This document shows, one piece after another, positions 1-44,131 of a stretch of 44,131 bases of DNA. The notes beneath the pieces were generated by a model. That model ran no database searches. It was not told the origin of the DNA and saw nothing but the letters and a program-made list of their open reading frames with translations. The stretch is taken from contig JAMCZC010000035.1 of NCBI GenBank assembly GCA_023485865.1, positions 1 to 44,131 on the forward strand, given 5' to 3'. The stretch's first letter is position 1. Each line of letters starts with the position of its first letter. The DNA is from Patescibacteria group bacterium (GTDB taxonomy: Bacteria; Patescibacteriota; Microgenomatia; Levybacterales; UBA12049). Made by a program: the position numbers and the translations under genes.

Positions 1-3000
1 GAGTTAATATTAAGCGTTGTTCCTGCATTTACCGCTAAATTGTTATTAATAGTATTTGTTCCTCCGTTTGAAAAAGTCGCGGTTCCTGCAATTCCTACTG
101 TTAGGTTATAAAATGTAATTGCTCCGGTTGTTCCTCCTCCAATGGTAGATCCGTTTACAGTTACTGTTGGTGTACCTGCAGAAGTTCCTATTACACCACT
201 TGTTGTATTTGTTATATTACCAGTAATGGTAACAGTTGAATTAATATTTAAAGTTGTTCCTGAACCAACACTCACATTATTATTAACAGTATTAGTTCCA
301 GCACCTGAAAAAGTTACACTTGCGGTACCTGAAGTTGTTAGGTTATAGAATGTAATTGCTCCGCTTCCTCCGCCAATGGTTTTTGTTGTACCGGTCATTG
401 TGACCGTTGGAGTTCCGGCGCTTGTTCCTATAATTCCGGTTGTGGTATTATTGAAATTACCGGCAACTGAAACAGAAGAATTGATGTTTAAAGTTGTGCC
501 TGTTTCGACAGAAACATTATTATTTACAGCATTTGTTCCTCCTCCTGAAAAAGTAGTTGTCCCAGTGCCAGATGTTGTTAAGTTATAAAATGTAATCGCG
601 CCGCTTCCTCCCCCAAGGCTTCCGGTTGAAGACATTGTTACAGTACCAGCCGAACAGCCGGAGCAGGTGATAGAACCTGTCGTCGTTGTTGTAAAATCGC
701 CGCCGTTTACATTCAAATTTTGACTTCCCAAAGCCAAAGTTGCACCCGCAGAAACAGAAATATCGGTTGATGAAGTTGTTGCAGAGGTAAGAGTCTGTGT
801 GCCGTTCACAATCAAATTATAAATAGTTACAGTTCCGCCGCCTCCGATATTTCCCGTACCATTTATCGTTACGGTTCCTATCCCGGCAGTAGTGTTGACA
901 ACGCCTGTGCCTGCGGTTAACAAACTTCCGCCGTTTATCGTTAGGGCAGTATTTTGGTTAAGCGTTGCCGAAGTTGACGCTGAAACATTTCCTGTAACAG
1001 TTATAACATTTGTGGTTGAAAGAGTAAGCGTTCCGGCAGTTGCGTCAAGGGTATTATTGATAGTATTGGTGCCGCTGCCTGAAAAAGTGGTTATCCCTAC
1101 TCCTGCTTTTTGCAGTCTGTAAAAAGTAATATTTCCCGAACCTCCTCCTATTGAAGTACCAGAAACCGTAACCACAGGAGAGTTAGCGGTTTGATTTATT
1201 ATTCCGGTTGTGGTATTTGTCAAAGAACCGGTAATAGAAATAGTTGAATTTAGATTCAAAGTTGTACCAGTTCCAACGCTTACATTATTGTTCACCGTAT
1301 TTGTTCCCGATGCAGAGTAGGTGGTTGTGCCTGTCCCGGAAGTTGTTAAGTTATAAAAAGTCGCATTTCCTCCGCCCGATATGCTTCCTGTTGCCCCCAT
1401 TGTTATGGTCGGCGTACCGGAAGTGGTGTTCAAAGTACCTGTAACCGTAATGCTTCCGCCGTTTACAGTAAGTCCACCTGTTCCGTTAACGCTTAATGTA
1501 GTAGTACTATCTATTGTTACATTGTTTGCTATAGTACTTGTTCCTGTGTCAAGCGTTGCCGTTGCGCCCGAAGCAACGTGCAGATTGCCTGTTCCTTGCG
1601 TTGTTAATGTTGCCCCCGCGGTGTAGCTTCCAGATCCGGCATGAAACTCAACCCCCGAATTAACAGTAATATTATTGGTTGAACAGGTAAAGAGCATGCT
1701 GGTTGTAAAAGTACAAATATTGGCATTTGTAATTGCTGACGTATCGTCGCTTCTTGCAACAACGACGTCTTGGTAAAGGTCAGCCCCTGTTGCATCGGAA
1801 GTGCCGGCTCTGATAATAGTATTTGCTTTAGGAGTTGAACTGCCATTTAAAAGTATTGTTATTACGTTTCCTGCTGCTACAGTGCCGGGTGTTGCGGAAT
1901 ATGTGCTGTCAACAGAAGAGCAAGAGACAGTTGTTGCTGTTCCGCCGTTTATCCTAATATCAATTACTCCTGTTGTGCTGTCGCAGGGAGGATTGCCAAT
2001 AGCAGTTGACTCATTAGATTGTCTTACGGTTCCGGAAAGAGAGAATACTTTTTGGGCAAAAATAGCATCGGTATAGGGTGGAACATTTGCGCTGCCGGTG
2101 TTAAAAGTTACAGTTTCCGTATGAGTATGTGTGTCCGCCGCAACAGTAAGAGCTCCGGCTCCGTTTGTAGTAGTTGCGCTTGGCGCTCCGGAAGCGCCGC
2201 TTGTTTCAGTTGCATGGCTGTGTGTTGCGGCTCCGCCTGTTGTGCCGTAAGTCGCAGCGGGTTTTGGGAAAACTTGGTAAAACGGGTCACCGCCGGTATT
2301 TGATTTTAAAGCCCAGCCTGTTCCGGGTGCGCCGTCAAACATGCCAATCATTGCGTTTGGTATACTTGTTACCGCATTTGCTTTTCCCAAAATCGTTGTT
2401 ATATTGGGTGGTTCTGTATTTATTGAAGCTGTTGATGTTTGGGCAGGAGCAGTGTGTGTATGCGCGCTTGCCGCTGACGCTCCGCCGTTTGCAACAAGCA
2501 CGTCTTGCGCAGTTGAAGCTGCTGCAAGGGACTGCCATGCAATAGTATGGGTTTGGGTATTTGAACCTCCGGCTGTGCCTGTCCAGTCGCCTCTGACATA
2601 GTTTGCGTCCTGCGTTGTATACCTTGTCCAGCCGGTTGGGACTGTTGCGTCAAAAAATGCAATTGCATTTGCAGGAATTGCGCTTGCTCCTGTTGGAATT
2701 CCGCTGTTGTATCTAATTACCATTAAGCTTTTATATGCAGGAATAATGCTTCCTTGACCTATTGTCGGATTACTGGCAGTATGGGTATGGGTGTCTCCGC
2801 TTGCGGCGCTTGCGCCGGCTTTTGCAGTTGTATCTGCTGCGGATTCCGCGCTAACAGTTAGGGTTGCAACTGTCGGAGTTTCAGTTGAAGCTCCGCCTGT
2901 CCCGCCGTAAGTTGCGTTTCCCCTAATAAAGCTTTGAAAAAAAGGATCACCTGTTGAGCAGGAAATACAAATCCAGCCCGAGGGAGTTGCTCCGTTTGCC

Positions 3001-4178
3001 GGATCCCACAAGAGTATAAGGTTAGTCGGGTCTGCCGCTATCTGCCAGAAACGGGCTTCGCTCCAAATTGTTAAATTGTTAAATTGTTGAATTGTTAGAG
3101 GGCCGAGGAGATAAAATTCCGGGCTTTTTTCAGGAGCTTTGAATTGATAAGAAAGTTCTTTGGTTTCTCCTTTTTGCATTCTTTCATTCCAAATAATTTG
3201 ATGAGTATATGTTTTTCTATCGAAAGTTACTTTTGCGTTGTTGTCGGCTTTTACTCCGAAAGCATAGGGAAGATTTTCTATAATTTGGCCTTCGAAATCT
3301 TTGTTAGCTTTAATTATTAATTTAACCGTATATGGTGAAACAGGATTAATTCTTGTTGCTGTTTGTCTTTCAACTTCAAAGTCTTGATTTTTTCTAACCT
3401 CAAAATAGTCTTTTATTTCGTAGGTGCCATTGGCAGAAGTTGCTTTTAAGTCCATTTGGTATTGCCCAACTCCGCTTGTCTTAAACTCCGAGAAATAATC
3501 GGGTTCATAAGTAACATTTTCGCCTAAACAAGTTTTAGAGCGCTTTATCCTTCCATTTTCAGAAGAAAGTACATCATCAATTCCTAATTCTTTATTCATA
3601 ATTCTTAATTCTAAACTTGCTTGACAGTCGTTAAAGCCTTTTTCATTCAAAACGCTAAAGGCAAGCTTTGCTTTTTCATTCGTATTATAAATGCTTTTAT
3701 TTGTATTAACAGCTAAAACCCCCCAGTTAAAATCCTGCGTTAGTATCCTTGAATTGCCAAAATCCGAAAGAATTACAGCCAAGGTATATTTCCCGGCTCT
3801 AAAGAATTTATCGTTTTGGGCGGTAATTAGGTAAGTATCGCTGTCTTTTTTTACTAAATTGACCTTTGCCTCGGCTATTTGGGTTTTGTCGAAAAGAACA
3901 GTTGCCCCGACCTTTTTGTCGCCTGCCGCCAGCACTTTCCTTATTAAAGAAAGTCTATTGTCTTTTCTATCATTTAATTTCAGCGTAAAACTAACAGTCG
4001 CGTATGCGGGGTAGTCTTTTGCCGCAGAAATAATTTTTGCATTGGGGAAGGGAATTTCGCGAAGCGAAATTCCCTTTAATCCAATAATTATTACTGCTAT
4101 TACAATTCCTACTACAATTAGAATTCTTCTTGATTTTATAGCTTTTGTATTTGGTATCTTGTATTTCGTATTTCCCAT
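1..4178 (-). CDS. Giant secreted/surface protein, 3'-truncated by the window edge (>1390 aa; absent from the ORF track)
   Basis: Hand translation from ATG 4178 (MGNTKYKIPNTKAIKSRRILIVVGIVIAVIIIGL...) is open to position 1. N-terminal hydrophobic anchor, then a QDFNWGVLAVNTNKSIY...RFWQIAAD domain, three P-x-GW...H-x-H...P-x-Y repeats, then T/G/N/S-rich GGGSGAITFYNL repeats. Starts 1 nt after the upstream giant gene's stop. Confidence 0.88.
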   Translation of the reverse strand, partial: MGNTKYKIPNTKAIKSRRILIVVGIVIAVIIIGLKGISLREIPFPNAKIISAAKDYPAYATVSFTLKLNDRKDNRLSLIRKVLAAGDKKVGATVLFDKTQIAEAKVNLVKKDSDTYLITAQNDKFFRAGKYTLAVILSDFGNSRILTQDFNWGVLAVNTNKSIYNTNEKAKLAFSVLNEKGFNDCQASLELRIMNKELGIDDVLSSENGRIKRSKTCLGENVTYEPDYFSEFKTSGVGQYQMDLKATSANGTYEIKDYFEVRKNQDFEVERQTATRINPVSPYTVKLIIKANKDFEGQIIENLPYAFGVKADNNAKVTFDRKTYTHQIIWNERMQKGETKELSYQFKAPEKSPEFYLLGPLTIQQFNNLTIWSEARFWQIAADPTNLILLWDPANGATPSGWICISCSTGDPFFQSFIRGNATYGGTGGASTETPTVATLTVSAESAADTTAKAGASAASGDTHTHTASNPTIGQGSIIPAYKSLMVIRYNSGIPTGASAIPANAIAFFDATVPTGWTRYTTQDANYVRGDWTGTAGGSNTQTHTIAWQSLAAASTAQDVLVANGGASAASAHTHTAPAQTSTASINTEPPNITTILGKANAVTSIPNAMIGMFDGAPGTGWALKSNTGGDPFYQVFPKPAATYGTTGGAATHSHATETSGASGAPSATTTNGAGALTVAADTHTHTETVTFNTGSANVPPYTDAIFAQKVFSLSGTVRQSNESTAIGNPPCDSTTGVIDIRINGGTATTVSCSSVDSTYSATPGTVAAGNVITILLNGSSTPKANTIIRAGTSDATGADLYQDVVVARSDDTSAITNANICTFTTSMLFTCSTNNITVNSGVEFHAGSGSYTAGATLTTQGTGNLHVASGATATLDTGTSTIANNVTIDSTTTLSVNGTGGLTVNGGSITVTGTLNTTSGTPTITMGATGSISGGGNATFYNLTTSGTGTTTYSASGTNTVNNNVSVGTGTTLNLNSTISITGSLTNTTTGIINQTANSPVVTVSGTSIGGGSGNITFYRLQKAGVGITTFSGSGTNTINNTLDATAGTLTLSTTNVITVTGNVSASTSATLNQNTALTINGGSLLTAGTGVVNTTAGIGTVTINGTGNIGGGGTVTIYNLIVNGTQTLTSATTSSTDISVSAGATLALGSQNLNVNGGDFTTTTTGSITCSGCSAGTVTMSSTGSLGGGSGAITFYNLTTSGTGTTTFSGGGTNAVNNNVSVETGTTLNINSSVSVAGNFNNTTTGIIGTSAGTPTVTMTGTTKTIGGGSGAITFYNLTTSGTASVTFSGAGTNTVNNNVSVGSGTTLNINSTVTITGNITNTTSGVIGTSAGTPTVTVNGSTIGGGTTGAITFYNLTVGIAGTATFSNGGTNTINNNLAVNAGTTLNIN
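100..1380 (-). repeat. Degenerate coding repeats, ~79-80 aa where regular (GGG-x-GAITFYNLTTSG...NTVNNNVSV), probably beta-helical
   Basis: ITFYNL-like motifs near 105-120, 342-357 and 582-597 (237-240 nt apart), with more diverged copies near 815-830, 1115-1130 and 1345-1365. Confidence 0.75.
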
Positions 4179-4179
4179 A

Positions 4180-7100
4180 TTAATTTATTATTAAGAAATT
4201 AAATTTAACGTCTGTTGGCACCGGCGCGTTTATTCCAACCGTGAAAGATCCTGTTGTCCCGTTCAACGGGTCGTTAGGCACTTGCCGCAAAAGATAGAGG
4301 TTTTGTCCCAAAGTTTGTCCTACGGGAGTAATATATATTAATGATTTTGAAGTTACTAAGTTATTATCTACAGTAATTTCAGTCCTGTACGCTTTTAGGG
4401 TAACCACCCCCGCGCTTCCGGTGGCAACAACTTCGGTATTAGACAGGGCAAAAGCAGGGGACACCAGGTTCAAATTCAATTTTCCAAACGTTGCAGTTCC
4501 CGAGGCTGTCAAGTCTCCTGATTGATTAATTGTTAAAATTGCTGAATTGCTGGAATTGTTAACTCTGAACTGCGAATTTGAGGCTGACGAACCTGGTTCG
4601 TTAGAGCCTAAGTTGAGGGCTAGGTCGCTGCCTGGGATAGGAGAGATGATATTTGTAGAGAGTACTCCGCCAACCTTAACATCTTTGGCAAACTCGGCAT
4701 TGCCGCCAACCTTTAGATTGCCGTTGGTGTCGATATAGAATAGTCCGGCCATTATAGACAGCCCGCCTTGCCTTAAGGGTTGCAGGTTCAAATCCGACCC
4801 CAAAACGTTAATGGAGTTACTGGCAAGAATTAAGTTTCCGTCAATTGATAACTGTCCGACAACCGAAACGTCGGAGAAGCTGGAAGGGCCAAAAGACATC
4901 AGGCCCTGGGTAAAGGTGGCAGTTTGGGCATTCAAATTATCAACATTTGCCAAAAGTCCGGAGTAGGAGGCGATATCTATATAGCTATTAGCGGCTAGCG
5001 TATAGGGGTTAGTTAAAGCAGAACTAGACGCTAAGTCACTAGACGTTGACGCATAGTAGTTGTTTGTAACGAATATTGAACTTGAAGTAGAGATAGGTAA
5101 GCCCTCTATCTCGGAAGCCAATATCTTCCCAGCCCTTAAAGTACCTGCGATGCTCGCGTCATTGGTCACTTGTAAATTGTCACTAGTCAATTTTCCTGAA
5201 AAAGTGGCATTGCCTTGGTTATCGAAACTGCTAACTGCTGAAGTAGACGCAGAATTACCATTTAATATTGATAATTTATTATTTTCGAACTTAAGGGCAA
5301 TAGCCGAATCGTTTGTAATGGGGGATATCAGGTTAGTGTGAACGGTATCAATTTGAGCTATCGGGGACACAATGTTGTTAGATGTTAGATTTTGGATATT
5401 GGCTGTTAGAGTAGTCAAAGAATTTGTTGTTATTTCTTGAGCGTTTATAACTCCCGCCTGCAGGTTGCCGATTACCGCGCCTGCTAAAACTTCCGCCCTG
5501 TTCACAACGTTTCCCGCAGTATCCGTAACCGTGGCAATTGAACTATACGCTGTACCCTCTACGCTATTCCCTAATCTTACTACATAATTCTTAATACCTA
5601 ATACATCGGTTAATATCGCCGGAGTAGGGTCGTAATAACCTGCTTTTATATAAGCCTGAATAGAGCCTTGACAAAGAGCAGGGGAGACTAAGCCGAAATT
5701 TGCCGAATTTGAGGCTGACGAACCTGGTTCGTTAGAATTGGAGCACGTAAATGCTTCAAGTGCCGTTCCTACGATAAATCCGGGTTGAGTGGCTTTCATG
5801 GCAACTCCGGGAATGTTTGAGCTGGTAAGTTTATCTCCGGTATGAATATCTCCGTTTATGTTGCTTACAACTACTGGCGTTTGTCCTAAAAGTGAAACGT
5901 TTTTGTAATTCGGGTCGTTTTCCCTTGTCCCGTCTTGATTATTGTTATTTTGGGTTCCTTCTCCCGGCCTTGCAATTACTCCCACAATCCCGTTGTCATA
6001 AGCTTTTGTTGTCTTGATTACAGCCCTTGAAGTAGAACTATCAACGCTTACAACTTGTCCAGTTGTTAAAGTTGGGTCGGAGTTTTTAAAGAATTCGGAA
6101 AAGTCTCCTGTACCCGCAGAGGAAAAATAGAAATTTGTCCCTCCGGACTGTATGAAAAGTCTTCCTTGAGTAGCGCCACTTCCGACATTTCCCAAAGCAA
6201 GGTCGCCGTTGTTAGGCCTTGTCGGTGTTGTCGTGCCGTAATCGTAGAGCTGGAGCATCGAGCCGTTTCCGTAAAGCTGGAGAGTGTTATATATAGTTGC
6301 GTTGCCGGAATATAAGGTTCCGTTTATGCTTCCGGATGACCCAATTGCGCTTCCGGTCGTATCCGCCACAGGATTTGAAGTCCCGTTAATGCTGTTTGCA
6401 GTGATATGTATTCTTCCGGTTCCTCCATCGCCTCCTCCGCCTCCGGCATAATTTGTTCCTGAACCCGCACCTCCTCCGCCTCCGTTTGCATTAACCGTCC
6501 CTAAAATTGCCGTTCCCGTATTTAGATATATACTTCCTCCCGCTCCTCCTCCGCTTCCGGTTCCTCCACTTACACCTGTTGCCCCCGCGCTTCCGTTTGA
6601 GGTAATTTTTCCGGCGCTTGAGTAAAGTGATGATGCGCCTATATATATTATTCCTCCTCCTGAAACTCCAGAGCTTCCTGATATAGGGACTGTACCATTA
6701 TAGCCGCTGCCTCCACTTCCGGAACCCAAGTTAAGGATTGACAAATCAGCCCTTCCGTATAATCCTCCACCTCCACCTCCACCTGCGGTAGTACCAGCTG
6801 CTCCGGTTCCTCCTCCGGTTGCCCCGCTTCCTGCCAGTCCACCCGCACCCCCGCCTGTTCCTATCGCCCCAGCATTGCAGGCTGCTCCACCCGCACCCCC
6901 GTTGCTGTTAATTGTTCCCGCACCTCCCCCTCCTCCTCCCGCACAGACATTAGTTCCACCTCCCGCTCCTCCTGCGGCAGGGCTTGAAGAGGCATAGCCT
7001 GAACCCCCACCTCCACCTCCACCTCCTCCGAATCCTCCGCCGCCGCTGCCTCCCGCTCCAGTTCCTCCGCTTATTCCTCCCGCTCCACCTCCTCGGTTTA

Positions 7101-10100
7101 ATCCTGCCGCGCCGGTTGTTCCGGCCGACCCTGCACCGTCAAAGCTTTCTCCGCCTGTTCCATTGACTATATTGCTTGTTCCGCCTGCTCCTCCTGTATA
7201 TCCATTTCCGCTCATTGAAATTGTTCCCCTGTTATCAACACTACCGGCGGCTCTGAAGAACAAAACGCCTCCTTTTGGATTACTCCAGCCAGAAGCGGTT
7301 AAAGTTCCCCCGGGGAGCACAGTTACATTATTGTAGTTAGGTATTCTTTGCAGCATTACCCTTTGGTTGGTTGTTAGCGTCCCTATATTCGTATCGTTTG
7401 CCGCACCGTCTCCATAGTAATTTTTCTTGCTGGTAGTAAAGGTAATAGTGTTGGTTGAGATACTTTGAATCTTTAAGGTTTCATAATTTCCGACGTTAAC
7501 TGTATTGCTTGATGTTCCCTGAAGGTTAATCAATAACACCTCATCTCCCACAGCAAGACATCCCGAAGATGGGGTAGAGGAGAGTACCGCGGTAGTTGAA
7601 GTTAAAGAAGAAACAGAGTAATTAACTGCATCTCCTCCGTCTACGCAAGACCTTGAAGCAATTACGTTGGTTGTGTTGATGTTTACCGTTCCGGAGATTA
7701 AGATATTGCCGTCGGCGCCGGTGCCGCTTGTTAGAGGTGTTAAGATTGTCGTATCCGCCACAGGATTTGAAGTCCCGTTAATGCTGTTTGCAGTGATATG
7801 TATTCTTCCGGTTCCTCCATCGCCTCCTCCGCCTCCGGCATAATTTGTTCCTGAACCCGCACCTCCTCCGCCTCCGTTTGCATTAACCGTCCCTAAAATT
7901 GCCGTTCCCGTATTTAGATATATACTTCCTCCCGCTCCTCCTCCGCTTCCGGTTCCTCCACTTACACCTGTTGCCCCCGCGCTTCCGTTTGAGGTAATTT
8001 TTCCGGCGCTTGAGTAAAGTGATGATGCGCCTATATATATTATTCCTCCTCCTGAAACTCCAGAGCTTCCTGATATAGGGACTGTACCATTATAGCCGCT
8101 GCCTCCACTTCCGGAACCCAAGTTAAGGATTGACAAATCAGCCCTTCCGTATAATCCTCCACCTCCACCTCCACCTGCGGTAGTACCAGCTGCTCCGGTT
8201 CCTCCTCCGGTTGCCCCGCTTCCTGCCAGTCCACCCGCACCCCCGCCTGTTCCTATCGCCCCAGCATTGCAGGCTGCTCCACCCGCACCCCCGTTGCTGT
8301 TAATTGTTCCCGCACCTCCCCCTCCTCCTCCCGCACAGACATTAGTTCCACCTCCCGCTCCTCCTGCGGCAGGGCTTGAAGAGGCATAGCCTGAACCCCC
8401 ACCTCCACCTCCACCTCCTCCGAATCCTCCGCCGCCGCTGCCTCCCGCTCCAGTTCCTCCGCTTATTCCTCCCGCTCCACCTCCTCGGTTTAATCCTGCC
8501 GCGCCGGTTGTTCCGGCCGACCCTGCACCGTCAAAGCTTTCTCCGCCTGTTCCATTGACTATATTGCTTGTTCCGCCTGCTCCTCCTGTATATCCATTTC
8601 CGCTCATTGAAATTGTTCCCCTGTTATCAACACTACCGGCGGCTCTGAAGAACAAAACGCCTCCTTTTGGATTACTCCAGCCAGAAGCGGTTAAAGTTCC
8701 CCCGGGGAGCACAGTTACATTATTGTAGTTAGGTATTCTTTGCAGCATTACCCTTTGGTTGGTTGTTAGCGTCCCTATATTCGTATCGTTTGCCGCACCG
8801 TCTCCATAGTAATTTTTCTTGCTGGTAGTAAAGGTAATAGTGTTGGTTGAGATACTTTGAATCTTTAAGGTTTCATAATTTCCGACGTTAACTGTATTGC
8901 TTGATGTTCCCTGAAGGTTAATCAATAACACCTCATCTCCCACAGCAAGACATCCCGAAGATGGGGTAGAGGAGAGTACCGCGGTAGTTGAAGTTAAAGA
9001 AGAAACAGAGTAATTAACTGCATCTCCTCCGTCTACGCAAGACCTTGAAGCAATTACGTTGGTTGTGTTGATGTTTACCGTTCCGGAGATTAAGATATTG
9101 CCGTCGGCGCCGGTGCCATTATTAATTGTTTGTTGGGAAGTATCGACCCTTGCCCTTTCTACGCTACTCGAATCTGCAAAATAAATGCTTCCGTTATTTC
9201 CGTCTCCGGTTGTTGTTCCCGTTGCTTGGATTGTAGTAAGATTGGCCGAGCTTTCTCCTGCAAAATAGCCTGTTGCGACTATGTTTCCTTTAACATCCAA
9301 TTTATTATTAGGTGTTGCGGTTCCTATTCCTACACTTCCGAAAAATGCTCCGGCTGTTGCTGTTGCGGCGGGGTCGAGGAAGTAGGCCGGGTTATCCAAG
9401 TCGTAAAACGAGCGGGCATAAGCAGAGCCAGCGTTTGTTAAATAAAACTGCGTCGTCCCCGAAGCTGAAGCCGCAATCAAGTTTCCGCTGTTTAAATTAT
9501 TGACTATCAAAGCCGCATTGTTAGCATAACCTGTATTAATATGTAGTGGAGCTGTTGGAGCGCCTGTCCCAATGCCGACGTTGCCCGATGTATCAACATA
9601 AAATTTAGGAGCTCCTTGTGAACCAAGTGCGGCATTTCCAGTCGTAATACCAAAACCAGAATAACCACCTACCAAAAGGACATTTCCGCCGCCTGATGCC
9701 CCAGCAGAAGTTCCTCTGAAAATACCGACATTCGCAGTGGTACTTAAATCATCACCAAGAGCAATTATGCCTACTGCTTGTGATGCATCTCCTCCCACTT
9801 TAAGCGTTCCATATACTTGAAGCTTGTTCAGTGGGCTCGTCGTCCCAATGCCCACCTGCCCCCCCCAGCCGTTGTTGGGCATAACAATAAATTGTCCAGA
9901 GAGGGAAGCAACTGCCTGGTTTTTAGCTATATTTGAAACGGAAAATTGGGCTGTTGACGTTGCCGTTCCGCCTAAAAGAAAATCGTCAGTTATATTGGTA
10001 GGGGAGAGTGCTCCTAAGCTTCTCTGCCACCAGCCTTGAACCCCAGATGTCTGGGTTGATGCTATATTCCCGGAACATGTTAGGTTACCAGTTGAGTTTG

Positions 10101-13100
10101 ATATTGTACATCCTGTTGCACTGGATCCACCTGCAATGTTTACATCAATGGCGCCGTCTTGCTGAAGATTTAGAGCAGTTGCTCCCGCATTTATGGTTGC
10201 GCTTGTCCCAAGGCTTACAGTGGCAATACCTGATGCGGTAAGTATTGTATCTGATGCCGCAATTGTTAAGGTGTTTGAGCCGGAATCTAATGTCAGTCCT
10301 CCTGTTGTAGTTTGAATTGTTGCCGCTGAACCATTGCCTAAGATTAGGGTAGTTGAATCCAAGGATAAGGCTGCCGCAGCATCTATTGTTCCTAAAGACG
10401 AAGCAGTAAGTGTTGTTGTTCCGGAAAGAGTAGTTGTTATGGCATTAACTGTTAAAAGGCTTCCGGCTCCTCCGTTAAGAGGAGATATTGTTATATTCCC
10501 TGTTGTATTTCCGCCTATTGTCAAAAGCTGATTGTTTGTTGTCTGTATACTAGCTGTTGATGAGTCTAAAACCAAGCTTCCTGAAAGCGATGCGGTTTGT
10601 GTTCCCCTTGTTCCTGCGATATTGACAAGAGCAAACTTAGCAGAGGTTGTTGATTGTCCACCTATCAATAAATCTACAGTAGAATTATTAGGGAATAGTG
10701 CGCCATTTTGCTGATTCCAGTATGGATCTGAAAATAAGCATGAACTACTAAAAGAAGGAGTTGTTCCGCCGGTTAAACATTGAGCAGAAGTTCCTATTGC
10801 TGTTTGTCCGATAAGTCCAGATGTAGCGGTGTAAAGAATTCCTCCTGCATTTGTATACAAACCGGAAGTAATTGCGCCGGTATTGCCGATTGTGAATTTT
10901 GGAACACCACTCGCAGAGGCAGTTAAAATGTCTCCGGTACCGGGGTTATTAACAATAAGGGCGGCATTTGAATTTATATTACTGGTTGCAGCAGGCAGTA
11001 CATTTAATCTATCTGTTATTTGAACAGCCCCCAGGTTATTCGTGCTGTCGTTTTGAATGTCTGTTTGGACATATAATGTCCCGCCGCCCTGACCGATATT
11101 AACTGTACCGGTTGTTGATATTATGTTACCGTTTGTTCCGTCATGGGAGAGATTTAAAGAATATGTTTTTGTTGAGTCAAATATTTTAAGCGTCGGAGTG
11201 CCCGAGTTAACATTTGCAAATAAGAATTTGGCAGAAGTAGAAGCTACTCCTCCGATTGCCAAATCAACTGTTGAATTGCCGGGATAAAGAAGGCCGTTTG
11301 TTTGTCCCCAGAAACTGTCGCCGCCGCTGCCGCAGGTTCCCCAAGTCGGAGCACTGCCGCCTGTTGATTTAAGACACTCATTGCTTGCGCCTGCTGTAGT
11401 CTGGCTAAATAAACCGTTTGAGGTTGTATAAATTACTCCACCCCCCGTAGTGTAGGTTGCGGAAGTTATCGCTCCGCTTCCTGCTATCCTAAATCTTGTC
11501 CACCCGGAAGCTGAAGCCGTAAACAAATCTCCGACTCCGTCGTTATTGACTACCAAACTTGCAAAGGAGGTTTTACCGGAGATTGAGGCAACGGCTAATG
11601 TACCGGAGTTTCCTCTTATATCAAGAGTTGTGAGCGGGAAAGTCGTCCCAACTCCTACACTGCCTGTTGAAGAAAGGTATAAGCTGGAAGAAGAATTTCC
11701 GGGTTTGAACTGTATATCTCCTGTTGTGTTTCCTCCCAAGGTTAATAATTGGTTTGCGGTTGACTGGATTTGCGCCGTGCCGCTTCTGAATGTCAGCTGT
11801 CCTCCGACAGAGGCCGCTCCCGCCACATCCAAAAGGGCAGTGGGGGAAGTGGTTCCGATGCCGACATTGCCATTTACGGCAAGAGTTGCTGTTCCGGGAT
11901 TGTTATATCCAATTGCGGCTTGTCCTCCCCAGCCGTTATTGGGCATAACAATCAGATTCCCCGAAGCAGAGGCAATAGTCTGTCCTGTTTTTATACCTGT
12001 AAAGGAAAATAAGGCAGAAGATGTTGCAGTGCTTCCAAGAAGCAAATCGTTAGTTGTATCAACAGGCGAAAGTGCCCCCGCTAACTGATTCCACCAGTTA
12101 GTTCCTGTTCCCGCCGGACAGGTTCCGGTTCCGGTTACAATACCGCCGGTTGTATTTACACAGGCGTTGCTTGTGCTTATTCCGTTTGTTCCCCCCGACT
12201 GATAAACTCCTCCGATTAAGTTTAAATTCCCGCCGTTACTAAGTGTTAACCTTGTTGTCCCGCTTGCCGAGGCGGTAAAAATATCTCCTGAATTTAAGTT
12301 GTTCACTATCAAAGCCGCATTTGAACCGTATGCGCCATTTATCTGAAGAGGGGCAGTGGGGGAGGTGGTGCTGATGCCGATAATTCCAGAGCTTAAATTT
12401 CCATAAATAGTGTTGCCGATATTTAATTGATTACTTCCTGTAGCTGAAGGAGCGTTTGTCCCCGAGCCAAGCATTATGTTGCTTGCTCCGCTTGTAATGT
12501 TTAGTCCCGCATTATAGCCCAATAACGTATTATTGTTTCCTCCAGTAATAAGGGCAGTTCCAGCTTGATAGCCAAAAAGAGCGTTATTACTAATATCACT
12601 GTTTCCAAACACACCGGTTCCAGCATACGCTCCATTAACTGTATTTCCGCCTCCAGTGGTATTGTTTTGAAGAGAATAGTACCCAGTAGCAGTGTTATTT
12701 GAGCTACTACTGCTATAATGAAGAGCCCTCATGCCAATAGCTGTATTAGCGTTGCCGCTGTTAGCGTAACCAGCTTGATAGCCGACAAAAGAATTGTAAA
12801 ATCCAGTTCCGCCTCCAGCTTGATATCCTAGGGATGTTCCAAAGTTTGAGTTGGGAAAATTAATAAGATTTGCTACTTGAATAGCGTTATTTGGGGTCGT
12901 TGTTCCAATCCCTACATTACCGCTTCCATTAACATAAAGACCTGTGCTGCCGTTGGGATTAATTTGTACTGCTCCGGTATTTGTATCTCCGATTTGTAAA
13001 GCATTCATTGCGGTTGCCCCAATTGTTCTTGTTGTTCCTGCGGCAGAACCCAAAGAGAAATTTCCGGCAACAGAGGCAACCGGAGTGCCGGAATTTACAT

Positions 13101-15435
13101 TCAAAACTGCAAACTTAGCAGATTGGGTTGATTGTCCTCCAACTAATAAATCAACTGTGGAATTGGCGGGGAAAAGGGCTCCGGCACCCGCCCCGGAAGT
13201 AGGCTGAATCCAATAGTTTGTTCCCGCCGGACAGGTTCCCGTTCCCGTTACTATTCCTCCGGTTGTATTTACGCAGGCGTTGGTGAGGGTTTGTCCTTGA
13301 TTTGTGCCGACAGAGAAAATGCTGCCGCCGGCTATAGTTGTGTTTCCCGAACCATCCACAGTGAATTTGGCAGTTCCGCTTTGCGAAGCGCTAATTAACG
13401 GCCCTCCTCCGGTTTGATTCAGCGTCAAGGCTGATTGGCCGCTTGAGGTAGCCAAAACAGCAAATAAACCGTCAACTTCCACCGCTCCGACGGCACTAGA
13501 TATATTGTTACTGATTGATGTATTAACTAGTGGTTTGTCGAGAGCAATTTTTCCCGTTCCGTCGGGCGAAAGGGTAATATTTGAATTGCTTCCCGCGTTG
13601 GTTGTGAGAAGCACAGGCTGGCCGGAGATTGTAAATTGGCCTCCGCTTGCCTGGAAAGTCGGATTGGCGCTTCCGCCAATGGTTAAGTTTCCCGATGAGT
13701 CCAAGGCTAAAACGACATTGTTTGTTCCTGCACCGGATTGGGTTATTGGAGCTAGACCCTGTAACGTTTCCGAATTAGCCGCAAAAGCAACCGTTGCCAG
13801 CTGTTGCCTGGGCGTCATTTCGGGGGTGGTATTAACGCTAACGCCTAAGAATAAGGCGGAATTAGAGGCAAAAAGCCAGTTAGGGATTCCGCAGGGTCCG
13901 GTTGGGTTAGTTTGGTTAACCGGACACATTCCGGCGTTTCCCAGTAAAACCGAAAAAATTCCGTCCTGATCCGGGCTTACGCTGTCAACTTCCTGCCAAA
14001 ACAAAGCACTGCCTGTGGCCGGCGCCTGGGCATTATATATTGCAAACCTTAAGGCGCTGGGGGTAGAAATAGGATTATCCTGGTTATCCGTAAGTCTTCC
14101 CTGAAAAGATAAGATTCTGATTGGGGCGCTGGGCAAAGCGGCTAGAGCAGGATTACCGGTTGTTGGTTTTTGGAAAAATGACTGGTAGAAACCAAAGCCG
14201 ATAACAGCCATAAAGATAATCAAAATTGCAAAATGGAAGTAGTGGGTAATTGCATAGGAATGATACGTTTTGTACCATTTTGGACGTTTATATCGGAGCG
14301 TAAACCAGGCTTTCTTGTACCAGGGAAAGTATTTTGTTGAGATATCCAGGGGAGCATACATTGCCTTCGGCAAATTTCCAATTTCCAATTTCCAATTTCC
14401 AATTTTCGAACTTTTGATTTTTGATTTTTGATTTTTGATTTTGGCAAAGACCGGTTTTCCTTTGGCCAGCCAGGTCAGGTACGAAGCCTTGTCAAAAACT
14501 TTAGCAAAGGGGATGGTCAAGAGCTGATCAAAAGCAAAAATGCCTATCTCTGATAGTTTTTGAGCTAGTCTGAGAGGGGGAAAGCCCGAATATGACTCAT
14601 GATTTGAGACGGACACCTCGGAGGTGGCTTTAGACTCCTGCGAGGTGAATCTTTCGAGCTCTAGGCGGACATTTTTCCCAGTACTCCTATCCAAATCATA
14701 ATTCTTAATTCCTAATTCATAATTCTTTCCAAGGAGGCCTTCGGCCTGTGCCCAATTTAGGTATTTGCGTAAAGAGGAGAGCTTGCGGTTTACCGTTGCC
14801 GGGGAAAACCCCACTTCGCCAAGGCTTCGAGGGGCAAGTAGCCTTTGTTTGTATTCTTCCAATAATTGCGGGCTAATCGCATTCAAAACATTTCTTGAGC
14901 TTCCATTGTCTAGCCTCAAATCTAATACTTCCTCTGCCCAAGTTAGGAATTGTTTCAAGTCTATGAGATAGTTTTTTATAGTAAGATGCGAAGCGTTGTA
15001 GACATAGAGGTAGTTTTTAAAGTCCCGGATCTTATATGGGTCCGCTGATTGCTGATTGCTGATTGCTGATTGCTGAGCGAACGGATCGTGAGCGATATGT
15101 CCTTCCAGTTTTAAAAACTTAAAAAATTTGCGAAGAGAGGATAAGTGACGCTCGAGCGATCTCTCCGAGAGCGCAGATTTCTGATTTCTGATTTCTGATT
15201 TCTGATTTTTTTCTGCAATCTGTAATCCGTAATCATCAATCGCTTCGCGTTTGTATGCTTCGATTGTTCCAGTGGTTACAAGTTGGGGAGAAAAAGGCTT
15301 TTGGTAATGAGATTCATACCAACGAATGAAATGATTAATGTCAGATGTATAATTCTTGACAGTAGCCCTGGAAGCCGAATTGGGTGGAGCTAGCAAAAAT
15401 GTTTTGAATTGTTGTACAAAGTTATCGTTTGACAT
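4180..15435 (-). CDS. Giant membrane-anchored fibre/adhesin (~3751 aa): 2x integrase N-terminal SAM-like (core-binding) domains, TM helix, tail-fibre-like repeats, Gly-rich duplicated module, peptidase-G2/IMC-like domain
   Basis: ORF track 4180..15468; ATG 15435 (MSNDNF) preferred because AAGGA lies just upstream. Motifs TVKNYTSDINHF..RHLSSLRKFFKFL and TIKNYLIDLKQF..SPATVNRKLSSLRKYLNW; TM FAILIIFMAVIGFGFY; LSFQGRLTD; many GNVGIGTT-x-P repeats; GDFSEFF..GQVVSVD..IVGVI. Confidence 0.9.
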   Translation of the reverse strand: MSNDNFVQQFKTFLLAPPNSASRATVKNYTSDINHFIRWYESHYQKPFSPQLVTTGTIEAYKREAIDDYGLQIAEKNQKSEIRNQKSALSERSLERHLSSLRKFFKFLKLEGHIAHDPFAQQSAISNQQSADPYKIRDFKNYLYVYNASHLTIKNYLIDLKQFLTWAEEVLDLRLDNGSSRNVLNAISPQLLEEYKQRLLAPRSLGEVGFSPATVNRKLSSLRKYLNWAQAEGLLGKNYELGIKNYDLDRSTGKNVRLELERFTSQESKATSEVSVSNHESYSGFPPLRLAQKLSEIGIFAFDQLLTIPFAKVFDKASYLTWLAKGKPVFAKIKNQKSKIKSSKIGNWKLEIGNLPKAMYAPLDISTKYFPWYKKAWFTLRYKRPKWYKTYHSYAITHYFHFAILIIFMAVIGFGFYQSFFQKPTTGNPALAALPSAPIRILSFQGRLTDNQDNPISTPSALRFAIYNAQAPATGSALFWQEVDSVSPDQDGIFSVLLGNAGMCPVNQTNPTGPCGIPNWLFASNSALFLGVSVNTTPEMTPRQQLATVAFAANSETLQGLAPITQSGAGTNNVVLALDSSGNLTIGGSANPTFQASGGQFTISGQPVLLTTNAGSNSNITLSPDGTGKIALDKPLVNTSISNNISSAVGAVEVDGLFAVLATSSGQSALTLNQTGGGPLISASQSGTAKFTVDGSGNTTIAGGSIFSVGTNQGQTLTNACVNTTGGIVTGTGTCPAGTNYWIQPTSGAGAGALFPANSTVDLLVGGQSTQSAKFAVLNVNSGTPVASVAGNFSLGSAAGTTRTIGATAMNALQIGDTNTGAVQINPNGSTGLYVNGSGNVGIGTTTPNNAIQVANLINFPNSNFGTSLGYQAGGGTGFYNSFVGYQAGYANSGNANTAIGMRALHYSSSSSNNTATGYYSLQNNTTGGGNTVNGAYAGTGVFGNSDISNNALFGYQAGTALITGGNNNTLLGYNAGLNITSGASNIMLGSGTNAPSATGSNQLNIGNTIYGNLSSGIIGISTTSPTAPLQINGAYGSNAALIVNNLNSGDIFTASASGTTRLTLSNGGNLNLIGGVYQSGGTNGISTSNACVNTTGGIVTGTGTCPAGTGTNWWNQLAGALSPVDTTNDLLLGSTATSSALFSFTGIKTGQTIASASGNLIVMPNNGWGGQAAIGYNNPGTATLAVNGNVGIGTTSPTALLDVAGAASVGGQLTFRSGTAQIQSTANQLLTLGGNTTGDIQFKPGNSSSSLYLSSTGSVGVGTTFPLTTLDIRGNSGTLAVASISGKTSFASLVVNNDGVGDLFTASASGWTRFRIAGSGAITSATYTTGGGVIYTTSNGLFSQTTAGASNECLKSTGGSAPTWGTCGSGGDSFWGQTNGLLYPGNSTVDLAIGGVASTSAKFLFANVNSGTPTLKIFDSTKTYSLNLSHDGTNGNIISTTGTVNIGQGGGTLYVQTDIQNDSTNNLGAVQITDRLNVLPAATSNINSNAALIVNNPGTGDILTASASGVPKFTIGNTGAITSGLYTNAGGILYTATSGLIGQTAIGTSAQCLTGGTTPSFSSSCLFSDPYWNQQNGALFPNNSTVDLLIGGQSTTSAKFALVNIAGTRGTQTASLSGSLVLDSSTASIQTTNNQLLTIGGNTTGNITISPLNGGAGSLLTVNAITTTLSGTTTLTASSLGTIDAAAALSLDSTTLILGNGSAATIQTTTGGLTLDSGSNTLTIAASDTILTASGIATVSLGTSATINAGATALNLQQDGAIDVNIAGGSSATGCTISNSTGNLTCSGNIASTQTSGVQGWWQRSLGALSPTNITDDFLLGGTATSTAQFSVSNIAKNQAVASLSGQFIVMPNNGWGGQVGIGTTSPLNKLQVYGTLKVGGDASQAVGIIALGDDLSTTANVGIFRGTSAGASGGGNVLLVGGYSGFGITTGNAALGSQGAPKFYVDTSGNVGIGTGAPTAPLHINTGYANNAALIVNNLNSGNLIAASASGTTQFYLTNAGSAYARSFYDLDNPAYFLDPAATATAGAFFGSVGIGTATPNNKLDVKGNIVATGYFAGESSANLTTIQATGTTTGDGNNGSIYFADSSSVERARVDTSQQTINNGTGADGNILISGTVNINTTNVIASRSCVDGGDAVNYSVSSLTSTTAVLSSTPSSGCLAVGDEVLLINLQGTSSNTVNVGNYETLKIQSISTNTITFTTSKKNYYGDGAANDTNIGTLTTNQRVMLQRIPNYNNVTVLPGGTLTASGWSNPKGGVLFFRAAGSVDNRGTISMSGNGYTGGAGGTSNIVNGTGGESFDGAGSAGTTGAAGLNRGGGAGGISGGTGAGGSGGGGFGGGGGGGGGSGYASSSPAAGGAGGGTNVCAGGGGGGAGTINSNGGAGGAACNAGAIGTGGGAGGLAGSGATGGGTGAAGTTAGGGGGGGLYGRADLSILNLGSGSGGSGYNGTVPISGSSGVSGGGIIYIGASSLYSSAGKITSNGSAGATGVSGGTGSGGGAGGSIYLNTGTAILGTVNANGGGGGAGSGTNYAGGGGGDGGTGRIHITANSINGTSNPVADTTILTPLTSGTGADGNILISGTVNINTTNVIASRSCVDGGDAVNYSVSSLTSTTAVLSSTPSSGCLAVGDEVLLINLQGTSSNTVNVGNYETLKIQSISTNTITFTTSKKNYYGDGAANDTNIGTLTTNQRVMLQRIPNYNNVTVLPGGTLTASGWSNPKGGVLFFRAAGSVDNRGTISMSGNGYTGGAGGTSNIVNGTGGESFDGAGSAGTTGAAGLNRGGGAGGISGGTGAGGSGGGGFGGGGGGGGGSGYASSSPAAGGAGGGTNVCAGGGGGGAGTINSNGGAGGAACNAGAIGTGGGAGGLAGSGATGGGTGAAGTTAGGGGGGGLYGRADLSILNLGSGSGGSGYNGTVPISGSSGVSGGGIIYIGASSLYSSAGKITSNGSAGATGVSGGTGSGGGAGGSIYLNTGTAILGTVNANGGGGGAGSGTNYAGGGGGDGGTGRIHITANSINGTSNPVADTTGSAIGSSGSINGTLYSGNATIYNTLQLYGNGSMLQLYDYGTTTPTRPNNGDLALGNVGSGATQGRLFIQSGGTNFYFSSAGTGDFSEFFKNSDPTLTTGQVVSVDSSTSRAVIKTTKAYDNGIVGVIARPGEGTQNNNNQDGTRENDPNYKNVSLLGQTPVVVSNINGDIHTGDKLTSSNIPGVAMKATQPGFIVGTALEAFTCSNSNEPGSSASNSANFGLVSPALCQGSIQAYIKAGYYDPTPAILTDVLGIKNYVVRLGNSVEGTAYSSIATVTDTAGNVVNRAEVLAGAVIGNLQAGVINAQEITTNSLTTLTANIQNLTSNNIVSPIAQIDTVHTNLISPITNDSAIALKFENNKLSILNGNSASTSAVSSFDNQGNATFSGKLTSDNLQVTNDASIAGTLRAGKILASEIEGLPISTSSSIFVTNNYYASTSSDLASSSALTNPYTLAANSYIDIASYSGLLANVDNLNAQTATFTQGLMSFGPSSFSDVSVVGQLSIDGNLILASNSINVLGSDLNLQPLRQGGLSIMAGLFYIDTNGNLKVGGNAEFAKDVKVGGVLSTNIISPIPGSDLALNLGSNEPGSSASNSQFRVNNSSNSAILTINQSGDLTASGTATFGKLNLNLVSPAFALSNTEVVATGSAGVVTLKAYRTEITVDNNLVTSKSLIYITPVGQTLGQNLYLLRQVPNDPLNGTTGSFTVGINAPVPTDVKFNFLIIN
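4573..4605. repeat. 33-bp exact repeat with palindromic core, copy 1 (in frame, NEPGSSASNS)
   Basis: cgaatttgaggctgacgaacctggttcgttaga, identical at 5704-5736; core acgaacc-t-ggttcgt. Confidence 0.85.
5704..5736. repeat. 33-bp exact repeat with palindromic core, copy 2
   Basis: Identical to 4573-4605. Confidence 0.85.
6356..9117. repeat. Tandem direct duplication: 6356-7725 and 7748-9117 (1370 bp each, period 1392 bp = 464 codons, 22-bp unique linker)
   Basis: Both copies begin gtcgtatccgccacagg and end gtcggcgccggtgcc. Protein text and shadow ORFs (6648/8040, 6984/8376) are identical at offset 1392. Confidence 0.95.
14373..15208. repeat. Five in-frame heptamer arrays in the N-terminal region of the giant gene
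   Basis: (aatttcc)4 14373-14400; (tgatttt)4 14415-14442; aattc(t/c/a)t units ~14696-14726; (gctgatt)4+ 15044-15076; (gatttct)4+ 15176-15208. Confidence 0.9.
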
Positions 15436-16069
15436 ATTTATTCCTTCGTTCCAGCCTTCTCTTCCCACCTAAGCTTCCCATTCGCATTCTGGTACTATTC
15501 GTACGCTGCTCTTGGAGCGCTTTTTGGCGGGCAAGAAATAAGCTTTCCGAATAACCGCCGTCTTTAATAAAAGCGTTTTCCAAAGAGGCGAGCTGTTTAT
15601 CCAAAAGATAAGTCGCCTGGTAAATTAGGCAGATTAAGCAGTTGGCAAAATCTTCCGGGGAAGTCAAATAGGACTTATAGGTCTCATAAGACTTATCGGA
15701 CCTATAGGCTAAAGCCCGGACAGCTTTGGCTTTTGGGGAATCTTTTTCCCACAGAGGAAGTTCTCTTTGGCGCAGGAAATCCTGGTAATCAAGAAGTAAT
15801 TCTTCCAAAGAAGCCCTAGCTACGCCTATAAGTTTTATTTCGGTTTTTTTAGACACGGCTGAAGCAAGCGAACCTTCAGCTATATTCTGTCTGCCCGAAC
15901 GGGCAGCTTGGATCATTTGGTCGTTCATCCGATAGGACCTATTAGACGCATAAGTCAGATAGGTCTTACAAAATTCAACTGTTAGGTCGTAAATAAGGGT
16001 AGTAGTCTGATAAGATTTAAGATTTTTGTATCCTCCGTAGGTTTTTTTGTTAAGCAGTTCTTGGTTCAT
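15422..16069 (-). CDS. Four-helix-bundle protein with suffix domain (Avd/23S-IVP-like superfamily)
   Basis: GGYKNLKSYQ..IYDLTVEFC..DQMIQAARSGRQNIAEGS..KLIGVARASLEELLLDYQDFLRQ..LLDKQL..FIKDGGYSE. 9-mer repeats at ~15671-15710 and ~15933-15970. Confidence 0.85.
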   Translation of the reverse strand: MNQELLNKKTYGGYKNLKSYQTTTLIYDLTVEFCKTYLTYASNRSYRMNDQMIQAARSGRQNIAEGSLASAVSKKTEIKLIGVARASLEELLLDYQDFLRQRELPLWEKDSPKAKAVRALAYRSDKSYETYKSYLTSPEDFANCLICLIYQATYLLDKQLASLENAFIKDGGYSESLFLARQKALQEQRTNSTRMRMGSLGGKRRLERRNKYVKR

Positions 16070-16184
16070 GAATTAATTTGCGAAACTTCCCGAGCAGAAA
16101 TCTGTGAAAATATTGACTTAGCTTCGAGATTATACGGATTATACGGATTATCTGAAAGTTTTAAGTCATTTAACATACACTATT

Positions 16185-16214
16185 AGAATAAAGAAATTTG
16201 AAATTAGTTGTCAA
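16185..16214 (-). promoter_or_regulatory. Putative sigma70 promoter for the four-helix/giant-fibre operon
   Basis: Minus strand TTGACA-N18-TATTCT. Confidence 0.5.
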
Positions 16215-16418
16215 GGCCTTATAGTATTCATCAATGATACGTTTTGATAGTATATGATATATCACAAAAACAATTGAGTGTTGTGTGAAAATGATATTTC
16301 GTTTTACGCTTGTGAAAATAATTTATGCCTATAAAATTAATAAGATAAATATATACATAATATATCAATAAGTATCGTACATCCTATAATCTCCCTTGTG
16401 TACTTGTGATGTATTAAT

Positions 16419-16517
16419 TGCAAATATGCAAATGACGAATAAGCAAATGAATGCATTAATACATTAAATTATTTAATTATTCATTTGAGATTTGCTTATT
16501 TGCTTATTTTTGCATTC
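16419..16517. repeat. 8-mer-built imperfect palindrome (family A), intergenic copy
   Basis: gcaaatatgcaaatgacgaataagcaaatgaat...attcatttgagatttgcttatttgcttatt. Confidence 0.8.
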
Positions 16518-16747
16518 CCGTTTTGGCGGTAAGTTATTCTAAGTGATAAGGTTTTTAAAGTTGTATTTTGGATTGATATGATAGGAAAAATAGAATTTTT
16601 GAAATTGGAGCTTGGAATTCTTGAAGTTAGAAGTTGGATATCTTTGATCTTGAAACTTTGAAATCAAGAAATCTTGAAATCATGATATCAAAATAATCAA
16701 AATCGAGGATGTCAAAAATATCCAACGTCAAGTATTCCAACTTTTGC

Positions 16748-16776
16748 TTGCAATTTAAGGCTCGGGTAAGCATAAT
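16748..16776 (+). promoter_or_regulatory. Putative sigma70 promoter
   Basis: TTGCAA-N17-CATAAT; implies the true start lies downstream of the ORF-track start 16709. Confidence 0.45.
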
Positions 16777-16804
16777 TAGTTTAGACCTTAAGCCAATTTC
16801 AAAT

Positions 16805-17752
16805 ATGCAAATGACGAATAAGCAAATGAATATAAAAATATTTAAATCAAAAAATCAAATTAATAAATTTATGAATTCAAACATTCATTTAAAATTTGCA
16901 TATTTGCATATTTGCATATTATTTCTGCTTATTTTTGCATTTGCCGCGCCTTCGGCGTTTGCTGCCTTCAAAATCCCGGTCCAGGCTCAGGTAGGGAAAT
17001 TCTATTTAAACCTTTCAGGCTATATTTCTCCTTACGCTTCGGTTGTTTTAACAATTGACGGATTATTTGTAAGAGCAACGGTTGCCGACGCAGGAGGCAA
17101 TTTTTCCATATCGGGGGTTTTAATTAAGGAAGGCTTTTCTAAATTTTGCCTTGAAGCCGTTGACTTCAAAAGACTCGGAGATTCCTTTACCTGTTTTACT
17201 GTTCCTCCTGCAAAAGGCGACGTAACCATGACGGGAATATTTCTCCCGCCAACGCTTGGTCTTTCTAAAAACGTAATAGCCGAGGGAGGGGAGACTTTGG
17301 CCTTCGGTTACACGATGCCGGGTGCGGAAGTCACACTATACCTAAGTAACGGCCAAAAATTAACGACAACAGCAGATAGCACGGGTTATTACATTTTTAA
17401 CATTAAGAATCTCAAGGCCGGGAAATATAACTTATACGCAAGGGCCTTCTACAACCATAAAGAATCCCTTGCGCCGACAAAGACGCTGGAGCTTCGGGCA
17501 TTGTCGTGGTGGGAGCAAATAATTGCCTTTATAAAGAGCATTATTAATAAGATAATTAAGTTTTTCAGCTCGTGGGCCTTAGGACCGCTTTGGCTTGCCC
17601 TGCCAATCCTTATCCTCATTATTATACTTATTTTAAAGCTCTGGCCGGAGAAGTTTACGTTTATATACCAGTCGCGCCTTATAATCTTCTTTACAAGGGC
17701 ATTCAGGAAGCCCAGGAAGCCCCTTCACCATAGCTGGTGGCTCGGGTACTAA
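16805..17752 (+). CDS. Secreted Ig-like/carboxypeptidase-regulatory-like protein with C-terminal TM anchor (start uncertain, 16805-16871)
   Basis: Signal peptide ..FAYLHICILFLLIFAFAAPSAFA; two GY-x-x-P-x-A-x-V...AD-x-x-G-x-F/Y modules; TM LWLALPILILIIILIL. Confidence 0.8.
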   Translation: MQMTNKQMNIKIFKSKNQINKFMNSNIHLKFAYLHICILFLLIFAFAAPSAFAAFKIPVQAQVGKFYLNLSGYISPYASVVLTIDGLFVRATVADAGGNFSISGVLIKEGFSKFCLEAVDFKRLGDSFTCFTVPPAKGDVTMTGIFLPPTLGLSKNVIAEGGETLAFGYTMPGAEVTLYLSNGQKLTTTADSTGYYIFNIKNLKAGKYNLYARAFYNHKESLAPTKTLELRALSWWEQIIAFIKSIINKIIKFFSSWALGPLWLALPILILIIILILKLWPEKFTFIYQSRLIIFFTRAFRKPRKPLHHSWWLGY

Positions 17753-17850
17753 TGATAAATATGCAAATATGCAAATTTCAAATGAATGAATTAATCATTA
17801 AATCATTTAAATATTCATTTGCTTATTAGTCATTTGTAATATTTGCTTAT
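17752..17850. repeat. Family A palindrome between convergent genes; reverse-complement match to 33518-33612 and 40505-40599
   Basis: gcaaatttcaaatgaatgaattaatcattaaatcatttaaatattcatttgcttatt. Confidence 0.85.
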
Positions 17851-17861
17851 TTTAAGAAGGT

Positions 17862-18917
17862 TTATTTAGCTTCGGGGGTTTCGGGAGCCTCCGTCTTCTT
17901 TTCTGAAGGTTTTACATCAGATTTCTTTCCAAACGAGGGTTTTTTGAAGCCGTTTTTTCTGTAATACATGCTTCCCAGAATCAAGGCTATAATTACAAGG
18001 ATTACAATGACTGCGATTTTCCAGGGGAAAACCCAGAAATAAACGGCTGACGCTAAGGGAAGGTTGTTATTTACTCCATAACTTGCCAGAAGCTCCGCTT
18101 TAAAGCGGCCAATCATCAGTTTTCCTCCAAACTGATTTTCATAGTCTCTGGCTGCTTGAGGGAAGATATTGTTTTCTTTAAGCGGCAGAATCGCTTTTCG
18201 CCCAAGCATATCCGATACGGTTATGTATCCTTGCGGCCTGATGTGCAAGTCTCCGAAGTTTTTTATTTGGGTTAATATCTTTACCGGTCCGTATTCCTGG
18301 AAACCGTTGGCAAAGAATTTGGTAACAGTTGCGCTTTCTTTAATGGGGCCCTTTACCGTAATATAAAAGAGCGAACCTGCTTGCGTAACCACCGTGGCTC
18401 CCGTGCCTCCAACGTTAACATTTGTCGCAGGAGTGTATAAAACGGCGGCATAATGACCCCCGGGCCTTGCGTTTTTAGGCACCTGGATAAAATAATTCAA
18501 CTCTTGTCTTGCGCGCGATTTTATTGTAAACGTATCGGGCGTTACGCCTAGCCAGGCAGCGGCAGAATATTTATTTGAGAGGCTATTGTTGGGAAGGAAA
18601 ACCGGTGTTCCGATAGTGTCTTCTACTATAAAGTCTTTTACAGCAGTTGTAAAAGTTAAATCATGGTCGGTATCGTTAATTACTTTTAAAGTCCCTTCGG
18701 CTGTTTGGCCCGGATCAAGCTTTTGGGAGACGGTAGGGGGACTTATGGTATAAGTTCTGAACGTTTCCTGGGCCCTTGCCCTTTGGGCAAGAATGACACC
18801 AATAAGCAAATAAGCAAATAAGCAAGCAGATAATAACCCAATACGCAAATATGCAAATGACAAATGAATGTTTAAATGTCTGAATGAATTAATTTGGTAA
18901 TTTTTTGATTTAATCAT
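17862..18917 (-). CDS. DUF916/DUF3324-like (WxL-interacting-like) secreted protein with C-terminal TM
   Basis: TISPP..LDPGQT..LKVIN..AAWL..IQVPKNARPGGHYAAV..IKNFGDLHIRPQG..GRFKAEL..FWVFPWK followed by TM and basic tail. Confidence 0.75.
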   Translation of the reverse strand: MIKSKNYQINSFRHLNIHLSFAYLRIGLLSACLFAYLLIGVILAQRARAQETFRTYTISPPTVSQKLDPGQTAEGTLKVINDTDHDLTFTTAVKDFIVEDTIGTPVFLPNNSLSNKYSAAAWLGVTPDTFTIKSRARQELNYFIQVPKNARPGGHYAAVLYTPATNVNVGGTGATVVTQAGSLFYITVKGPIKESATVTKFFANGFQEYGPVKILTQIKNFGDLHIRPQGYITVSDMLGRKAILPLKENNIFPQAARDYENQFGGKLMIGRFKAELLASYGVNNNLPLASAVYFWVFPWKIAVIVILVIIALILGSMYYRKNGFKKPSFGKKSDVKPSEKKTEAPETPEAK

Positions 18918-18960
18918 TTATAAATTTATTTGCATATTCGTCATTTGCATATTTGAAATT
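18847..18960. repeat. Family A long variant, ~114 bp near-identical to 23521-23634; spans the gene start
   Basis: Three mismatches seen between copies; both encode MIKSKNYQINSFRHLNIHLSFAYL. Confidence 0.9.
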
Positions 18961-18973
18961 CTTTCTAGCCTTG

Positions 18974-20425
18974 CTAGAAAGTAGCTGTCGCAACGTAAGT
19001 TACGACGCTATAATAAGTTCCTGCCGGAATTGTTACATCAACAGCGCCTGCATATTCGACCGATGTCAATCCCGCTCCTACGCCTCCTGTTGCTGCGGTG
19101 TTACCAATCGGTCCGGTAGACGCAGAAGCTAAGGTTACAGCTGTTGATTGCGTCGGCCAGCCGTATTTTGCGCCGGTTCCACCGCCTGTTGCGTCATTTC
19201 TTGTTGTTGTATACCAGATTGACGTCACGTTGAGCCCGCAAGGGTGGATGCCAAACCACGGTACATTAATTGTCATTGCCGTAGGTGTAGTGCTATCGGG
19301 AATCCAGATCCCTGTGGCCGGGTTTACAAGGTGTCCCGAAGAGGTTGCTGTAAGAGTATAGCCGCCGCTGGCATTGGTGCTAATAGTTATAAGCTGGGCG
19401 GAGATATTGATTGTTGAGGTGTTAAGAATTCCTAAGTTAATCGTTGTTGCCGTTGAAGCAATTCCGGAGTTAACAGATTCGGTATTTGTACAGCCGGTTG
19501 TGTTCCCGGTATTAATAGCGCCCGATACGGGAGCGATGGTAAAAGTAAGAGTCGGGTCAACAGTTGCCTGAACCTGCACCGATTCTATAGTTCCAATCGT
19601 AGCCTTTGCGCTGTCTAGCGTTACACTGTTGTTGTCTTGAGTCTGAATAGAAATTTTCCAGTTATCTGCAGTTCCGGCGGCTGCTGATTTTGTCGGGTTG
19701 ATAAGCCTAGGGGAATTAGTCGTGCAGCTTGTTTCGTTGCTGGAGCTATCAGCACAGCCAATAAGAAAAGTTATCACTGTGCCTCCAACTACTGAACCTC
19801 CCGCATCAACAGTGCAAGTAATTGTTGGCGTTTGTCCTGAAGTAGCAATTGCAAAAGTGCATGTTCTTGTCCCGTCAAGCTTATAAGAAATATTGCTTGC
19901 GGAGTTTGCAGTGGTAAGACCATTAAACGAAAAGGTCGTAGCAGATGGAGATGCCGTTGTTACGGCAGTGCCTGGAAAAGTAAGTACTATTTTTCCGCTT
20001 GCCGGAACGGTAGAAATCGTTGTGAACTGAATTTTATGCGTTGTTGTAATGGCGGTTGTTATCGGATCTCCTGCGTGGTGGGTATTTGCTGCCGTATTGG
20101 TAAAGTAGACGATTCTTTGATTGGAAGAAGGTGTGTTTGCGGCAGACATTGAGGCAACATTAACCGTGTTTAAAGTTTCTCCGGTATCCGGCCAAAGAAC
20201 AGCAGAGTCCGATGCTAAAAAAATGGAGCCATTGTCATTTATAGTTACCTGTCCGGCAGAAGCAGCCTGATTAGATGTCAAAGGTGCGGAAGCGGATGGG
20301 CGGGAAGTGGTGATAGTGTCAGAAACGCTCGTTAGGGAAGCTGCCCTGGCTTTTTGCACAAAAAAACCCCCGGTCAGGAGAAAGAAAATCAAAATGAACA
20401 CAAGCCTACGAATAGTAATTGCCAT
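18974..20425 (-). CDS. Secreted Thr/Ser-rich surface protein with C-terminal WxL/pilin-like beta domain
   Basis: Signal peptide; DPTLTFTI..ISTNASGGYTLTA..IPAGTYYSVVTYVATATF at the C-terminus. Upstream TTGACA at 20486-20491 (minus). Confidence 0.75.
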   Translation of the reverse strand: MAITIRRLVFILIFFLLTGGFFVQKARAASLTSVSDTITTSRPSASAPLTSNQAASAGQVTINDNGSIFLASDSAVLWPDTGETLNTVNVASMSAANTPSSNQRIVYFTNTAANTHHAGDPITTAITTTHKIQFTTISTVPASGKIVLTFPGTAVTTASPSATTFSFNGLTTANSASNISYKLDGTRTCTFAIATSGQTPTITCTVDAGGSVVGGTVITFLIGCADSSSNETSCTTNSPRLINPTKSAAAGTADNWKISIQTQDNNSVTLDSAKATIGTIESVQVQATVDPTLTFTIAPVSGAINTGNTTGCTNTESVNSGIASTATTINLGILNTSTINISAQLITISTNASGGYTLTATSSGHLVNPATGIWIPDSTTPTAMTINVPWFGIHPCGLNVTSIWYTTTRNDATGGGTGAKYGWPTQSTAVTLASASTGPIGNTAATGGVGAGLTSVEYAGAVDVTIPAGTYYSVVTYVATATF

Positions 20426-20576
20426 TTTTCATAGCACCGGAACGACAGTACTAATACTATATATATTGAGGAAATTTTTAATACTTGTCAAGTGCCAGTC
20501 TGGCCTTTATTGGTAGTTTTTTTAATTCTTATTGCTATTACTAGTATAACAGAAGGTTTTGATATTCTATGGATAA

Positions 20577-22493
20577 TTATTTTAAAGATATTGTTGAGGT
20601 ATAAAAGCTTCCGTCACTTAAAGTTGCTTTTAGCTGGTAAGTTCCAGGGCTTCCAAGAGGTGGGTTTTGGGTAGATAAATTGTAAATATAAATGTTGTTT
20701 GTCGAATCATATCTAAACTGGTTTCCAGTGTCAGCATTACTTGTTGACGTTGTTGCTTCGTCTGTCCCTACAATACCGTCCGTTATTTTTGCAACATAAA
20801 GATAAACAGTTGCATTGCTAATAATATTCCCGTTGTAGTTAGTTAATTGAAATTTAATTGGTATTGTCCCTCCGGTTTTAAAAACTTTATTATCTCCTAA
20901 AGGCGGAAGGAATCCTCCAAAATTGTAATGGACGTAGTAGATAACAGTTTTTGTTGCAGTATTTCCGGCTTTATCTGCTGCAGAAACCATAAAACTATGC
21001 GCACCAACAGTGCCAGTATCAATGTTTTGTCCGCTAGGAACTGTTCCAGTCGAGGATGCAACTCCTGATAAATTGTCTGTTGTTGACCAAACAGCCGTTA
21101 TAGGTTGATTTAAAATATAAGAATTTCCATCAATAGGGGAATTAATTATAATTGTTGGAGGAGTTTTATCAATTTTGAGAGTATAAGTATTAGTTTGTTC
21201 TACATTCCCCGCAATATCCACCGACCAATAAGTTATTGTATTCGTTCCTTCATTTGAAATTGTAAAGCTTGTAGAATTTCCCGATATTACCTGTTCGACT
21301 CCTCCGTTAATTGTATAATGTATCTCCTTTACTCCTGAACCGCCATTATTATCTGTTGCATTTAAAGTTACATTTACATCCGTAAAATTCCACCCATTTA
21401 CATCCTGTTGGGGATTTTGAGTAAGGTTAGTTACTGGAGGAATTGAATCAACAATGTCGTTAAAGACATTTAAATTACCAGAAGTAGCATCTCTTACATA
21501 AATTAAGCCGGTAGCTGAATTTACCACTACATTCCACGGAGAGGATGTATGGGGATCAGCGAACTCAATGGGATCATTTATTGCTCCGTCTACCACTGCT
21601 ATTACTGCATTGCTGTTTGTATAAGTTTGAAAATCTGATATATAAATTCTATTGGTTGAAGTGTTAATATCCATACCAGCACTATAAAAACCCACATTTG
21701 TAGTTTTAACAACGGAGTTAGTTGACATATTTATTATATTAAGTTCATCTGCCAGCCAGCTATTAGAATACAAAAGATTAGTGTTGGGATTCAAAACTAA
21801 AACACTTGGTGTCTGACTAACCGGTATTTCGGTAGTTATCGTGTTAGAAATTGTATCAACTACTCCAATACGCCCAGAGTTCCAGGCTCCTAAATAAAGG
21901 GCATTTGTATTAGCATTTAATGCCATAGATGGAACTGAAGCTGCCGACGAAGAAGTTATGGTTGTTAATATTTGATTAGAGTTACCATCTACTACAAATA
22001 CTGTTCCTCCAAGACGGTAATAAATAGTATTGTTATTAGAATTTATAACAAGATATGAGTCACCTTGTGTTCCTACGGGATTTGTGGTAGTTGATTGGAT
22101 TATAGCATATGTGTTTCCATCTATAGAGATTAAATGTTGCGCACCAGCGGTTCCTACGTATATGGTATTAGTTACCTGGTTAAAAGCAATTGAGGAAGTA
22201 GATTCACCTAAGACTGGCCCATGAAGAGGAATTGACGCTATGGTAGAATTGTCATTCAAATTTATTACCTGTACAGTGTCATAGCCGGTCAATACATACA
22301 TTTTATTTGTTGCTTTATTTATTGTCATAGATCTGACACCTCCGAAATTTTCAAAATGAATACTCTGAAGATATTGCATTGAGGCATATGATTTGAGAGG
22401 AAAAGAAGATGCTAGAATAATAAAAAAAATAAAAAAAACTGAAACTCCAATGAGGAAATATATAGAAGAAGAAAACTGTTTTCTTGTCCTCAT
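20577..22493 (-). CDS. YncE/YVTN-type beta-propeller + Ig-like domains + PxKF-type C-terminal domain, secreted
   Basis: Repeated N-x-x-TN-x-IYV blades; D-x-x-PP-x-T Ig starts, SGVKEIHYTING..ITYWSVDIAGNVE; FGGFLPP..TIPIKFQL. ATG 22493 preferred over the ORF-track start 22526. Confidence 0.8.
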   Translation of the reverse strand: MRTRKQFSSSIYFLIGVSVFFIFFIILASSFPLKSYASMQYLQSIHFENFGGVRSMTINKATNKMYVLTGYDTVQVINLNDNSTIASIPLHGPVLGESTSSIAFNQVTNTIYVGTAGAQHLISIDGNTYAIIQSTTTNPVGTQGDSYLVINSNNNTIYYRLGGTVFVVDGNSNQILTTITSSSAASVPSMALNANTNALYLGAWNSGRIGVVDTISNTITTEIPVSQTPSVLVLNPNTNLLYSNSWLADELNIINMSTNSVVKTTNVGFYSAGMDINTSTNRIYISDFQTYTNSNAVIAVVDGAINDPIEFADPHTSSPWNVVVNSATGLIYVRDATSGNLNVFNDIVDSIPPVTNLTQNPQQDVNGWNFTDVNVTLNATDNNGGSGVKEIHYTINGGVEQVISGNSTSFTISNEGTNTITYWSVDIAGNVEQTNTYTLKIDKTPPTIIINSPIDGNSYILNQPITAVWSTTDNLSGVASSTGTVPSGQNIDTGTVGAHSFMVSAADKAGNTATKTVIYYVHYNFGGFLPPLGDNKVFKTGGTIPIKFQLTNYNGNIISNATVYLYVAKITDGIVGTDEATTSTSNADTGNQFRYDSTNNIYIYNLSTQNPPLGSPGTYQLKATLSDGSFYTSTISLK

Positions 22494-22541
22494 ATTAAAT
22501 TTAATAATAGAGCGCTTCTGATACAATTGTCAAGATCCAAT

Positions 22542-23591
22542 TCAGACTTTATTGGCGGTTTTTTTAACTCTTATGATAATTGCCGTAATAATCAATATTA
22601 TGATTAAAATTCCAAACAAAGTTTCGGTTGGAAAAGCATAGAAACTGACAGTTCTTCTATAAAGAGGGCCTTGGTCGGAGAGAGCGATGGTTAGAGTCGC
22701 GGTATATGGTCCAAAAAGAAAGGTTTCGGGCCAGACGGCGGCAGGGGACTTAAGACTCAAGACGTAAGACTTAAAAGAGGCGGGGGTGGTAGCGGTTGGA
22801 GATTGCAAAGAGTCGGGGATAGAGCGGACGGACTGGGATAAAATATTCACAGGCAGTAAATCTACATTTCCCACGGTTTGTCCAAACATGTTTTTGATTA
22901 GGATATTGCCTTTGGTGGTTATAAAATGGTCGCTTGTATTCCTAACCCGCACCGTAAAAGGCACAGGGCCGCTTGGGACAAAAAGAGGCGCCGAAAACTC
23001 TTCAATGTTTCCTTGGGTCATACCTTTGGGGCCAACCGAAAGCAATACGTTTGTGGCTATTCCGGCAGCTTGGCCGGACACATTTGCAGTTTTCGCAGGC
23101 TGATTACTGGATATAAAAACAATTGAAAAATAATAATCTCCCAAAGGTTCTCCTTGAGGGAGCGCAATTTCAAGCATTAATTCTTTTTTCTGTCCGGGGG
23201 AAAGAGTTATAGAGTCAATAGAGGTGTCTTGGTCAAGAATTTGCATTTTGTCAAAGATAAAAGGATCGACGTAGCTAAAATCCGATAAATAGGTGACCTG
23301 ACCGTTTTCGCTGTCGGAAGCTGTAAAAGGTTTTATACCGATTCGTAAATCAACGGGATCATTTCCTAAATTTTCGATTAAAATTTTTGATTTTATGTCT
23401 GTCGGCGGCGTTGCCTGGATTTGCAGGATGGGAGGAAAAACACCCAGTGAAACCTGCGCTTGCGCAGCAGGCGCAAAAATAAGCAAATAAGCAAATAAGC
23501 CAACCAATAAGCAAATAAGCAAATAAGCAAATGACAAATGAATGTTTAAATGTCTGAATGAATTAATTTGGTAATTTTTTGATTTAATCAT
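22542..23591 (-). CDS. Second DUF916/DUF3324-like secreted protein with C-terminal TM
   Basis: LGVFPP..LIENLG..LPQGEPLGDYYFSIVF..VRNTSDHFITTKG..GPYTATL..FYAFP + TM; paralogous layout to 17862-18917. Confidence 0.72.
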   Translation of the reverse strand: MIKSKNYQINSFRHLNIHLSFAYLLICLLVGLFAYLLIFAPAAQAQVSLGVFPPILQIQATPPTDIKSKILIENLGNDPVDLRIGIKPFTASDSENGQVTYLSDFSYVDPFIFDKMQILDQDTSIDSITLSPGQKKELMLEIALPQGEPLGDYYFSIVFISSNQPAKTANVSGQAAGIATNVLLSVGPKGMTQGNIEEFSAPLFVPSGPVPFTVRVRNTSDHFITTKGNILIKNMFGQTVGNVDLLPVNILSQSVRSIPDSLQSPTATTPASFKSYVLSLKSPAAVWPETFLFGPYTATLTIALSDQGPLYRRTVSFYAFPTETLFGILIIILIITAIIIRVKKTANKV

Positions 23592-23634
23592 TTATAAATT
23601 TATTTGCATATTTATCATTTGCATATTTGAAATT
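23521..23634. repeat. Family A long variant, near-identical to 18847-18960
   Basis: Direct comparison, offset 4674. Confidence 0.9.
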
Positions 23635-23655
23635 TGTAATTTGAAATTCCTTCTT

Positions 23656-24405
23656 TCAGAAGGATGGTGTTGCGATATAGTTTATAACATTTGTATATAA
23701 TCCTGCCGCCTGGCTGTTTGAAATATTTAATTTATAGGTAATTTGCGCTTGTCTTCCTCTGCCGACATTTACAGAGCTCATAACTGTTACTGCCGAAGGC
23801 GAAGCCGCAAAAGGTTTATAAAAGTCGGTATGTCCGGTGAATTGAGAGTCGCAATCGGTCCCTGAAAGATTGTCACATCTATATCCAAATCCAAAAGTAT
23901 TAGGATCATTCCATAAAGCCGCGGTTGTAGTGTTGCAGGCACCGCTGTTGCAAGCGGTATCGGGAATCATTTGGCCGGATGAAGCGACCAGCAGAGCATG
24001 GTTTTCAGACGCTGTTACCGTATAGCCAAAAGCAGAACCGTTGGAAACGGTTAAATTATTGCTTCGTGTTACGGCAATAGTCGGACTAATCGTTCCAAAA
24101 TCAATATTTGTTTGCGAAATACTAAATGAGAAGGGAATAATGGACTTGATGTATTGAAAACCGGCCCGTACTTTAAAATTTGTGCCTGTATAAAGCCCCG
24201 GAGCTGTTTGGCCGACCGTAAGGTTTAAGGTAAATCCTCCGGTTGTAGTTTTCCCCGCCGCAGTATTAAAATTGCCAAAACGCAGTATAAAGTTTGCGTT
24301 TGACATAGTTTGAGCGGCAACGCCGCTCAAACTTAATAAGCAAATAAGCAAATAAGCAAATAACCCAATAAAAAGAGAACGTTTAAATGACAAAAATTTA
24401 TTCAT
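23656..24405 (-). CDS. Small secreted WxL/pilin-like protein
   Basis: Signal peptide; FSFSIS..IDFGTI..LTVSNGSAFGYTVTA..QAAGLYTNVINYIATPSF, the same C-terminal pattern as 18974-20425. Confidence 0.75.
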   Translation of the reverse strand: MNKFLSFKRSLFIGLFAYLLICLLSLSGVAAQTMSNANFILRFGNFNTAAGKTTTGGFTLNLTVGQTAPGLYTGTNFKVRAGFQYIKSIIPFSFSISQTNIDFGTISPTIAVTRSNNLTVSNGSAFGYTVTASENHALLVASSGQMIPDTACNSGACNTTTAALWNDPNTFGFGYRCDNLSGTDCDSQFTGHTDFYKPFAASPSAVTVMSSVNVGRGRQAQITYKLNISNSQAAGLYTNVINYIATPSF

Positions 24406-24453
24406 TTAGTAATTCGATTATTGATTTGCATATTTGTCATTTGTAGTATTTGT

Positions 24454-25089
24454 TTATTTTTTCGACTCTTCTCTTAGGTCTTCTGTTTCTTCCAAAATTT
24501 CATTTAATTTTTGCACATCCTGCTCTTTCAAATTAGCTTTTTCATCTTTTATTACCTCCTCAACGTCTTCGGAAATCGTGTCGGCGGCCTCTTTTGTCCG
24601 TTCTTCTAAAGCCTCAATATCGGCTTCTTCCTTATCCGACTTTCTGTATTCTCTGCCGAAAAAATAGACCAGGGGAGAAATAAGAAGGAGCGACCCGACT
24701 TTTATAAAATTACCAAAAGCGTCTCCTCTTAAAGCATCCGGCAAAAATACCAAAACCGCGCCCACTATAAAAATAAAAATAGCCGGAGGTTCAAAAACAA
24801 AAGCAATTCCAAAACCCAAAAAGTATAAAAGAAAGAAAAGGCTCGAGGAAATGCTTCCGGTTGCAAAGACCAAAAGCAGAATAATCGTGTTTAAAATGAA
24901 AATTCCCCAGGGCCCCTCGCCGCCCATTGTTAAAAATCCCTGGCCTTTCCTTCGGGCAGAGATTATTAGATATACAACAACCAGGACGCCTAATATCTGA
25001 ACAGTGTAGCCGGAAAGCGGTGTATTTTGCCAAACAAAAACCAATACAAAAGATAAAATTAAAACCAGGGCTTGGAGAATGAACCTCAT
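24454..25089 (-). CDS. Multi-pass membrane protein with acidic coiled-coil C-terminus, unknown function
   Basis: About six hydrophobic segments; TGSISSSLFFLLYF; charged tail. Confidence 0.75.
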   Translation of the reverse strand: MRFILQALVLILSFVLVFVWQNTPLSGYTVQILGVLVVVYLIISARRKGQGFLTMGGEGPWGIFILNTIILLLVFATGSISSSLFFLLYFLGFGIAFVFEPPAIFIFIVGAVLVFLPDALRGDAFGNFIKVGSLLLISPLVYFFGREYRKSDKEEADIEALEERTKEAADTISEDVEEVIKDEKANLKEQDVQKLNEILEETEDLREESKK

Positions 25090-25133
25090 ACACAATAATC
25101 GTAATCAATTTAGTTTTATAATTCAAGTATAGT

Positions 25134-25162
25134 TTGTCTGTTTATGGAAAAATTGCTATACT
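25134..25162 (+). promoter_or_regulatory. Putative promoter of leuS-comEA-four-helix-comEC
   Basis: TTGTCT-N17-TATACT with extended TG. Confidence 0.55.
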
Positions 25163-25174
25163 CACGTTAAGTAT

Positions 25175-25273
25175 AATTTAAAATTTCAAATTATAAATTT
25201 CTAATCAAATCTAAATGTTAAAATTTCAAAATTTAAAATTCAATGAAAATTAAAAATTTAAAATTTAAAATTA
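25175..25273. repeat. AT-rich heptamer-built element (family B), overlapping the leuS start
   Basis: aaatttc/aaattta units with caaatctaaa core; related to 27892-27992 and 42956-43060. Confidence 0.65.
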
Positions 25274-27891
25274 AACCAAGGTATTTTCCTCAAGAGATAG
25301 AGCCGTACTGGCAAAAGGTTTGGAAAGAGCAGGGGATTTATAAGTTCAGCCCCGCTTCGCACAAGGCTTCGCGGGGTAAATATTATAACCTCGTTGAATT
25401 GCCATACCCGTCGGGCGACCTTCATTTTGGACACTGGTTTTCGTTTGTCCCCGCAGACGCCCACGCAAGATATAAGAGAATGAGCGGTTTTAATGTGTTT
25501 TTCCCAAACGGTTTTGACGCCTTCGGGCTTCCCGCTGAAAATGCAGCCATAAAACGGGGCGTGCACCCTAAAGACTGGACAATGAAAAACATCGAGAACA
25601 TGACCAAGCAATTTGGAACAATGGGGACAATGATTGATTGGAATTTTACCGCCATAACCTGTCTTCCGGAGTATTACAGATGGAATCAGTGGATATTTTT
25701 AAAAATGTTTGAAAAAGGAATTGCTTATAGAGGCAAGGCGTTGTCAAATTGGTGTCCGGTTGACCAGACGGTTTTGGCAAATGAACATATAGAAAACGGC
25801 TGTTGCTGGAGATGCGGAGCGGAAGTTATTCAAAAGGAAGTTGAGCAGTGGTTTTTAAAGATCACAGATTACGCAGATAAGCTTATTTGGTCTGAAAATA
25901 GCCGGGTCGTCGATCGCCAGCCACGCTTTTCGAATGATGCTCGCTCAAGTTTTCCAAAAAAACAATCTCAAACCCGCTCGCTAAGTGAAAGCCTTTCTTC
26001 AAATTTTAAAAATAAACCCAACAAAAGTGCGACGGCTTTCAATTCATCTCAAAGCGAACTGACTCCCTCCGATCAAAATAATCAATCATCAATCAACAAT
26101 CAACAATCAGCCGTTGATTGGCCAAAAGAGGTTAGGGAAGGGCAGAATAACTGGATTGGCAGGTCGGAAGGAATGCTCCTCGAATTTAAAATTGGAGAAG
26201 CGAAAGCTTCGATTGAAGTGTTTACAACCAGACCCGAAACAACAGATGGGGCTACTTTTTTGGTGGTTGCTCCGGAACACGAATTCGTAACTTCGTTACT
26301 CAATATAAAAGATAAAATATCGAATATAAAATATAAGGGAATTTTAGAATACGTTGGGGGAGCCAAGAAAAAGACCGAGATGGAGCGAAAAGAAGACAGA
26401 ACAAAGTCCGGAATTTTCAGCGGAGCTTATGTGAAAAATCCGGTAACGGGTAAAGATATTCCGGTTTGGGTTTCTGATTATGTTTTGGCAGGCTATGGTA
26501 CAGGAGCGATAATGGCAGTTCCATATGCAGATGAAAGAGACAGGGAATTTGCCGAAAAATTCGATCTTCCAATTACAGAAACTAAGTTCAACGCAAAGCC
26601 AAAGGGCAAAAAAAGGGTTAATTATCACCTTCGCGACTGGTCTGTTTCAAGACAGCGCTATTGGGGGACGCCAATCCCAATCATTTACTGTCATAACTGC
26701 TGGGAATCAAAATTAAAAATTAAAAATGAAAAATTAAAAATTGAATATGGAAGGACTTATATAGAGATGGATGGACAAGAATACGCAATGGTTCAGGTTC
26801 CGTTGGAAGATTTGCCAATTGAGCTTCCTTATGATGTTGATTACACGCCAAAAGGAAAGCCGCCCCTGGGAACAGACGAAGAGTGGCTTAACGTAAAATG
26901 TCCAAAATGCGGAGGACCGGCAAAAAGAGACGCGGAAACCCTGGATACTTTTTTTGATTCTGCCTGGTATTACTACCGCTATGTTTCTCCAAAATACGAA
27001 AAAGGGCCCTTCGACAAGCTCAGGGTAAAAGAACTTTTACCGGTTGACGTCTATTTCGGGGGAGCAGAGCATACCGTAGGCCACACTTTATACGCCAGAT
27101 TTTTCACCAAGTTTTTCAAAGATTTGGGGCTGGTGCCTTTTGACGAGTTTGCTTCAAAAAGAGTCCAGCATGGGGTAATTTTAGGGCCGGACGGCAACAG
27201 AATGAGCAAATCCCGGGGAAATGTTGTAAGCCCTGACGAGGTCGTAAAGGAATACGGTACCGACGCCTCAAGACTTTACCTTTGTTTTATGATGCCATAC
27301 GAAGCAACTGCACCTTGGTCAACATCTGCAATAAGCGGCATTTACAGGTTTTTAAAAAGAGTCTGGGATCTGCAATATGAGATTAAAAATAAAAAATTAA
27401 ATATAAAAAATGGATTAAGCAAAGAAGATTTAAGCCAGATGCATATAGCTATCAAAAAAGTGGGGGAAGATTTGGAAAATTTTCATTTCAATACCGCAGT
27501 CGCAGCCCTTATGACCTGGTTGAATTTTCTCTCGGCAAAAAAGGAAATTGCAAAAGAGGAGTACGAAACTTTTCTTAAACTTTTAAGTCCTTTTGCGCCC
27601 CATATCACAGAAGAACTTTGGCACTCGCTAAATCCGTCTGATAACTCCATCCATCTGGAAAGCTGGCCTAAATTTGACTCCAAATATCTTGTTGCGGATA
27701 AAGTATCTGTTGTCGTTCAGATAAACGGCAAGGTAAGGGACAGCATAAAAATCAAAAATCAAAAATCAAAAATCAAAAGTTACGTTGAGGAGGAAGCAAG
27801 AAAAAGCGGGAAGGTTAAGAGGTATCTGGAGGGAAAAGAGATAAAGAAGGTAATTTACGTAGAGGGCAGGATAATTAACTTTGTCATATAA
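25243..27891 (+). CDS. leuS: Leucine--tRNA ligase with several in-frame insertions
   Basis: PYPSGDLHFGH, GFDAFGLPAENAA, QNNWIGRSEG, FTTRP, GYGTGAIMAVP, LRDWSVSRQRYWGTPIP, RMSKS, VVQINGKVR. Confidence 0.97.
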   Translation: MKIKNLKFKIKPRYFPQEIEPYWQKVWKEQGIYKFSPASHKASRGKYYNLVELPYPSGDLHFGHWFSFVPADAHARYKRMSGFNVFFPNGFDAFGLPAENAAIKRGVHPKDWTMKNIENMTKQFGTMGTMIDWNFTAITCLPEYYRWNQWIFLKMFEKGIAYRGKALSNWCPVDQTVLANEHIENGCCWRCGAEVIQKEVEQWFLKITDYADKLIWSENSRVVDRQPRFSNDARSSFPKKQSQTRSLSESLSSNFKNKPNKSATAFNSSQSELTPSDQNNQSSINNQQSAVDWPKEVREGQNNWIGRSEGMLLEFKIGEAKASIEVFTTRPETTDGATFLVVAPEHEFVTSLLNIKDKISNIKYKGILEYVGGAKKKTEMERKEDRTKSGIFSGAYVKNPVTGKDIPVWVSDYVLAGYGTGAIMAVPYADERDREFAEKFDLPITETKFNAKPKGKKRVNYHLRDWSVSRQRYWGTPIPIIYCHNCWESKLKIKNEKLKIEYGRTYIEMDGQEYAMVQVPLEDLPIELPYDVDYTPKGKPPLGTDEEWLNVKCPKCGGPAKRDAETLDTFFDSAWYYYRYVSPKYEKGPFDKLRVKELLPVDVYFGGAEHTVGHTLYARFFTKFFKDLGLVPFDEFASKRVQHGVILGPDGNRMSKSRGNVVSPDEVVKEYGTDASRLYLCFMMPYEATAPWSTSAISGIYRFLKRVWDLQYEIKNKKLNIKNGLSKEDLSQMHIAIKKVGEDLENFHFNTAVAALMTWLNFLSAKKEIAKEEYETFLKLLSPFAPHITEELWHSLNPSDNSIHLESWPKFDSKYLVADKVSVVVQINGKVRDSIKIKNQKSKIKSYVEEEARKSGKVKRYLEGKEIKKVIYVEGRIINFVI

Positions 27892-27992
27892 TAATTTCAA
27901 ATTTCTAATTCTTAATTTGTAATCAAATCCAAAGCTCAAATTTTAAAAATTAAAACATTTATTGAAAATTTAAAATTTTAAATTAAAAATTT
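27892..27992. repeat. Family B heptamer element between leuS and comEA
   Basis: aatttcaaatttctaatt..caaatccaaa..attgaaaatttaaaattttaaatt. Confidence 0.65.
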
Positions 27993-27998
27993 ACGCTT

Positions 27999-28646
27999 AT
28001 GCTTGAAATTGCCCGGCAAGCAGGAGAGAAATATTTGCCTGTTATCAAACAAAACCGGCTGCCTTTAGGCTTGGGATTGCTTGGTTTGATATTGTTTATA
28101 TATGGTTTGATAGCATTACTGGGTTCGGCCTCAAATAAGAGTGATCTTACATTTGAACCTGCTAAATCAGCCTCGGATAGCGCACAGACTAATACTCAAA
28201 ATATTGTGGTAGATGTGGAAGGAGCAGTTGTGAAGCCCGGAATATACTCTTTGGCTTTGGGCTCAAGGGTACAGGAGGCTTTGGTTTTAGCTTTAGGACT
28301 GTCCCAAACAGCCGACAGAAATTGGGTAGAGAAAAACCTCAACCTGGCTGCAAAATTAACCGACGGAGCAAAAATTTACATCCCAAGGCTTGGAGAGGTT
28401 CAAAATAACACAGCAAATTTTGTTCAAGGGGCAAGTTCCGGTACGGATACTATCACCTCAAGCGCGTTAATAAATGTAAATACAGCATCGGGAGCAGAGC
28501 TGGATACTTTGCCGGGAATAGGCGCTGCAACCGCCCAGAAAATTATCAATAACAGGCCGTATGCAAGCGTTGAAGAGCTTTTATCCAAAAAGGCGGTAAA
28601 CAGCAAGGTATTCTCGCAGATAAAAGACAAAGTCAGCGTGAACTGA
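27999..28646 (+). CDS. comEA: Competence DNA-binding protein ComEA (SLBB + HhH)
   Basis: TM; VVDVEGAVVKPGIY; LNLAAKLTDGAKIYIP; INVNTASGAELDTLPGIG. Confidence 0.93.
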   Translation: MLEIARQAGEKYLPVIKQNRLPLGLGLLGLILFIYGLIALLGSASNKSDLTFEPAKSASDSAQTNTQNIVVDVEGAVVKPGIYSLALGSRVQEALVLALGLSQTADRNWVEKNLNLAAKLTDGAKIYIPRLGEVQNNTANFVQGASSGTDTITSSALINVNTASGAELDTLPGIGAATAQKIINNRPYASVEELLSKKAVNSKVFSQIKDKVSVN

Positions 28647-29110
28647 CAATAAGCAAATAAGCAAATGACTAATATGCAAATAAATAATAAAATTACTAAT
28701 CAACAAGTAAAAGAAAGGGATATTCACGAGAGAATTTATAAGTTTGTTATACGGGTAATTGCCTTAACAAAATCTCTTCCAAAAAATCCTCAAAACGATG
28801 TAATAATTTATCAAATTGTTAAATCTGTAACCTCAATGGGTGCAAATGACCAGGAGGCAGATGGTTCTGAATCAAGAAAAGACTTTATAGCAAAATACTC
28901 AATAGTAAAGAAAGAAAATAAAGAAACCAATTATTGGTTAAGAGTTATTGGTGATACAAACCCCGCTATAAAAAAACGGATAGGAAATCTTCAGAATGAA
29001 GGATTAGAGCTAGTTAGAATTATATCTGCGATCATATTAAGCGCAAAGAGAAAAATTTAATTATTTGAAGATTCATTTGAAATTTGCTTATTTGCATATT
29101 TGCTTATTCT
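28647..29110 (+). mobile_element. Putative cassette: four-helix-bundle gene enclosed by the left and right arms of the family A palindrome
   Basis: Left arm aataagcaaataagcaaatgactaatatgcaaat (~28648-28681); right arm attcatttgaaatttgcttatttgcatatttgcttatt (~29071-29108); lies between comEA and comEC. Confidence 0.55.
28665..29060 (+). CDS. Four-helix-bundle protein (short Avd/23S-IVP-like type)
   Basis: DIHERIYKFVIRVI..QIVKSVTSMGANDQEA..SRKDFIAKYSIVKKENKETNYWLRVI..ELVRIISAI. Confidence 0.88.
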   Translation: MTNMQINNKITNQQVKERDIHERIYKFVIRVIALTKSLPKNPQNDVIIYQIVKSVTSMGANDQEADGSESRKDFIAKYSIVKKENKETNYWLRVIGDTNPAIKKRIGNLQNEGLELVRIISAIILSAKRKI

Positions 29111-29115
29111 AAATC

Positions 29116-30429
29116 ATGCCCATTAAGTTTTTTATAGCTTTTTTGTTATTAGTATTGTCGGTCCGCTTTTTCTTCTTTTACTTGTCAAAATCAAATTATA
29201 GGGACGGACAGGAAATTAGTTTTGAGGCAGCGTTATTTTCCGAGCCTCAAGCTATAGGGAATTTTCAAAGATTTCCGCTTAGCCTTCCAACGGGAGAGAC
29301 TGTTTTTGTTACGGCGCCTGCATTCCCGGAGTATAAGTATGGTGATAGAGTAATGGTGTCAAGCCCCATAAGAATTTTACCTCGAGCCGGAGGCTTTCAG
29401 CCTCGCGCTCTCGAGGAGCAATCATACGGGGTAAGCACTCAAGCTGTTGAACCGCTAATCTCAAAAAGAATTTACACAATGTATTTTCCTAAAATTAGCC
29501 TTGTGAAACCTCAATTTAACCCACTTTTAGCAGTCACTGCCTTTATCCGCCAATCCGTAACAACTCGCTTCAATAACAATCTGCCTCCCGACTTATCCAG
29601 TCTATTGCTCGGAATTGTTTTTGGAATTAAAGCCCCGATGTCAGCTAATTTTCTGGGTAATCTAAGGATTGCCGGAGTAATGCACGTTATTGCCGCATCG
29701 GGAATGAATATTACCATGGTCGCGGGTTTCCTAAGTTCAATTTTCACGCTATTTTTAAGACGCCAGACGGCGCTTTTGGCCAGCATTATAGGAATTGTTT
29801 TCTATGCTTTTTTGGCCGGTATGCAGCCTTCAATAATTAGAGCGGCAATTATGGGAATTCTGGTTTTTTCCTCACAAATCCTGGGCCGGCAAAGCTTGGG
29901 TGCTTACGGACTTTTTCTGGCGGCGTTTATGATGCTCTTTATTTCTCCTGGATTAATTTCCGACGTTGGCTTCCAGTTGAGTTTCGCCGCAACGGCAGGA
30001 CTTTTGTATTTAAATCCCTTATTTGGCAGAGCAGGGAAGCTCAATAGTCTAATCAAGAGATTCCCTTTGTTGGAGGATCTTTTTATAACTTTCAGCGCTC
30101 AATTATCTACCTTACCGATTCTTTTGGCAACTTTCGGCACATATTCTCTTTGGTCAATACCCGCAAACGCTCTTGTTTTGTGGACCGTGCCGGTCTTAAT
30201 GATTTTAGGGGGAGTAGGGGCAATTTTAGGAATGATTTTTCTGCCCTTAGGTTCAATCTTAGTTTACTTTTGTCTTCCTCTACTTTTATATTTTCAAAAA
30301 ATAGTAATTTTCTTTAGTTCCTTGGGCGGAGTTTTGACGATTCGGAATTTACCCCTAACTTTTATTTTGGGTTATTATCTTCTCGTTTTGTCTTTTGTTT
30401 TTTACTTTTCAAAACCAAAAAAAAGCTAA
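29116..30429 (+). CDS. comEC: ComEC/Rec2 competence channel (membrane domain only, no beta-lactamase domain)
   Basis: GVMHVIAASGMNI, PSIIRAAIM, DVGFQLSFAATAGL. Confidence 0.92.
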   Translation: MPIKFFIAFLLLVLSVRFFFFYLSKSNYRDGQEISFEAALFSEPQAIGNFQRFPLSLPTGETVFVTAPAFPEYKYGDRVMVSSPIRILPRAGGFQPRALEEQSYGVSTQAVEPLISKRIYTMYFPKISLVKPQFNPLLAVTAFIRQSVTTRFNNNLPPDLSSLLLGIVFGIKAPMSANFLGNLRIAGVMHVIAASGMNITMVAGFLSSIFTLFLRRQTALLASIIGIVFYAFLAGMQPSIIRAAIMGILVFSSQILGRQSLGAYGLFLAAFMMLFISPGLISDVGFQLSFAATAGLLYLNPLFGRAGKLNSLIKRFPLLEDLFITFSAQLSTLPILLATFGTYSLWSIPANALVLWTVPVLMILGGVGAILGMIFLPLGSILVYFCLPLLLYFQKIVIFFSSLGGVLTIRNLPLTFILGYYLLVLSFVFYFSKPKKS

Positions 30430-30562
30430 AGCCTTCCGCCAAATTTTCATGAAAATCCTTTCGCGGGGCGAAAAATCTACCAACAAATGCTATTCTTTGA
30501 TATATTATGATTAATAAAACCGGTAAAAACGGGATTTTTGCCCAAAAATACTACAAGATAAT

Positions 30563-30588
30563 TTAGCACTCAAAATTTAGAGTGCCAC
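30563..30588. promoter_or_regulatory. CIRCE-like inverted repeat (imperfect, orphan)
   Basis: TTAGCACTC-N8-GAGTGCCAC versus consensus TTAGCACTC-N9-GAGTGCTAA. Confidence 0.35.
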
Positions 30589-30629
30589 GTTTTAAAAATG
30601 CGGCCGGGCGGAGTTTTGGGGAAACATTT

Positions 30630-32360
30630 TCAATTTGCCCCGGCGGAAGTTGCGGCAAAAGGTCTTGTAAAAGTCTTATTCTGGTGGAAAACGTCATCCG
30701 AGAGGGGAAGCGTAAACGAAATAGTTGTACCCTGTCCTACGTCTGATTTGACCACAACTTGCCCCCCGTGAGCCTCAACAACGCCTTTAACGATATATAA
30801 TCCAAGTCCGGTGCCTTTCTTTTCCAGCTCATGAGGCGTTTTCCGTATCTGGTAAAACTTGGAAAAAAGGTCTTTTTGATCTTCCTCGGAAATGCCCATG
30901 CCGGTATCGGAAACCGAAACGGTTACGCTATCCGTGTTAATCTCTCCAAAAATAGTAATTTTGCCTGCCGAGGGGGTAAATTTAAGGCTGTTAGAGACCA
31001 GATTATTCAGTACCTGGGTAATCCTTGTCCGGTCAAAATTAACCTGGGGCAGGGACTTTGGCACATAAGAATTAATTTCTATGTTTTTCTTTATTGCCCG
31101 GGGAGAAAAGGCGTCCACAACTTCATTTATAAGCTGGTTTAAGTCATTTGGAGCTTTTTGTACAATAAATCTTCCCGCCTCAATTTTTGCCGCATCCAGA
31201 ACCGAGCCAATCTGCTCCAAAAGCACTTTAGCCTGGGAATCTATGATGCCAAGAAGTTGTTTTTGTTCGCTCTCTTTCAGCTTTTTTTCCTCGAGCATTA
31301 ATTCCGAGGAATCTTTGATGGCGGTTAACGGCGCTCTTAATTCATGGACCATCATATTGGTAAAGTCTTCTTTTATCCCGGAGAGGTTTTTTTCTATCGT
31401 AATATCGTGCATCAGAACAGAAACGCCTGTAATTTTTTGGATTTCTTCCGAATTAAAAACCGGCGTTAAGAAAATCTGAAAGGTGTTTTCTCCAATTACT
31501 ACCTCTTTTTCCTCAACAGCCTTTTTCGAAGTTACCGATTCGCTTATTTTTCCCAGTAAATCGTATTTTCCCGACATTTCATTCAAAATGTCGAGAATTG
31601 TGATGTTTTCTCTTTGGATATTTAAGAATTTCCTGGCCGCTTCATTTATTATCAGCAGTTTGTTTTTGTCATCAACCATAAAAACTCCGTCGGCAAGGCT
31701 TCCGATCATCGAAGTCAGCTTACTTTCTTCTACTTCGAGAACCTGACGAAGCCTCGTTAAGGCGTTTGATGCATTTTCCGTAATCTGGTAAAGGGTGGTT
31801 ACCGCGTCTTCTTTGTATAAATCCGGCGTAGTTGAGGAAACATTTATAAGTCCTGTGACCTTATTGTTAATAATAAGCGGGATATGAAAAAAAGAGGCTA
31901 AGGGGAGTTTATTTGCTTCATCCAAAGAAACTCCGGAAAGCGTTTGGTCAATGAATGTCGGTAAGTTTGGTAAAAGTGTCCCGATGGAGGCTAACATGCT
32001 CTTTCTTACCTGACTTATAAAAAGACTGCTTACGTTTTCTTCAACATAGGTTTTAAATATTAGCTTATCTTCCTTAACAACAATAGACGAAGCAGAAGAG
32101 TAGGAAAAAAGGTTTTTGAGACTTCCGGTGATAATATCAATTATTTGCTCAACGTCAAGGGAATAACTTATTTTATCCTGGATTTCTTTTAAAACAGAGA
32201 TTTGGTAGAGCTTCTGTTTGTCGATTTGCTGCTGTTTTTTGATCGCGTCCATTTTCCTTTTTTCATAGATTATCCATAAGAATAAACCAACGACCGAGAT
32301 TTTAACGAGATCATCTAACTTAATTAAGAGGATGTTTGAGGGGTTGAAAAATCCATTCAT
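30630..32360 (-). CDS. Sensor histidine kinase (TM, GAF, PAS, HisKA, HATPase)
   Basis: MVHELRAPLTAI; QVLNNLVSNSLKFT; VSDTGMGI; GTGLGLYIVK. Confidence 0.95.
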   Translation of the reverse strand: MNGFFNPSNILLIKLDDLVKISVVGLFLWIIYEKRKMDAIKKQQQIDKQKLYQISVLKEIQDKISYSLDVEQIIDIITGSLKNLFSYSSASSIVVKEDKLIFKTYVEENVSSLFISQVRKSMLASIGTLLPNLPTFIDQTLSGVSLDEANKLPLASFFHIPLIINNKVTGLINVSSTTPDLYKEDAVTTLYQITENASNALTRLRQVLEVEESKLTSMIGSLADGVFMVDDKNKLLIINEAARKFLNIQRENITILDILNEMSGKYDLLGKISESVTSKKAVEEKEVVIGENTFQIFLTPVFNSEEIQKITGVSVLMHDITIEKNLSGIKEDFTNMMVHELRAPLTAIKDSSELMLEEKKLKESEQKQLLGIIDSQAKVLLEQIGSVLDAAKIEAGRFIVQKAPNDLNQLINEVVDAFSPRAIKKNIEINSYVPKSLPQVNFDRTRITQVLNNLVSNSLKFTPSAGKITIFGEINTDSVTVSVSDTGMGISEEDQKDLFSKFYQIRKTPHELEKKGTGLGLYIVKGVVEAHGGQVVVKSDVGQGTTISFTLPLSDDVFHQNKTFTRPFAATSAGAN

Positions 32361-32704
32361 TATTTTGTAAGCGATTCAAGCTTATCGCCTGTTCTTTTAC
32401 TGCCGATAACAATAATATAGGTGCCAATTATAAAAAGAGGCGCTTTTATCAAAAGTAAAATATTGGTAAAACTTACGCTTGTAAATCCGGAAACCTGGAG
32501 GTACGATTCAAGCGCATCGACAAGAATGCCCCCGGCAATAAAAAATATACCTACGGCAATTGATTTAAATCCGCTGGCTAAAATCCCGCTTCCGAACTTT
32601 TTAGTAACGCCGACCATAATAAAACCTGCGGCAATTCCTGCAAGAACAGAAACAAAAGAACTTCCTTCGATGAATATTGTTAAAAGTTTTTGTGTATCTA
32701 TCAT
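32360..32704 (-). CDS. Small 3-TM membrane protein, unknown function
   Basis: Three hydrophobic segments; stop overlaps the kinase start. Confidence 0.75.
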   Translation of the reverse strand: MIDTQKLLTIFIEGSSFVSVLAGIAAGFIMVGVTKKFGSGILASGFKSIAVGIFFIAGGILVDALESYLQVSGFTSVSFTNILLLIKAPLFIIGTYIIVIGSKRTGDKLESLTK

Positions 32705-32705
32705 A

Positions 32706-33086
32706 CTAACCCTTAGTGCTTCCTAAAGCTTGATTTATGGCTTCTTGAGCGGCATTGGCCTTGGGTTCTTGAGGAGCAGGGGGGGGTGGCGCAGTGACCT
32801 GCGGGGGTTGTGTTAGATTCGCTCCTCCATCAGGATAAGCCGAAAGTAAGGGCTCCATGGTTTTTCTGACAATCAGGCCGGAAAGTTGAACGAATTGGTC
32901 AATCAACCCCTGGATAAGTTCCTGGGGAGGACCTTGGATTGCGGTAACCGTTCCGCTGTCGTCCACAACAAGTCCTTTAACATTTCTGGCCTTGGCAAGA
33001 GTTATCCCGGGTCCTAAGATTACCATTTGTTTCTGGATAACTTCCGTTAATAATTTTTTGTAATCGGTGTCTTGGGCAGGCTGCAT
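32706..33086 (-). CDS. Small soluble hypothetical protein with Pro-rich tail
   Basis: 126-aa ORF packed with 1-nt gaps between the regulator and the membrane protein. Confidence 0.75.
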   Translation of the reverse strand: MQPAQDTDYKKLLTEVIQKQMVILGPGITLAKARNVKGLVVDDSGTVTAIQGPPQELIQGLIDQFVQLSGLIVRKTMEPLLSAYPDGGANLTQPPQVTAPPPPAPQEPKANAAQEAINQALGSTKG

Positions 33087-33087
33087 A

Positions 33088-33462
33088 TTAATTTTGCCCT
33101 TTGCTTAGGGCGTTTTTAATCTTTTCAATTACGTCTTTTGGCTCAACCTGATATTTAAACACATAATCCGCCGCGCCGGCGTTAATTGCTTCTTTGACCA
33201 GTTCATCCTGACTAAAATTGGACAGTATAATTACCGGTATATTTTTTGTTTTATCATCAGTCTTAAGCTGTTTTAGAATGTCGTTTCCCGAATAGTCGGG
33301 TAAAACCTGATCGAGCAAAATAAGGTCAGGAGCTTCGGTTTTTGCCTTGTCCATACCTTCCTGTCCGGTGTTTTCGGCCATTACCTGAAAACCCTCTTTT
33401 GTAAGTGCGGCAGTAAAAATGGTGGTCAGCGCTTCGTCGTCGTCGATAAGAAGAATTTTCAT
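33088..33462 (-). CDS. Single-domain response regulator (CheY-like)
   Basis: MKILLIDDD..PDLILLDQVLP..IPVIILSN..GAADYVFK; preceded by TTGCAT-N17-TACGTT. Confidence 0.92.
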   Translation of the reverse strand: MKILLIDDDEALTTIFTAALTKEGFQVMAENTGQEGMDKAKTEAPDLILLDQVLPDYSGNDILKQLKTDDKTKNIPVIILSNFSQDELVKEAINAGAADYVFKYQVEPKDVIEKIKNALSKGQN

Positions 33463-33517
33463 AGCTAATACCAACGTAGCAGTTCTTTTTTGAAAATGCA
33501 AGCCCCCAGATAATGAT

Positions 33518-33612
33518 AAATATGCAAATGCTAAATAAGCAAATGAATATTTAAATGATTTAATGATTAATTCATTCATTTGAGATTTGCTTATTTGCTT
33601 ATTGGGTTATTT
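33518..33612. repeat. Family A palindrome, ~95 bp, one mismatch to 40505-40599
   Basis: Direct comparison; sits between divergent promoters. Confidence 0.9.
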
Positions 33613-33635
33613 TATTGTGGTACAATATTGCCAAT

Positions 33636-35282
33636 ATGCCTAAAGATGAGATAATCCAAAGTCTAAAAAATGCCTTAAAAGAGTTAGGAGTAGAGGAATT
33701 TGAACCCCAGATAGAACGGCCCAAAGATCCGCAAAACGGCGATTTTTCTTCAAACATCGCGCTCATTTCATTCGCAAAAATCAAAAATCAAAAATCAAAA
33801 ATCAAAAATCCGTTGGATTTGGCTCAGGAAATCGTTTCCATACTAAATACCAAATACCAAATACCAAATACCGTATCTAAAGCTGAAGCTGTGGCTCCGG
33901 GGTTTATTAATTTTTATTTATCAAACGAATATCTGCAAAAACAAGTTCAGGAAATTATCAAAGAGGGCGATAATTATGGTTTGTTAACTATCGGCAAAGG
34001 CAAGAAGGCCAGTGTTGAGTTTGTGTCCGCAAATCCGACAGGCCCTTTGCATATCGGTAATGCCGTTGGCGGACCGCTTGGAGATACGATTGCAAATGTC
34101 TTGACAAAATCAGGCTATAACGTCAAAAGAGAGTATCTGCATAATGACGTCGGCGGGCAGGTGCTAAAGCTTGGCGAAGCAATTTATTTTGAACTCAATC
34201 CCGGCGAAAAACCAGCGGACGAGGAAACCCAATATCAAGGCGAATATATAAAAGAACTAGCTCAAAAAGTATCAGAATCACTAAAAGCATCGCATTTGTC
34301 AAAAGAGGAGTTTGTCGGGAAAGCCGCGTCAAACGCGGTTTCAATAATACTTGAGGGGATTCTTAAAGACTGCGAAGGAATGGGAATTAAGTTCGATATT
34401 GTCAGAAAAGAGTCGGATTTAAGGAAGGAAGTGCCCGAAGCGTTGGCCAAAATCAAAAAATTTATCAAAGAAAAAGACGGGGCAGAGTGGTTTGCGCCCG
34501 CGGACGAATTTTTAAAAGACAGGGAAACTGTGGTTAAAAAGTCAGACGGTCAGTATACCTATTTTGCTTCGGATATTGCTTATCACAACGAAAAAATGAG
34601 CAAAAATGATTTAGTTATTGACATTTTGGGTTCAAATCATTCCGGACACGTGCCAAGGCTCCAGGCGGCGGTTAAAGCTTTGGGGTTTGACGTTAATAAT
34701 TTTAAAGTGATTTTATACCAATATGTCAGGCTAAAAAGAGGTTCGGAAATCGTGAAAATGAGCAAAAGAGCGGGTAATTTTGTAACCGCCGCGGAGGTTT
34801 TGGATGAGGTGGGGAAGGATGCCTTTCGTTTTTTTCTTTTAAGAAGCGCGCCCGAAACGCATATGGATTTTGATTTGGAATTGGCAAAAAAGCAAGCCAG
34901 CGAAAATCCTGTTTTTTACGTCCAATACGCCTACACGCGAATATCTTCGATATTCGCTAAATTTCAAATTTCAAATTTCAAATTTCAAATTAGCGAAGCA
35001 GACGCAAGTCTGCTAACGCATAAAGAAGAGGTTGCCCTGATAAGGCATTTGCTAAAATTACCCGGGTTAATTGAGGAAGTTTCCCGTACTTTTGCGGTAC
35101 ATACTTTCACAACTTACGCTATGGAGCTGGCCACGCTTTTTCATAAATTCTATGAAGCTCACAGGGTAATCTCAAAAGATGGTAATTTAACCAAAGCCCG
35201 TTTGGCACTTTTAGAAGCCACCCGAATTACCCTCAAAAACACGTTGGATTTACTGGGTGTTTCCGCGCCTGAAAAAATGTAA
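33636..35282 (+). CDS. argS: Arginine--tRNA ligase
   Basis: GDFSSNIA, PGFINF, VEFVSANPTGPLHIGN, KMSKRAGNFV, ENPVFYVQYAYTRI, LGVSAPEKM. TGgTACAAT ends 9 nt before ATG 33636. Confidence 0.97.
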   Translation: MPKDEIIQSLKNALKELGVEEFEPQIERPKDPQNGDFSSNIALISFAKIKNQKSKIKNPLDLAQEIVSILNTKYQIPNTVSKAEAVAPGFINFYLSNEYLQKQVQEIIKEGDNYGLLTIGKGKKASVEFVSANPTGPLHIGNAVGGPLGDTIANVLTKSGYNVKREYLHNDVGGQVLKLGEAIYFELNPGEKPADEETQYQGEYIKELAQKVSESLKASHLSKEEFVGKAASNAVSIILEGILKDCEGMGIKFDIVRKESDLRKEVPEALAKIKKFIKEKDGAEWFAPADEFLKDRETVVKKSDGQYTYFASDIAYHNEKMSKNDLVIDILGSNHSGHVPRLQAAVKALGFDVNNFKVILYQYVRLKRGSEIVKMSKRAGNFVTAAEVLDEVGKDAFRFFLLRSAPETHMDFDLELAKKQASENPVFYVQYAYTRISSIFAKFQISNFKFQISEADASLLTHKEEVALIRHLLKLPGLIEEVSRTFAVHTFTTYAMELATLFHKFYEAHRVISKDGNLTKARLALLEATRITLKNTLDLLGVSAPEKM

Positions 35283-35288
35283 GAGTTA

Positions 35289-35410
35289 TGGGTGCTGAGG
35301 TCGCTTACAGAAAATTTTTTTGGTACGTGCGCGATAAAGCTCAAGTTGTCCATCAAATAATGCCCGCTACTCCGTGCCGCAAAAATTTTGTAAGCTCCCC
35401 GCGCCGCCTA
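35289..35410 (+). other. Long imperfect intergenic hairpin (structured RNA or MITE remnant)
   Basis: Nested pairings tgggtg/cgccta, gcttaca/tgtaagc, aaaattttt/aaaaatttt, tggtacg/cgtgccg. Confidence 0.5.
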
Positions 35411-35457
35411 TTTTCCTCCTTCAAATTTTTCTTTCCCCCTGCTATAATAAGCTTCTT

Positions 35458-36741
35458 ATGAACTATAACCGTAAAGTTCTCCCAAACGGCCTTCGCATTA
35501 TAACTGTTCCCATGCCTTCGTTTGAAAGCGCGACATCTTTAGTTATGGTCGGAGCAGGCTCAAGGTACGAAACAAATAAAAACAACGGCATTTCTCACTT
35601 TTTGGAGCATATGGCTTTTAAGGGAACAAAGAAGCGCCCCTCGGCAATTGATATATCAGGTCTAATTGACGGAATAGGCGGGGAATTTAATGCTTTTACC
35701 GGTAAGGAAACAACGGGTTATTATATAAAATCCGCAATTTCCCACGTTGATTTGTGTTTGGATGTTTTATCCGATATGCTGCAAAATTCAAAACTTGACC
35801 CAAAAGAAATAGAAAAAGAAAAAGGCGTAATTTTGGAGGAAATCAACCTTTACGAAGATACGCCTTCAAGTAAAATCGGCGACGTTTACGAACGGCTTTT
35901 GTACGGCGATACACCCATGGGTTGGGATACAGCCGGCGAAAAAGACGTTATCAGGCAAATTAACAGGCAAGATTTTCAAAATTACATGCAAAGTCTCTAT
36001 AGCGCTGACAACATTGCGGTTGTGGTTGCCGGCGGAATAAATGAAGATAAAACAGTTACGCTTATTGAAAAATACTTTGGGAAAATGCCTAAGTTTGATA
36101 CATTACGATACCAAAAAGTCGTTGAAAAACAGGGAAAACCTAAGATTTTAATCAAAGAGAAGAAAACAGAGCAGGTTCACATTGCTTTAGGGTTTAGAAC
36201 GGTTCCTCTTAATCATCCCGACAGACACAGCCTAGCTGTTTTGTCTGCAATTTTGGGCGGCGGAATGAGTTCAAGGCTTTTTCACGAAGTCAGAGAAAAA
36301 AGAGGACTCGCGTATTACGTAAGAACAGTCTCGGAGCAGTACCAGGACGCCGGAAATCTGGTTTCAACGGCCGGTCTTGATCCCAAAAGGGCGGAAGAGG
36401 GGATTAGGGTAATAGTCGAGGAATACGGTAAGATATCAAAAATCAAAAATCAAAAATCAAAAATAACAAACAGAGAGTTAACAAAAGCAAAGGAGTTGAT
36501 AAAAGGGAATTTTGTTTTGGCATTAGAAAACAGCCGTTCGGTTGCCGGCTTTTATTCCCAAGCAGAGCTTTTAGAAGAAAAAATTGAAAATCCTGAAGAA
36601 ATTATGGCAAAAATCGATAAAGTTACGGTTTCGGACGTAGAAAACGCGGCAGAAAAGTATTTCAAAGAAGAAGTGATGAACTTAGCGGTCATTGGCAATT
36701 TCTCTAGTGGACAAAATTTTGAAAAGTTGTTAAAGTTATAG
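35458..36741 (+). CDS. M16 family (pitrilysin-like) zinc peptidase
   Basis: GISHFLEHMAFKGT, NAFT, LGGGMSSRLFHEVREKRGLAY. TGcTATAAT at 35440-35448 supports ATG 35458. Confidence 0.93.
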   Translation: MNYNRKVLPNGLRIITVPMPSFESATSLVMVGAGSRYETNKNNGISHFLEHMAFKGTKKRPSAIDISGLIDGIGGEFNAFTGKETTGYYIKSAISHVDLCLDVLSDMLQNSKLDPKEIEKEKGVILEEINLYEDTPSSKIGDVYERLLYGDTPMGWDTAGEKDVIRQINRQDFQNYMQSLYSADNIAVVVAGGINEDKTVTLIEKYFGKMPKFDTLRYQKVVEKQGKPKILIKEKKTEQVHIALGFRTVPLNHPDRHSLAVLSAILGGGMSSRLFHEVREKRGLAYYVRTVSEQYQDAGNLVSTAGLDPKRAEEGIRVIVEEYGKISKIKNQKSKITNRELTKAKELIKGNFVLALENSRSVAGFYSQAELLEEKIENPEEIMAKIDKVTVSDVENAAEKYFKEEVMNLAVIGNFSSGQNFEKLLKL

Positions 36742-36757
36742 GTGATTGATGATTGAC

Positions 36758-36866
36758 AGTAGAAACTAGAAGCTAGAATTTGAGGTTAGATGATAGAGGA
36801 TAGAGAATAAAAATTTCCATTTTCAAACTTCAAGATCCAGTATCTAGCATCAAGCTTCAAGCATCA
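36758..36866. repeat. Degenerate heptamer array with inverted arms, upstream of ndk
   Basis: agaaact agaagct agaattt..agatgat agaggat followed by tccagta tctagca tcaagct tcaagca. Confidence 0.55.
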
Positions 36867-36877
36867 AAAATATATTT

Positions 36878-37450
36878 ATGGAACAGACGTTTGTAATGAT
36901 AAAGCCCGATGGGGTTAAAAGAGGCTTGATAGGAGAAATCATCCGCAGGTTCGAAAGAATGGGGTTAAAAATAGTGGCAATGAAAATGGTTTCTGCAAAA
37001 GACGAAGTTTTGCTCAAGCACTACAACGCCGATGATACAAAAACTCTGCAAAGGTGGGGAGAAAAAACCCTTAAAACTTATACTCAATACGGCAAAGATG
37101 CCAAAAAAGACCTCGGAACAGACGATCCGCAGGAATTAGGAAAGATGGTCAAAGGCTGGCTTTTTGACTATGTAAAATCAGGACCGATGGTGGCGATGAT
37201 TCTGGAAGGAAAACACGCGGTTGATAACGTTATTGCGATGGCAGGCCCGACAATGCCGGTTCAGGCGCCCGCAGGAACAATCAGGGGGGATTATTCAACC
37301 GACTCCGCCGCATACGCCAACGCTGAAAAAAGAGGAGTTATGAATTTGGTGCATATTTCCACCAGTCTTGAGGAGGCAAACGTAGAAAAAGCCCTCTGGT
37401 TTACCGCCGAAGAAATCCAAAGCTACAAAAGAGCGGAAGAGCTTATTTAA
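36878..37450 (+). CDS. ndk: Nucleoside diphosphate kinase (long form with internal insertion)
   Basis: EQTFVMIKPDGVKRGLIGEII, SGPMVAM, AGTIRGDY, NLVHIS. Confidence 0.93.
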   Translation: MEQTFVMIKPDGVKRGLIGEIIRRFERMGLKIVAMKMVSAKDEVLLKHYNADDTKTLQRWGEKTLKTYTQYGKDAKKDLGTDDPQELGKMVKGWLFDYVKSGPMVAMILEGKHAVDNVIAMAGPTMPVQAPAGTIRGDYSTDSAAYANAEKRGVMNLVHISTSLEEANVEKALWFTAEEIQSYKRAEELI

Positions 37451-37470
37451 CAAAATACTACAAATACTAC

Positions 37471-37558
37471 AAATGATAAATAAGCAAATGAATATATTAA
37501 TGCATTAAATCATTTAATTATTGATTTGAAATTTGCTTATTTGCATATTTGCTTATTA
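37471..37558. repeat. Family A palindrome between convergent ndk and VKOR
   Basis: aaataagcaaatgaat...gatttgaaatttgcttatttgcatatttgcttatt. Confidence 0.8.
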
Positions 37559-37990
37559 TCAAGTCCTAAGGAATTTAGAATACAAAAGAGAACAAGCAAT
37601 AAAAATAGCGAGCGATATTAGTTCGGATAATAGGCAGTATTGGCAAAAGGACTTTATCTCGAAAAACTGGACAAAAAATAAAACCGCCGAAACAAAAAGT
37701 CCGGAAAGCGCAGTTAAGAAAAGCCCGTGAGCAAACACTTTTCTTTTATCTAAGAAAACGGCGAGGGCAAAAAACATCACCAGTAAATAGAAAAGACTGC
37801 CTAAAAGTGAAATCGGAACACCCAAAATAATTGAATACTGGCTGGTTAAAACGGTTTCGCAGCCGCTTGTTACGGTGCAGGGCGGAAACGCATTTTTGTA
37901 GTGGAGAATTGTTAAATAAGTCGCATCCAAAAGCCCTATGAATGCAAGAATGAGGCAGGCAATGGATAAATTATTTCTTGTTAAGCGCAT
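37559..37990 (-). CDS. Vitamin K epoxide reductase (VKOR) family protein
   Basis: C-x4-C-ETVLTSQYS..GVPISLLG; FCQYCLLS CxxC; four TM segments. Confidence 0.92.
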   Translation of the reverse strand: MRLTRNNLSIACLILAFIGLLDATYLTILHYKNAFPPCTVTSGCETVLTSQYSIILGVPISLLGSLFYLLVMFFALAVFLDKRKVFAHGLFLTALSGLFVSAVLFFVQFFEIKSFCQYCLLSELISLAIFIACSLLYSKFLRT

Positions 37991-38100
37991 CCCGTTAGAA
38001 GCAGATCGCGATCTGCCTAAATTCTCCTTTGTTTATGATTTTAATTTTATTCATAATTCACTCCGATTAAATTCTTTTGCGATCGCGGCTTCTAACGGGA
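37990..38100. mobile_element. 111-bp MITE with 13-bp perfect TIRs and 4-bp target-site duplication
   Basis: tcccgttagaagc (37990-38002) / gcttctaacggga (38088-38100); cgca on both sides (37986-37989, 38101-38104). Confidence 0.85.
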
Positions 38101-38826
38101 CGCATCTTGAATTATTTTTTTGAAGTCATCGTAGCTTCGGGGATTTGCAATTTGCACTCCGTTTACAAAAAAAGTTGGAGTAGCGTTAATGCCGATACTT
38201 GAAGCTTGGTTTTGTGAATCTGCTACATAATTTTTAGTTTCATCGGAAGTCATATCTTTTTGGAATTTATCGGTATCAAGCCCTAATTTTTTGGCGTAAG
38301 CAACAAACGTGTCGGCGGCAGAATCGCTTTGGGCCCAGGAAGCTTGAGTTTCAAAAAGCATGTCGTGCATTTCGAAGAATTTGCCTTGAAGTTTTGCGGC
38401 GTAAGCGGCCTGTGCCGAAATCAGCGCGTTTTTATGAATACTTGTTAAGGGAAAAAACCGGTAAGCAAAATATATTTTATCGCCAAACTCACTCAAAAGT
38501 TGTTTTACAAGCGGGTGATAGGCGGCACAGGCCGGGCACTGGAAGTCGGCGTACTCAACCAGAGTTATTTTTGCTTTTGGATCTCCTTTAGTAATGTCGT
38601 TTTTAGAAACCGGCGGAAGATTAATTGCCGACGAAGATGAAGAGGGGGAAGAACCGGCAAGTTTAATAAGCCCAATAACCGAAAGTCCGACAACTAAAAC
38701 CACCCCTATTATTATGCCCCATTTCTTAAGCAGCGCGTTTCTTTTTTGTGTTTCCGCCTTTTCCTGCCACTCTTGTCTTCGAAGCTCTTTTCTTTCTTTT
38801 TTGGTCAGCTTTTGCTCATCAGCCAT
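38092..38826 (-). CDS. Membrane-anchored DsbA-family thiol-disulfide oxidoreductase
   Basis: TLVEYADFQCPAC, YRFFPL, GINATPTFFVNG. ATG 38826 (MADEQK) preferred because the longer ORF start overlaps a tRNA. Confidence 0.92.
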   Translation of the reverse strand: MADEQKLTKKERKELRRQEWQEKAETQKRNALLKKWGIIIGVVLVVGLSVIGLIKLAGSSPSSSSSAINLPPVSKNDITKGDPKAKITLVEYADFQCPACAAYHPLVKQLLSEFGDKIYFAYRFFPLTSIHKNALISAQAAYAAKLQGKFFEMHDMLFETQASWAQSDSAADTFVAYAKKLGLDTDKFQKDMTSDETKNYVADSQNQASSIGINATPTFFVNGVQIANPRSYDDFKKIIQDASR

Positions 38827-38873
38827 AGAGGATATAATGGCACTTTGCCGGTTAATTTTCAAGAGGGAATTTG

Positions 38874-39050
38874 TCGGAGAGGAGGGAATTGGACCCTCTG
38901 TCTCTGCGTCCTTCACCCCGTTAATTACTTGTCGGAGACCGCGGAATTGAACCGCGTGCCTCTCGGTCCCGAACCGAGCGTTCTACCGATGAACTAGTCT
39001 CCGTAAATTAACGGGGCGGACGCAGCGTGATGCCGGTTCACTACACTCCG
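38874..39050 (-). tRNA. Interrupted Pro-like tRNA (5' half 39018-39050, 3' half 38874-38911) with a ~105-nt insert in the anticodon loop
   Basis: CGGAGTG TA GTGA-ACCGGCA-TCAC G CTGCG TCC[insert]GGA CGCAG AGACA GAGGG-TCCAATT-CCCTC CTCTCCG A. C1-G72 and A73 as in tRNA-Pro. Confidence 0.7.
38932..39003 (-). tRNA. tRNA-Pro(CGG), intact, nested inside the interrupted tRNA
   Basis: CGGAGAC TA GTTC-ATCGGTA-GAAC G CTCGG-TTCGGGA-CCGAG AGGCA CGCGG-TTCAATT-CCGCG GTCTCCG A; all stems pair; CCA not encoded. Confidence 0.95.
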
Positions 39051-39116
39051 AAACCCCAAACAATTTTACCATTAAAATGATAAAATTATAAGTGTCTTAA
39101 GTTTCTTAAGTAACTT

Positions 39117-39671
39117 ATGTTGCCAAAGTACAAATATTTATTAACCTATCGTTACTCTTTGTTAATCCATGATTTAACAGTTGAATTTACTCTTAAATTT
39201 ATGGCGGGGTTCGATTACCGAAGAAGCAGGGAGCAAATGGTTCAGGCAGCCAGATCCGGAAAGCAGAATATAGTAGAAGGAGTAGGCCAGAGTTTAATTT
39301 CGAAAAAAGGAGAGATAAAACTTCTGGGAGTTGCCAATGCTTCCTTGGAAGAACTCCTGTCGGATTATGAAGATTTTTTGCGTCAGCATAGCCTTGAAAT
39401 TTGGCCAAAAACAGATATTAAAATTAGCAATTTTAGAAAAATTGCTTATAGGCTAAGTGTCTTAGCTAATTTAAGTAACCTAGGAGAATTTAAAGAAAAA
39501 CCAAAACTTTCAGAAAATCCCGAAGAAGCTGCAAATTTTCTTTTAACACTCTGCCACCAAGCCACATTTTTACTTTCAAGACAGATTGCAAAAATGGAGG
39601 AGATATTTATAAGAGAAGGCGGTTACAGCGAAAATTTGTTTAAAAAGAGATTAAATAGTAAAATTAAGTAA
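39117..39671 (+). CDS. Four-helix-bundle protein with suffix domain
   Basis: IHDLTVEF..EQMVQAARSGKQNIVEG..KLLGVANASLEELLSDYEDFLRQ..ANFLLTLCHQATFLL..FIREGGYSENL; paralog of 15422-16069. Confidence 0.87.
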   Translation: MLPKYKYLLTYRYSLLIHDLTVEFTLKFMAGFDYRRSREQMVQAARSGKQNIVEGVGQSLISKKGEIKLLGVANASLEELLSDYEDFLRQHSLEIWPKTDIKISNFRKIAYRLSVLANLSNLGEFKEKPKLSENPEEAANFLLTLCHQATFLLSRQIAKMEEIFIREGGYSENLFKKRLNSKIK

Positions 39672-39698
39672 CTTAAGTAGCCTAGGCTACTTATTAAT

Positions 39699-39770
39699 GC
39701 CCTTGTAGCTCAACGGATAGAGCAGCGCAGTCCTAACGCGCAGATAGAGGTTCAATTCCCCTCAAGGGTA
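39699..39770 (+). tRNA. tRNA-Arg(CCT)
   Basis: GCCCTTG TA GCTC-AACGGATA-GAGC A GCGCA-GTCCTAA-CGCGC AGAT AGAGG-TTCAATT-CCCCT CAAGGGT A; one mismatch each in the anticodon and T stems. Confidence 0.85.
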
Positions 39771-39771
39771 C

Positions 39772-40497
39772 ATGAATAAGTCAGAAATTATCCGCTACCT
39801 TATCCTTCGTTCAATTGGCAATTTTTTGGTTTTGTTTGCAATTTTTGGGGTTTTGGCAACTTTTGGTCCGGCTGCCTACTACGAAATTTCTTTTAAAATA
39901 GTTCAGGCCAGGGGAGTCCATTATCGGGTTTATGAGCCCAAAGATACGACATCGCCTCTCGGGGAGATTCTAAAACAGCAAAAAATTGGGTCTGTTAAAG
40001 TTTATAGCGGCGGATTTGCAGATGTTCTGGCGGGTCCAAAAGAGCAGATTTTGATACCTAATGATACATCTTTTGATATTTTGATACCAAAACTTGGGGC
40101 AAACGCCAAAGTTTTTCCTAACGTTGACGCATCAGATGAAAACCAGTTTTTACCGGTTTTAAAGCAGGGAGTTGCTCACGCAAAGGGAACTGTTTTCCCC
40201 GGAATGAAGGGTAATATTTATCTTTTTGCCCACTCAACCGATAACTTTTGGGATGTTGGCAGGTATAACGCTATTTTTTATCTTCTAAAAGATCTTTTGC
40301 CTGGCGATGACGTAGTAATCTTTTTCCAAAACAAAAGGTATAATTATGTAGTTACAGGTTCAAAAACGGTCGACCCTTCTGATGTTTCGTACATTGTAAA
40401 TGCGCAAAACCAGAAGTCCGAAACCTTGATTTTGCAAACCTGCTGGCCTCCGGGGACTACCTGGAAAAGATGGCTAGTTTTTGCAAAGCCCAAGTAA
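39772..40497 (+). CDS. Sortase family protein
   Basis: N-terminal TM; GVAHAKGT..NIYLFAHS; LILQTCWPPGTTWKR (His/Cys/Arg). Confidence 0.9.
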   Translation: MNKSEIIRYLILRSIGNFLVLFAIFGVLATFGPAAYYEISFKIVQARGVHYRVYEPKDTTSPLGEILKQQKIGSVKVYSGGFADVLAGPKEQILIPNDTSFDILIPKLGANAKVFPNVDASDENQFLPVLKQGVAHAKGTVFPGMKGNIYLFAHSTDNFWDVGRYNAIFYLLKDLLPGDDVVIFFQNKRYNYVVTGSKTVDPSDVSYIVNAQNQKSETLILQTCWPPGTTWKRWLVFAKPK

Positions 40498-40504
40498 TAA
40501 TTAC

Positions 40505-40599
40505 AAATATGCAAATGCTAAATAAGCAAATGAATATTTAAATGATTTAATGATTAATTCATTCATTTGAAATTTGCTTATTTGCTTATTGGGTTATTT
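40505..40599. repeat. Family A palindrome between convergent sortase and PEGA genes
   Basis: Near-identical to 33518-33612. Confidence 0.9.
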
Positions 40600-41809
40600 A
40601 TTTGAGGTCGACTGTATAAAGGTTCGGGGCGGAATTAGGGTTGCCCAAGTCCGTTAAGATAACTATTCTTGAACCGTCTGACCAGGGAAACACGTATGAG
40701 TCGACGAATGGTCCCGCATAGACCGTTGTCTGGTTTGTTGCATCGTATTCCATAATGTCAATCTTTTTATTATGGTTATAGATTAAATGTTTTGAATCAG
40801 GGAACCAGATTATTGGGGAAGGTGAGTAAACGTCTAAATTTTCTTCGTTTGGCAGTGAATCAACAATTTTATAATTCCTGTCTTCTTTTATATCGTAAAC
40901 ATAAACTTGCCCTTTTTGAATATTTCTTGCTTCGGGAGTGGAATCTGTTCCGATTAACCTTGGGGTAATTATTATTGGTATTTCAGCAGATTGCGATGCT
41001 ATATAAAGAATTTTAGTTTCGTCTGCGGACCAATCTATAATTTTAAAATCGGAAAGGACAATTTGCTTCAAGTTTTTTGGGAGCGCGTCGGTTAAAGACT
41101 TTTCCTTATCGGCTTTTTGCTTGTTCCAGTCCGCATTCACGCTAGCCATAGTTTCGGTGACGTCTTGAGGGTTTTGGTTAAACCCGTTTGTACGCAAAAG
41201 ATAGGTGGCTGAAGATACTCCCGGGATGCTTGTGAGAAGCTGGGAGCCGTCAGGAGACCATTGTAGACTTGCTTTAGAGAAGCTGTTTAGCGTATCGTTA
41301 ATAATCTGGCTTGAGGAACTTTGCAGGGTTAGGATTGGTCTTGCGGTTGTATCCATAATATAGATCCCATTTTTAACTGCCGATTGGGAAGCAACCGTAT
41401 AGGCAATTTTTGTGTGTGACGGATCCAAAACCGGATTTTGAGCTCCTAAATTAGTTATGTTTTCAAGTTTTGGTGCGGTAGGGAACAAAAGGGCATCGGC
41501 TTTTGTTACGACCTCGTTTTTAATGATTAAAGTTTTTTCCCAGGGCAAATATCCCTCTTTGAGAATTTTTACGTCATAAGTTCCGGGAGCGAGATTTATG
41601 GTGTTGGCTGTTGCGGTTGTTAAGTGGCCGTTTACAAAAACTTGAGCTCCATCGGGGCTACTTGTAGCAACTAATAGGCCTGTTCCGGCTAGGTTTGGAC
41701 CTCCTTTGCCAAAACCAAAGCGATAGCCTTTTCCATAAAGCACAACAAGGACTGTAGCGGTAAACATAAAAAGGAGAATTAGCGCGGAAATAATTATTTG
41801 TTTTTTCAC
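40598..41809 (-). CDS. Membrane-anchored PEGA-domain protein with TolB-like propeller repeats
   Basis: GLLVATSSPDGAQVFVNG..LAPGTYDVKILKEGYLPWEK; WSPDGS, WSADET, WFPDSK. GTG 41809 follows TTGCAA-N17-TATAAT (41820-41848). Confidence 0.85.
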   Translation of the reverse strand: MKKQIIISALILLFMFTATVLVVLYGKGYRFGFGKGGPNLAGTGLLVATSSPDGAQVFVNGHLTTATANTINLAPGTYDVKILKEGYLPWEKTLIIKNEVVTKADALLFPTAPKLENITNLGAQNPVLDPSHTKIAYTVASQSAVKNGIYIMDTTARPILTLQSSSSQIINDTLNSFSKASLQWSPDGSQLLTSIPGVSSATYLLRTNGFNQNPQDVTETMASVNADWNKQKADKEKSLTDALPKNLKQIVLSDFKIIDWSADETKILYIASQSAEIPIIITPRLIGTDSTPEARNIQKGQVYVYDIKEDRNYKIVDSLPNEENLDVYSPSPIIWFPDSKHLIYNHNKKIDIMEYDATNQTTVYAGPFVDSYVFPWSDGSRIVILTDLGNPNSAPNLYTVDLK

Positions 41810-41940
41810 TGCGTTTAGGATTATACTAGCTAATAATGACTCTTGCAAGTGAGCGGCTTTGAGGGTTATAATCGATTTTATCCAAGGCAGAAACCAAAAA
41901 TTTGATAGGTTAAGTATATATTTTGATATAGTTATTTATT

Positions 41941-42957
41941 ATGCTTTCGAAAAGAATAGGAATTGATCTTGGTACTGCTAATACTCTGGTTTACCTTGCC
42001 GGGGAGGGTATTGTTCTAAATGAGCCGACAGTTGTAGCCGTTACTGCCGAGGAAAACAGAGTTGTGGCAGTTGGCAAGGAGGCAAAGGATATGCTTGGCC
42101 GCACTCCCGGTAATATTGTGGCAATGAGGCCTCTTCGAGATGGAGTAATTGCAGACTACACCATAACCGAAGCAATGCTTTCATATTTTATCGACAAAGC
42201 CGCCGGTAAATCCCGTTTTTTTAAACCCGAAGTTATGGTTTGTATTCCTTCGGGAGTCACCCAGGTTGAAAGAAGAGCTGTTTTGGACGCAACAATGTCT
42301 GCAGGCGCAAAAGTGGCCTATCTTATAGATGAGCCTTTGGCAGCAGCAATAGGCGCCAAAATACCCATTGCCCAGGCTGCAGGACATATGGTGGTTGATA
42401 TAGGCGGAGGCTCAACCGAAGCCGCGGTTATTTCGTTAGGCGGAGTAGTTGTGCATCATTCGGTAAGGGTTGGCGGAACTAAAATCGACGAGGCAATTGC
42501 CAACTACACCAAGAAAAAATTTAACCTGCTTATCGGTGAGAGAACATCCGAGGAAATAAAAATTAATATGGGTAACGCCCTTATTGACGATAAAAAACAA
42601 GCAGAGGAAAAAAAGGTCGAAATAAGAGGAAGAGACAGCGTAACCGGACTGCCAAGAACAATAGAGTTAACAGAAGCCTTGGTTAACGAAGCAATATACC
42701 CTGTTTTAATAGATATTATTCAAGCGGTTAAAGGAGTTTTAGAGCAAACCCCTCCCGAGTTGGCGAGTGACATTATCGACAAGGGAGTTGTAATGTCGGG
42801 CGGGACATCTCTTTTAACAAATTTTGATAAATTAATGACAAGGGTTACAGGGGTCCCATGTCATGTGGCGGAAGACGCGCTGTTATGTGTTGTCCGGGGG
42901 ACCGGGGTTGCGCTGGAAAATATCGAACTTTACAAGAGAAGCATAGCGAGAAAGTAA
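41941..42957 (+). CDS. mreB: Rod shape-determining protein MreB
   Basis: IGIDLGTANTLVY, RPLRDGVIAD, VVDIGGGSTE, GRDSVTGLPR, TPPELASDI. Confidence 0.97.
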   Translation: MLSKRIGIDLGTANTLVYLAGEGIVLNEPTVVAVTAEENRVVAVGKEAKDMLGRTPGNIVAMRPLRDGVIADYTITEAMLSYFIDKAAGKSRFFKPEVMVCIPSGVTQVERRAVLDATMSAGAKVAYLIDEPLAAAIGAKIPIAQAAGHMVVDIGGGSTEAAVISLGGVVVHHSVRVGGTKIDEAIANYTKKKFNLLIGERTSEEIKINMGNALIDDKKQAEEKKVEIRGRDSVTGLPRTIELTEALVNEAIYPVLIDIIQAVKGVLEQTPPELASDIIDKGVVMSGGTSLLTNFDKLMTRVTGVPCHVAEDALLCVVRGTGVALENIELYKRSIARK

Positions 42958-43060
42958 TTTTCAATTTTAAATTTTCAATTTTCATTCAAATCCAAATGCT
43001 TTAATTTTAAAACATTAATTCATTGAAAATTCATTAGAAATTAAAAATTAGAAATTAATA
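42956..43060. repeat. Family B heptamer element downstream of mreB
   Basis: aattttc units, caaatccaaa core, attgaaaatt..agaaatt units. Confidence 0.65.
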
Positions 43061-43302
43061 ATTTTATGTTATCCTATAAGAATTCTCCAAACATATAAAA
43101 ATTTATGAATTTTCATATTTTCACGAAAATTTTCACAAGGAACAAGATTTATAGTAACTGGATTGTAGAGTTAAGTAAAACAGCCAATTTTTTGGGTATA
43201 TTAGAGTAGGGTTTAGGGTAAAATATTGTATACTAAATATGTTCAAAACAGATAAAATTGGCAATTTTACCGCAAAAGCAAAATGCCTTATAGTAAATTA
43301 AG

Positions 43303-44046
43303 ATGAAAAACAAAATATTTTTACTCGGAGTAGGGTTTAATAACCTAAAAATAGGAGATGTCCTAGAGTTAATTAAAAAAGGCCTAGGAAAAAATGAAAA
43401 AAAATACTATATTGTTACCCTTAACCCCGAAATTTTAGTGATTGCCGACAGCGACCCTAACTATAAAAAAGTCCTAAATGGGGCAAAATTAGCTTTGCCG
43501 GACGGCATTGGGGTAATGATGGCGGCAAAATTACTCGGGAAACCATTAAAGGAGAGGATACATGGTGTAGACCTTATGGAAAACCTCTGTCGGGGGGTAT
43601 CGAAACAGCCTATAACGGTGGGCTTTCTAGGAGCGGGGCCCCACGTAGCAGAGTTAACGGCCGAGTGCTTACGTGAAAAATACCCCGGATTAAAAGTAGT
43701 TTTCACCGGACAAGAGTGGGATGGAAAATCAAAAATCAAAAATCAAAAATCAAAAATCGACATATTATTCGTTGCTTTTGGGTCTCCGAAACAGGAAATT
43801 TGGATTGCGGAAAATCTGGAAAGACTTCCGGTTAAAGTCGCAATAGGGGTTGGGGGAGCTTTTGATTTTGTCAGCGGAAAAGTAAGAAGAGCTCCGGTTT
43901 TTGTCCGAAAATTAGGTCTTGAATGGCTGTTTCGCCTCATCCTCCAACCCTGGAGGATAAAAAGACAATTAAGACTTATCAAATTTATTTACTTAGTATT
44001 TAAAGACCTGAATTCTAGGAACGAATGCCCCCCAGGGTCTTTTTAG
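43303..44046 (+). CDS. WecB/TagA/CpsF family glycosyltransferase; last residues supplied by the IS end
   Basis: VTLNPE, LPDGIGV, ERIHGVDL, FVAFGSPKQEIW, GVGGAFDF, GLEWLFRL..PWR. Confidence 0.93.
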   Translation: MKNKIFLLGVGFNNLKIGDVLELIKKGLGKNEKKYYIVTLNPEILVIADSDPNYKKVLNGAKLALPDGIGVMMAAKLLGKPLKERIHGVDLMENLCRGVSKQPITVGFLGAGPHVAELTAECLREKYPGLKVVFTGQEWDGKSKIKNQKSKIDILFVAFGSPKQEIWIAENLERLPVKVAIGVGGAFDFVSGKVRRAPVFVRKLGLEWLFRLILQPWRIKRQLRLIKFIYLVFKDLNSRNECPPGSF

Positions 44047-44131
44047 GTAGCAATCAAATACTTCCTGTGGTGTTTTGTAGTTAAGACGTTTTCTTGGTCT
44101 GTTGTTTAACTCCCATTCAACGTCTCTTAAC
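43993..44131 (-). CDS. IS30-family transposase, C-terminal fragment (runs in from the window edge)
   Basis: Hand translation LRDVEWELNNRPRKRLNYKTPQEVF...; LNNRPRK-x-L-x-YKTP is the IS30-family C-terminal signature. Confidence 0.85.
   Translation of the reverse strand, partial: LRDVEWELNNRPRKRLNYKTPQEVFDCYLKRPWGAFVPRIQVFKY
44008..44131 (-). mobile_element. End of an IS30-family insertion sequence
   Basis: Transposase tail plus putative terminal repeat near ctgaattctaggaacgaatgcccc; exact boundary not provable without the other end. Confidence 0.7.

Follow-up and report, generated by a model that had tools for sequence, protein, structure and literature searches.

A candidate transposase-free foldback family sharing tandem-repeat arms with a four-helix-bundle gene cassette in a Patescibacteria genome

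A four-helix-bundle gene between comEA and comEC in this genome is enclosed by inverted arrays of an 8-nt unit, and at least 17 gene-less hairpins of the same repeat are present in the genome. We suggest, with about an even chance of being right, that these sequences form a transposase-free foldback family, in which the arms would be iterated recognition sites, spread would proceed by copy-and-replace, and some copies would have entered host use. The window considered here is the whole 44,131-nt stretch of DNA analysed. The observation made in a first-pass annotation of this window was confirmed, and its interpretation was partly supported.

Results

The annotation had placed a four-helix-bundle gene, enclosed by the arms of the dispersed repeats, between comEA and comEC, and this arrangement was verified (Table 1). 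The cassette occupies precisely the gap from the comEA stop codon to the comEC start codon. Its arrays are mirror images built on an 8-nt unit, which reads AAATAAGC/AAATATGC in the left array and as the complement of these in the right one, and the start and stop codons of the gene are embedded in them. The start codon at 28665 falls within the left arm, and the comEC start codon lies 7 nt past the end of the right arm. Positions 28648-28666 pair with 29082-29108, and the flank-complementarity score of the ORF is 43, ranking fifth among 593 ORFs. The encoded protein is basic, with a pI of 9.9.

Table 1 Features of the hairpin family and of the four-helix-bundle genes in the window
Feature	Coordinates	Strand	Context and support
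Third four-helix-bundle gene	15422..16069	-	TIGR02436 + TIGR04258 suffix domain; ~350 nt from copy 16416
Short gene-less copy	16416..16520	+	Divergent spacer upstream of gene 16709-17752; CM R1 E 3.5e-17; fold z -3.8
Leader-type copy	16795..16940	+	N-terminus + signal peptide of 16709-17752; CM E 5.3e-7; translation ...HLKFAYLHICILFLLIFAFAAPSAFA
Short gene-less copy, inverted	17746..17863	-	Between convergent 16709-17752 and 17862-18917; CM E 3.1e-14
Leader-type copy	18801..18960	-	5' leader + signal peptide of secreted protein 17862-18917; CM E 4.1e-10
Leader-type copy	23478..23634	-	5' leader + signal peptide of 22542-23591; CM E 1.3e-9; translation MIKSKNYQINSFRHLNIHLSFAYLLICLLVGLFAYLLIFAPAAQA
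Leader-type copy (J4)	24335..24453	-	5' UTR + signal peptide of secreted protein 23656-24405; CM E 1.3e-5; fold z -5.1
comEA, 5' neighbour of cassette	27999..28646	+	HHH_3 + SLBB domains
Left arm of filled cassette	28647..28690	+	Octamer units AATAAGC-AAATAAGC-AAATGACT-AATATGC-AAATAAAT
Four-helix-bundle gene (intervening-sequence type)	28665..29060	+	PF05635 E 7.6e-16; TIGR02436 E 7.4e-21; PDB 2RLD E 6e-16
Right arm of filled cassette	29061..29108	+	ATTCATTTGAAAT, then (TTGCTTAT/TTGCATAT) units
comEC, 3' neighbour of cassette	29116..30429	+	PF03772 E 4.2e-46
Short gene-less copy	33512..33615	+	Divergent spacer, response regulator / ArgRS; CM E 4.6e-17
Short gene-less copy	37456..37561	+	Between convergent 36878-37450 and 37559-37990; CM E 1e-14
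Second four-helix-bundle gene, with TIGR04258 suffix domain	39117..39671	+	CTTAAGT-type arrays on flanks; flank score 33
Short gene-less copy	40499..40602	+	Between convergent 39772-40497 and 40598-41848; CM E 1.5e-17

The annotation had also proposed a search for empty sites in relatives. The loci of other relatives had comEA directly next to comEC in 11 of 11 cases, with no intervening four-helix gene, but the more distant relative G041 carries the same cassette at this place. Nucleotide identity to G041 is 84.7% for the gene, compared with 66.8% for comEA and 64.1% for comEC, and the arms are similarly preserved (16 of the 18 nt before the ATG and 45 of 55 nt of the right arm are identical). 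The two proteins share 92% of their amino acids; at synonymous third positions (n=119) identity falls to 68%, against 50-63% in neighbouring genes. In the congener G001, a gene 76% identical to the 28665 gene, with the same right arm, is found at another locus. In the congener G002, which lacks the cognate gene, the best homologue is 42% identical to the 28665 protein. These comparisons indicate that the protein is clearly under purifying selection, that gene and arms travel and persist as a single unit, and that the arms are kept at the sequence level past what pairing alone requires. Conservation above that of the neighbouring genes is seen in the cassette, in its arms and in one leader hairpin, and the family is thus more than a young parasite.

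All ten loci claimed in the first-pass annotation were present, and they lie, as it stated, at gene junctions or 5' ends; those at 16795, 18801, 23478 and 24335 are moreover read through by secreted-protein ORFs. The 11-mer AATAAGCAAAT, with at most one mismatch, was matched 52 times in the window, both strands counted, compared with 2.94 ± 1.64 in 100 shuffles (0/100 reached 52), and 49 of the 52 fell inside the ten loci. Genome-wide, base composition predicts 21.6 occurrences of each of four octamers, and the counts ran from 37 to 68. Twelve short copies share non-repetitive loop and junction sequence, and the loop is found in two states, mutually inverted relative to the arms. Copies 33518 and 40505 differ at one position over a 91-nt core, and 17752 is the inverted form of the same element, both as first described. 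The leader modules at 18801 and 23478 are identical at 148 of 160 nt, and their proteins are ~28% identical. Folding of 14 copies (MFE -12 to -28 kcal/mol) gave z <= -1.86 against shuffles in 13 of them. Counting against the foldback reading, covariation within the family was almost nil, with both sides changing in 2 of 20 pairs, a result matched by 231 of 500 shuffles.

Arrays might instead have been born independently in place by replication slippage and have converged in sequence, the genome being AT-rich. Tandem arrays of period 7 or 8 abound genome-wide (178/617 and 80/617, 258/617 together, with 112 different canonical units), as slippage would have it. Nevertheless, an independent origin is contradicted by the loop and junction sequence held in common (mean column identity of 77% among 12 copies, 90/91 nt in the closest pair), by the 148/160 leader modules, by the motif excess (52 vs 2.9 in shuffles) and by ~80 identical nt in the metagenome contig L086, described below, and we regard it as extremely improbable.

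The annotation had suggested a genome-wide census of the arms. A search with a covariance model (CM) of the gene-less hairpin found 17 loci in this genome, 3 in G001, 0 in G002 and 0-1 in each of 38 other relatives; G041 had 3 gene-less loci, two of which served in building the model, and G044 had 4 weak ones. Nine of the 17 lie on this 44-kb contig (binomial P 3e-7), and the other eight are elsewhere in the genome. By class, 12 are 'short' copies of ~100 nt, in spacers of every kind, and 5 are 'leader' copies of 130-160 nt.

Copies at orthologous positions, which the annotation had named as evidence against its own reading, were found in part, in addition to the cassette in G041. Copies 23480 and 24335 occupy the same junctions in G001, the 23480 octamer array is also at the orthologous junction in G002, and a diverged relative of 37471 sits at the same junction in G001. 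The J4 hairpin at 24335 is identical at 115 of 119 nt between this genome and G001, compared with 81-82% for the flanking genes. These old copies are better conserved than flanking coding DNA and are therefore selected rather than merely parasitic; both long residence and purifying selection are shown for several of them. The recent spread read from near-identical copies holds for some (33518/40505 and 18801/23478). Orthologous, conserved copies in congeners fit host function as well as mobility.

The contig L086, from a more distant relative, has ~80 nt identical to the copy at 40499..40602, at the same junction, where the flanking proteins are 67-68% identical to those here. G001, G002 and G041 carry three other repeat types at this junction, and other repeats also stand in all three at the response regulator/ArgRS junction of 33512..33615. 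Every junction compared carries some array or hairpin, in every genome. Copying of the hairpins is thus real: at fixed 'slots' between genes, hairpins are copied in or replaced, and this leaves no target duplication and involves no recognisable transposase or reverse transcriptase. At 12 copies, flanking direct repeats reached 3-5 nt at best in 12/12, the same as in 2000 random controls.

The first-pass annotation had compared the family to an insertion sequence (IS) and its MITEs, without a transposase and perhaps RNA-mediated. Indeed, no transposase sharing the ends of the hairpin family was found in the 94%-complete genome. Spread through RNA is left without a supporting enzyme, as there was no RVT_1 match in the same assembly. 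The likeness to MITEs and an autonomous IS extends to one filled copy and many short empty ones with the same terminal inverted repeats, to near-identical copies at unrelated sites, and to confinement to one lineage. In contrast, the filled copy here has no transposase, and copies replace other repeats at fixed slots, several of them conserved under selection. Although the arms are common to both, the empty copies are not internal-deletion derivatives, having ~35-40 nt per arm and nothing more in common with the filled cassette.

Because the genome is 94% complete, a mobilising gene may sit in the unassembled 6%, and ordinary MITEs moved in trans by a conventional transposase could also depend on a RayT-like Y1 gene on contig C2. 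Dispersed, near-identical copies of ~100 nt with terminal inverted repeats would fit such elements, and the C2 gene, whose product resembles REP-associated tyrosine transposases (NF047646 E 2.7e-13, below its cut-off; PF01797 E 7e-8), is the single transposase-like gene among strongly arm-flanked control ORFs. It has, however, unrelated palindromes of its own on its flanks (TAATACACCTTAGAGGTGG and complement), and target-site duplication was not above chance. Furthermore, only the four-helix gene occupies a loop flanked by a single left arm and a single right arm (an M23 peptidase gene and two further genes, none of them for a transposase, have complete copies on either side instead), and the gene-plus-arms unit is identical in kind in G041 and G001. 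We therefore consider MITEs of this kind quite unlikely.

The leader copies are joined to the 5' ends of genes for secreted proteins, and all five are read through as leader plus signal peptide. Their left arm provides stop codons in all frames and ATGs, and translation of their open right arm, (GCTTATTT)n, yields AYLLICLF, the hydrophobic core of the signal peptide. The secreted protein 16709-17752 has Big/CarboxypepD_reg domains, with its conserved part beginning at residue 79, and 22542-23591 is a WxL-interacting-type surface protein. A sixth copy is directly upstream of the M23 peptidase gene (C13:8165-11020), which is followed by another copy. These positions would suit a post-transcriptional or transcriptional regulon, in which the basic four-helix protein binds arrays in its own and other transcripts, notably those of surface proteins, and spread of sites is secondary. 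Arm conservation at the sequence level, the purifying selection on the protein and a hairpin count that follows protein presence (in five genomes, all kin) point the same way. On the other hand, the majority of short copies separate housekeeping genes (ruvC|ruvA, murB-like, transketolase subunits) or convergent stop codons, where initiation control is impossible; binding by the protein is putative; and the same cassette design surrounds family members in genomes outside the gene-less-copy search. A regulon is accordingly an unlikely primary explanation.

The annotation had predicted that arms would accompany four-helix genes elsewhere. When the start region of each gene was locally aligned with the reverse-complemented stop region, scores of >=30 were reached by 27 of 30 PF05635 genes from 30 related genomes, compared with 14 of 593 control ORFs of this genome, three of the 14 being the genome's own PF05635 genes. 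In a duplex-energy version (<= -30 kcal/mol), the counts were 25/30 and 102/557. Inverted tandem-repeat arms are thus the rule for this gene family. The expected co-variation of arm unit and subfamily was likewise borne out: relatives of the 28665 protein at >=55% identity (e.g., L056, L059, L060, L063 and L066) have AAATAAGC/AAATAACC/AAATAAAC/AATACTACC arm units, those at 43-48% have different ones, and the match holds across classes of Patescibacteria. A few housekeeping genes (L11, RecR and S19) are also between inverted arrays; given these and the genome-wide period-7 and period-8 habit, a general process that generates arrays may account for part of what is seen. Arm mismatches around the 30 genes comprised 40 GU vs 48 AC over 1121 aligned positions, and those in the 12 short copies 21 GU vs 13 AC. 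Since there is no sense-strand wobble signature, pairing may be a DNA-level feature.

Host RNA elements, namely processing or insulator stems and secreted-protein leaders that are selected and homogenised by gene conversion, with the four-helix gene a bystander in a stem, are a real possibility, though a somewhat doubtful one. The conservation of J4 beyond its flanking genes, an array or hairpin at every compared junction, the five translated leaders, the lack of target duplication and the folding better than shuffles would all be expected of them. Against this, the inverted arrays are specific to PF05635 genes, their units follow protein subfamily across Patescibacteria classes, and family hairpins number zero in G002, the congener without the cognate protein. 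Nor are G-U mismatches in excess over A-C, and no copy matched the terminator consensus (0/25 terminator-like sites fall within a copy).

Discussion

In the foldback-family reading that we prefer, the arms would be repeated recognition sites whose most likely binding partner is the cognate four-helix protein. The mechanism of spread, as we infer it from sequence comparison, would be copy-and-replace: repeat or hairpin slots already present would exchange sequence by recombination or conversion. In transcripts, the arms might form a long stem cleavable by RNase III, as in rRNA intervening sequences (IVS); the genome has an RNase III gene (C17:8607-8996, E 7.5e-35). Such a cut would let the insertion spare the operon and would release the cassette mRNA. 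Some copies may later have been turned to host use as leaders and signal peptides.

The 23S rRNA IVS of Coxiella burnetii bears an S23p ORF, whose product is reported as probably not made in vivo, and excision of this rRNA form by RNase III, acting at the terminal stem, has been documented (Warrier et al. 2016, PMC4990558). The same protein family is found inside 16S/23S rRNA insertions of CPR bacteria (bioRxiv 10.1101/2024.02.27.582315). The rRNA IVS resemble the cassette in their PF05635 cargo, in an ORF within complementary termini that form a long stem, in a size of ~0.45 kb, in sporadic occurrence among relatives, and in having an RNase III in the host and no known mobility gene. Unlike them, the cassette lies between two protein-coding genes rather than in an rRNA helix, its arms repeat an 8-nt unit in tandem where IVS have a unique inverted repeat, it has alongside it at least 17 gene-less hairpins that share these arms, its protein is clearly under purifying selection, and its excision is putative. 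The accessory protein of diversity-generating retroelements, Avd, is also a four-helix bundle (PMC10053308). PF05635 resembles Avd in belonging to this fold family, but this genome has no detected reverse transcriptase and template/variable repeats are absent.

REP/BIME elements with RayT (REPtrons) are short intergenic palindromes dispersed in a genome, together with a single-copy gene flanked by them in inverted orientation. The present family has this association of dispersed short palindromic repeats with one inverted-flanked gene; the gene, however, encodes a four-helix bundle, not an HUH/Y1 enzyme, the genome's RayT-like gene has other palindromes, and each arm is a 35-45-nt run of tandem octamers. 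In Drosophila, foldback (FB) transposons have long terminal inverted repeats made of short tandem repeats, and many copies lack a coding middle. The resemblance in inverted tandem-repeat termini and numerous empty copies is one of architecture only, as FB elements are eukaryotic, kilobase-sized and, in some copies, transposase-mobilised. We found no published description of the gene-plus-arms design.

Two further four-helix-bundle genes are present in the window (Table 1). That at 39117..39671, with a tRNA gene on either side (38932-39003, minus strand; 39699-39770, plus strand), had no match at the corresponding place in G001, G002, G041 or L086. It is a separate cassette, with arms unlike those of the 28665 gene.

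A four-helix-bundle gene enclosed by octamer arms occupies the comEA-comEC gap

The genome under study (G000; 0.68 Mb, 41 contigs, 94% complete) encodes in the window an ORF that matches PF05635 (E 7.6e-16), TIGR02436 (E 7.4e-21), and PDB 2RLD (E 6e-16). The ATG of this gene, hereafter the 28665 gene, lies inside the left arm, and the right-arm motif ATTCATTTGA begins 10 nt past its stop codon. The gap from the comEA stop codon to the comEC start codon is occupied by this gene-plus-arms unit (the filled cassette), and its flank-complementarity score of 43 ranked fifth among the 593 ORFs of G000. Profile matches and reading of the locus thus agree with the first-pass annotation, which had placed an arm-enclosed four-helix gene between comEA and comEC. 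Public records holding relatives of the 28665 protein carry the labels Levyibacteriota or Patescibacteria. No rRNA genes were found in the window, and the 23S rRNA gene is absent from the G000 assembly.

Features of the window and of related genomes, with their coordinates
Feature	Contig	Position	Description
Filled cassette, 28665 gene	C18 (window)	28665-29060	Stem 28648-28666 paired with 29082-29108; right-arm motif at 29071
Second four-helix-bundle gene	C18 (window)	39117-39671	Flanks 39089-39117 and 39660-39698; TIGR02436 and TIGR04258 suffix domain
Third four-helix (+suffix) gene	C18 (window)	15422-16069
Covariance-model loci	C18		9 loci
Covariance-model loci	C13		4 loci
Covariance-model loci	C25		2 loci
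Covariance-model loci	C23		1 locus
Covariance-model loci	C1		1 locus
Leader modules	C18 (window)	18801-18960; 23478-23634	148/160 identical
Genes reading through a copy	C18 (window)	16709-17752; 17862-18917; 22542-23591; 23656-24405
Gene reading through a copy	C13	3221+
RayT-like Y1 gene (L051)	C2	15129-15806
PDDEXK_3/GxxExxY gene (L050)	C13	1760-2161	Flank score 33
L11 gene (L047)	C24	2139-2561	Flank score 58
ORF, 649 aa	C18 (window)	20577-22526	G000 only
Dispersed ~250-nt repeat	G001:C3	~11700-11950
Dispersed ~250-nt repeat	G002:C8	~6790-6900; 21680-21830; 24200-24307
Dispersed ~250-nt repeat	G041:C5	~7370-7470
Junction with the ~250-nt repeat in its spacer	G001:C3	11674-12026
Insert of ~780 nt	G002:C8	2456-3238
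Contig-start perfect palindromes, 127-541 nt	C16; C26; C33	1-316; 1-316; 17-1327

The arms recur in a family of gene-less hairpins

Reading of each place showed that ten loci share one construction, in which an A+T-rich loop separates a left octamer block (AAATATGC, AAATGACN, AATAAGC, and AAATGAAT) from a right block of ATTCATTTGA(A/G)AT and then (TTGCTTAT/TTGCATAT)n. With at most one mismatch allowed, the window contains 52 matches to the 11-mer AATAAGCAAAT, versus 2.94 ± 1.64 in shuffles (none of the 100 reached 52), and 49 of the 52 matches fall within the ten loci. Copies 33518 and 40505 differ at one of 91 core bases, and copy 17752 is the opposite-strand version of the same element. Motif counts and copy alignment therefore uphold the ten loci, the one-base difference, and the inverted copy that had been noted from the sequence. 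Thirteen of the 14 copies folded were more stable than their shuffles (z ≤ -1.86; MFE -12 to -28 kcal/mol). Among the short copies, the loop is found in either of two mutually inverted orientations relative to the arms.

Twelve short copies, all set in one orientation, served to build a covariance model; ten come from G000 and two from G041, a more distant relative (alignment A1; mean column identity 77%). The model returned 31 matches in G000, representing 17 loci: twelve short copies (~100 nt) and five longer ones of the leader type. Nine of the 17 are on the window's contig, which makes up 6.5% of the genome, a clustering far from random (P 3e-7). Under stricter filters, the model found three loci in the congener G001, none in the congener G002, and 0-1 in each of 38 other relatives. 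Three clusters from the octamer census (C8:598, C40:3085, and C40:54803) were rejected as chance co-occurrences. No Rfam family was found at the copies. Nor do the copies match the consensus of an intrinsic (Rho-independent) terminator, a G+C-rich stem with a T-run behind it: all 25 terminator-like sites in 22000-41000 fall outside the copies, and their number shows no excess over shuffles (21 ± 5).

Inverted arms are associated with PF05635 genes across the order

PF05635 genes were present in 32 of 41 genomes of the order, with at most 20 matches per genome. At 30 such loci, one per genome, nearly all genes are bracketed by inverted runs of 7-8-nt units; the unit varies from gene to gene, and the stop codon often lies within a unit. 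When the start region was aligned with the reverse complement of the stop region, 27 of the 30 PF05635 genes scored at least 30 versus 14 of the 593 control ORFs, all from G000. This alignment score replaced an RNAduplex statistic, which was too noisy because it allowed large internal loops. Ten of the 14 high-scoring controls were examined and comprise the three clear PF05635 genes of G000 and its weak PF05635/TIGR04258 gene (the second four-helix gene), together with a PDDEXK_3/GxxExxY gene, a RayT-like gene, an M23 peptidase gene between two family copies, L11, RecR, and S19. Seventeen public loci encode proteins related to the 28665 protein. Their arm units are AAATAAGC, AAATAACC, AAATAAAC, or AATACTACC where protein identity is about 55-90%, and of other kinds where it is 43-48%. 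Both the association of arms with four-helix genes elsewhere and the co-variation of repeat unit with four-helix subfamily, which the first-pass annotation had proposed to check, are thus borne out.

The PDDEXK_3/GxxExxY gene has inverted ACGCAGAA-type arrays on both sides and may be a second kind of cargo in the same cassette design. In inverted A+T-rich flank complementarity, the L11 gene ranks first among the 593 ORFs. Arrays of this sort can pass for CRISPR arrays. In a CRISPR-discovery study, '23S rRNA IVP' appears among the protein labels in a figure on CRISPR-linked genes (PMC10910872), and we conjecture that flanking arrays may lie behind this listing.

The cassette is conserved in the comEA-comEC gap of a distant relative and absent there in other relatives

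In the closest relative locus (L056 of G041), the cassette also lies in the comEA-comEC gap. G041 is farther from G000 than G001 or G002 in 15 of 15 shared genes of the region, but the two cassettes share 84.7% nucleotide identity (arms 16/18 and 45/55), compared with 66.8% for comEA and 64.1% for comEC. The proteins are 92% identical; at synonymous third positions the gene retains 68% identity (n = 119) versus 50-63% in eight neighbouring genes. The comparison is therefore read as purifying selection on the cassette protein and its arms and does not necessarily imply recent transfer. Horizontal transfer, considered on the strength of 90-92% protein identity to G041, was dropped since synonymous sites had also diverged.

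The comEA-comEC gap lacks a four-helix gene in all 11 loci of other relatives (two congeners and nine other genera). At a different locus, G001 carries a 76%-identical gene whose right arm is the same. In G002 the best homologue of the 28665 protein is 42% identical, and no hairpins of the octamer family were found.

Old and young copies at orthologous junctions

We compared seven junctions with syntenic contigs of G001 and G002, some also with G041. The octamer arrays of 23480 are present at the matching place in both congeners, copy 24335 is 115/119 identical in G001 (flanking genes 81-82%), and the 37471 junction of G001 holds a diverged relative of that copy. In G001, G002, and G041, the 33518 and 40505 junctions are occupied by different arrays, different hairpins, or an unrelated ~250-nt dispersed repeat. 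Some copies are thus recent, as the first-pass annotation had it for 33518 and 40505, and others (23480, 24335, and the diverged 37471) are orthologous, which counts in part against its reading. On a metagenome contig (L086) that is syntenic with 38103-41966 and farther off again (flanking proteins 67-68% identical), the 40505 junction contains a copy identical over ~80 nt. Two leader modules of the window match closely with sharp ends, although the products of their genes are only ~28% identical. No target-site duplication above chance was detected: around each of the 12 short copies, whose boundaries are uncertain by a few bases, the best direct repeats spanned 3-5 nt, no different from 2000 random controls. 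Taken together, the junction comparisons, the metagenomic copy, the leader modules, the loop inversion, and the lack of target duplication indicate copying or replacement at persistent inter-gene slots, with long retention of some copies.

The ~250-nt repeat (GATTTTTTGATGTT...GAATTCTTGAATTCAAGA...) fills several of the same inter-gene junctions in relatives and was not seen at the corresponding window junctions in this comparison. In G001, the arginyl-tRNA synthetase gene that follows a response regulator in G000, G002, and G041 has no counterpart at this junction, and the spacer contains this repeat. In G002, an insert of ~780 nt, apparently with a minus-strand ORF inside, occupies the 17752 junction in place of a hairpin. 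A 649-aa ORF of the window has no clear Pfam family, and its two neighbours adjoin in G002.

Leader copies serve as coding sequence

In forward orientation, the left arm contains TAA in all three frames and several ATGs. The right arm has no stop codon in any frame, and its translation yields hydrophobic runs of the AYLLICLF type. Five genes read through a copy, and in each an A-x-A-like site closes the array-encoded segment (e.g., ...LFAYLLIFAPAAQA). The array-encoded core is kept by the G001 and G002 orthologues of two of these genes, and a third uses a different heptamer array in G002. Partial domestication of the octamer hairpin family is solidly supported, and it illustrates a route from repeat elements to protein-coding sequence, with an 8-nt array, translated in all three frames, becoming the hydrophobic core of the signal peptide in at least five secreted proteins.

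Relation to known systems and mode of spread

The origin, mobility, and function of rRNA IVSs with a conserved ORF have been open questions since the 1990s; an IVS-type element outside rRNA makes them testable. The ORF-bearing rRNA IVS is the closest described element. The Coxiella-type 23S rRNA IVS measures ~0.43 kb, carries an S23p ORF, and has a terminal stem that RNase III cleaves; among the hypotheses offered for it are the remnant of a transposition event and a mobile element that its ORF helps to move (PMC4990558). A PF05635-type domain has been described within rRNA insertions of CPR bacteria (10.1101/2024.02.27.582315). The 28665 cassette has in common with these IVSs a PF05635/S23p-type protein and complementary termini that form a stem around the ORF, and an RNase III gene (C17:8607-8996) is present in G000. 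However, the cassette lies between comEA and comEC instead of in the 23S or 16S helix that defines an rRNA IVS; its tandem-unit arms, the gene-less family, and the coding exaptation are additional features. Our literature search found no paper tying the PF05635/S23p family to tandem-repeat arms or gene-less hairpins, or reporting such exaptation, although supplements may hold relevant tables.

The gene-less copies share arms with the filled copy, as MITEs or other non-autonomous IS elements would, but neither a transposase nor a target duplication above chance was found for the family. None of the genes bounded by family copies encodes a transposase, the only gene of the filled copy being the four-helix bundle, and within the 94%-complete G000 no conventional transposase shares the arms, as had been anticipated. 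A REP/BIME system with RayT (REPtron) was also considered: G000 has a RayT-like Y1 gene, the only transposase-like gene among the arm-flanked control ORFs, but the palindromes on its flanks (TAATACACCTTAGAGGTGG and its complement) bear no relation to the octamers. PF05635 is kin to Avd (PMC10053308), which recalls diversity-generating retroelements; no RVT_1 match for a reverse transcriptase was found in G000 at this completeness. As to pairing as RNA or DNA, arm mismatches around the 30 PF05635 genes comprised 40 G-U and 48 A-C in 1121 positions; the 12 short copies gave 21 G-U and 13 A-C. Across the family, 96.7% of cells are paired; both sides change in 2 of 20 pairs, and most pairs are invariant.

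The observation on which the first-pass annotation rested is confirmed, and its interpretation as a transposase-free mobile system, perhaps RNA-mediated, or a hairpin regulon holds in part. That the window carries an IVS-type four-helix cassette and its gene-less, partly domesticated hairpins is solid; how the family spread and what the four-helix protein does are points that we infer. A wider scenario, to which we give little credence, is that transposase-free foldback elements form a new class, with this protein as their sequence-specific partner. The 7-8-nt arm units would be its binding sites, and the element, with or without the gene, would copy-and-replace into inter-gene hairpin slots, even across species. 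Stop and start codons and a signal peptide for downstream genes would arise as by-products, and the rRNA IVS would be only the first-noticed landing site. Handles for testing are provided by a protein clearly under purifying selection, arms that co-vary with it, datable gene-less derivatives, and junction slots with different occupants in close relatives but an identical one in a distant relative.

Other repeats and four-helix genes

Among 617 TRF arrays in G000, periods 7 (178) and 8 (80) dominate, and many arrays are perfect ~33-nt runs within long ORFs of the window. The commonest 7/8-nt unit is AAATAAGC (15 arrays, plus 4 of AAATATGC). An ungapped inverted-repeat scan gave 45 segments versus 1-4 in shuffles; it missed most imperfect hairpins and mainly exposed assembly palindromes. 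Perfect palindromes at three contig starts are most likely assembly artefacts.

The second four-helix gene has CTTAAGT-type arrays and an 18-nt perfect palindrome in its flanks, with two tRNA genes on either side. These two tRNAs adjoin, with no four-helix gene between them, in G001, G002, G041, and L086. Another cassette of G000 with arrays of its own is at C40:2572-2958. A tandem CGTATAATC motif (16128-16151), amounting to two TATAAT boxes, lies ~60-80 nt upstream of the third four-helix gene, and a near-identical string, CCGTATAATCCGTATAATCTCG, is found ~85-110 nt upstream of a PF05635 gene (L035) in a genome of another family (G038).

What the first reader, a model, noticed from the sequence alone, without database searches (positions are those of the whole stretch)
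38874..39050. A tRNA inside a tRNA: intact tRNA-Pro(CGG) nested in the anticodon loop of a second Pro-like tRNA
Seen (minus strand): outer 5' half ending CTGCGTCC, then G, CCCCGTTAATT, the complete inner tRNA, AATTAACGGGG, TGAA, and the outer 3' half starting GGACGCAG. The outer anticodon stem extends to 8 bp, followed by a small internal loop and a perfect 11-bp helix carrying the inner cloverleaf. The two tRNAs differ in every arm, so this is not an integration-type att duplication. Inference: (a) a MITE-like cccgtta-ended element carrying a tRNA-Pro that replaces the tRNA it disrupts, (b) a novel intron whose excision yields two tRNAs (joining TCCG+GGA would give a 7-nt loop reading CGG), or (c) a two-piece anticodon-less tRNA mimic left after RNase P/Z release the inner tRNA. 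The outer copy has a T-T acceptor mismatch and a TCC T-loop, so it may be decaying.
Basis: partly seen in the sequence, partly recalled or inferred. Interest (0 to 1): 0.9.

Follow-up and report, generated by a model that had tools for sequence, protein, structure and literature searches.

The report
Replacement tRNA nested inside disrupted tRNA
A tiny hairpin-ended mobile DNA element that carries a working proline tRNA gene sits in the anticodon loop of the resident proline tRNA gene and has taken over its job, and the same trick recurs, up to three levels deep, in many uncultured bacteria.

Summary
On the minus strand an intact tRNA-Pro(CGG) (38931-39003), flanked by perfect 11-bp inverted repeats, lies between the two halves of a second tRNA-Pro(CGG) (39017-39050 and 38874-38911). 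Contigs from two further studies each bridge one junction. The inverted repeat (CCCCGTTA...) belongs to a ~100-nt MITE-like family. About 20 copies occur in this 680-kb genome, and one lies in the window with a true 5-bp target duplication and an empty site in two congeners. It was also found in many phyla. In pattern censuses, 10 of 126 and 79 of 123 family members carried a whole tRNA. These sit almost only inside tRNA genes of the same isoacceptor: in 68 of 71 unique nests at least one flank is tRNA-like. Some nests are three levels deep. The outer gene here carries three lineage-specific changes (U33 to C, an acceptor mismatch, a T-loop change). In relatives only one outer half survives, or the roles of the two tRNA types are reversed. 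Best reading: a DNA-level mobile element that disrupts the resident tRNA gene and supplies its replacement. The outer copy is a decaying pseudogene, not an intron host. The insertion chemistry (no target duplication), how the cargo was captured and what makes the targeting cognate remain unexplained. I found no prior description.

The parts
39017..39050 (-). Outer tRNA-Pro(CGG), 5' half: acceptor 5' strand, D arm, anticodon stem 5' strand, loop TCCG
   Evidence: Read. Part of the ARAGORN tRNA-Pro(cgg) call after in-silico deletion. Matches the 5' halves of intact genes in G030, G032 and G025.
39006..39016 (-). Left arm of the inserted element, CCCCGTTAATT
   Evidence: Perfect 11-bp inverted repeat with 38916-38926. 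Same core as the repeat family.
38931..39003 (-). Inner, intact tRNA-Pro(CGG), the cargo. It is the only Pro(CGG) gene found in the assembly
   Evidence: ARAGORN. Rfam RF00005 at 60.1 bits. Identical at 73 of 73 positions to the gene of G012.
38916..38926 (-). Right arm of the inserted element, AATTAACGGGG
38912..38915 (-). TGAA tail of the element. It is absent from uninterrupted homologs. In the fold its T pairs with G 39017 and GAA is a 3-nt bulge
   Evidence: Comparison with the empty-site homologs L021 and L022. The same TGAA is in the G059 Ala nest, which was found without requiring it. Fold.
38874..38911 (-). Outer tRNA-Pro(CGG), 3' half: loop GGA, anticodon stem 3' strand, variable loop, T arm, acceptor 3' strand, discriminator A
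   Evidence: It carries the A-to-T change that gives the T.T mismatch and the TCC T-loop.
37990..38100 (.). tRNA-less member of the same repeat family (111 nt, arms TCCCGTTAGAA / TTCTAACGGGA). It lies between the stop of the DsbA-like gene and the start codon of the VKOR gene and is flanked by the direct repeat CGCAT
   Evidence: The site is empty in same-genus genomes G001 and G002. Flanking genes identified.
39699..39771 (+). tRNA-Arg(CCT), a conserved neighbour of the tRNA-Pro(CGG) locus in relatives, used here as a synteny anchor

Best explanation
A roughly 105-nt non-autonomous element is inserted in the DNA of the resident tRNA-Pro(CGG) gene, after anticodon position 35. It consists of two 11-bp inverted arms, a complete tRNA-Pro(CGG) gene between them, and a TGAA tail. 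The insertion destroys the resident (outer) gene, and the cargo (inner) gene supplies the same decoding function, so the event is tolerated and the cargo becomes indispensable at once. 

Shown: the anatomy; the arms belong to a mobile, target-duplicating repeat family; the nest recurs with cognate cargo and target in many genomes; nesting can be serial; the outer gene decays. 

Inferred: the inner tRNA is transcribed as part of the old gene's transcript and released by the usual tRNA end-processing enzymes (RNase P, and RNase Z or exonucleases). The 20-bp arm helix may be an RNase III site. The outer halves are by-products. 

Inferred: cognate nests predominate because insertion of tRNA-less copies, or of non-cognate cargo, into a single-copy tRNA gene is lethal, while a redundant cargo elsewhere is soon lost. 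A targeting mechanism is not excluded. 

Unknown: the enzyme, why tRNA-carrying copies lack a target duplication, and how the cargo was captured.
For: (1) Anatomy.

(2) Uninterrupted homologs of the outer gene exist in G030, G032, G025 and others, with the halves directly adjacent.

(3) The arms belong to a family. Three exact CCCCGTTA...TAACGGGG pairs occur in G000, against 0 for the reversed control pattern. One search lists 27 arm pairs, about 20 of them clean short copies, and single arms lie at contig ends. The copies have covarying 4-5 bp direct repeats. The copy at 37990-38100 is absent from G001 and G002, which confirms the CGCAT duplication.

(4) Recurrence among relatives: an Ala(CGC)-in-Ala(CGC) nest with the same arms and TGAA in G059; reversed Pro-in-Pro nests with a different helix in G002 (same genus) and G011; an intact gene plus an orphan 3' half in G012 and G046.

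(5) Census. In genome contigs, 126 matches in 119 or more stretches, 10 of them with a tRNA; a tRNA call across the junction was obtained for 6 of 126, all of them tRNA-carrying, and 0 of 116 tRNA-less. In metagenome contigs, 123 elements, 79 with a tRNA, and 50 of those 79 with an ARAGORN-callable outer tRNA. Only 1 of 44 tRNA-less copies lies in a tRNA-like context, judged by eye.

(6) Cognate pairing. Among 71 unique nests, the flanks best match inner tRNAs of other loci with the same anticodon in 47, the same amino acid in 61, and a different one in 10. Against a null made from tRNA-less flanks, 50 are tRNA-like on both sides, 18 on one side and 3 on neither. The retained anticodon bases 34-35 match the cargo in 14 of 14 Val(TAC), 3 of 3 Val(GAC) and 6 of 13 Val(CAC) nests.

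(7) Serial invasion. L252/L194 hold three Val(TAC) genes nested at the same loop position, and the middle one is itself flanked by arms. L096 is similar for Ala(TGC).

(8) Decay of the outer gene. G000 has three changes at positions where its five nearest intact homologs agree (U33 to C, T-loop, A67 to T), whereas the inner gene is identical to that of G012. The outer T arm of G002 is broken. Second insertions lie in the outer genes of L096 and L098.

(9) The inner gene is the only tRNA-Pro(CGG) found in a 94%-complete assembly.
Against: - The tRNA-carrying insert has no target duplication (flanks TCCG and TGAA), unlike the tRNA-less family members. It may therefore move by a different route.
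- No transposase was identified. There is no DDE_Tnp_1 hit in G000, only two tyrosine recombinases on other contigs. Other transposase families were not tested, and no autonomous copy was seen in the fetched loci.
- Cargo capture for at least 14 isoacceptors is unexplained. 
- Many outer tRNAs still form near-perfect cloverleaves (50 of 79 ARAGORN-callable). That fits recent insertion but also a retained function.
- Survivorship alone may not explain why hardly any tRNA-carrying copy lies outside a tRNA gene (3 of 71).
- There is no RNA evidence for how the transcript is processed.
- The censuses used patterns that fix TGAA, and in the metagenome scan also CTTG.
Confidence: 0.7

Rival explanations
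1. RNA-level intron. The insert, including the inner tRNA, is excised from the precursor and the outer exons are ligated, so one gene yields two functional tRNA-Pro(CGG) molecules.
For: In G000, removing the arms, cargo and TGAA leaves a 7-nt loop (TCCG followed by GGA) that reads CGG. The outer cloverleaf is nearly intact and the junction forms a long helix with a 3-nt bulge. Many outer tRNAs elsewhere are still ARAGORN-callable.
Against: The restored loop would have C at the universally conserved U33, and the acceptor stem has a T.T mismatch. There is no EndA domain in the genome. The structure has one bulge, not a bulge-helix-bulge. The insert has no Rfam intron match. As I read, in most other nests no single contiguous excision restores a 7-nt loop: Ala(CGC) nests have lost all four bases 34-37, and Val and Met nests keep two extra bases. 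The element occurs in either orientation relative to the tRNA. Outer genes carry further insertions or lose one half.
Confidence: 0.05
2. The outer halves and the arm helix are kept because they are useful to the inner gene. They would provide its promoter and leader, a double-stranded processing stem (an RNase III-type site, as around rRNAs), or a two-piece tRNA-like RNA with a separate role. The insertion itself is still a DNA event.
For: The whole region folds far better than shuffles (z -5.06). The 5' outer half lies between any upstream promoter and the inner gene, and the strict scan found no promoter between them. Outer cloverleaves are often well preserved.
Against: The outer halves are lost on one side in 18 of 71 nests and on both in 3 of 71. 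G012 and G046 have neither a 5' half nor arms. G000 has damaging changes. No direct RNA data.
Confidence: 0.12
3. Footprint of integrase-mediated integration and excision at a tRNA gene, or of recombination between two tRNA-Pro alleles, rather than insertion of a small inverted-repeat element.
For: tRNA genes are classic integration sites (recalled knowledge). Orphan 3' halves next to intact genes, as in G012 and G046, resemble displaced att fragments. The genome encodes two tyrosine recombinases.
Against: The arrangement is nested, not tandem. The flanks are an inverted repeat shared with a repeat family. The outer and inner genes differ in all stems. The recombinase genes are on contigs C33 and C40, not on this one. 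The same arms flank cargo tRNAs of many isoacceptors in many genomes.
Confidence: 0.05
4. Assembly artefact: a chimeric join of two tRNA-Pro populations in a metagenome.
For: Logan contigs break inside the inner tRNA, which many organisms in the samples share. The genome is a 41-contig assembly.
Against: Each junction is bridged by contigs with 0-1 differences in three studies: X1, X5 and X6. The same architecture occurs in dozens of independent assemblies.
Confidence: 0.02

Closest known systems
Bacterial MITEs (non-autonomous inverted-repeat elements such as Correia elements or Rickettsia palindromic elements; names recalled, not from a call)
   Same: About 100 nt with terminal inverted repeats, many copies per genome and no ORF. 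The tRNA-less members show a target duplication and presence/absence between congeners.
   Different: A subset carries a complete functional tRNA gene. That subset is found almost only inside a tRNA gene of the same isoacceptor, has no target duplication, and has fixed YYYG and TGAA borders. No cognate transposase is known.
Integrative elements and prophages that integrate into tRNA genes and restore the gene with their own copy of its 3' part (recalled knowledge)
   Same: A tRNA gene is the target, and the element brings the sequence needed to keep the tRNA function.
   Different: Here a whole independent tRNA gene is brought in and the old gene is left split around it (nested). There is no integrase or other gene in the element, which is only about 105 nt. 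The borders are inverted repeats rather than direct att repeats.
Mobile archaeal tRNA introns and split or tri-split tRNAs (Fujishima et al. 2009 and 2010, seen only as cited in passages of PMC10714607)
   Same: Short sequences that move between tRNA genes and sit in the anticodon loop or D loop, with a helix at the exon-intron border.
   Different: Those are removed from the RNA by the splicing endonuclease at bulge-helix-bulge motifs, which restores the host tRNA. Here there is no EndA and no bulge-helix-bulge, the host tRNA is not restorable in most nests, the organism is bacterial by gene content, and the insert encodes a tRNA.
Group I introns in bacterial tRNA anticodon loops (recalled knowledge)
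   Same: An insertion in the anticodon loop of a bacterial tRNA gene.
   Different: The insert is only 105 nt and consists of a helix plus a tRNA. There was no intron family match in Rfam at gathering threshold.

Membership tests
MITE / non-autonomous TIR element | Terminal inverted repeats | tested here: met
   Perfect 11-bp arms at 39016-39006 and 38926-38916. In the censuses, the six positions after the fixed 8 nt were complementary at 4 or more of 6 in 116 of 126 and 113 of 127 matches.
MITE / non-autonomous TIR element | Multiple dispersed copies in the genome | tested here: met
   89 arm-like sites allowing one mismatch, and 27 arm pairs listed, about 20 of them clean short copies, across many contigs of G000.
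MITE / non-autonomous TIR element | Target-site duplication and empty sites in relatives | tested here: inconclusive
   Met for the tRNA-less copy at 37990-38100, which has a CGCAT repeat and an empty site in G001 and G002, and for other G000 copies. Not met for the tRNA-carrying insert: flanks TCCG and TGAA, no duplication, although empty-site homologs exist in G030 and G032.
MITE / non-autonomous TIR element | A related autonomous element or transposase with the same ends | tested here: inconclusive
   No DDE_Tnp_1 in G000. No long copy with matching ends that is not simply two short copies, in L035-L153 and G000. Other transposase families were not searched.
Archaeal-type (bulge-helix-bulge) tRNA intron | Two 3-nt bulges separated by a 4-bp helix at the exon-intron borders | tested here: not met
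   The fold has one 3-nt bulge (GAA) between an 8-bp and a 12-bp helix.
Archaeal-type (bulge-helix-bulge) tRNA intron | Splicing endonuclease (EndA) in the genome | tested here: not met
   PF01974 has 0 matches in G000 (94% complete), while the control search found it in 4 archaeal genomes.
Archaeal-type (bulge-helix-bulge) tRNA intron | Excision restores a functional host tRNA | tested here: inconclusive
   In G000 a 7-nt CGG loop is restorable, but with C33 and an acceptor mismatch. In most other nests it is not restorable by one excision (my reading). No RNA data.
Group I intron in a tRNA anticodon loop | Conserved catalytic core of about 200 nt or more | tested here: not met
   The insert is 105 nt, of which 73 nt are a tRNA. 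Rfam gave only two tRNA matches in the window.
Integrase att-site duplication at a tRNA gene | Direct repeat of part of the tRNA at both ends of an integrated element that encodes an integrase | tested here: not met
   The arrangement is nested and the halves differ from the inner gene in all stems. The insert has no ORF. Phage_integrase hits are on C33 and C40 only.

The most novel reading that the evidence does not exclude
The cognate match would be mechanistic, not just survivorship. These hairpin elements would be tRNA replacement cassettes whose insertion is directed to the loop of the gene for the same isoacceptor. One possible route is an enzyme acting on single-stranded, cloverleaf-folded DNA at a strand-specific TG or CG in a loop, helped by likeness between cargo and target. 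Communities of uncultured bacteria would then continually overwrite their tRNA genes with foreign alleles, leaving Russian-doll fossils. Such turnover could be driven by selfish 'disrupt and replace' addiction, or by selection to escape tRNA-targeting nucleases. The roughly 100-nt tRNA-less copies found across phyla could be decayed descendants of tRNA-carrying ones, a bacterial analogue of tRNA-derived SINEs.
Probability: 0.25. Interest if true: 0.95.

Novelty: new variant of a known kind. Interest (0 to 1): 0.85.

Why it matters
If this is right, it is a new way for an essential RNA gene to be replaced. A gene-less mobile hairpin of about 100 nt breaks a single-copy tRNA gene and brings its substitute in the same step, which makes the element impossible to lose.

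It would explain orphan tRNA halves and odd tRNA loci in genomes of uncultured bacteria. It also warns annotators that standard tRNA finders see only the inner gene.

It gives a directly testable case of horizontal tRNA-allele turnover. The same tRNA variant is cargo in one genome and wreck in another, and up to three generations are stacked at one locus.

The carrier family itself is of interest. It is spread over many phyla, and in this genome it sits exactly at start codons and regenerates them.

The unexplained points are concrete open questions: the lack of a target duplication, the strand-specific TG or CG loop target, cargo capture, and cognate specificity.

Tried and rejected
- **ARAGORN intron mode.** With introns allowed (0-3000 or 0-200 nt, lowered thresholds), it did not call the outer tRNA. 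At the lowest threshold it gave only a spurious Val call on the other strand.
- **Class-level sample.** In 401 genomes the exact pattern with TGAA matched only G000 (1 of 401). The sample did not include G059, so this says little about distribution.
- **Autonomous copies.** I looked for long pairs of matching arms (300-4000 nt) in L035-L153 and G000. The 8 candidates are explained by neighbouring short copies.
- **Cassette-array idea.** Arms abutting as a palindromic recombination site occurred at only 4 places in about 240 loci. I dropped it as the main model.
- **tRNA vestiges in tRNA-less interiors.** ARAGORN at relaxed thresholds gave 0 of 159 hits and 0 in shuffles. The option may not have loosened the search enough, so this does not test the SINE-like idea.
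- **Phages as carriers.** There were only 2 matches in viral contigs, and I did not follow them up.
- **RNA evidence.** Metatranscriptome run X14 gave only contigs of relatives (88% alike, or with a different join). It showed nothing about processing of this locus.
- **Uncovered positions.** In X5, positions 38904-38937 had no cover. X6 covered only 12 of 30 bins.
- **Promoter scan.** The strict scan found no promoter upstream of the outer gene. Its only hit (38862-38834) lies downstream, before the DsbA-like gene.
- **Insertion chemistry.** I tried 2-, 4- and 5-bp duplication, circle-junction crossover, IS200/IS605-like, IS91-like and integron-like schemes against the junction sequences. None fits all cases. 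I report only the empirical borders.
- **Literature.** Searches (listings and abstract starts only) and passages of PMC10714607 gave nothing on a tRNA nested in a tRNA in bacteria, nor on this repeat. Supplements were not available. Papers outside the held library were not searched.
Full report
**1. The observation**

The minus strand of the window reads, 5' to 3':
- 5' half of a tRNA, 39050-39017, ending CTGCGTCCG
- arm CCCCGTTAATT, 39016-39006
- TA
- a complete tRNA, 39003-38931
- AAGT
- arm AATTAACGGGG, 38926-38916
- TGAA, 38915-38912
- 3' half of the first tRNA, 38911-38874

ARAGORN and Rfam call only the inner gene, as tRNA-Pro(CGG), at 60.1 bits. ARAGORN's intron mode misses the outer gene. 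I made 437 deletion variants inside a script. ARAGORN called a tRNA across the join in 48 of them. The variant that keeps 39017 and 38911 is called tRNA-Pro(cgg).

The 185-nt region folds as one cloverleaf inside the anticodon arm of another. The outer anticodon stem has 8 bp, followed by a 3-nt GAA bulge and a 12-bp helix. The energy is -81.5 kcal/mol, z -5.06, and 0 of 200 shuffles fold as well. Inner and outer are identical at 50 of 72 positions and differ in all four stems.

Contigs of public runs support both junctions:
- X1, which may be the source: 38700-38985 and 38967-39200, 0 differences.
- X5, another study: 38977-39200, 0 differences.
- X6, a third study: 38899-38984, 1 difference.

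No single contig spans the whole nest. The contigs break in the inner tRNA, which many organisms in those samples share.

**2. The organism**

The genome is 679,932 bases in 41 contigs and 94% complete. Genes around the locus are bacterial: ArgRS, M16 peptidase, NDK, VKOR, a DsbA-like protein, sortase and MreB. Small size and gene content suggest a Patescibacteria-like bacterium. That is my inference; no tool named it.

ARAGORN and Rfam each find the same 28 tRNA genes. The proline genes are GGG on contig C9 and the inner CGG gene. No Pro(UGG) and no second Pro(CGG) were found.

**3. Relatives**

A DNA search of 61 related genomes, ARAGORN on the fetched loci and reading of the flanks give four states of the tRNA-Pro(CGG) locus. 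In many of these genomes the locus lies next to tRNA-Arg(CCT).

- **(a) Uninterrupted genes of the 'outer' type.** These occur in G030, G032, G025 and others. The two halves are directly adjacent, exactly at the join 39017|38911.
- **(b) Uninterrupted genes of the 'inner' type.** These occur in G024, G041, G055 and others.
- **(c) Nests with the roles reversed.** In G002 (same genus) and G011, an intact gene of the G000 'outer' type sits in the anticodon loop of a split gene of the G000 'inner' type. It is held by a different helix (GCCTGCC / GGCAGGC). In G002 the outer T arm is also broken.
- **(d) An intact gene followed 14-24 nt later by an orphan 3' half.** This occurs in G012 and G046, with no 5' half and no arms.

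In G059 an intact tRNA-Ala(CGC) sits in a split tRNA-Ala(CGC). Both have the G3:U70 pair. The arms are CCCCGTTAGAT / ATCTAACGGGG, followed by the same TGAA, again after anticodon position 35.

**4. The arms belong to a mobile repeat family**

In G000 the pattern CCCCGTTA, gap, TAACGGGG has three places, against 0 for the reversed control. Allowing one mismatch finds 89 arm-like sites. One search lists 27 arm pairs, about 20 of them clean copies of 64-114 nt. Single arms lie at several contig ends.

The copies are flanked by direct repeats that covary from copy to copy: TTCAT, CTCAT, CGCAT, TCCAT, ATGAG, ATGAA, ATGGA. These repeats contain a start codon.

One copy lies in the window at 37990-38100, between the stop of the DsbA-like gene and the start codon of the VKOR gene. 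In the same-genus genomes G001 and G002 the flanks are 4 nt apart in the search output. The alignment shows an empty site, consistent with a 5-bp duplication CGCAT. The family is therefore mobile DNA.

**5. Distribution**

The record titles name Patescibacteria groups, Omnitrophota, Planctomycetota, Nitrospirota, Thermodesulfobacteriota and others.

My own arithmetic gives roughly 34 chance matches for uniform base composition. However, the six positions after the fixed 8 nt are complementary at 4 or more of 6 in 116 of 126 matches, so nearly all matches are real elements. A class-level sample of 401 genomes held only G000. Viral contigs held 2 matches.

**6. tRNA cargo and its targets**

In genome contigs, 10 of the 126 elements hold a tRNA: Val, Ala, Arg, Thr or Met. 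A tRNA call across the junction was obtained for 6 of 126 elements, all of them tRNA-carrying, and for 0 of 116 tRNA-less ones. Reading the other four shows D-loop insertions or partial outer genes.

It gave 123 elements, 79 with a tRNA of 14 anticodon types. Of those 79, 50 have an ARAGORN-callable outer tRNA. Of the 44 tRNA-less copies, one lies in a tRNA-like context, judged by eye.

Among 71 unique nests:
- The flanks best match inner tRNAs of other loci with the same anticodon in 47, the same amino acid in 61, and a different one in 10. The 10 are mostly singleton types or D-loop cases.
- Against a null built from the flanks of tRNA-less copies, 50 nests are tRNA-like on both sides, 18 on one side and 3 on neither.
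- The anticodon bases kept in the outer loop match the cargo in 14 of 14 Val(TAC), 3 of 3 Val(GAC) and 6 of 13 Val(CAC) nests.
- Outer sequences are usually closer to the cargo of other loci than to their own cargo. The same tRNA variants therefore serve as cargo in one genome and as wreck in another, as in G000 versus G002 and G011.

**7. Serial nesting**

L252, and the same sequence in L194, hold three tRNA-Val(TAC) genes nested at the same loop position. The innermost is intact, and the middle one is itself flanked by arms. L096 shows the same for Ala(TGC). The cargo of one event becomes the target of the next.

**8. Borders**

tRNA-carrying copies have no target duplication. One border is Y-Y-Y-G (TCCG in G000; CTCG, CTTG, CCTG or CCCG elsewhere). 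The other border is TGAA.

The element can lie in either orientation relative to the tRNAs, but inner and outer genes are always co-oriented. The strand that reads YYYG...TGAA is the one that carries a TG or CG in the anticodon loop or D loop.

Compared with a normal 7-nt loop, the element replaces 2-5 bases. As I read, in most nests no single contiguous excision restores the loop. G000 is an exception: removing the arms, cargo and TGAA leaves TCCG followed by GGA. I could not fit one insertion chemistry to all cases.

**9. State of the outer gene in G000**

The outer gene differs from its five nearest intact homologs at three positions where all five agree:
- U33 to C.
- The second T-loop base, T to C. 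Other intact relatives also have this change.
- A67 to T, which gives the T.T acceptor mismatch.

The inner gene is identical at 73 of 73 positions to the gene of G012.

**10. Reading**

The best-supported explanation is a DNA-level 'disrupt and replace' insertion. A gene-less hairpin element with a tRNA cargo lands in the loop of the cognate resident gene, the cargo takes over, and the outer gene decays.

It is inferred that the inner tRNA is made from the old gene's transcript and released by normal end processing, with the arm helix a possible RNase III site.

Cognate nests would dominate for three reasons. tRNA-less or non-cognate insertions into a single-copy tRNA gene are lethal. A redundant cargo elsewhere is soon lost. 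A nested cargo is essential at once. A real targeting mechanism is not excluded and is my most novel reading.

Points against this reading, or still open:
- There is no target duplication at the nest.
- No transposase was found. There is no DDE_Tnp_1, and the two tyrosine recombinases are on other contigs.
- Cargo capture is unexplained.
- Many outer cloverleaves are still intact.
- There are no RNA data.

**11. Known systems and literature**

The intron reading fails the tests I could run. There is no EndA, no bulge-helix-bulge and no intron family in Rfam.

Searches of the held library found nothing on a tRNA nested in a tRNA in bacteria, nor on this repeat (listings and abstract starts only). 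[quoted passage not shown]

Noticed in passing
G000 contigs, e.g. C38:14520-14597, C9:56824-56901, C20:147-225, C4:5628-5738; window 37990-38100: In this genome the tRNA-less family members sit exactly at start codons. The 5-bp duplication is ATGNN (or its complement NNCAT), and the element's last base rebuilds the ATG. Many copies carry a GGAGG Shine-Dalgarno-like motif near that end. The old start codon then opens a short reading frame (MNPVR...) that stops at the TAA in the right arm a few bases before the rebuilt ATG, which would allow translational coupling.
   Followed up: partly
G000 contig ends: C17:11821, C23:8038, C38:20350, C40:66258: Several contigs end in a single arm of the repeat, so the family probably causes assembly breaks in this genome.
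   Followed up: no
L027:659-872 (G002), L026:497-660 (G011); also L192, L213, L217, L240: A second, unrelated GC-rich hairpin family (CCTGCC...GGCAGG) is also found. It forms the helix of the reversed Pro-in-Pro nests in G002 and G011. As short hairpins of about 20 nt it is inserted in the variable-loop or D/anticodon regions of outer tRNAs elsewhere. Nesting is therefore not tied to one arm sequence.
   Followed up: partly
L252:1330-1640 and L194:1-260; L096:7335-7609: Three-level 'Russian doll' tRNA genes (Val-TAC and Ala-TGC). In L096 the middle gene also has a further insert of about 30 nt in its anticodon loop.
   Followed up: partly
L098, outer T loop: A tRNA-less TCCCGTTAAAT-type copy is inserted in the T loop of an outer tRNA-Thr that already carries a tRNA-bearing copy in its anticodon loop. 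Dead outer genes appear to collect further insertions.
   Followed up: no
window 39117-39671 (+): The 184-aa ORF between the nest and tRNA-Arg(CCT) has a weak, sub-threshold Pfam match to 23S_rRNA_IVP (PF05635, E 2.3e-4, 21.8 bits against a cut-off of 33.8). Proteins of that family are typically encoded in intervening sequences of rRNA genes (recalled).
   Followed up: no
G000:C40:42577-43050 (-) and C40:42358-42431: One of the two tyrosine recombinase genes lies next to tRNA-Ile(TAT). This may be an integrated element at that tRNA.
   Followed up: no
L069, L074, L107, L146; L079, L113, L210: Family members insert into one another (element within element). They occasionally abut as a right arm, 4 nt and a left arm, forming a 26-nt palindrome.
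   Followed up: partly
Read-laying table 5c, run X1: The same sample holds other populations in which a tRNA like the inner one is joined to the GGCGGGCAGG-type helix of the G002 kind, so both nest types coexist in one community.
   Followed up: no
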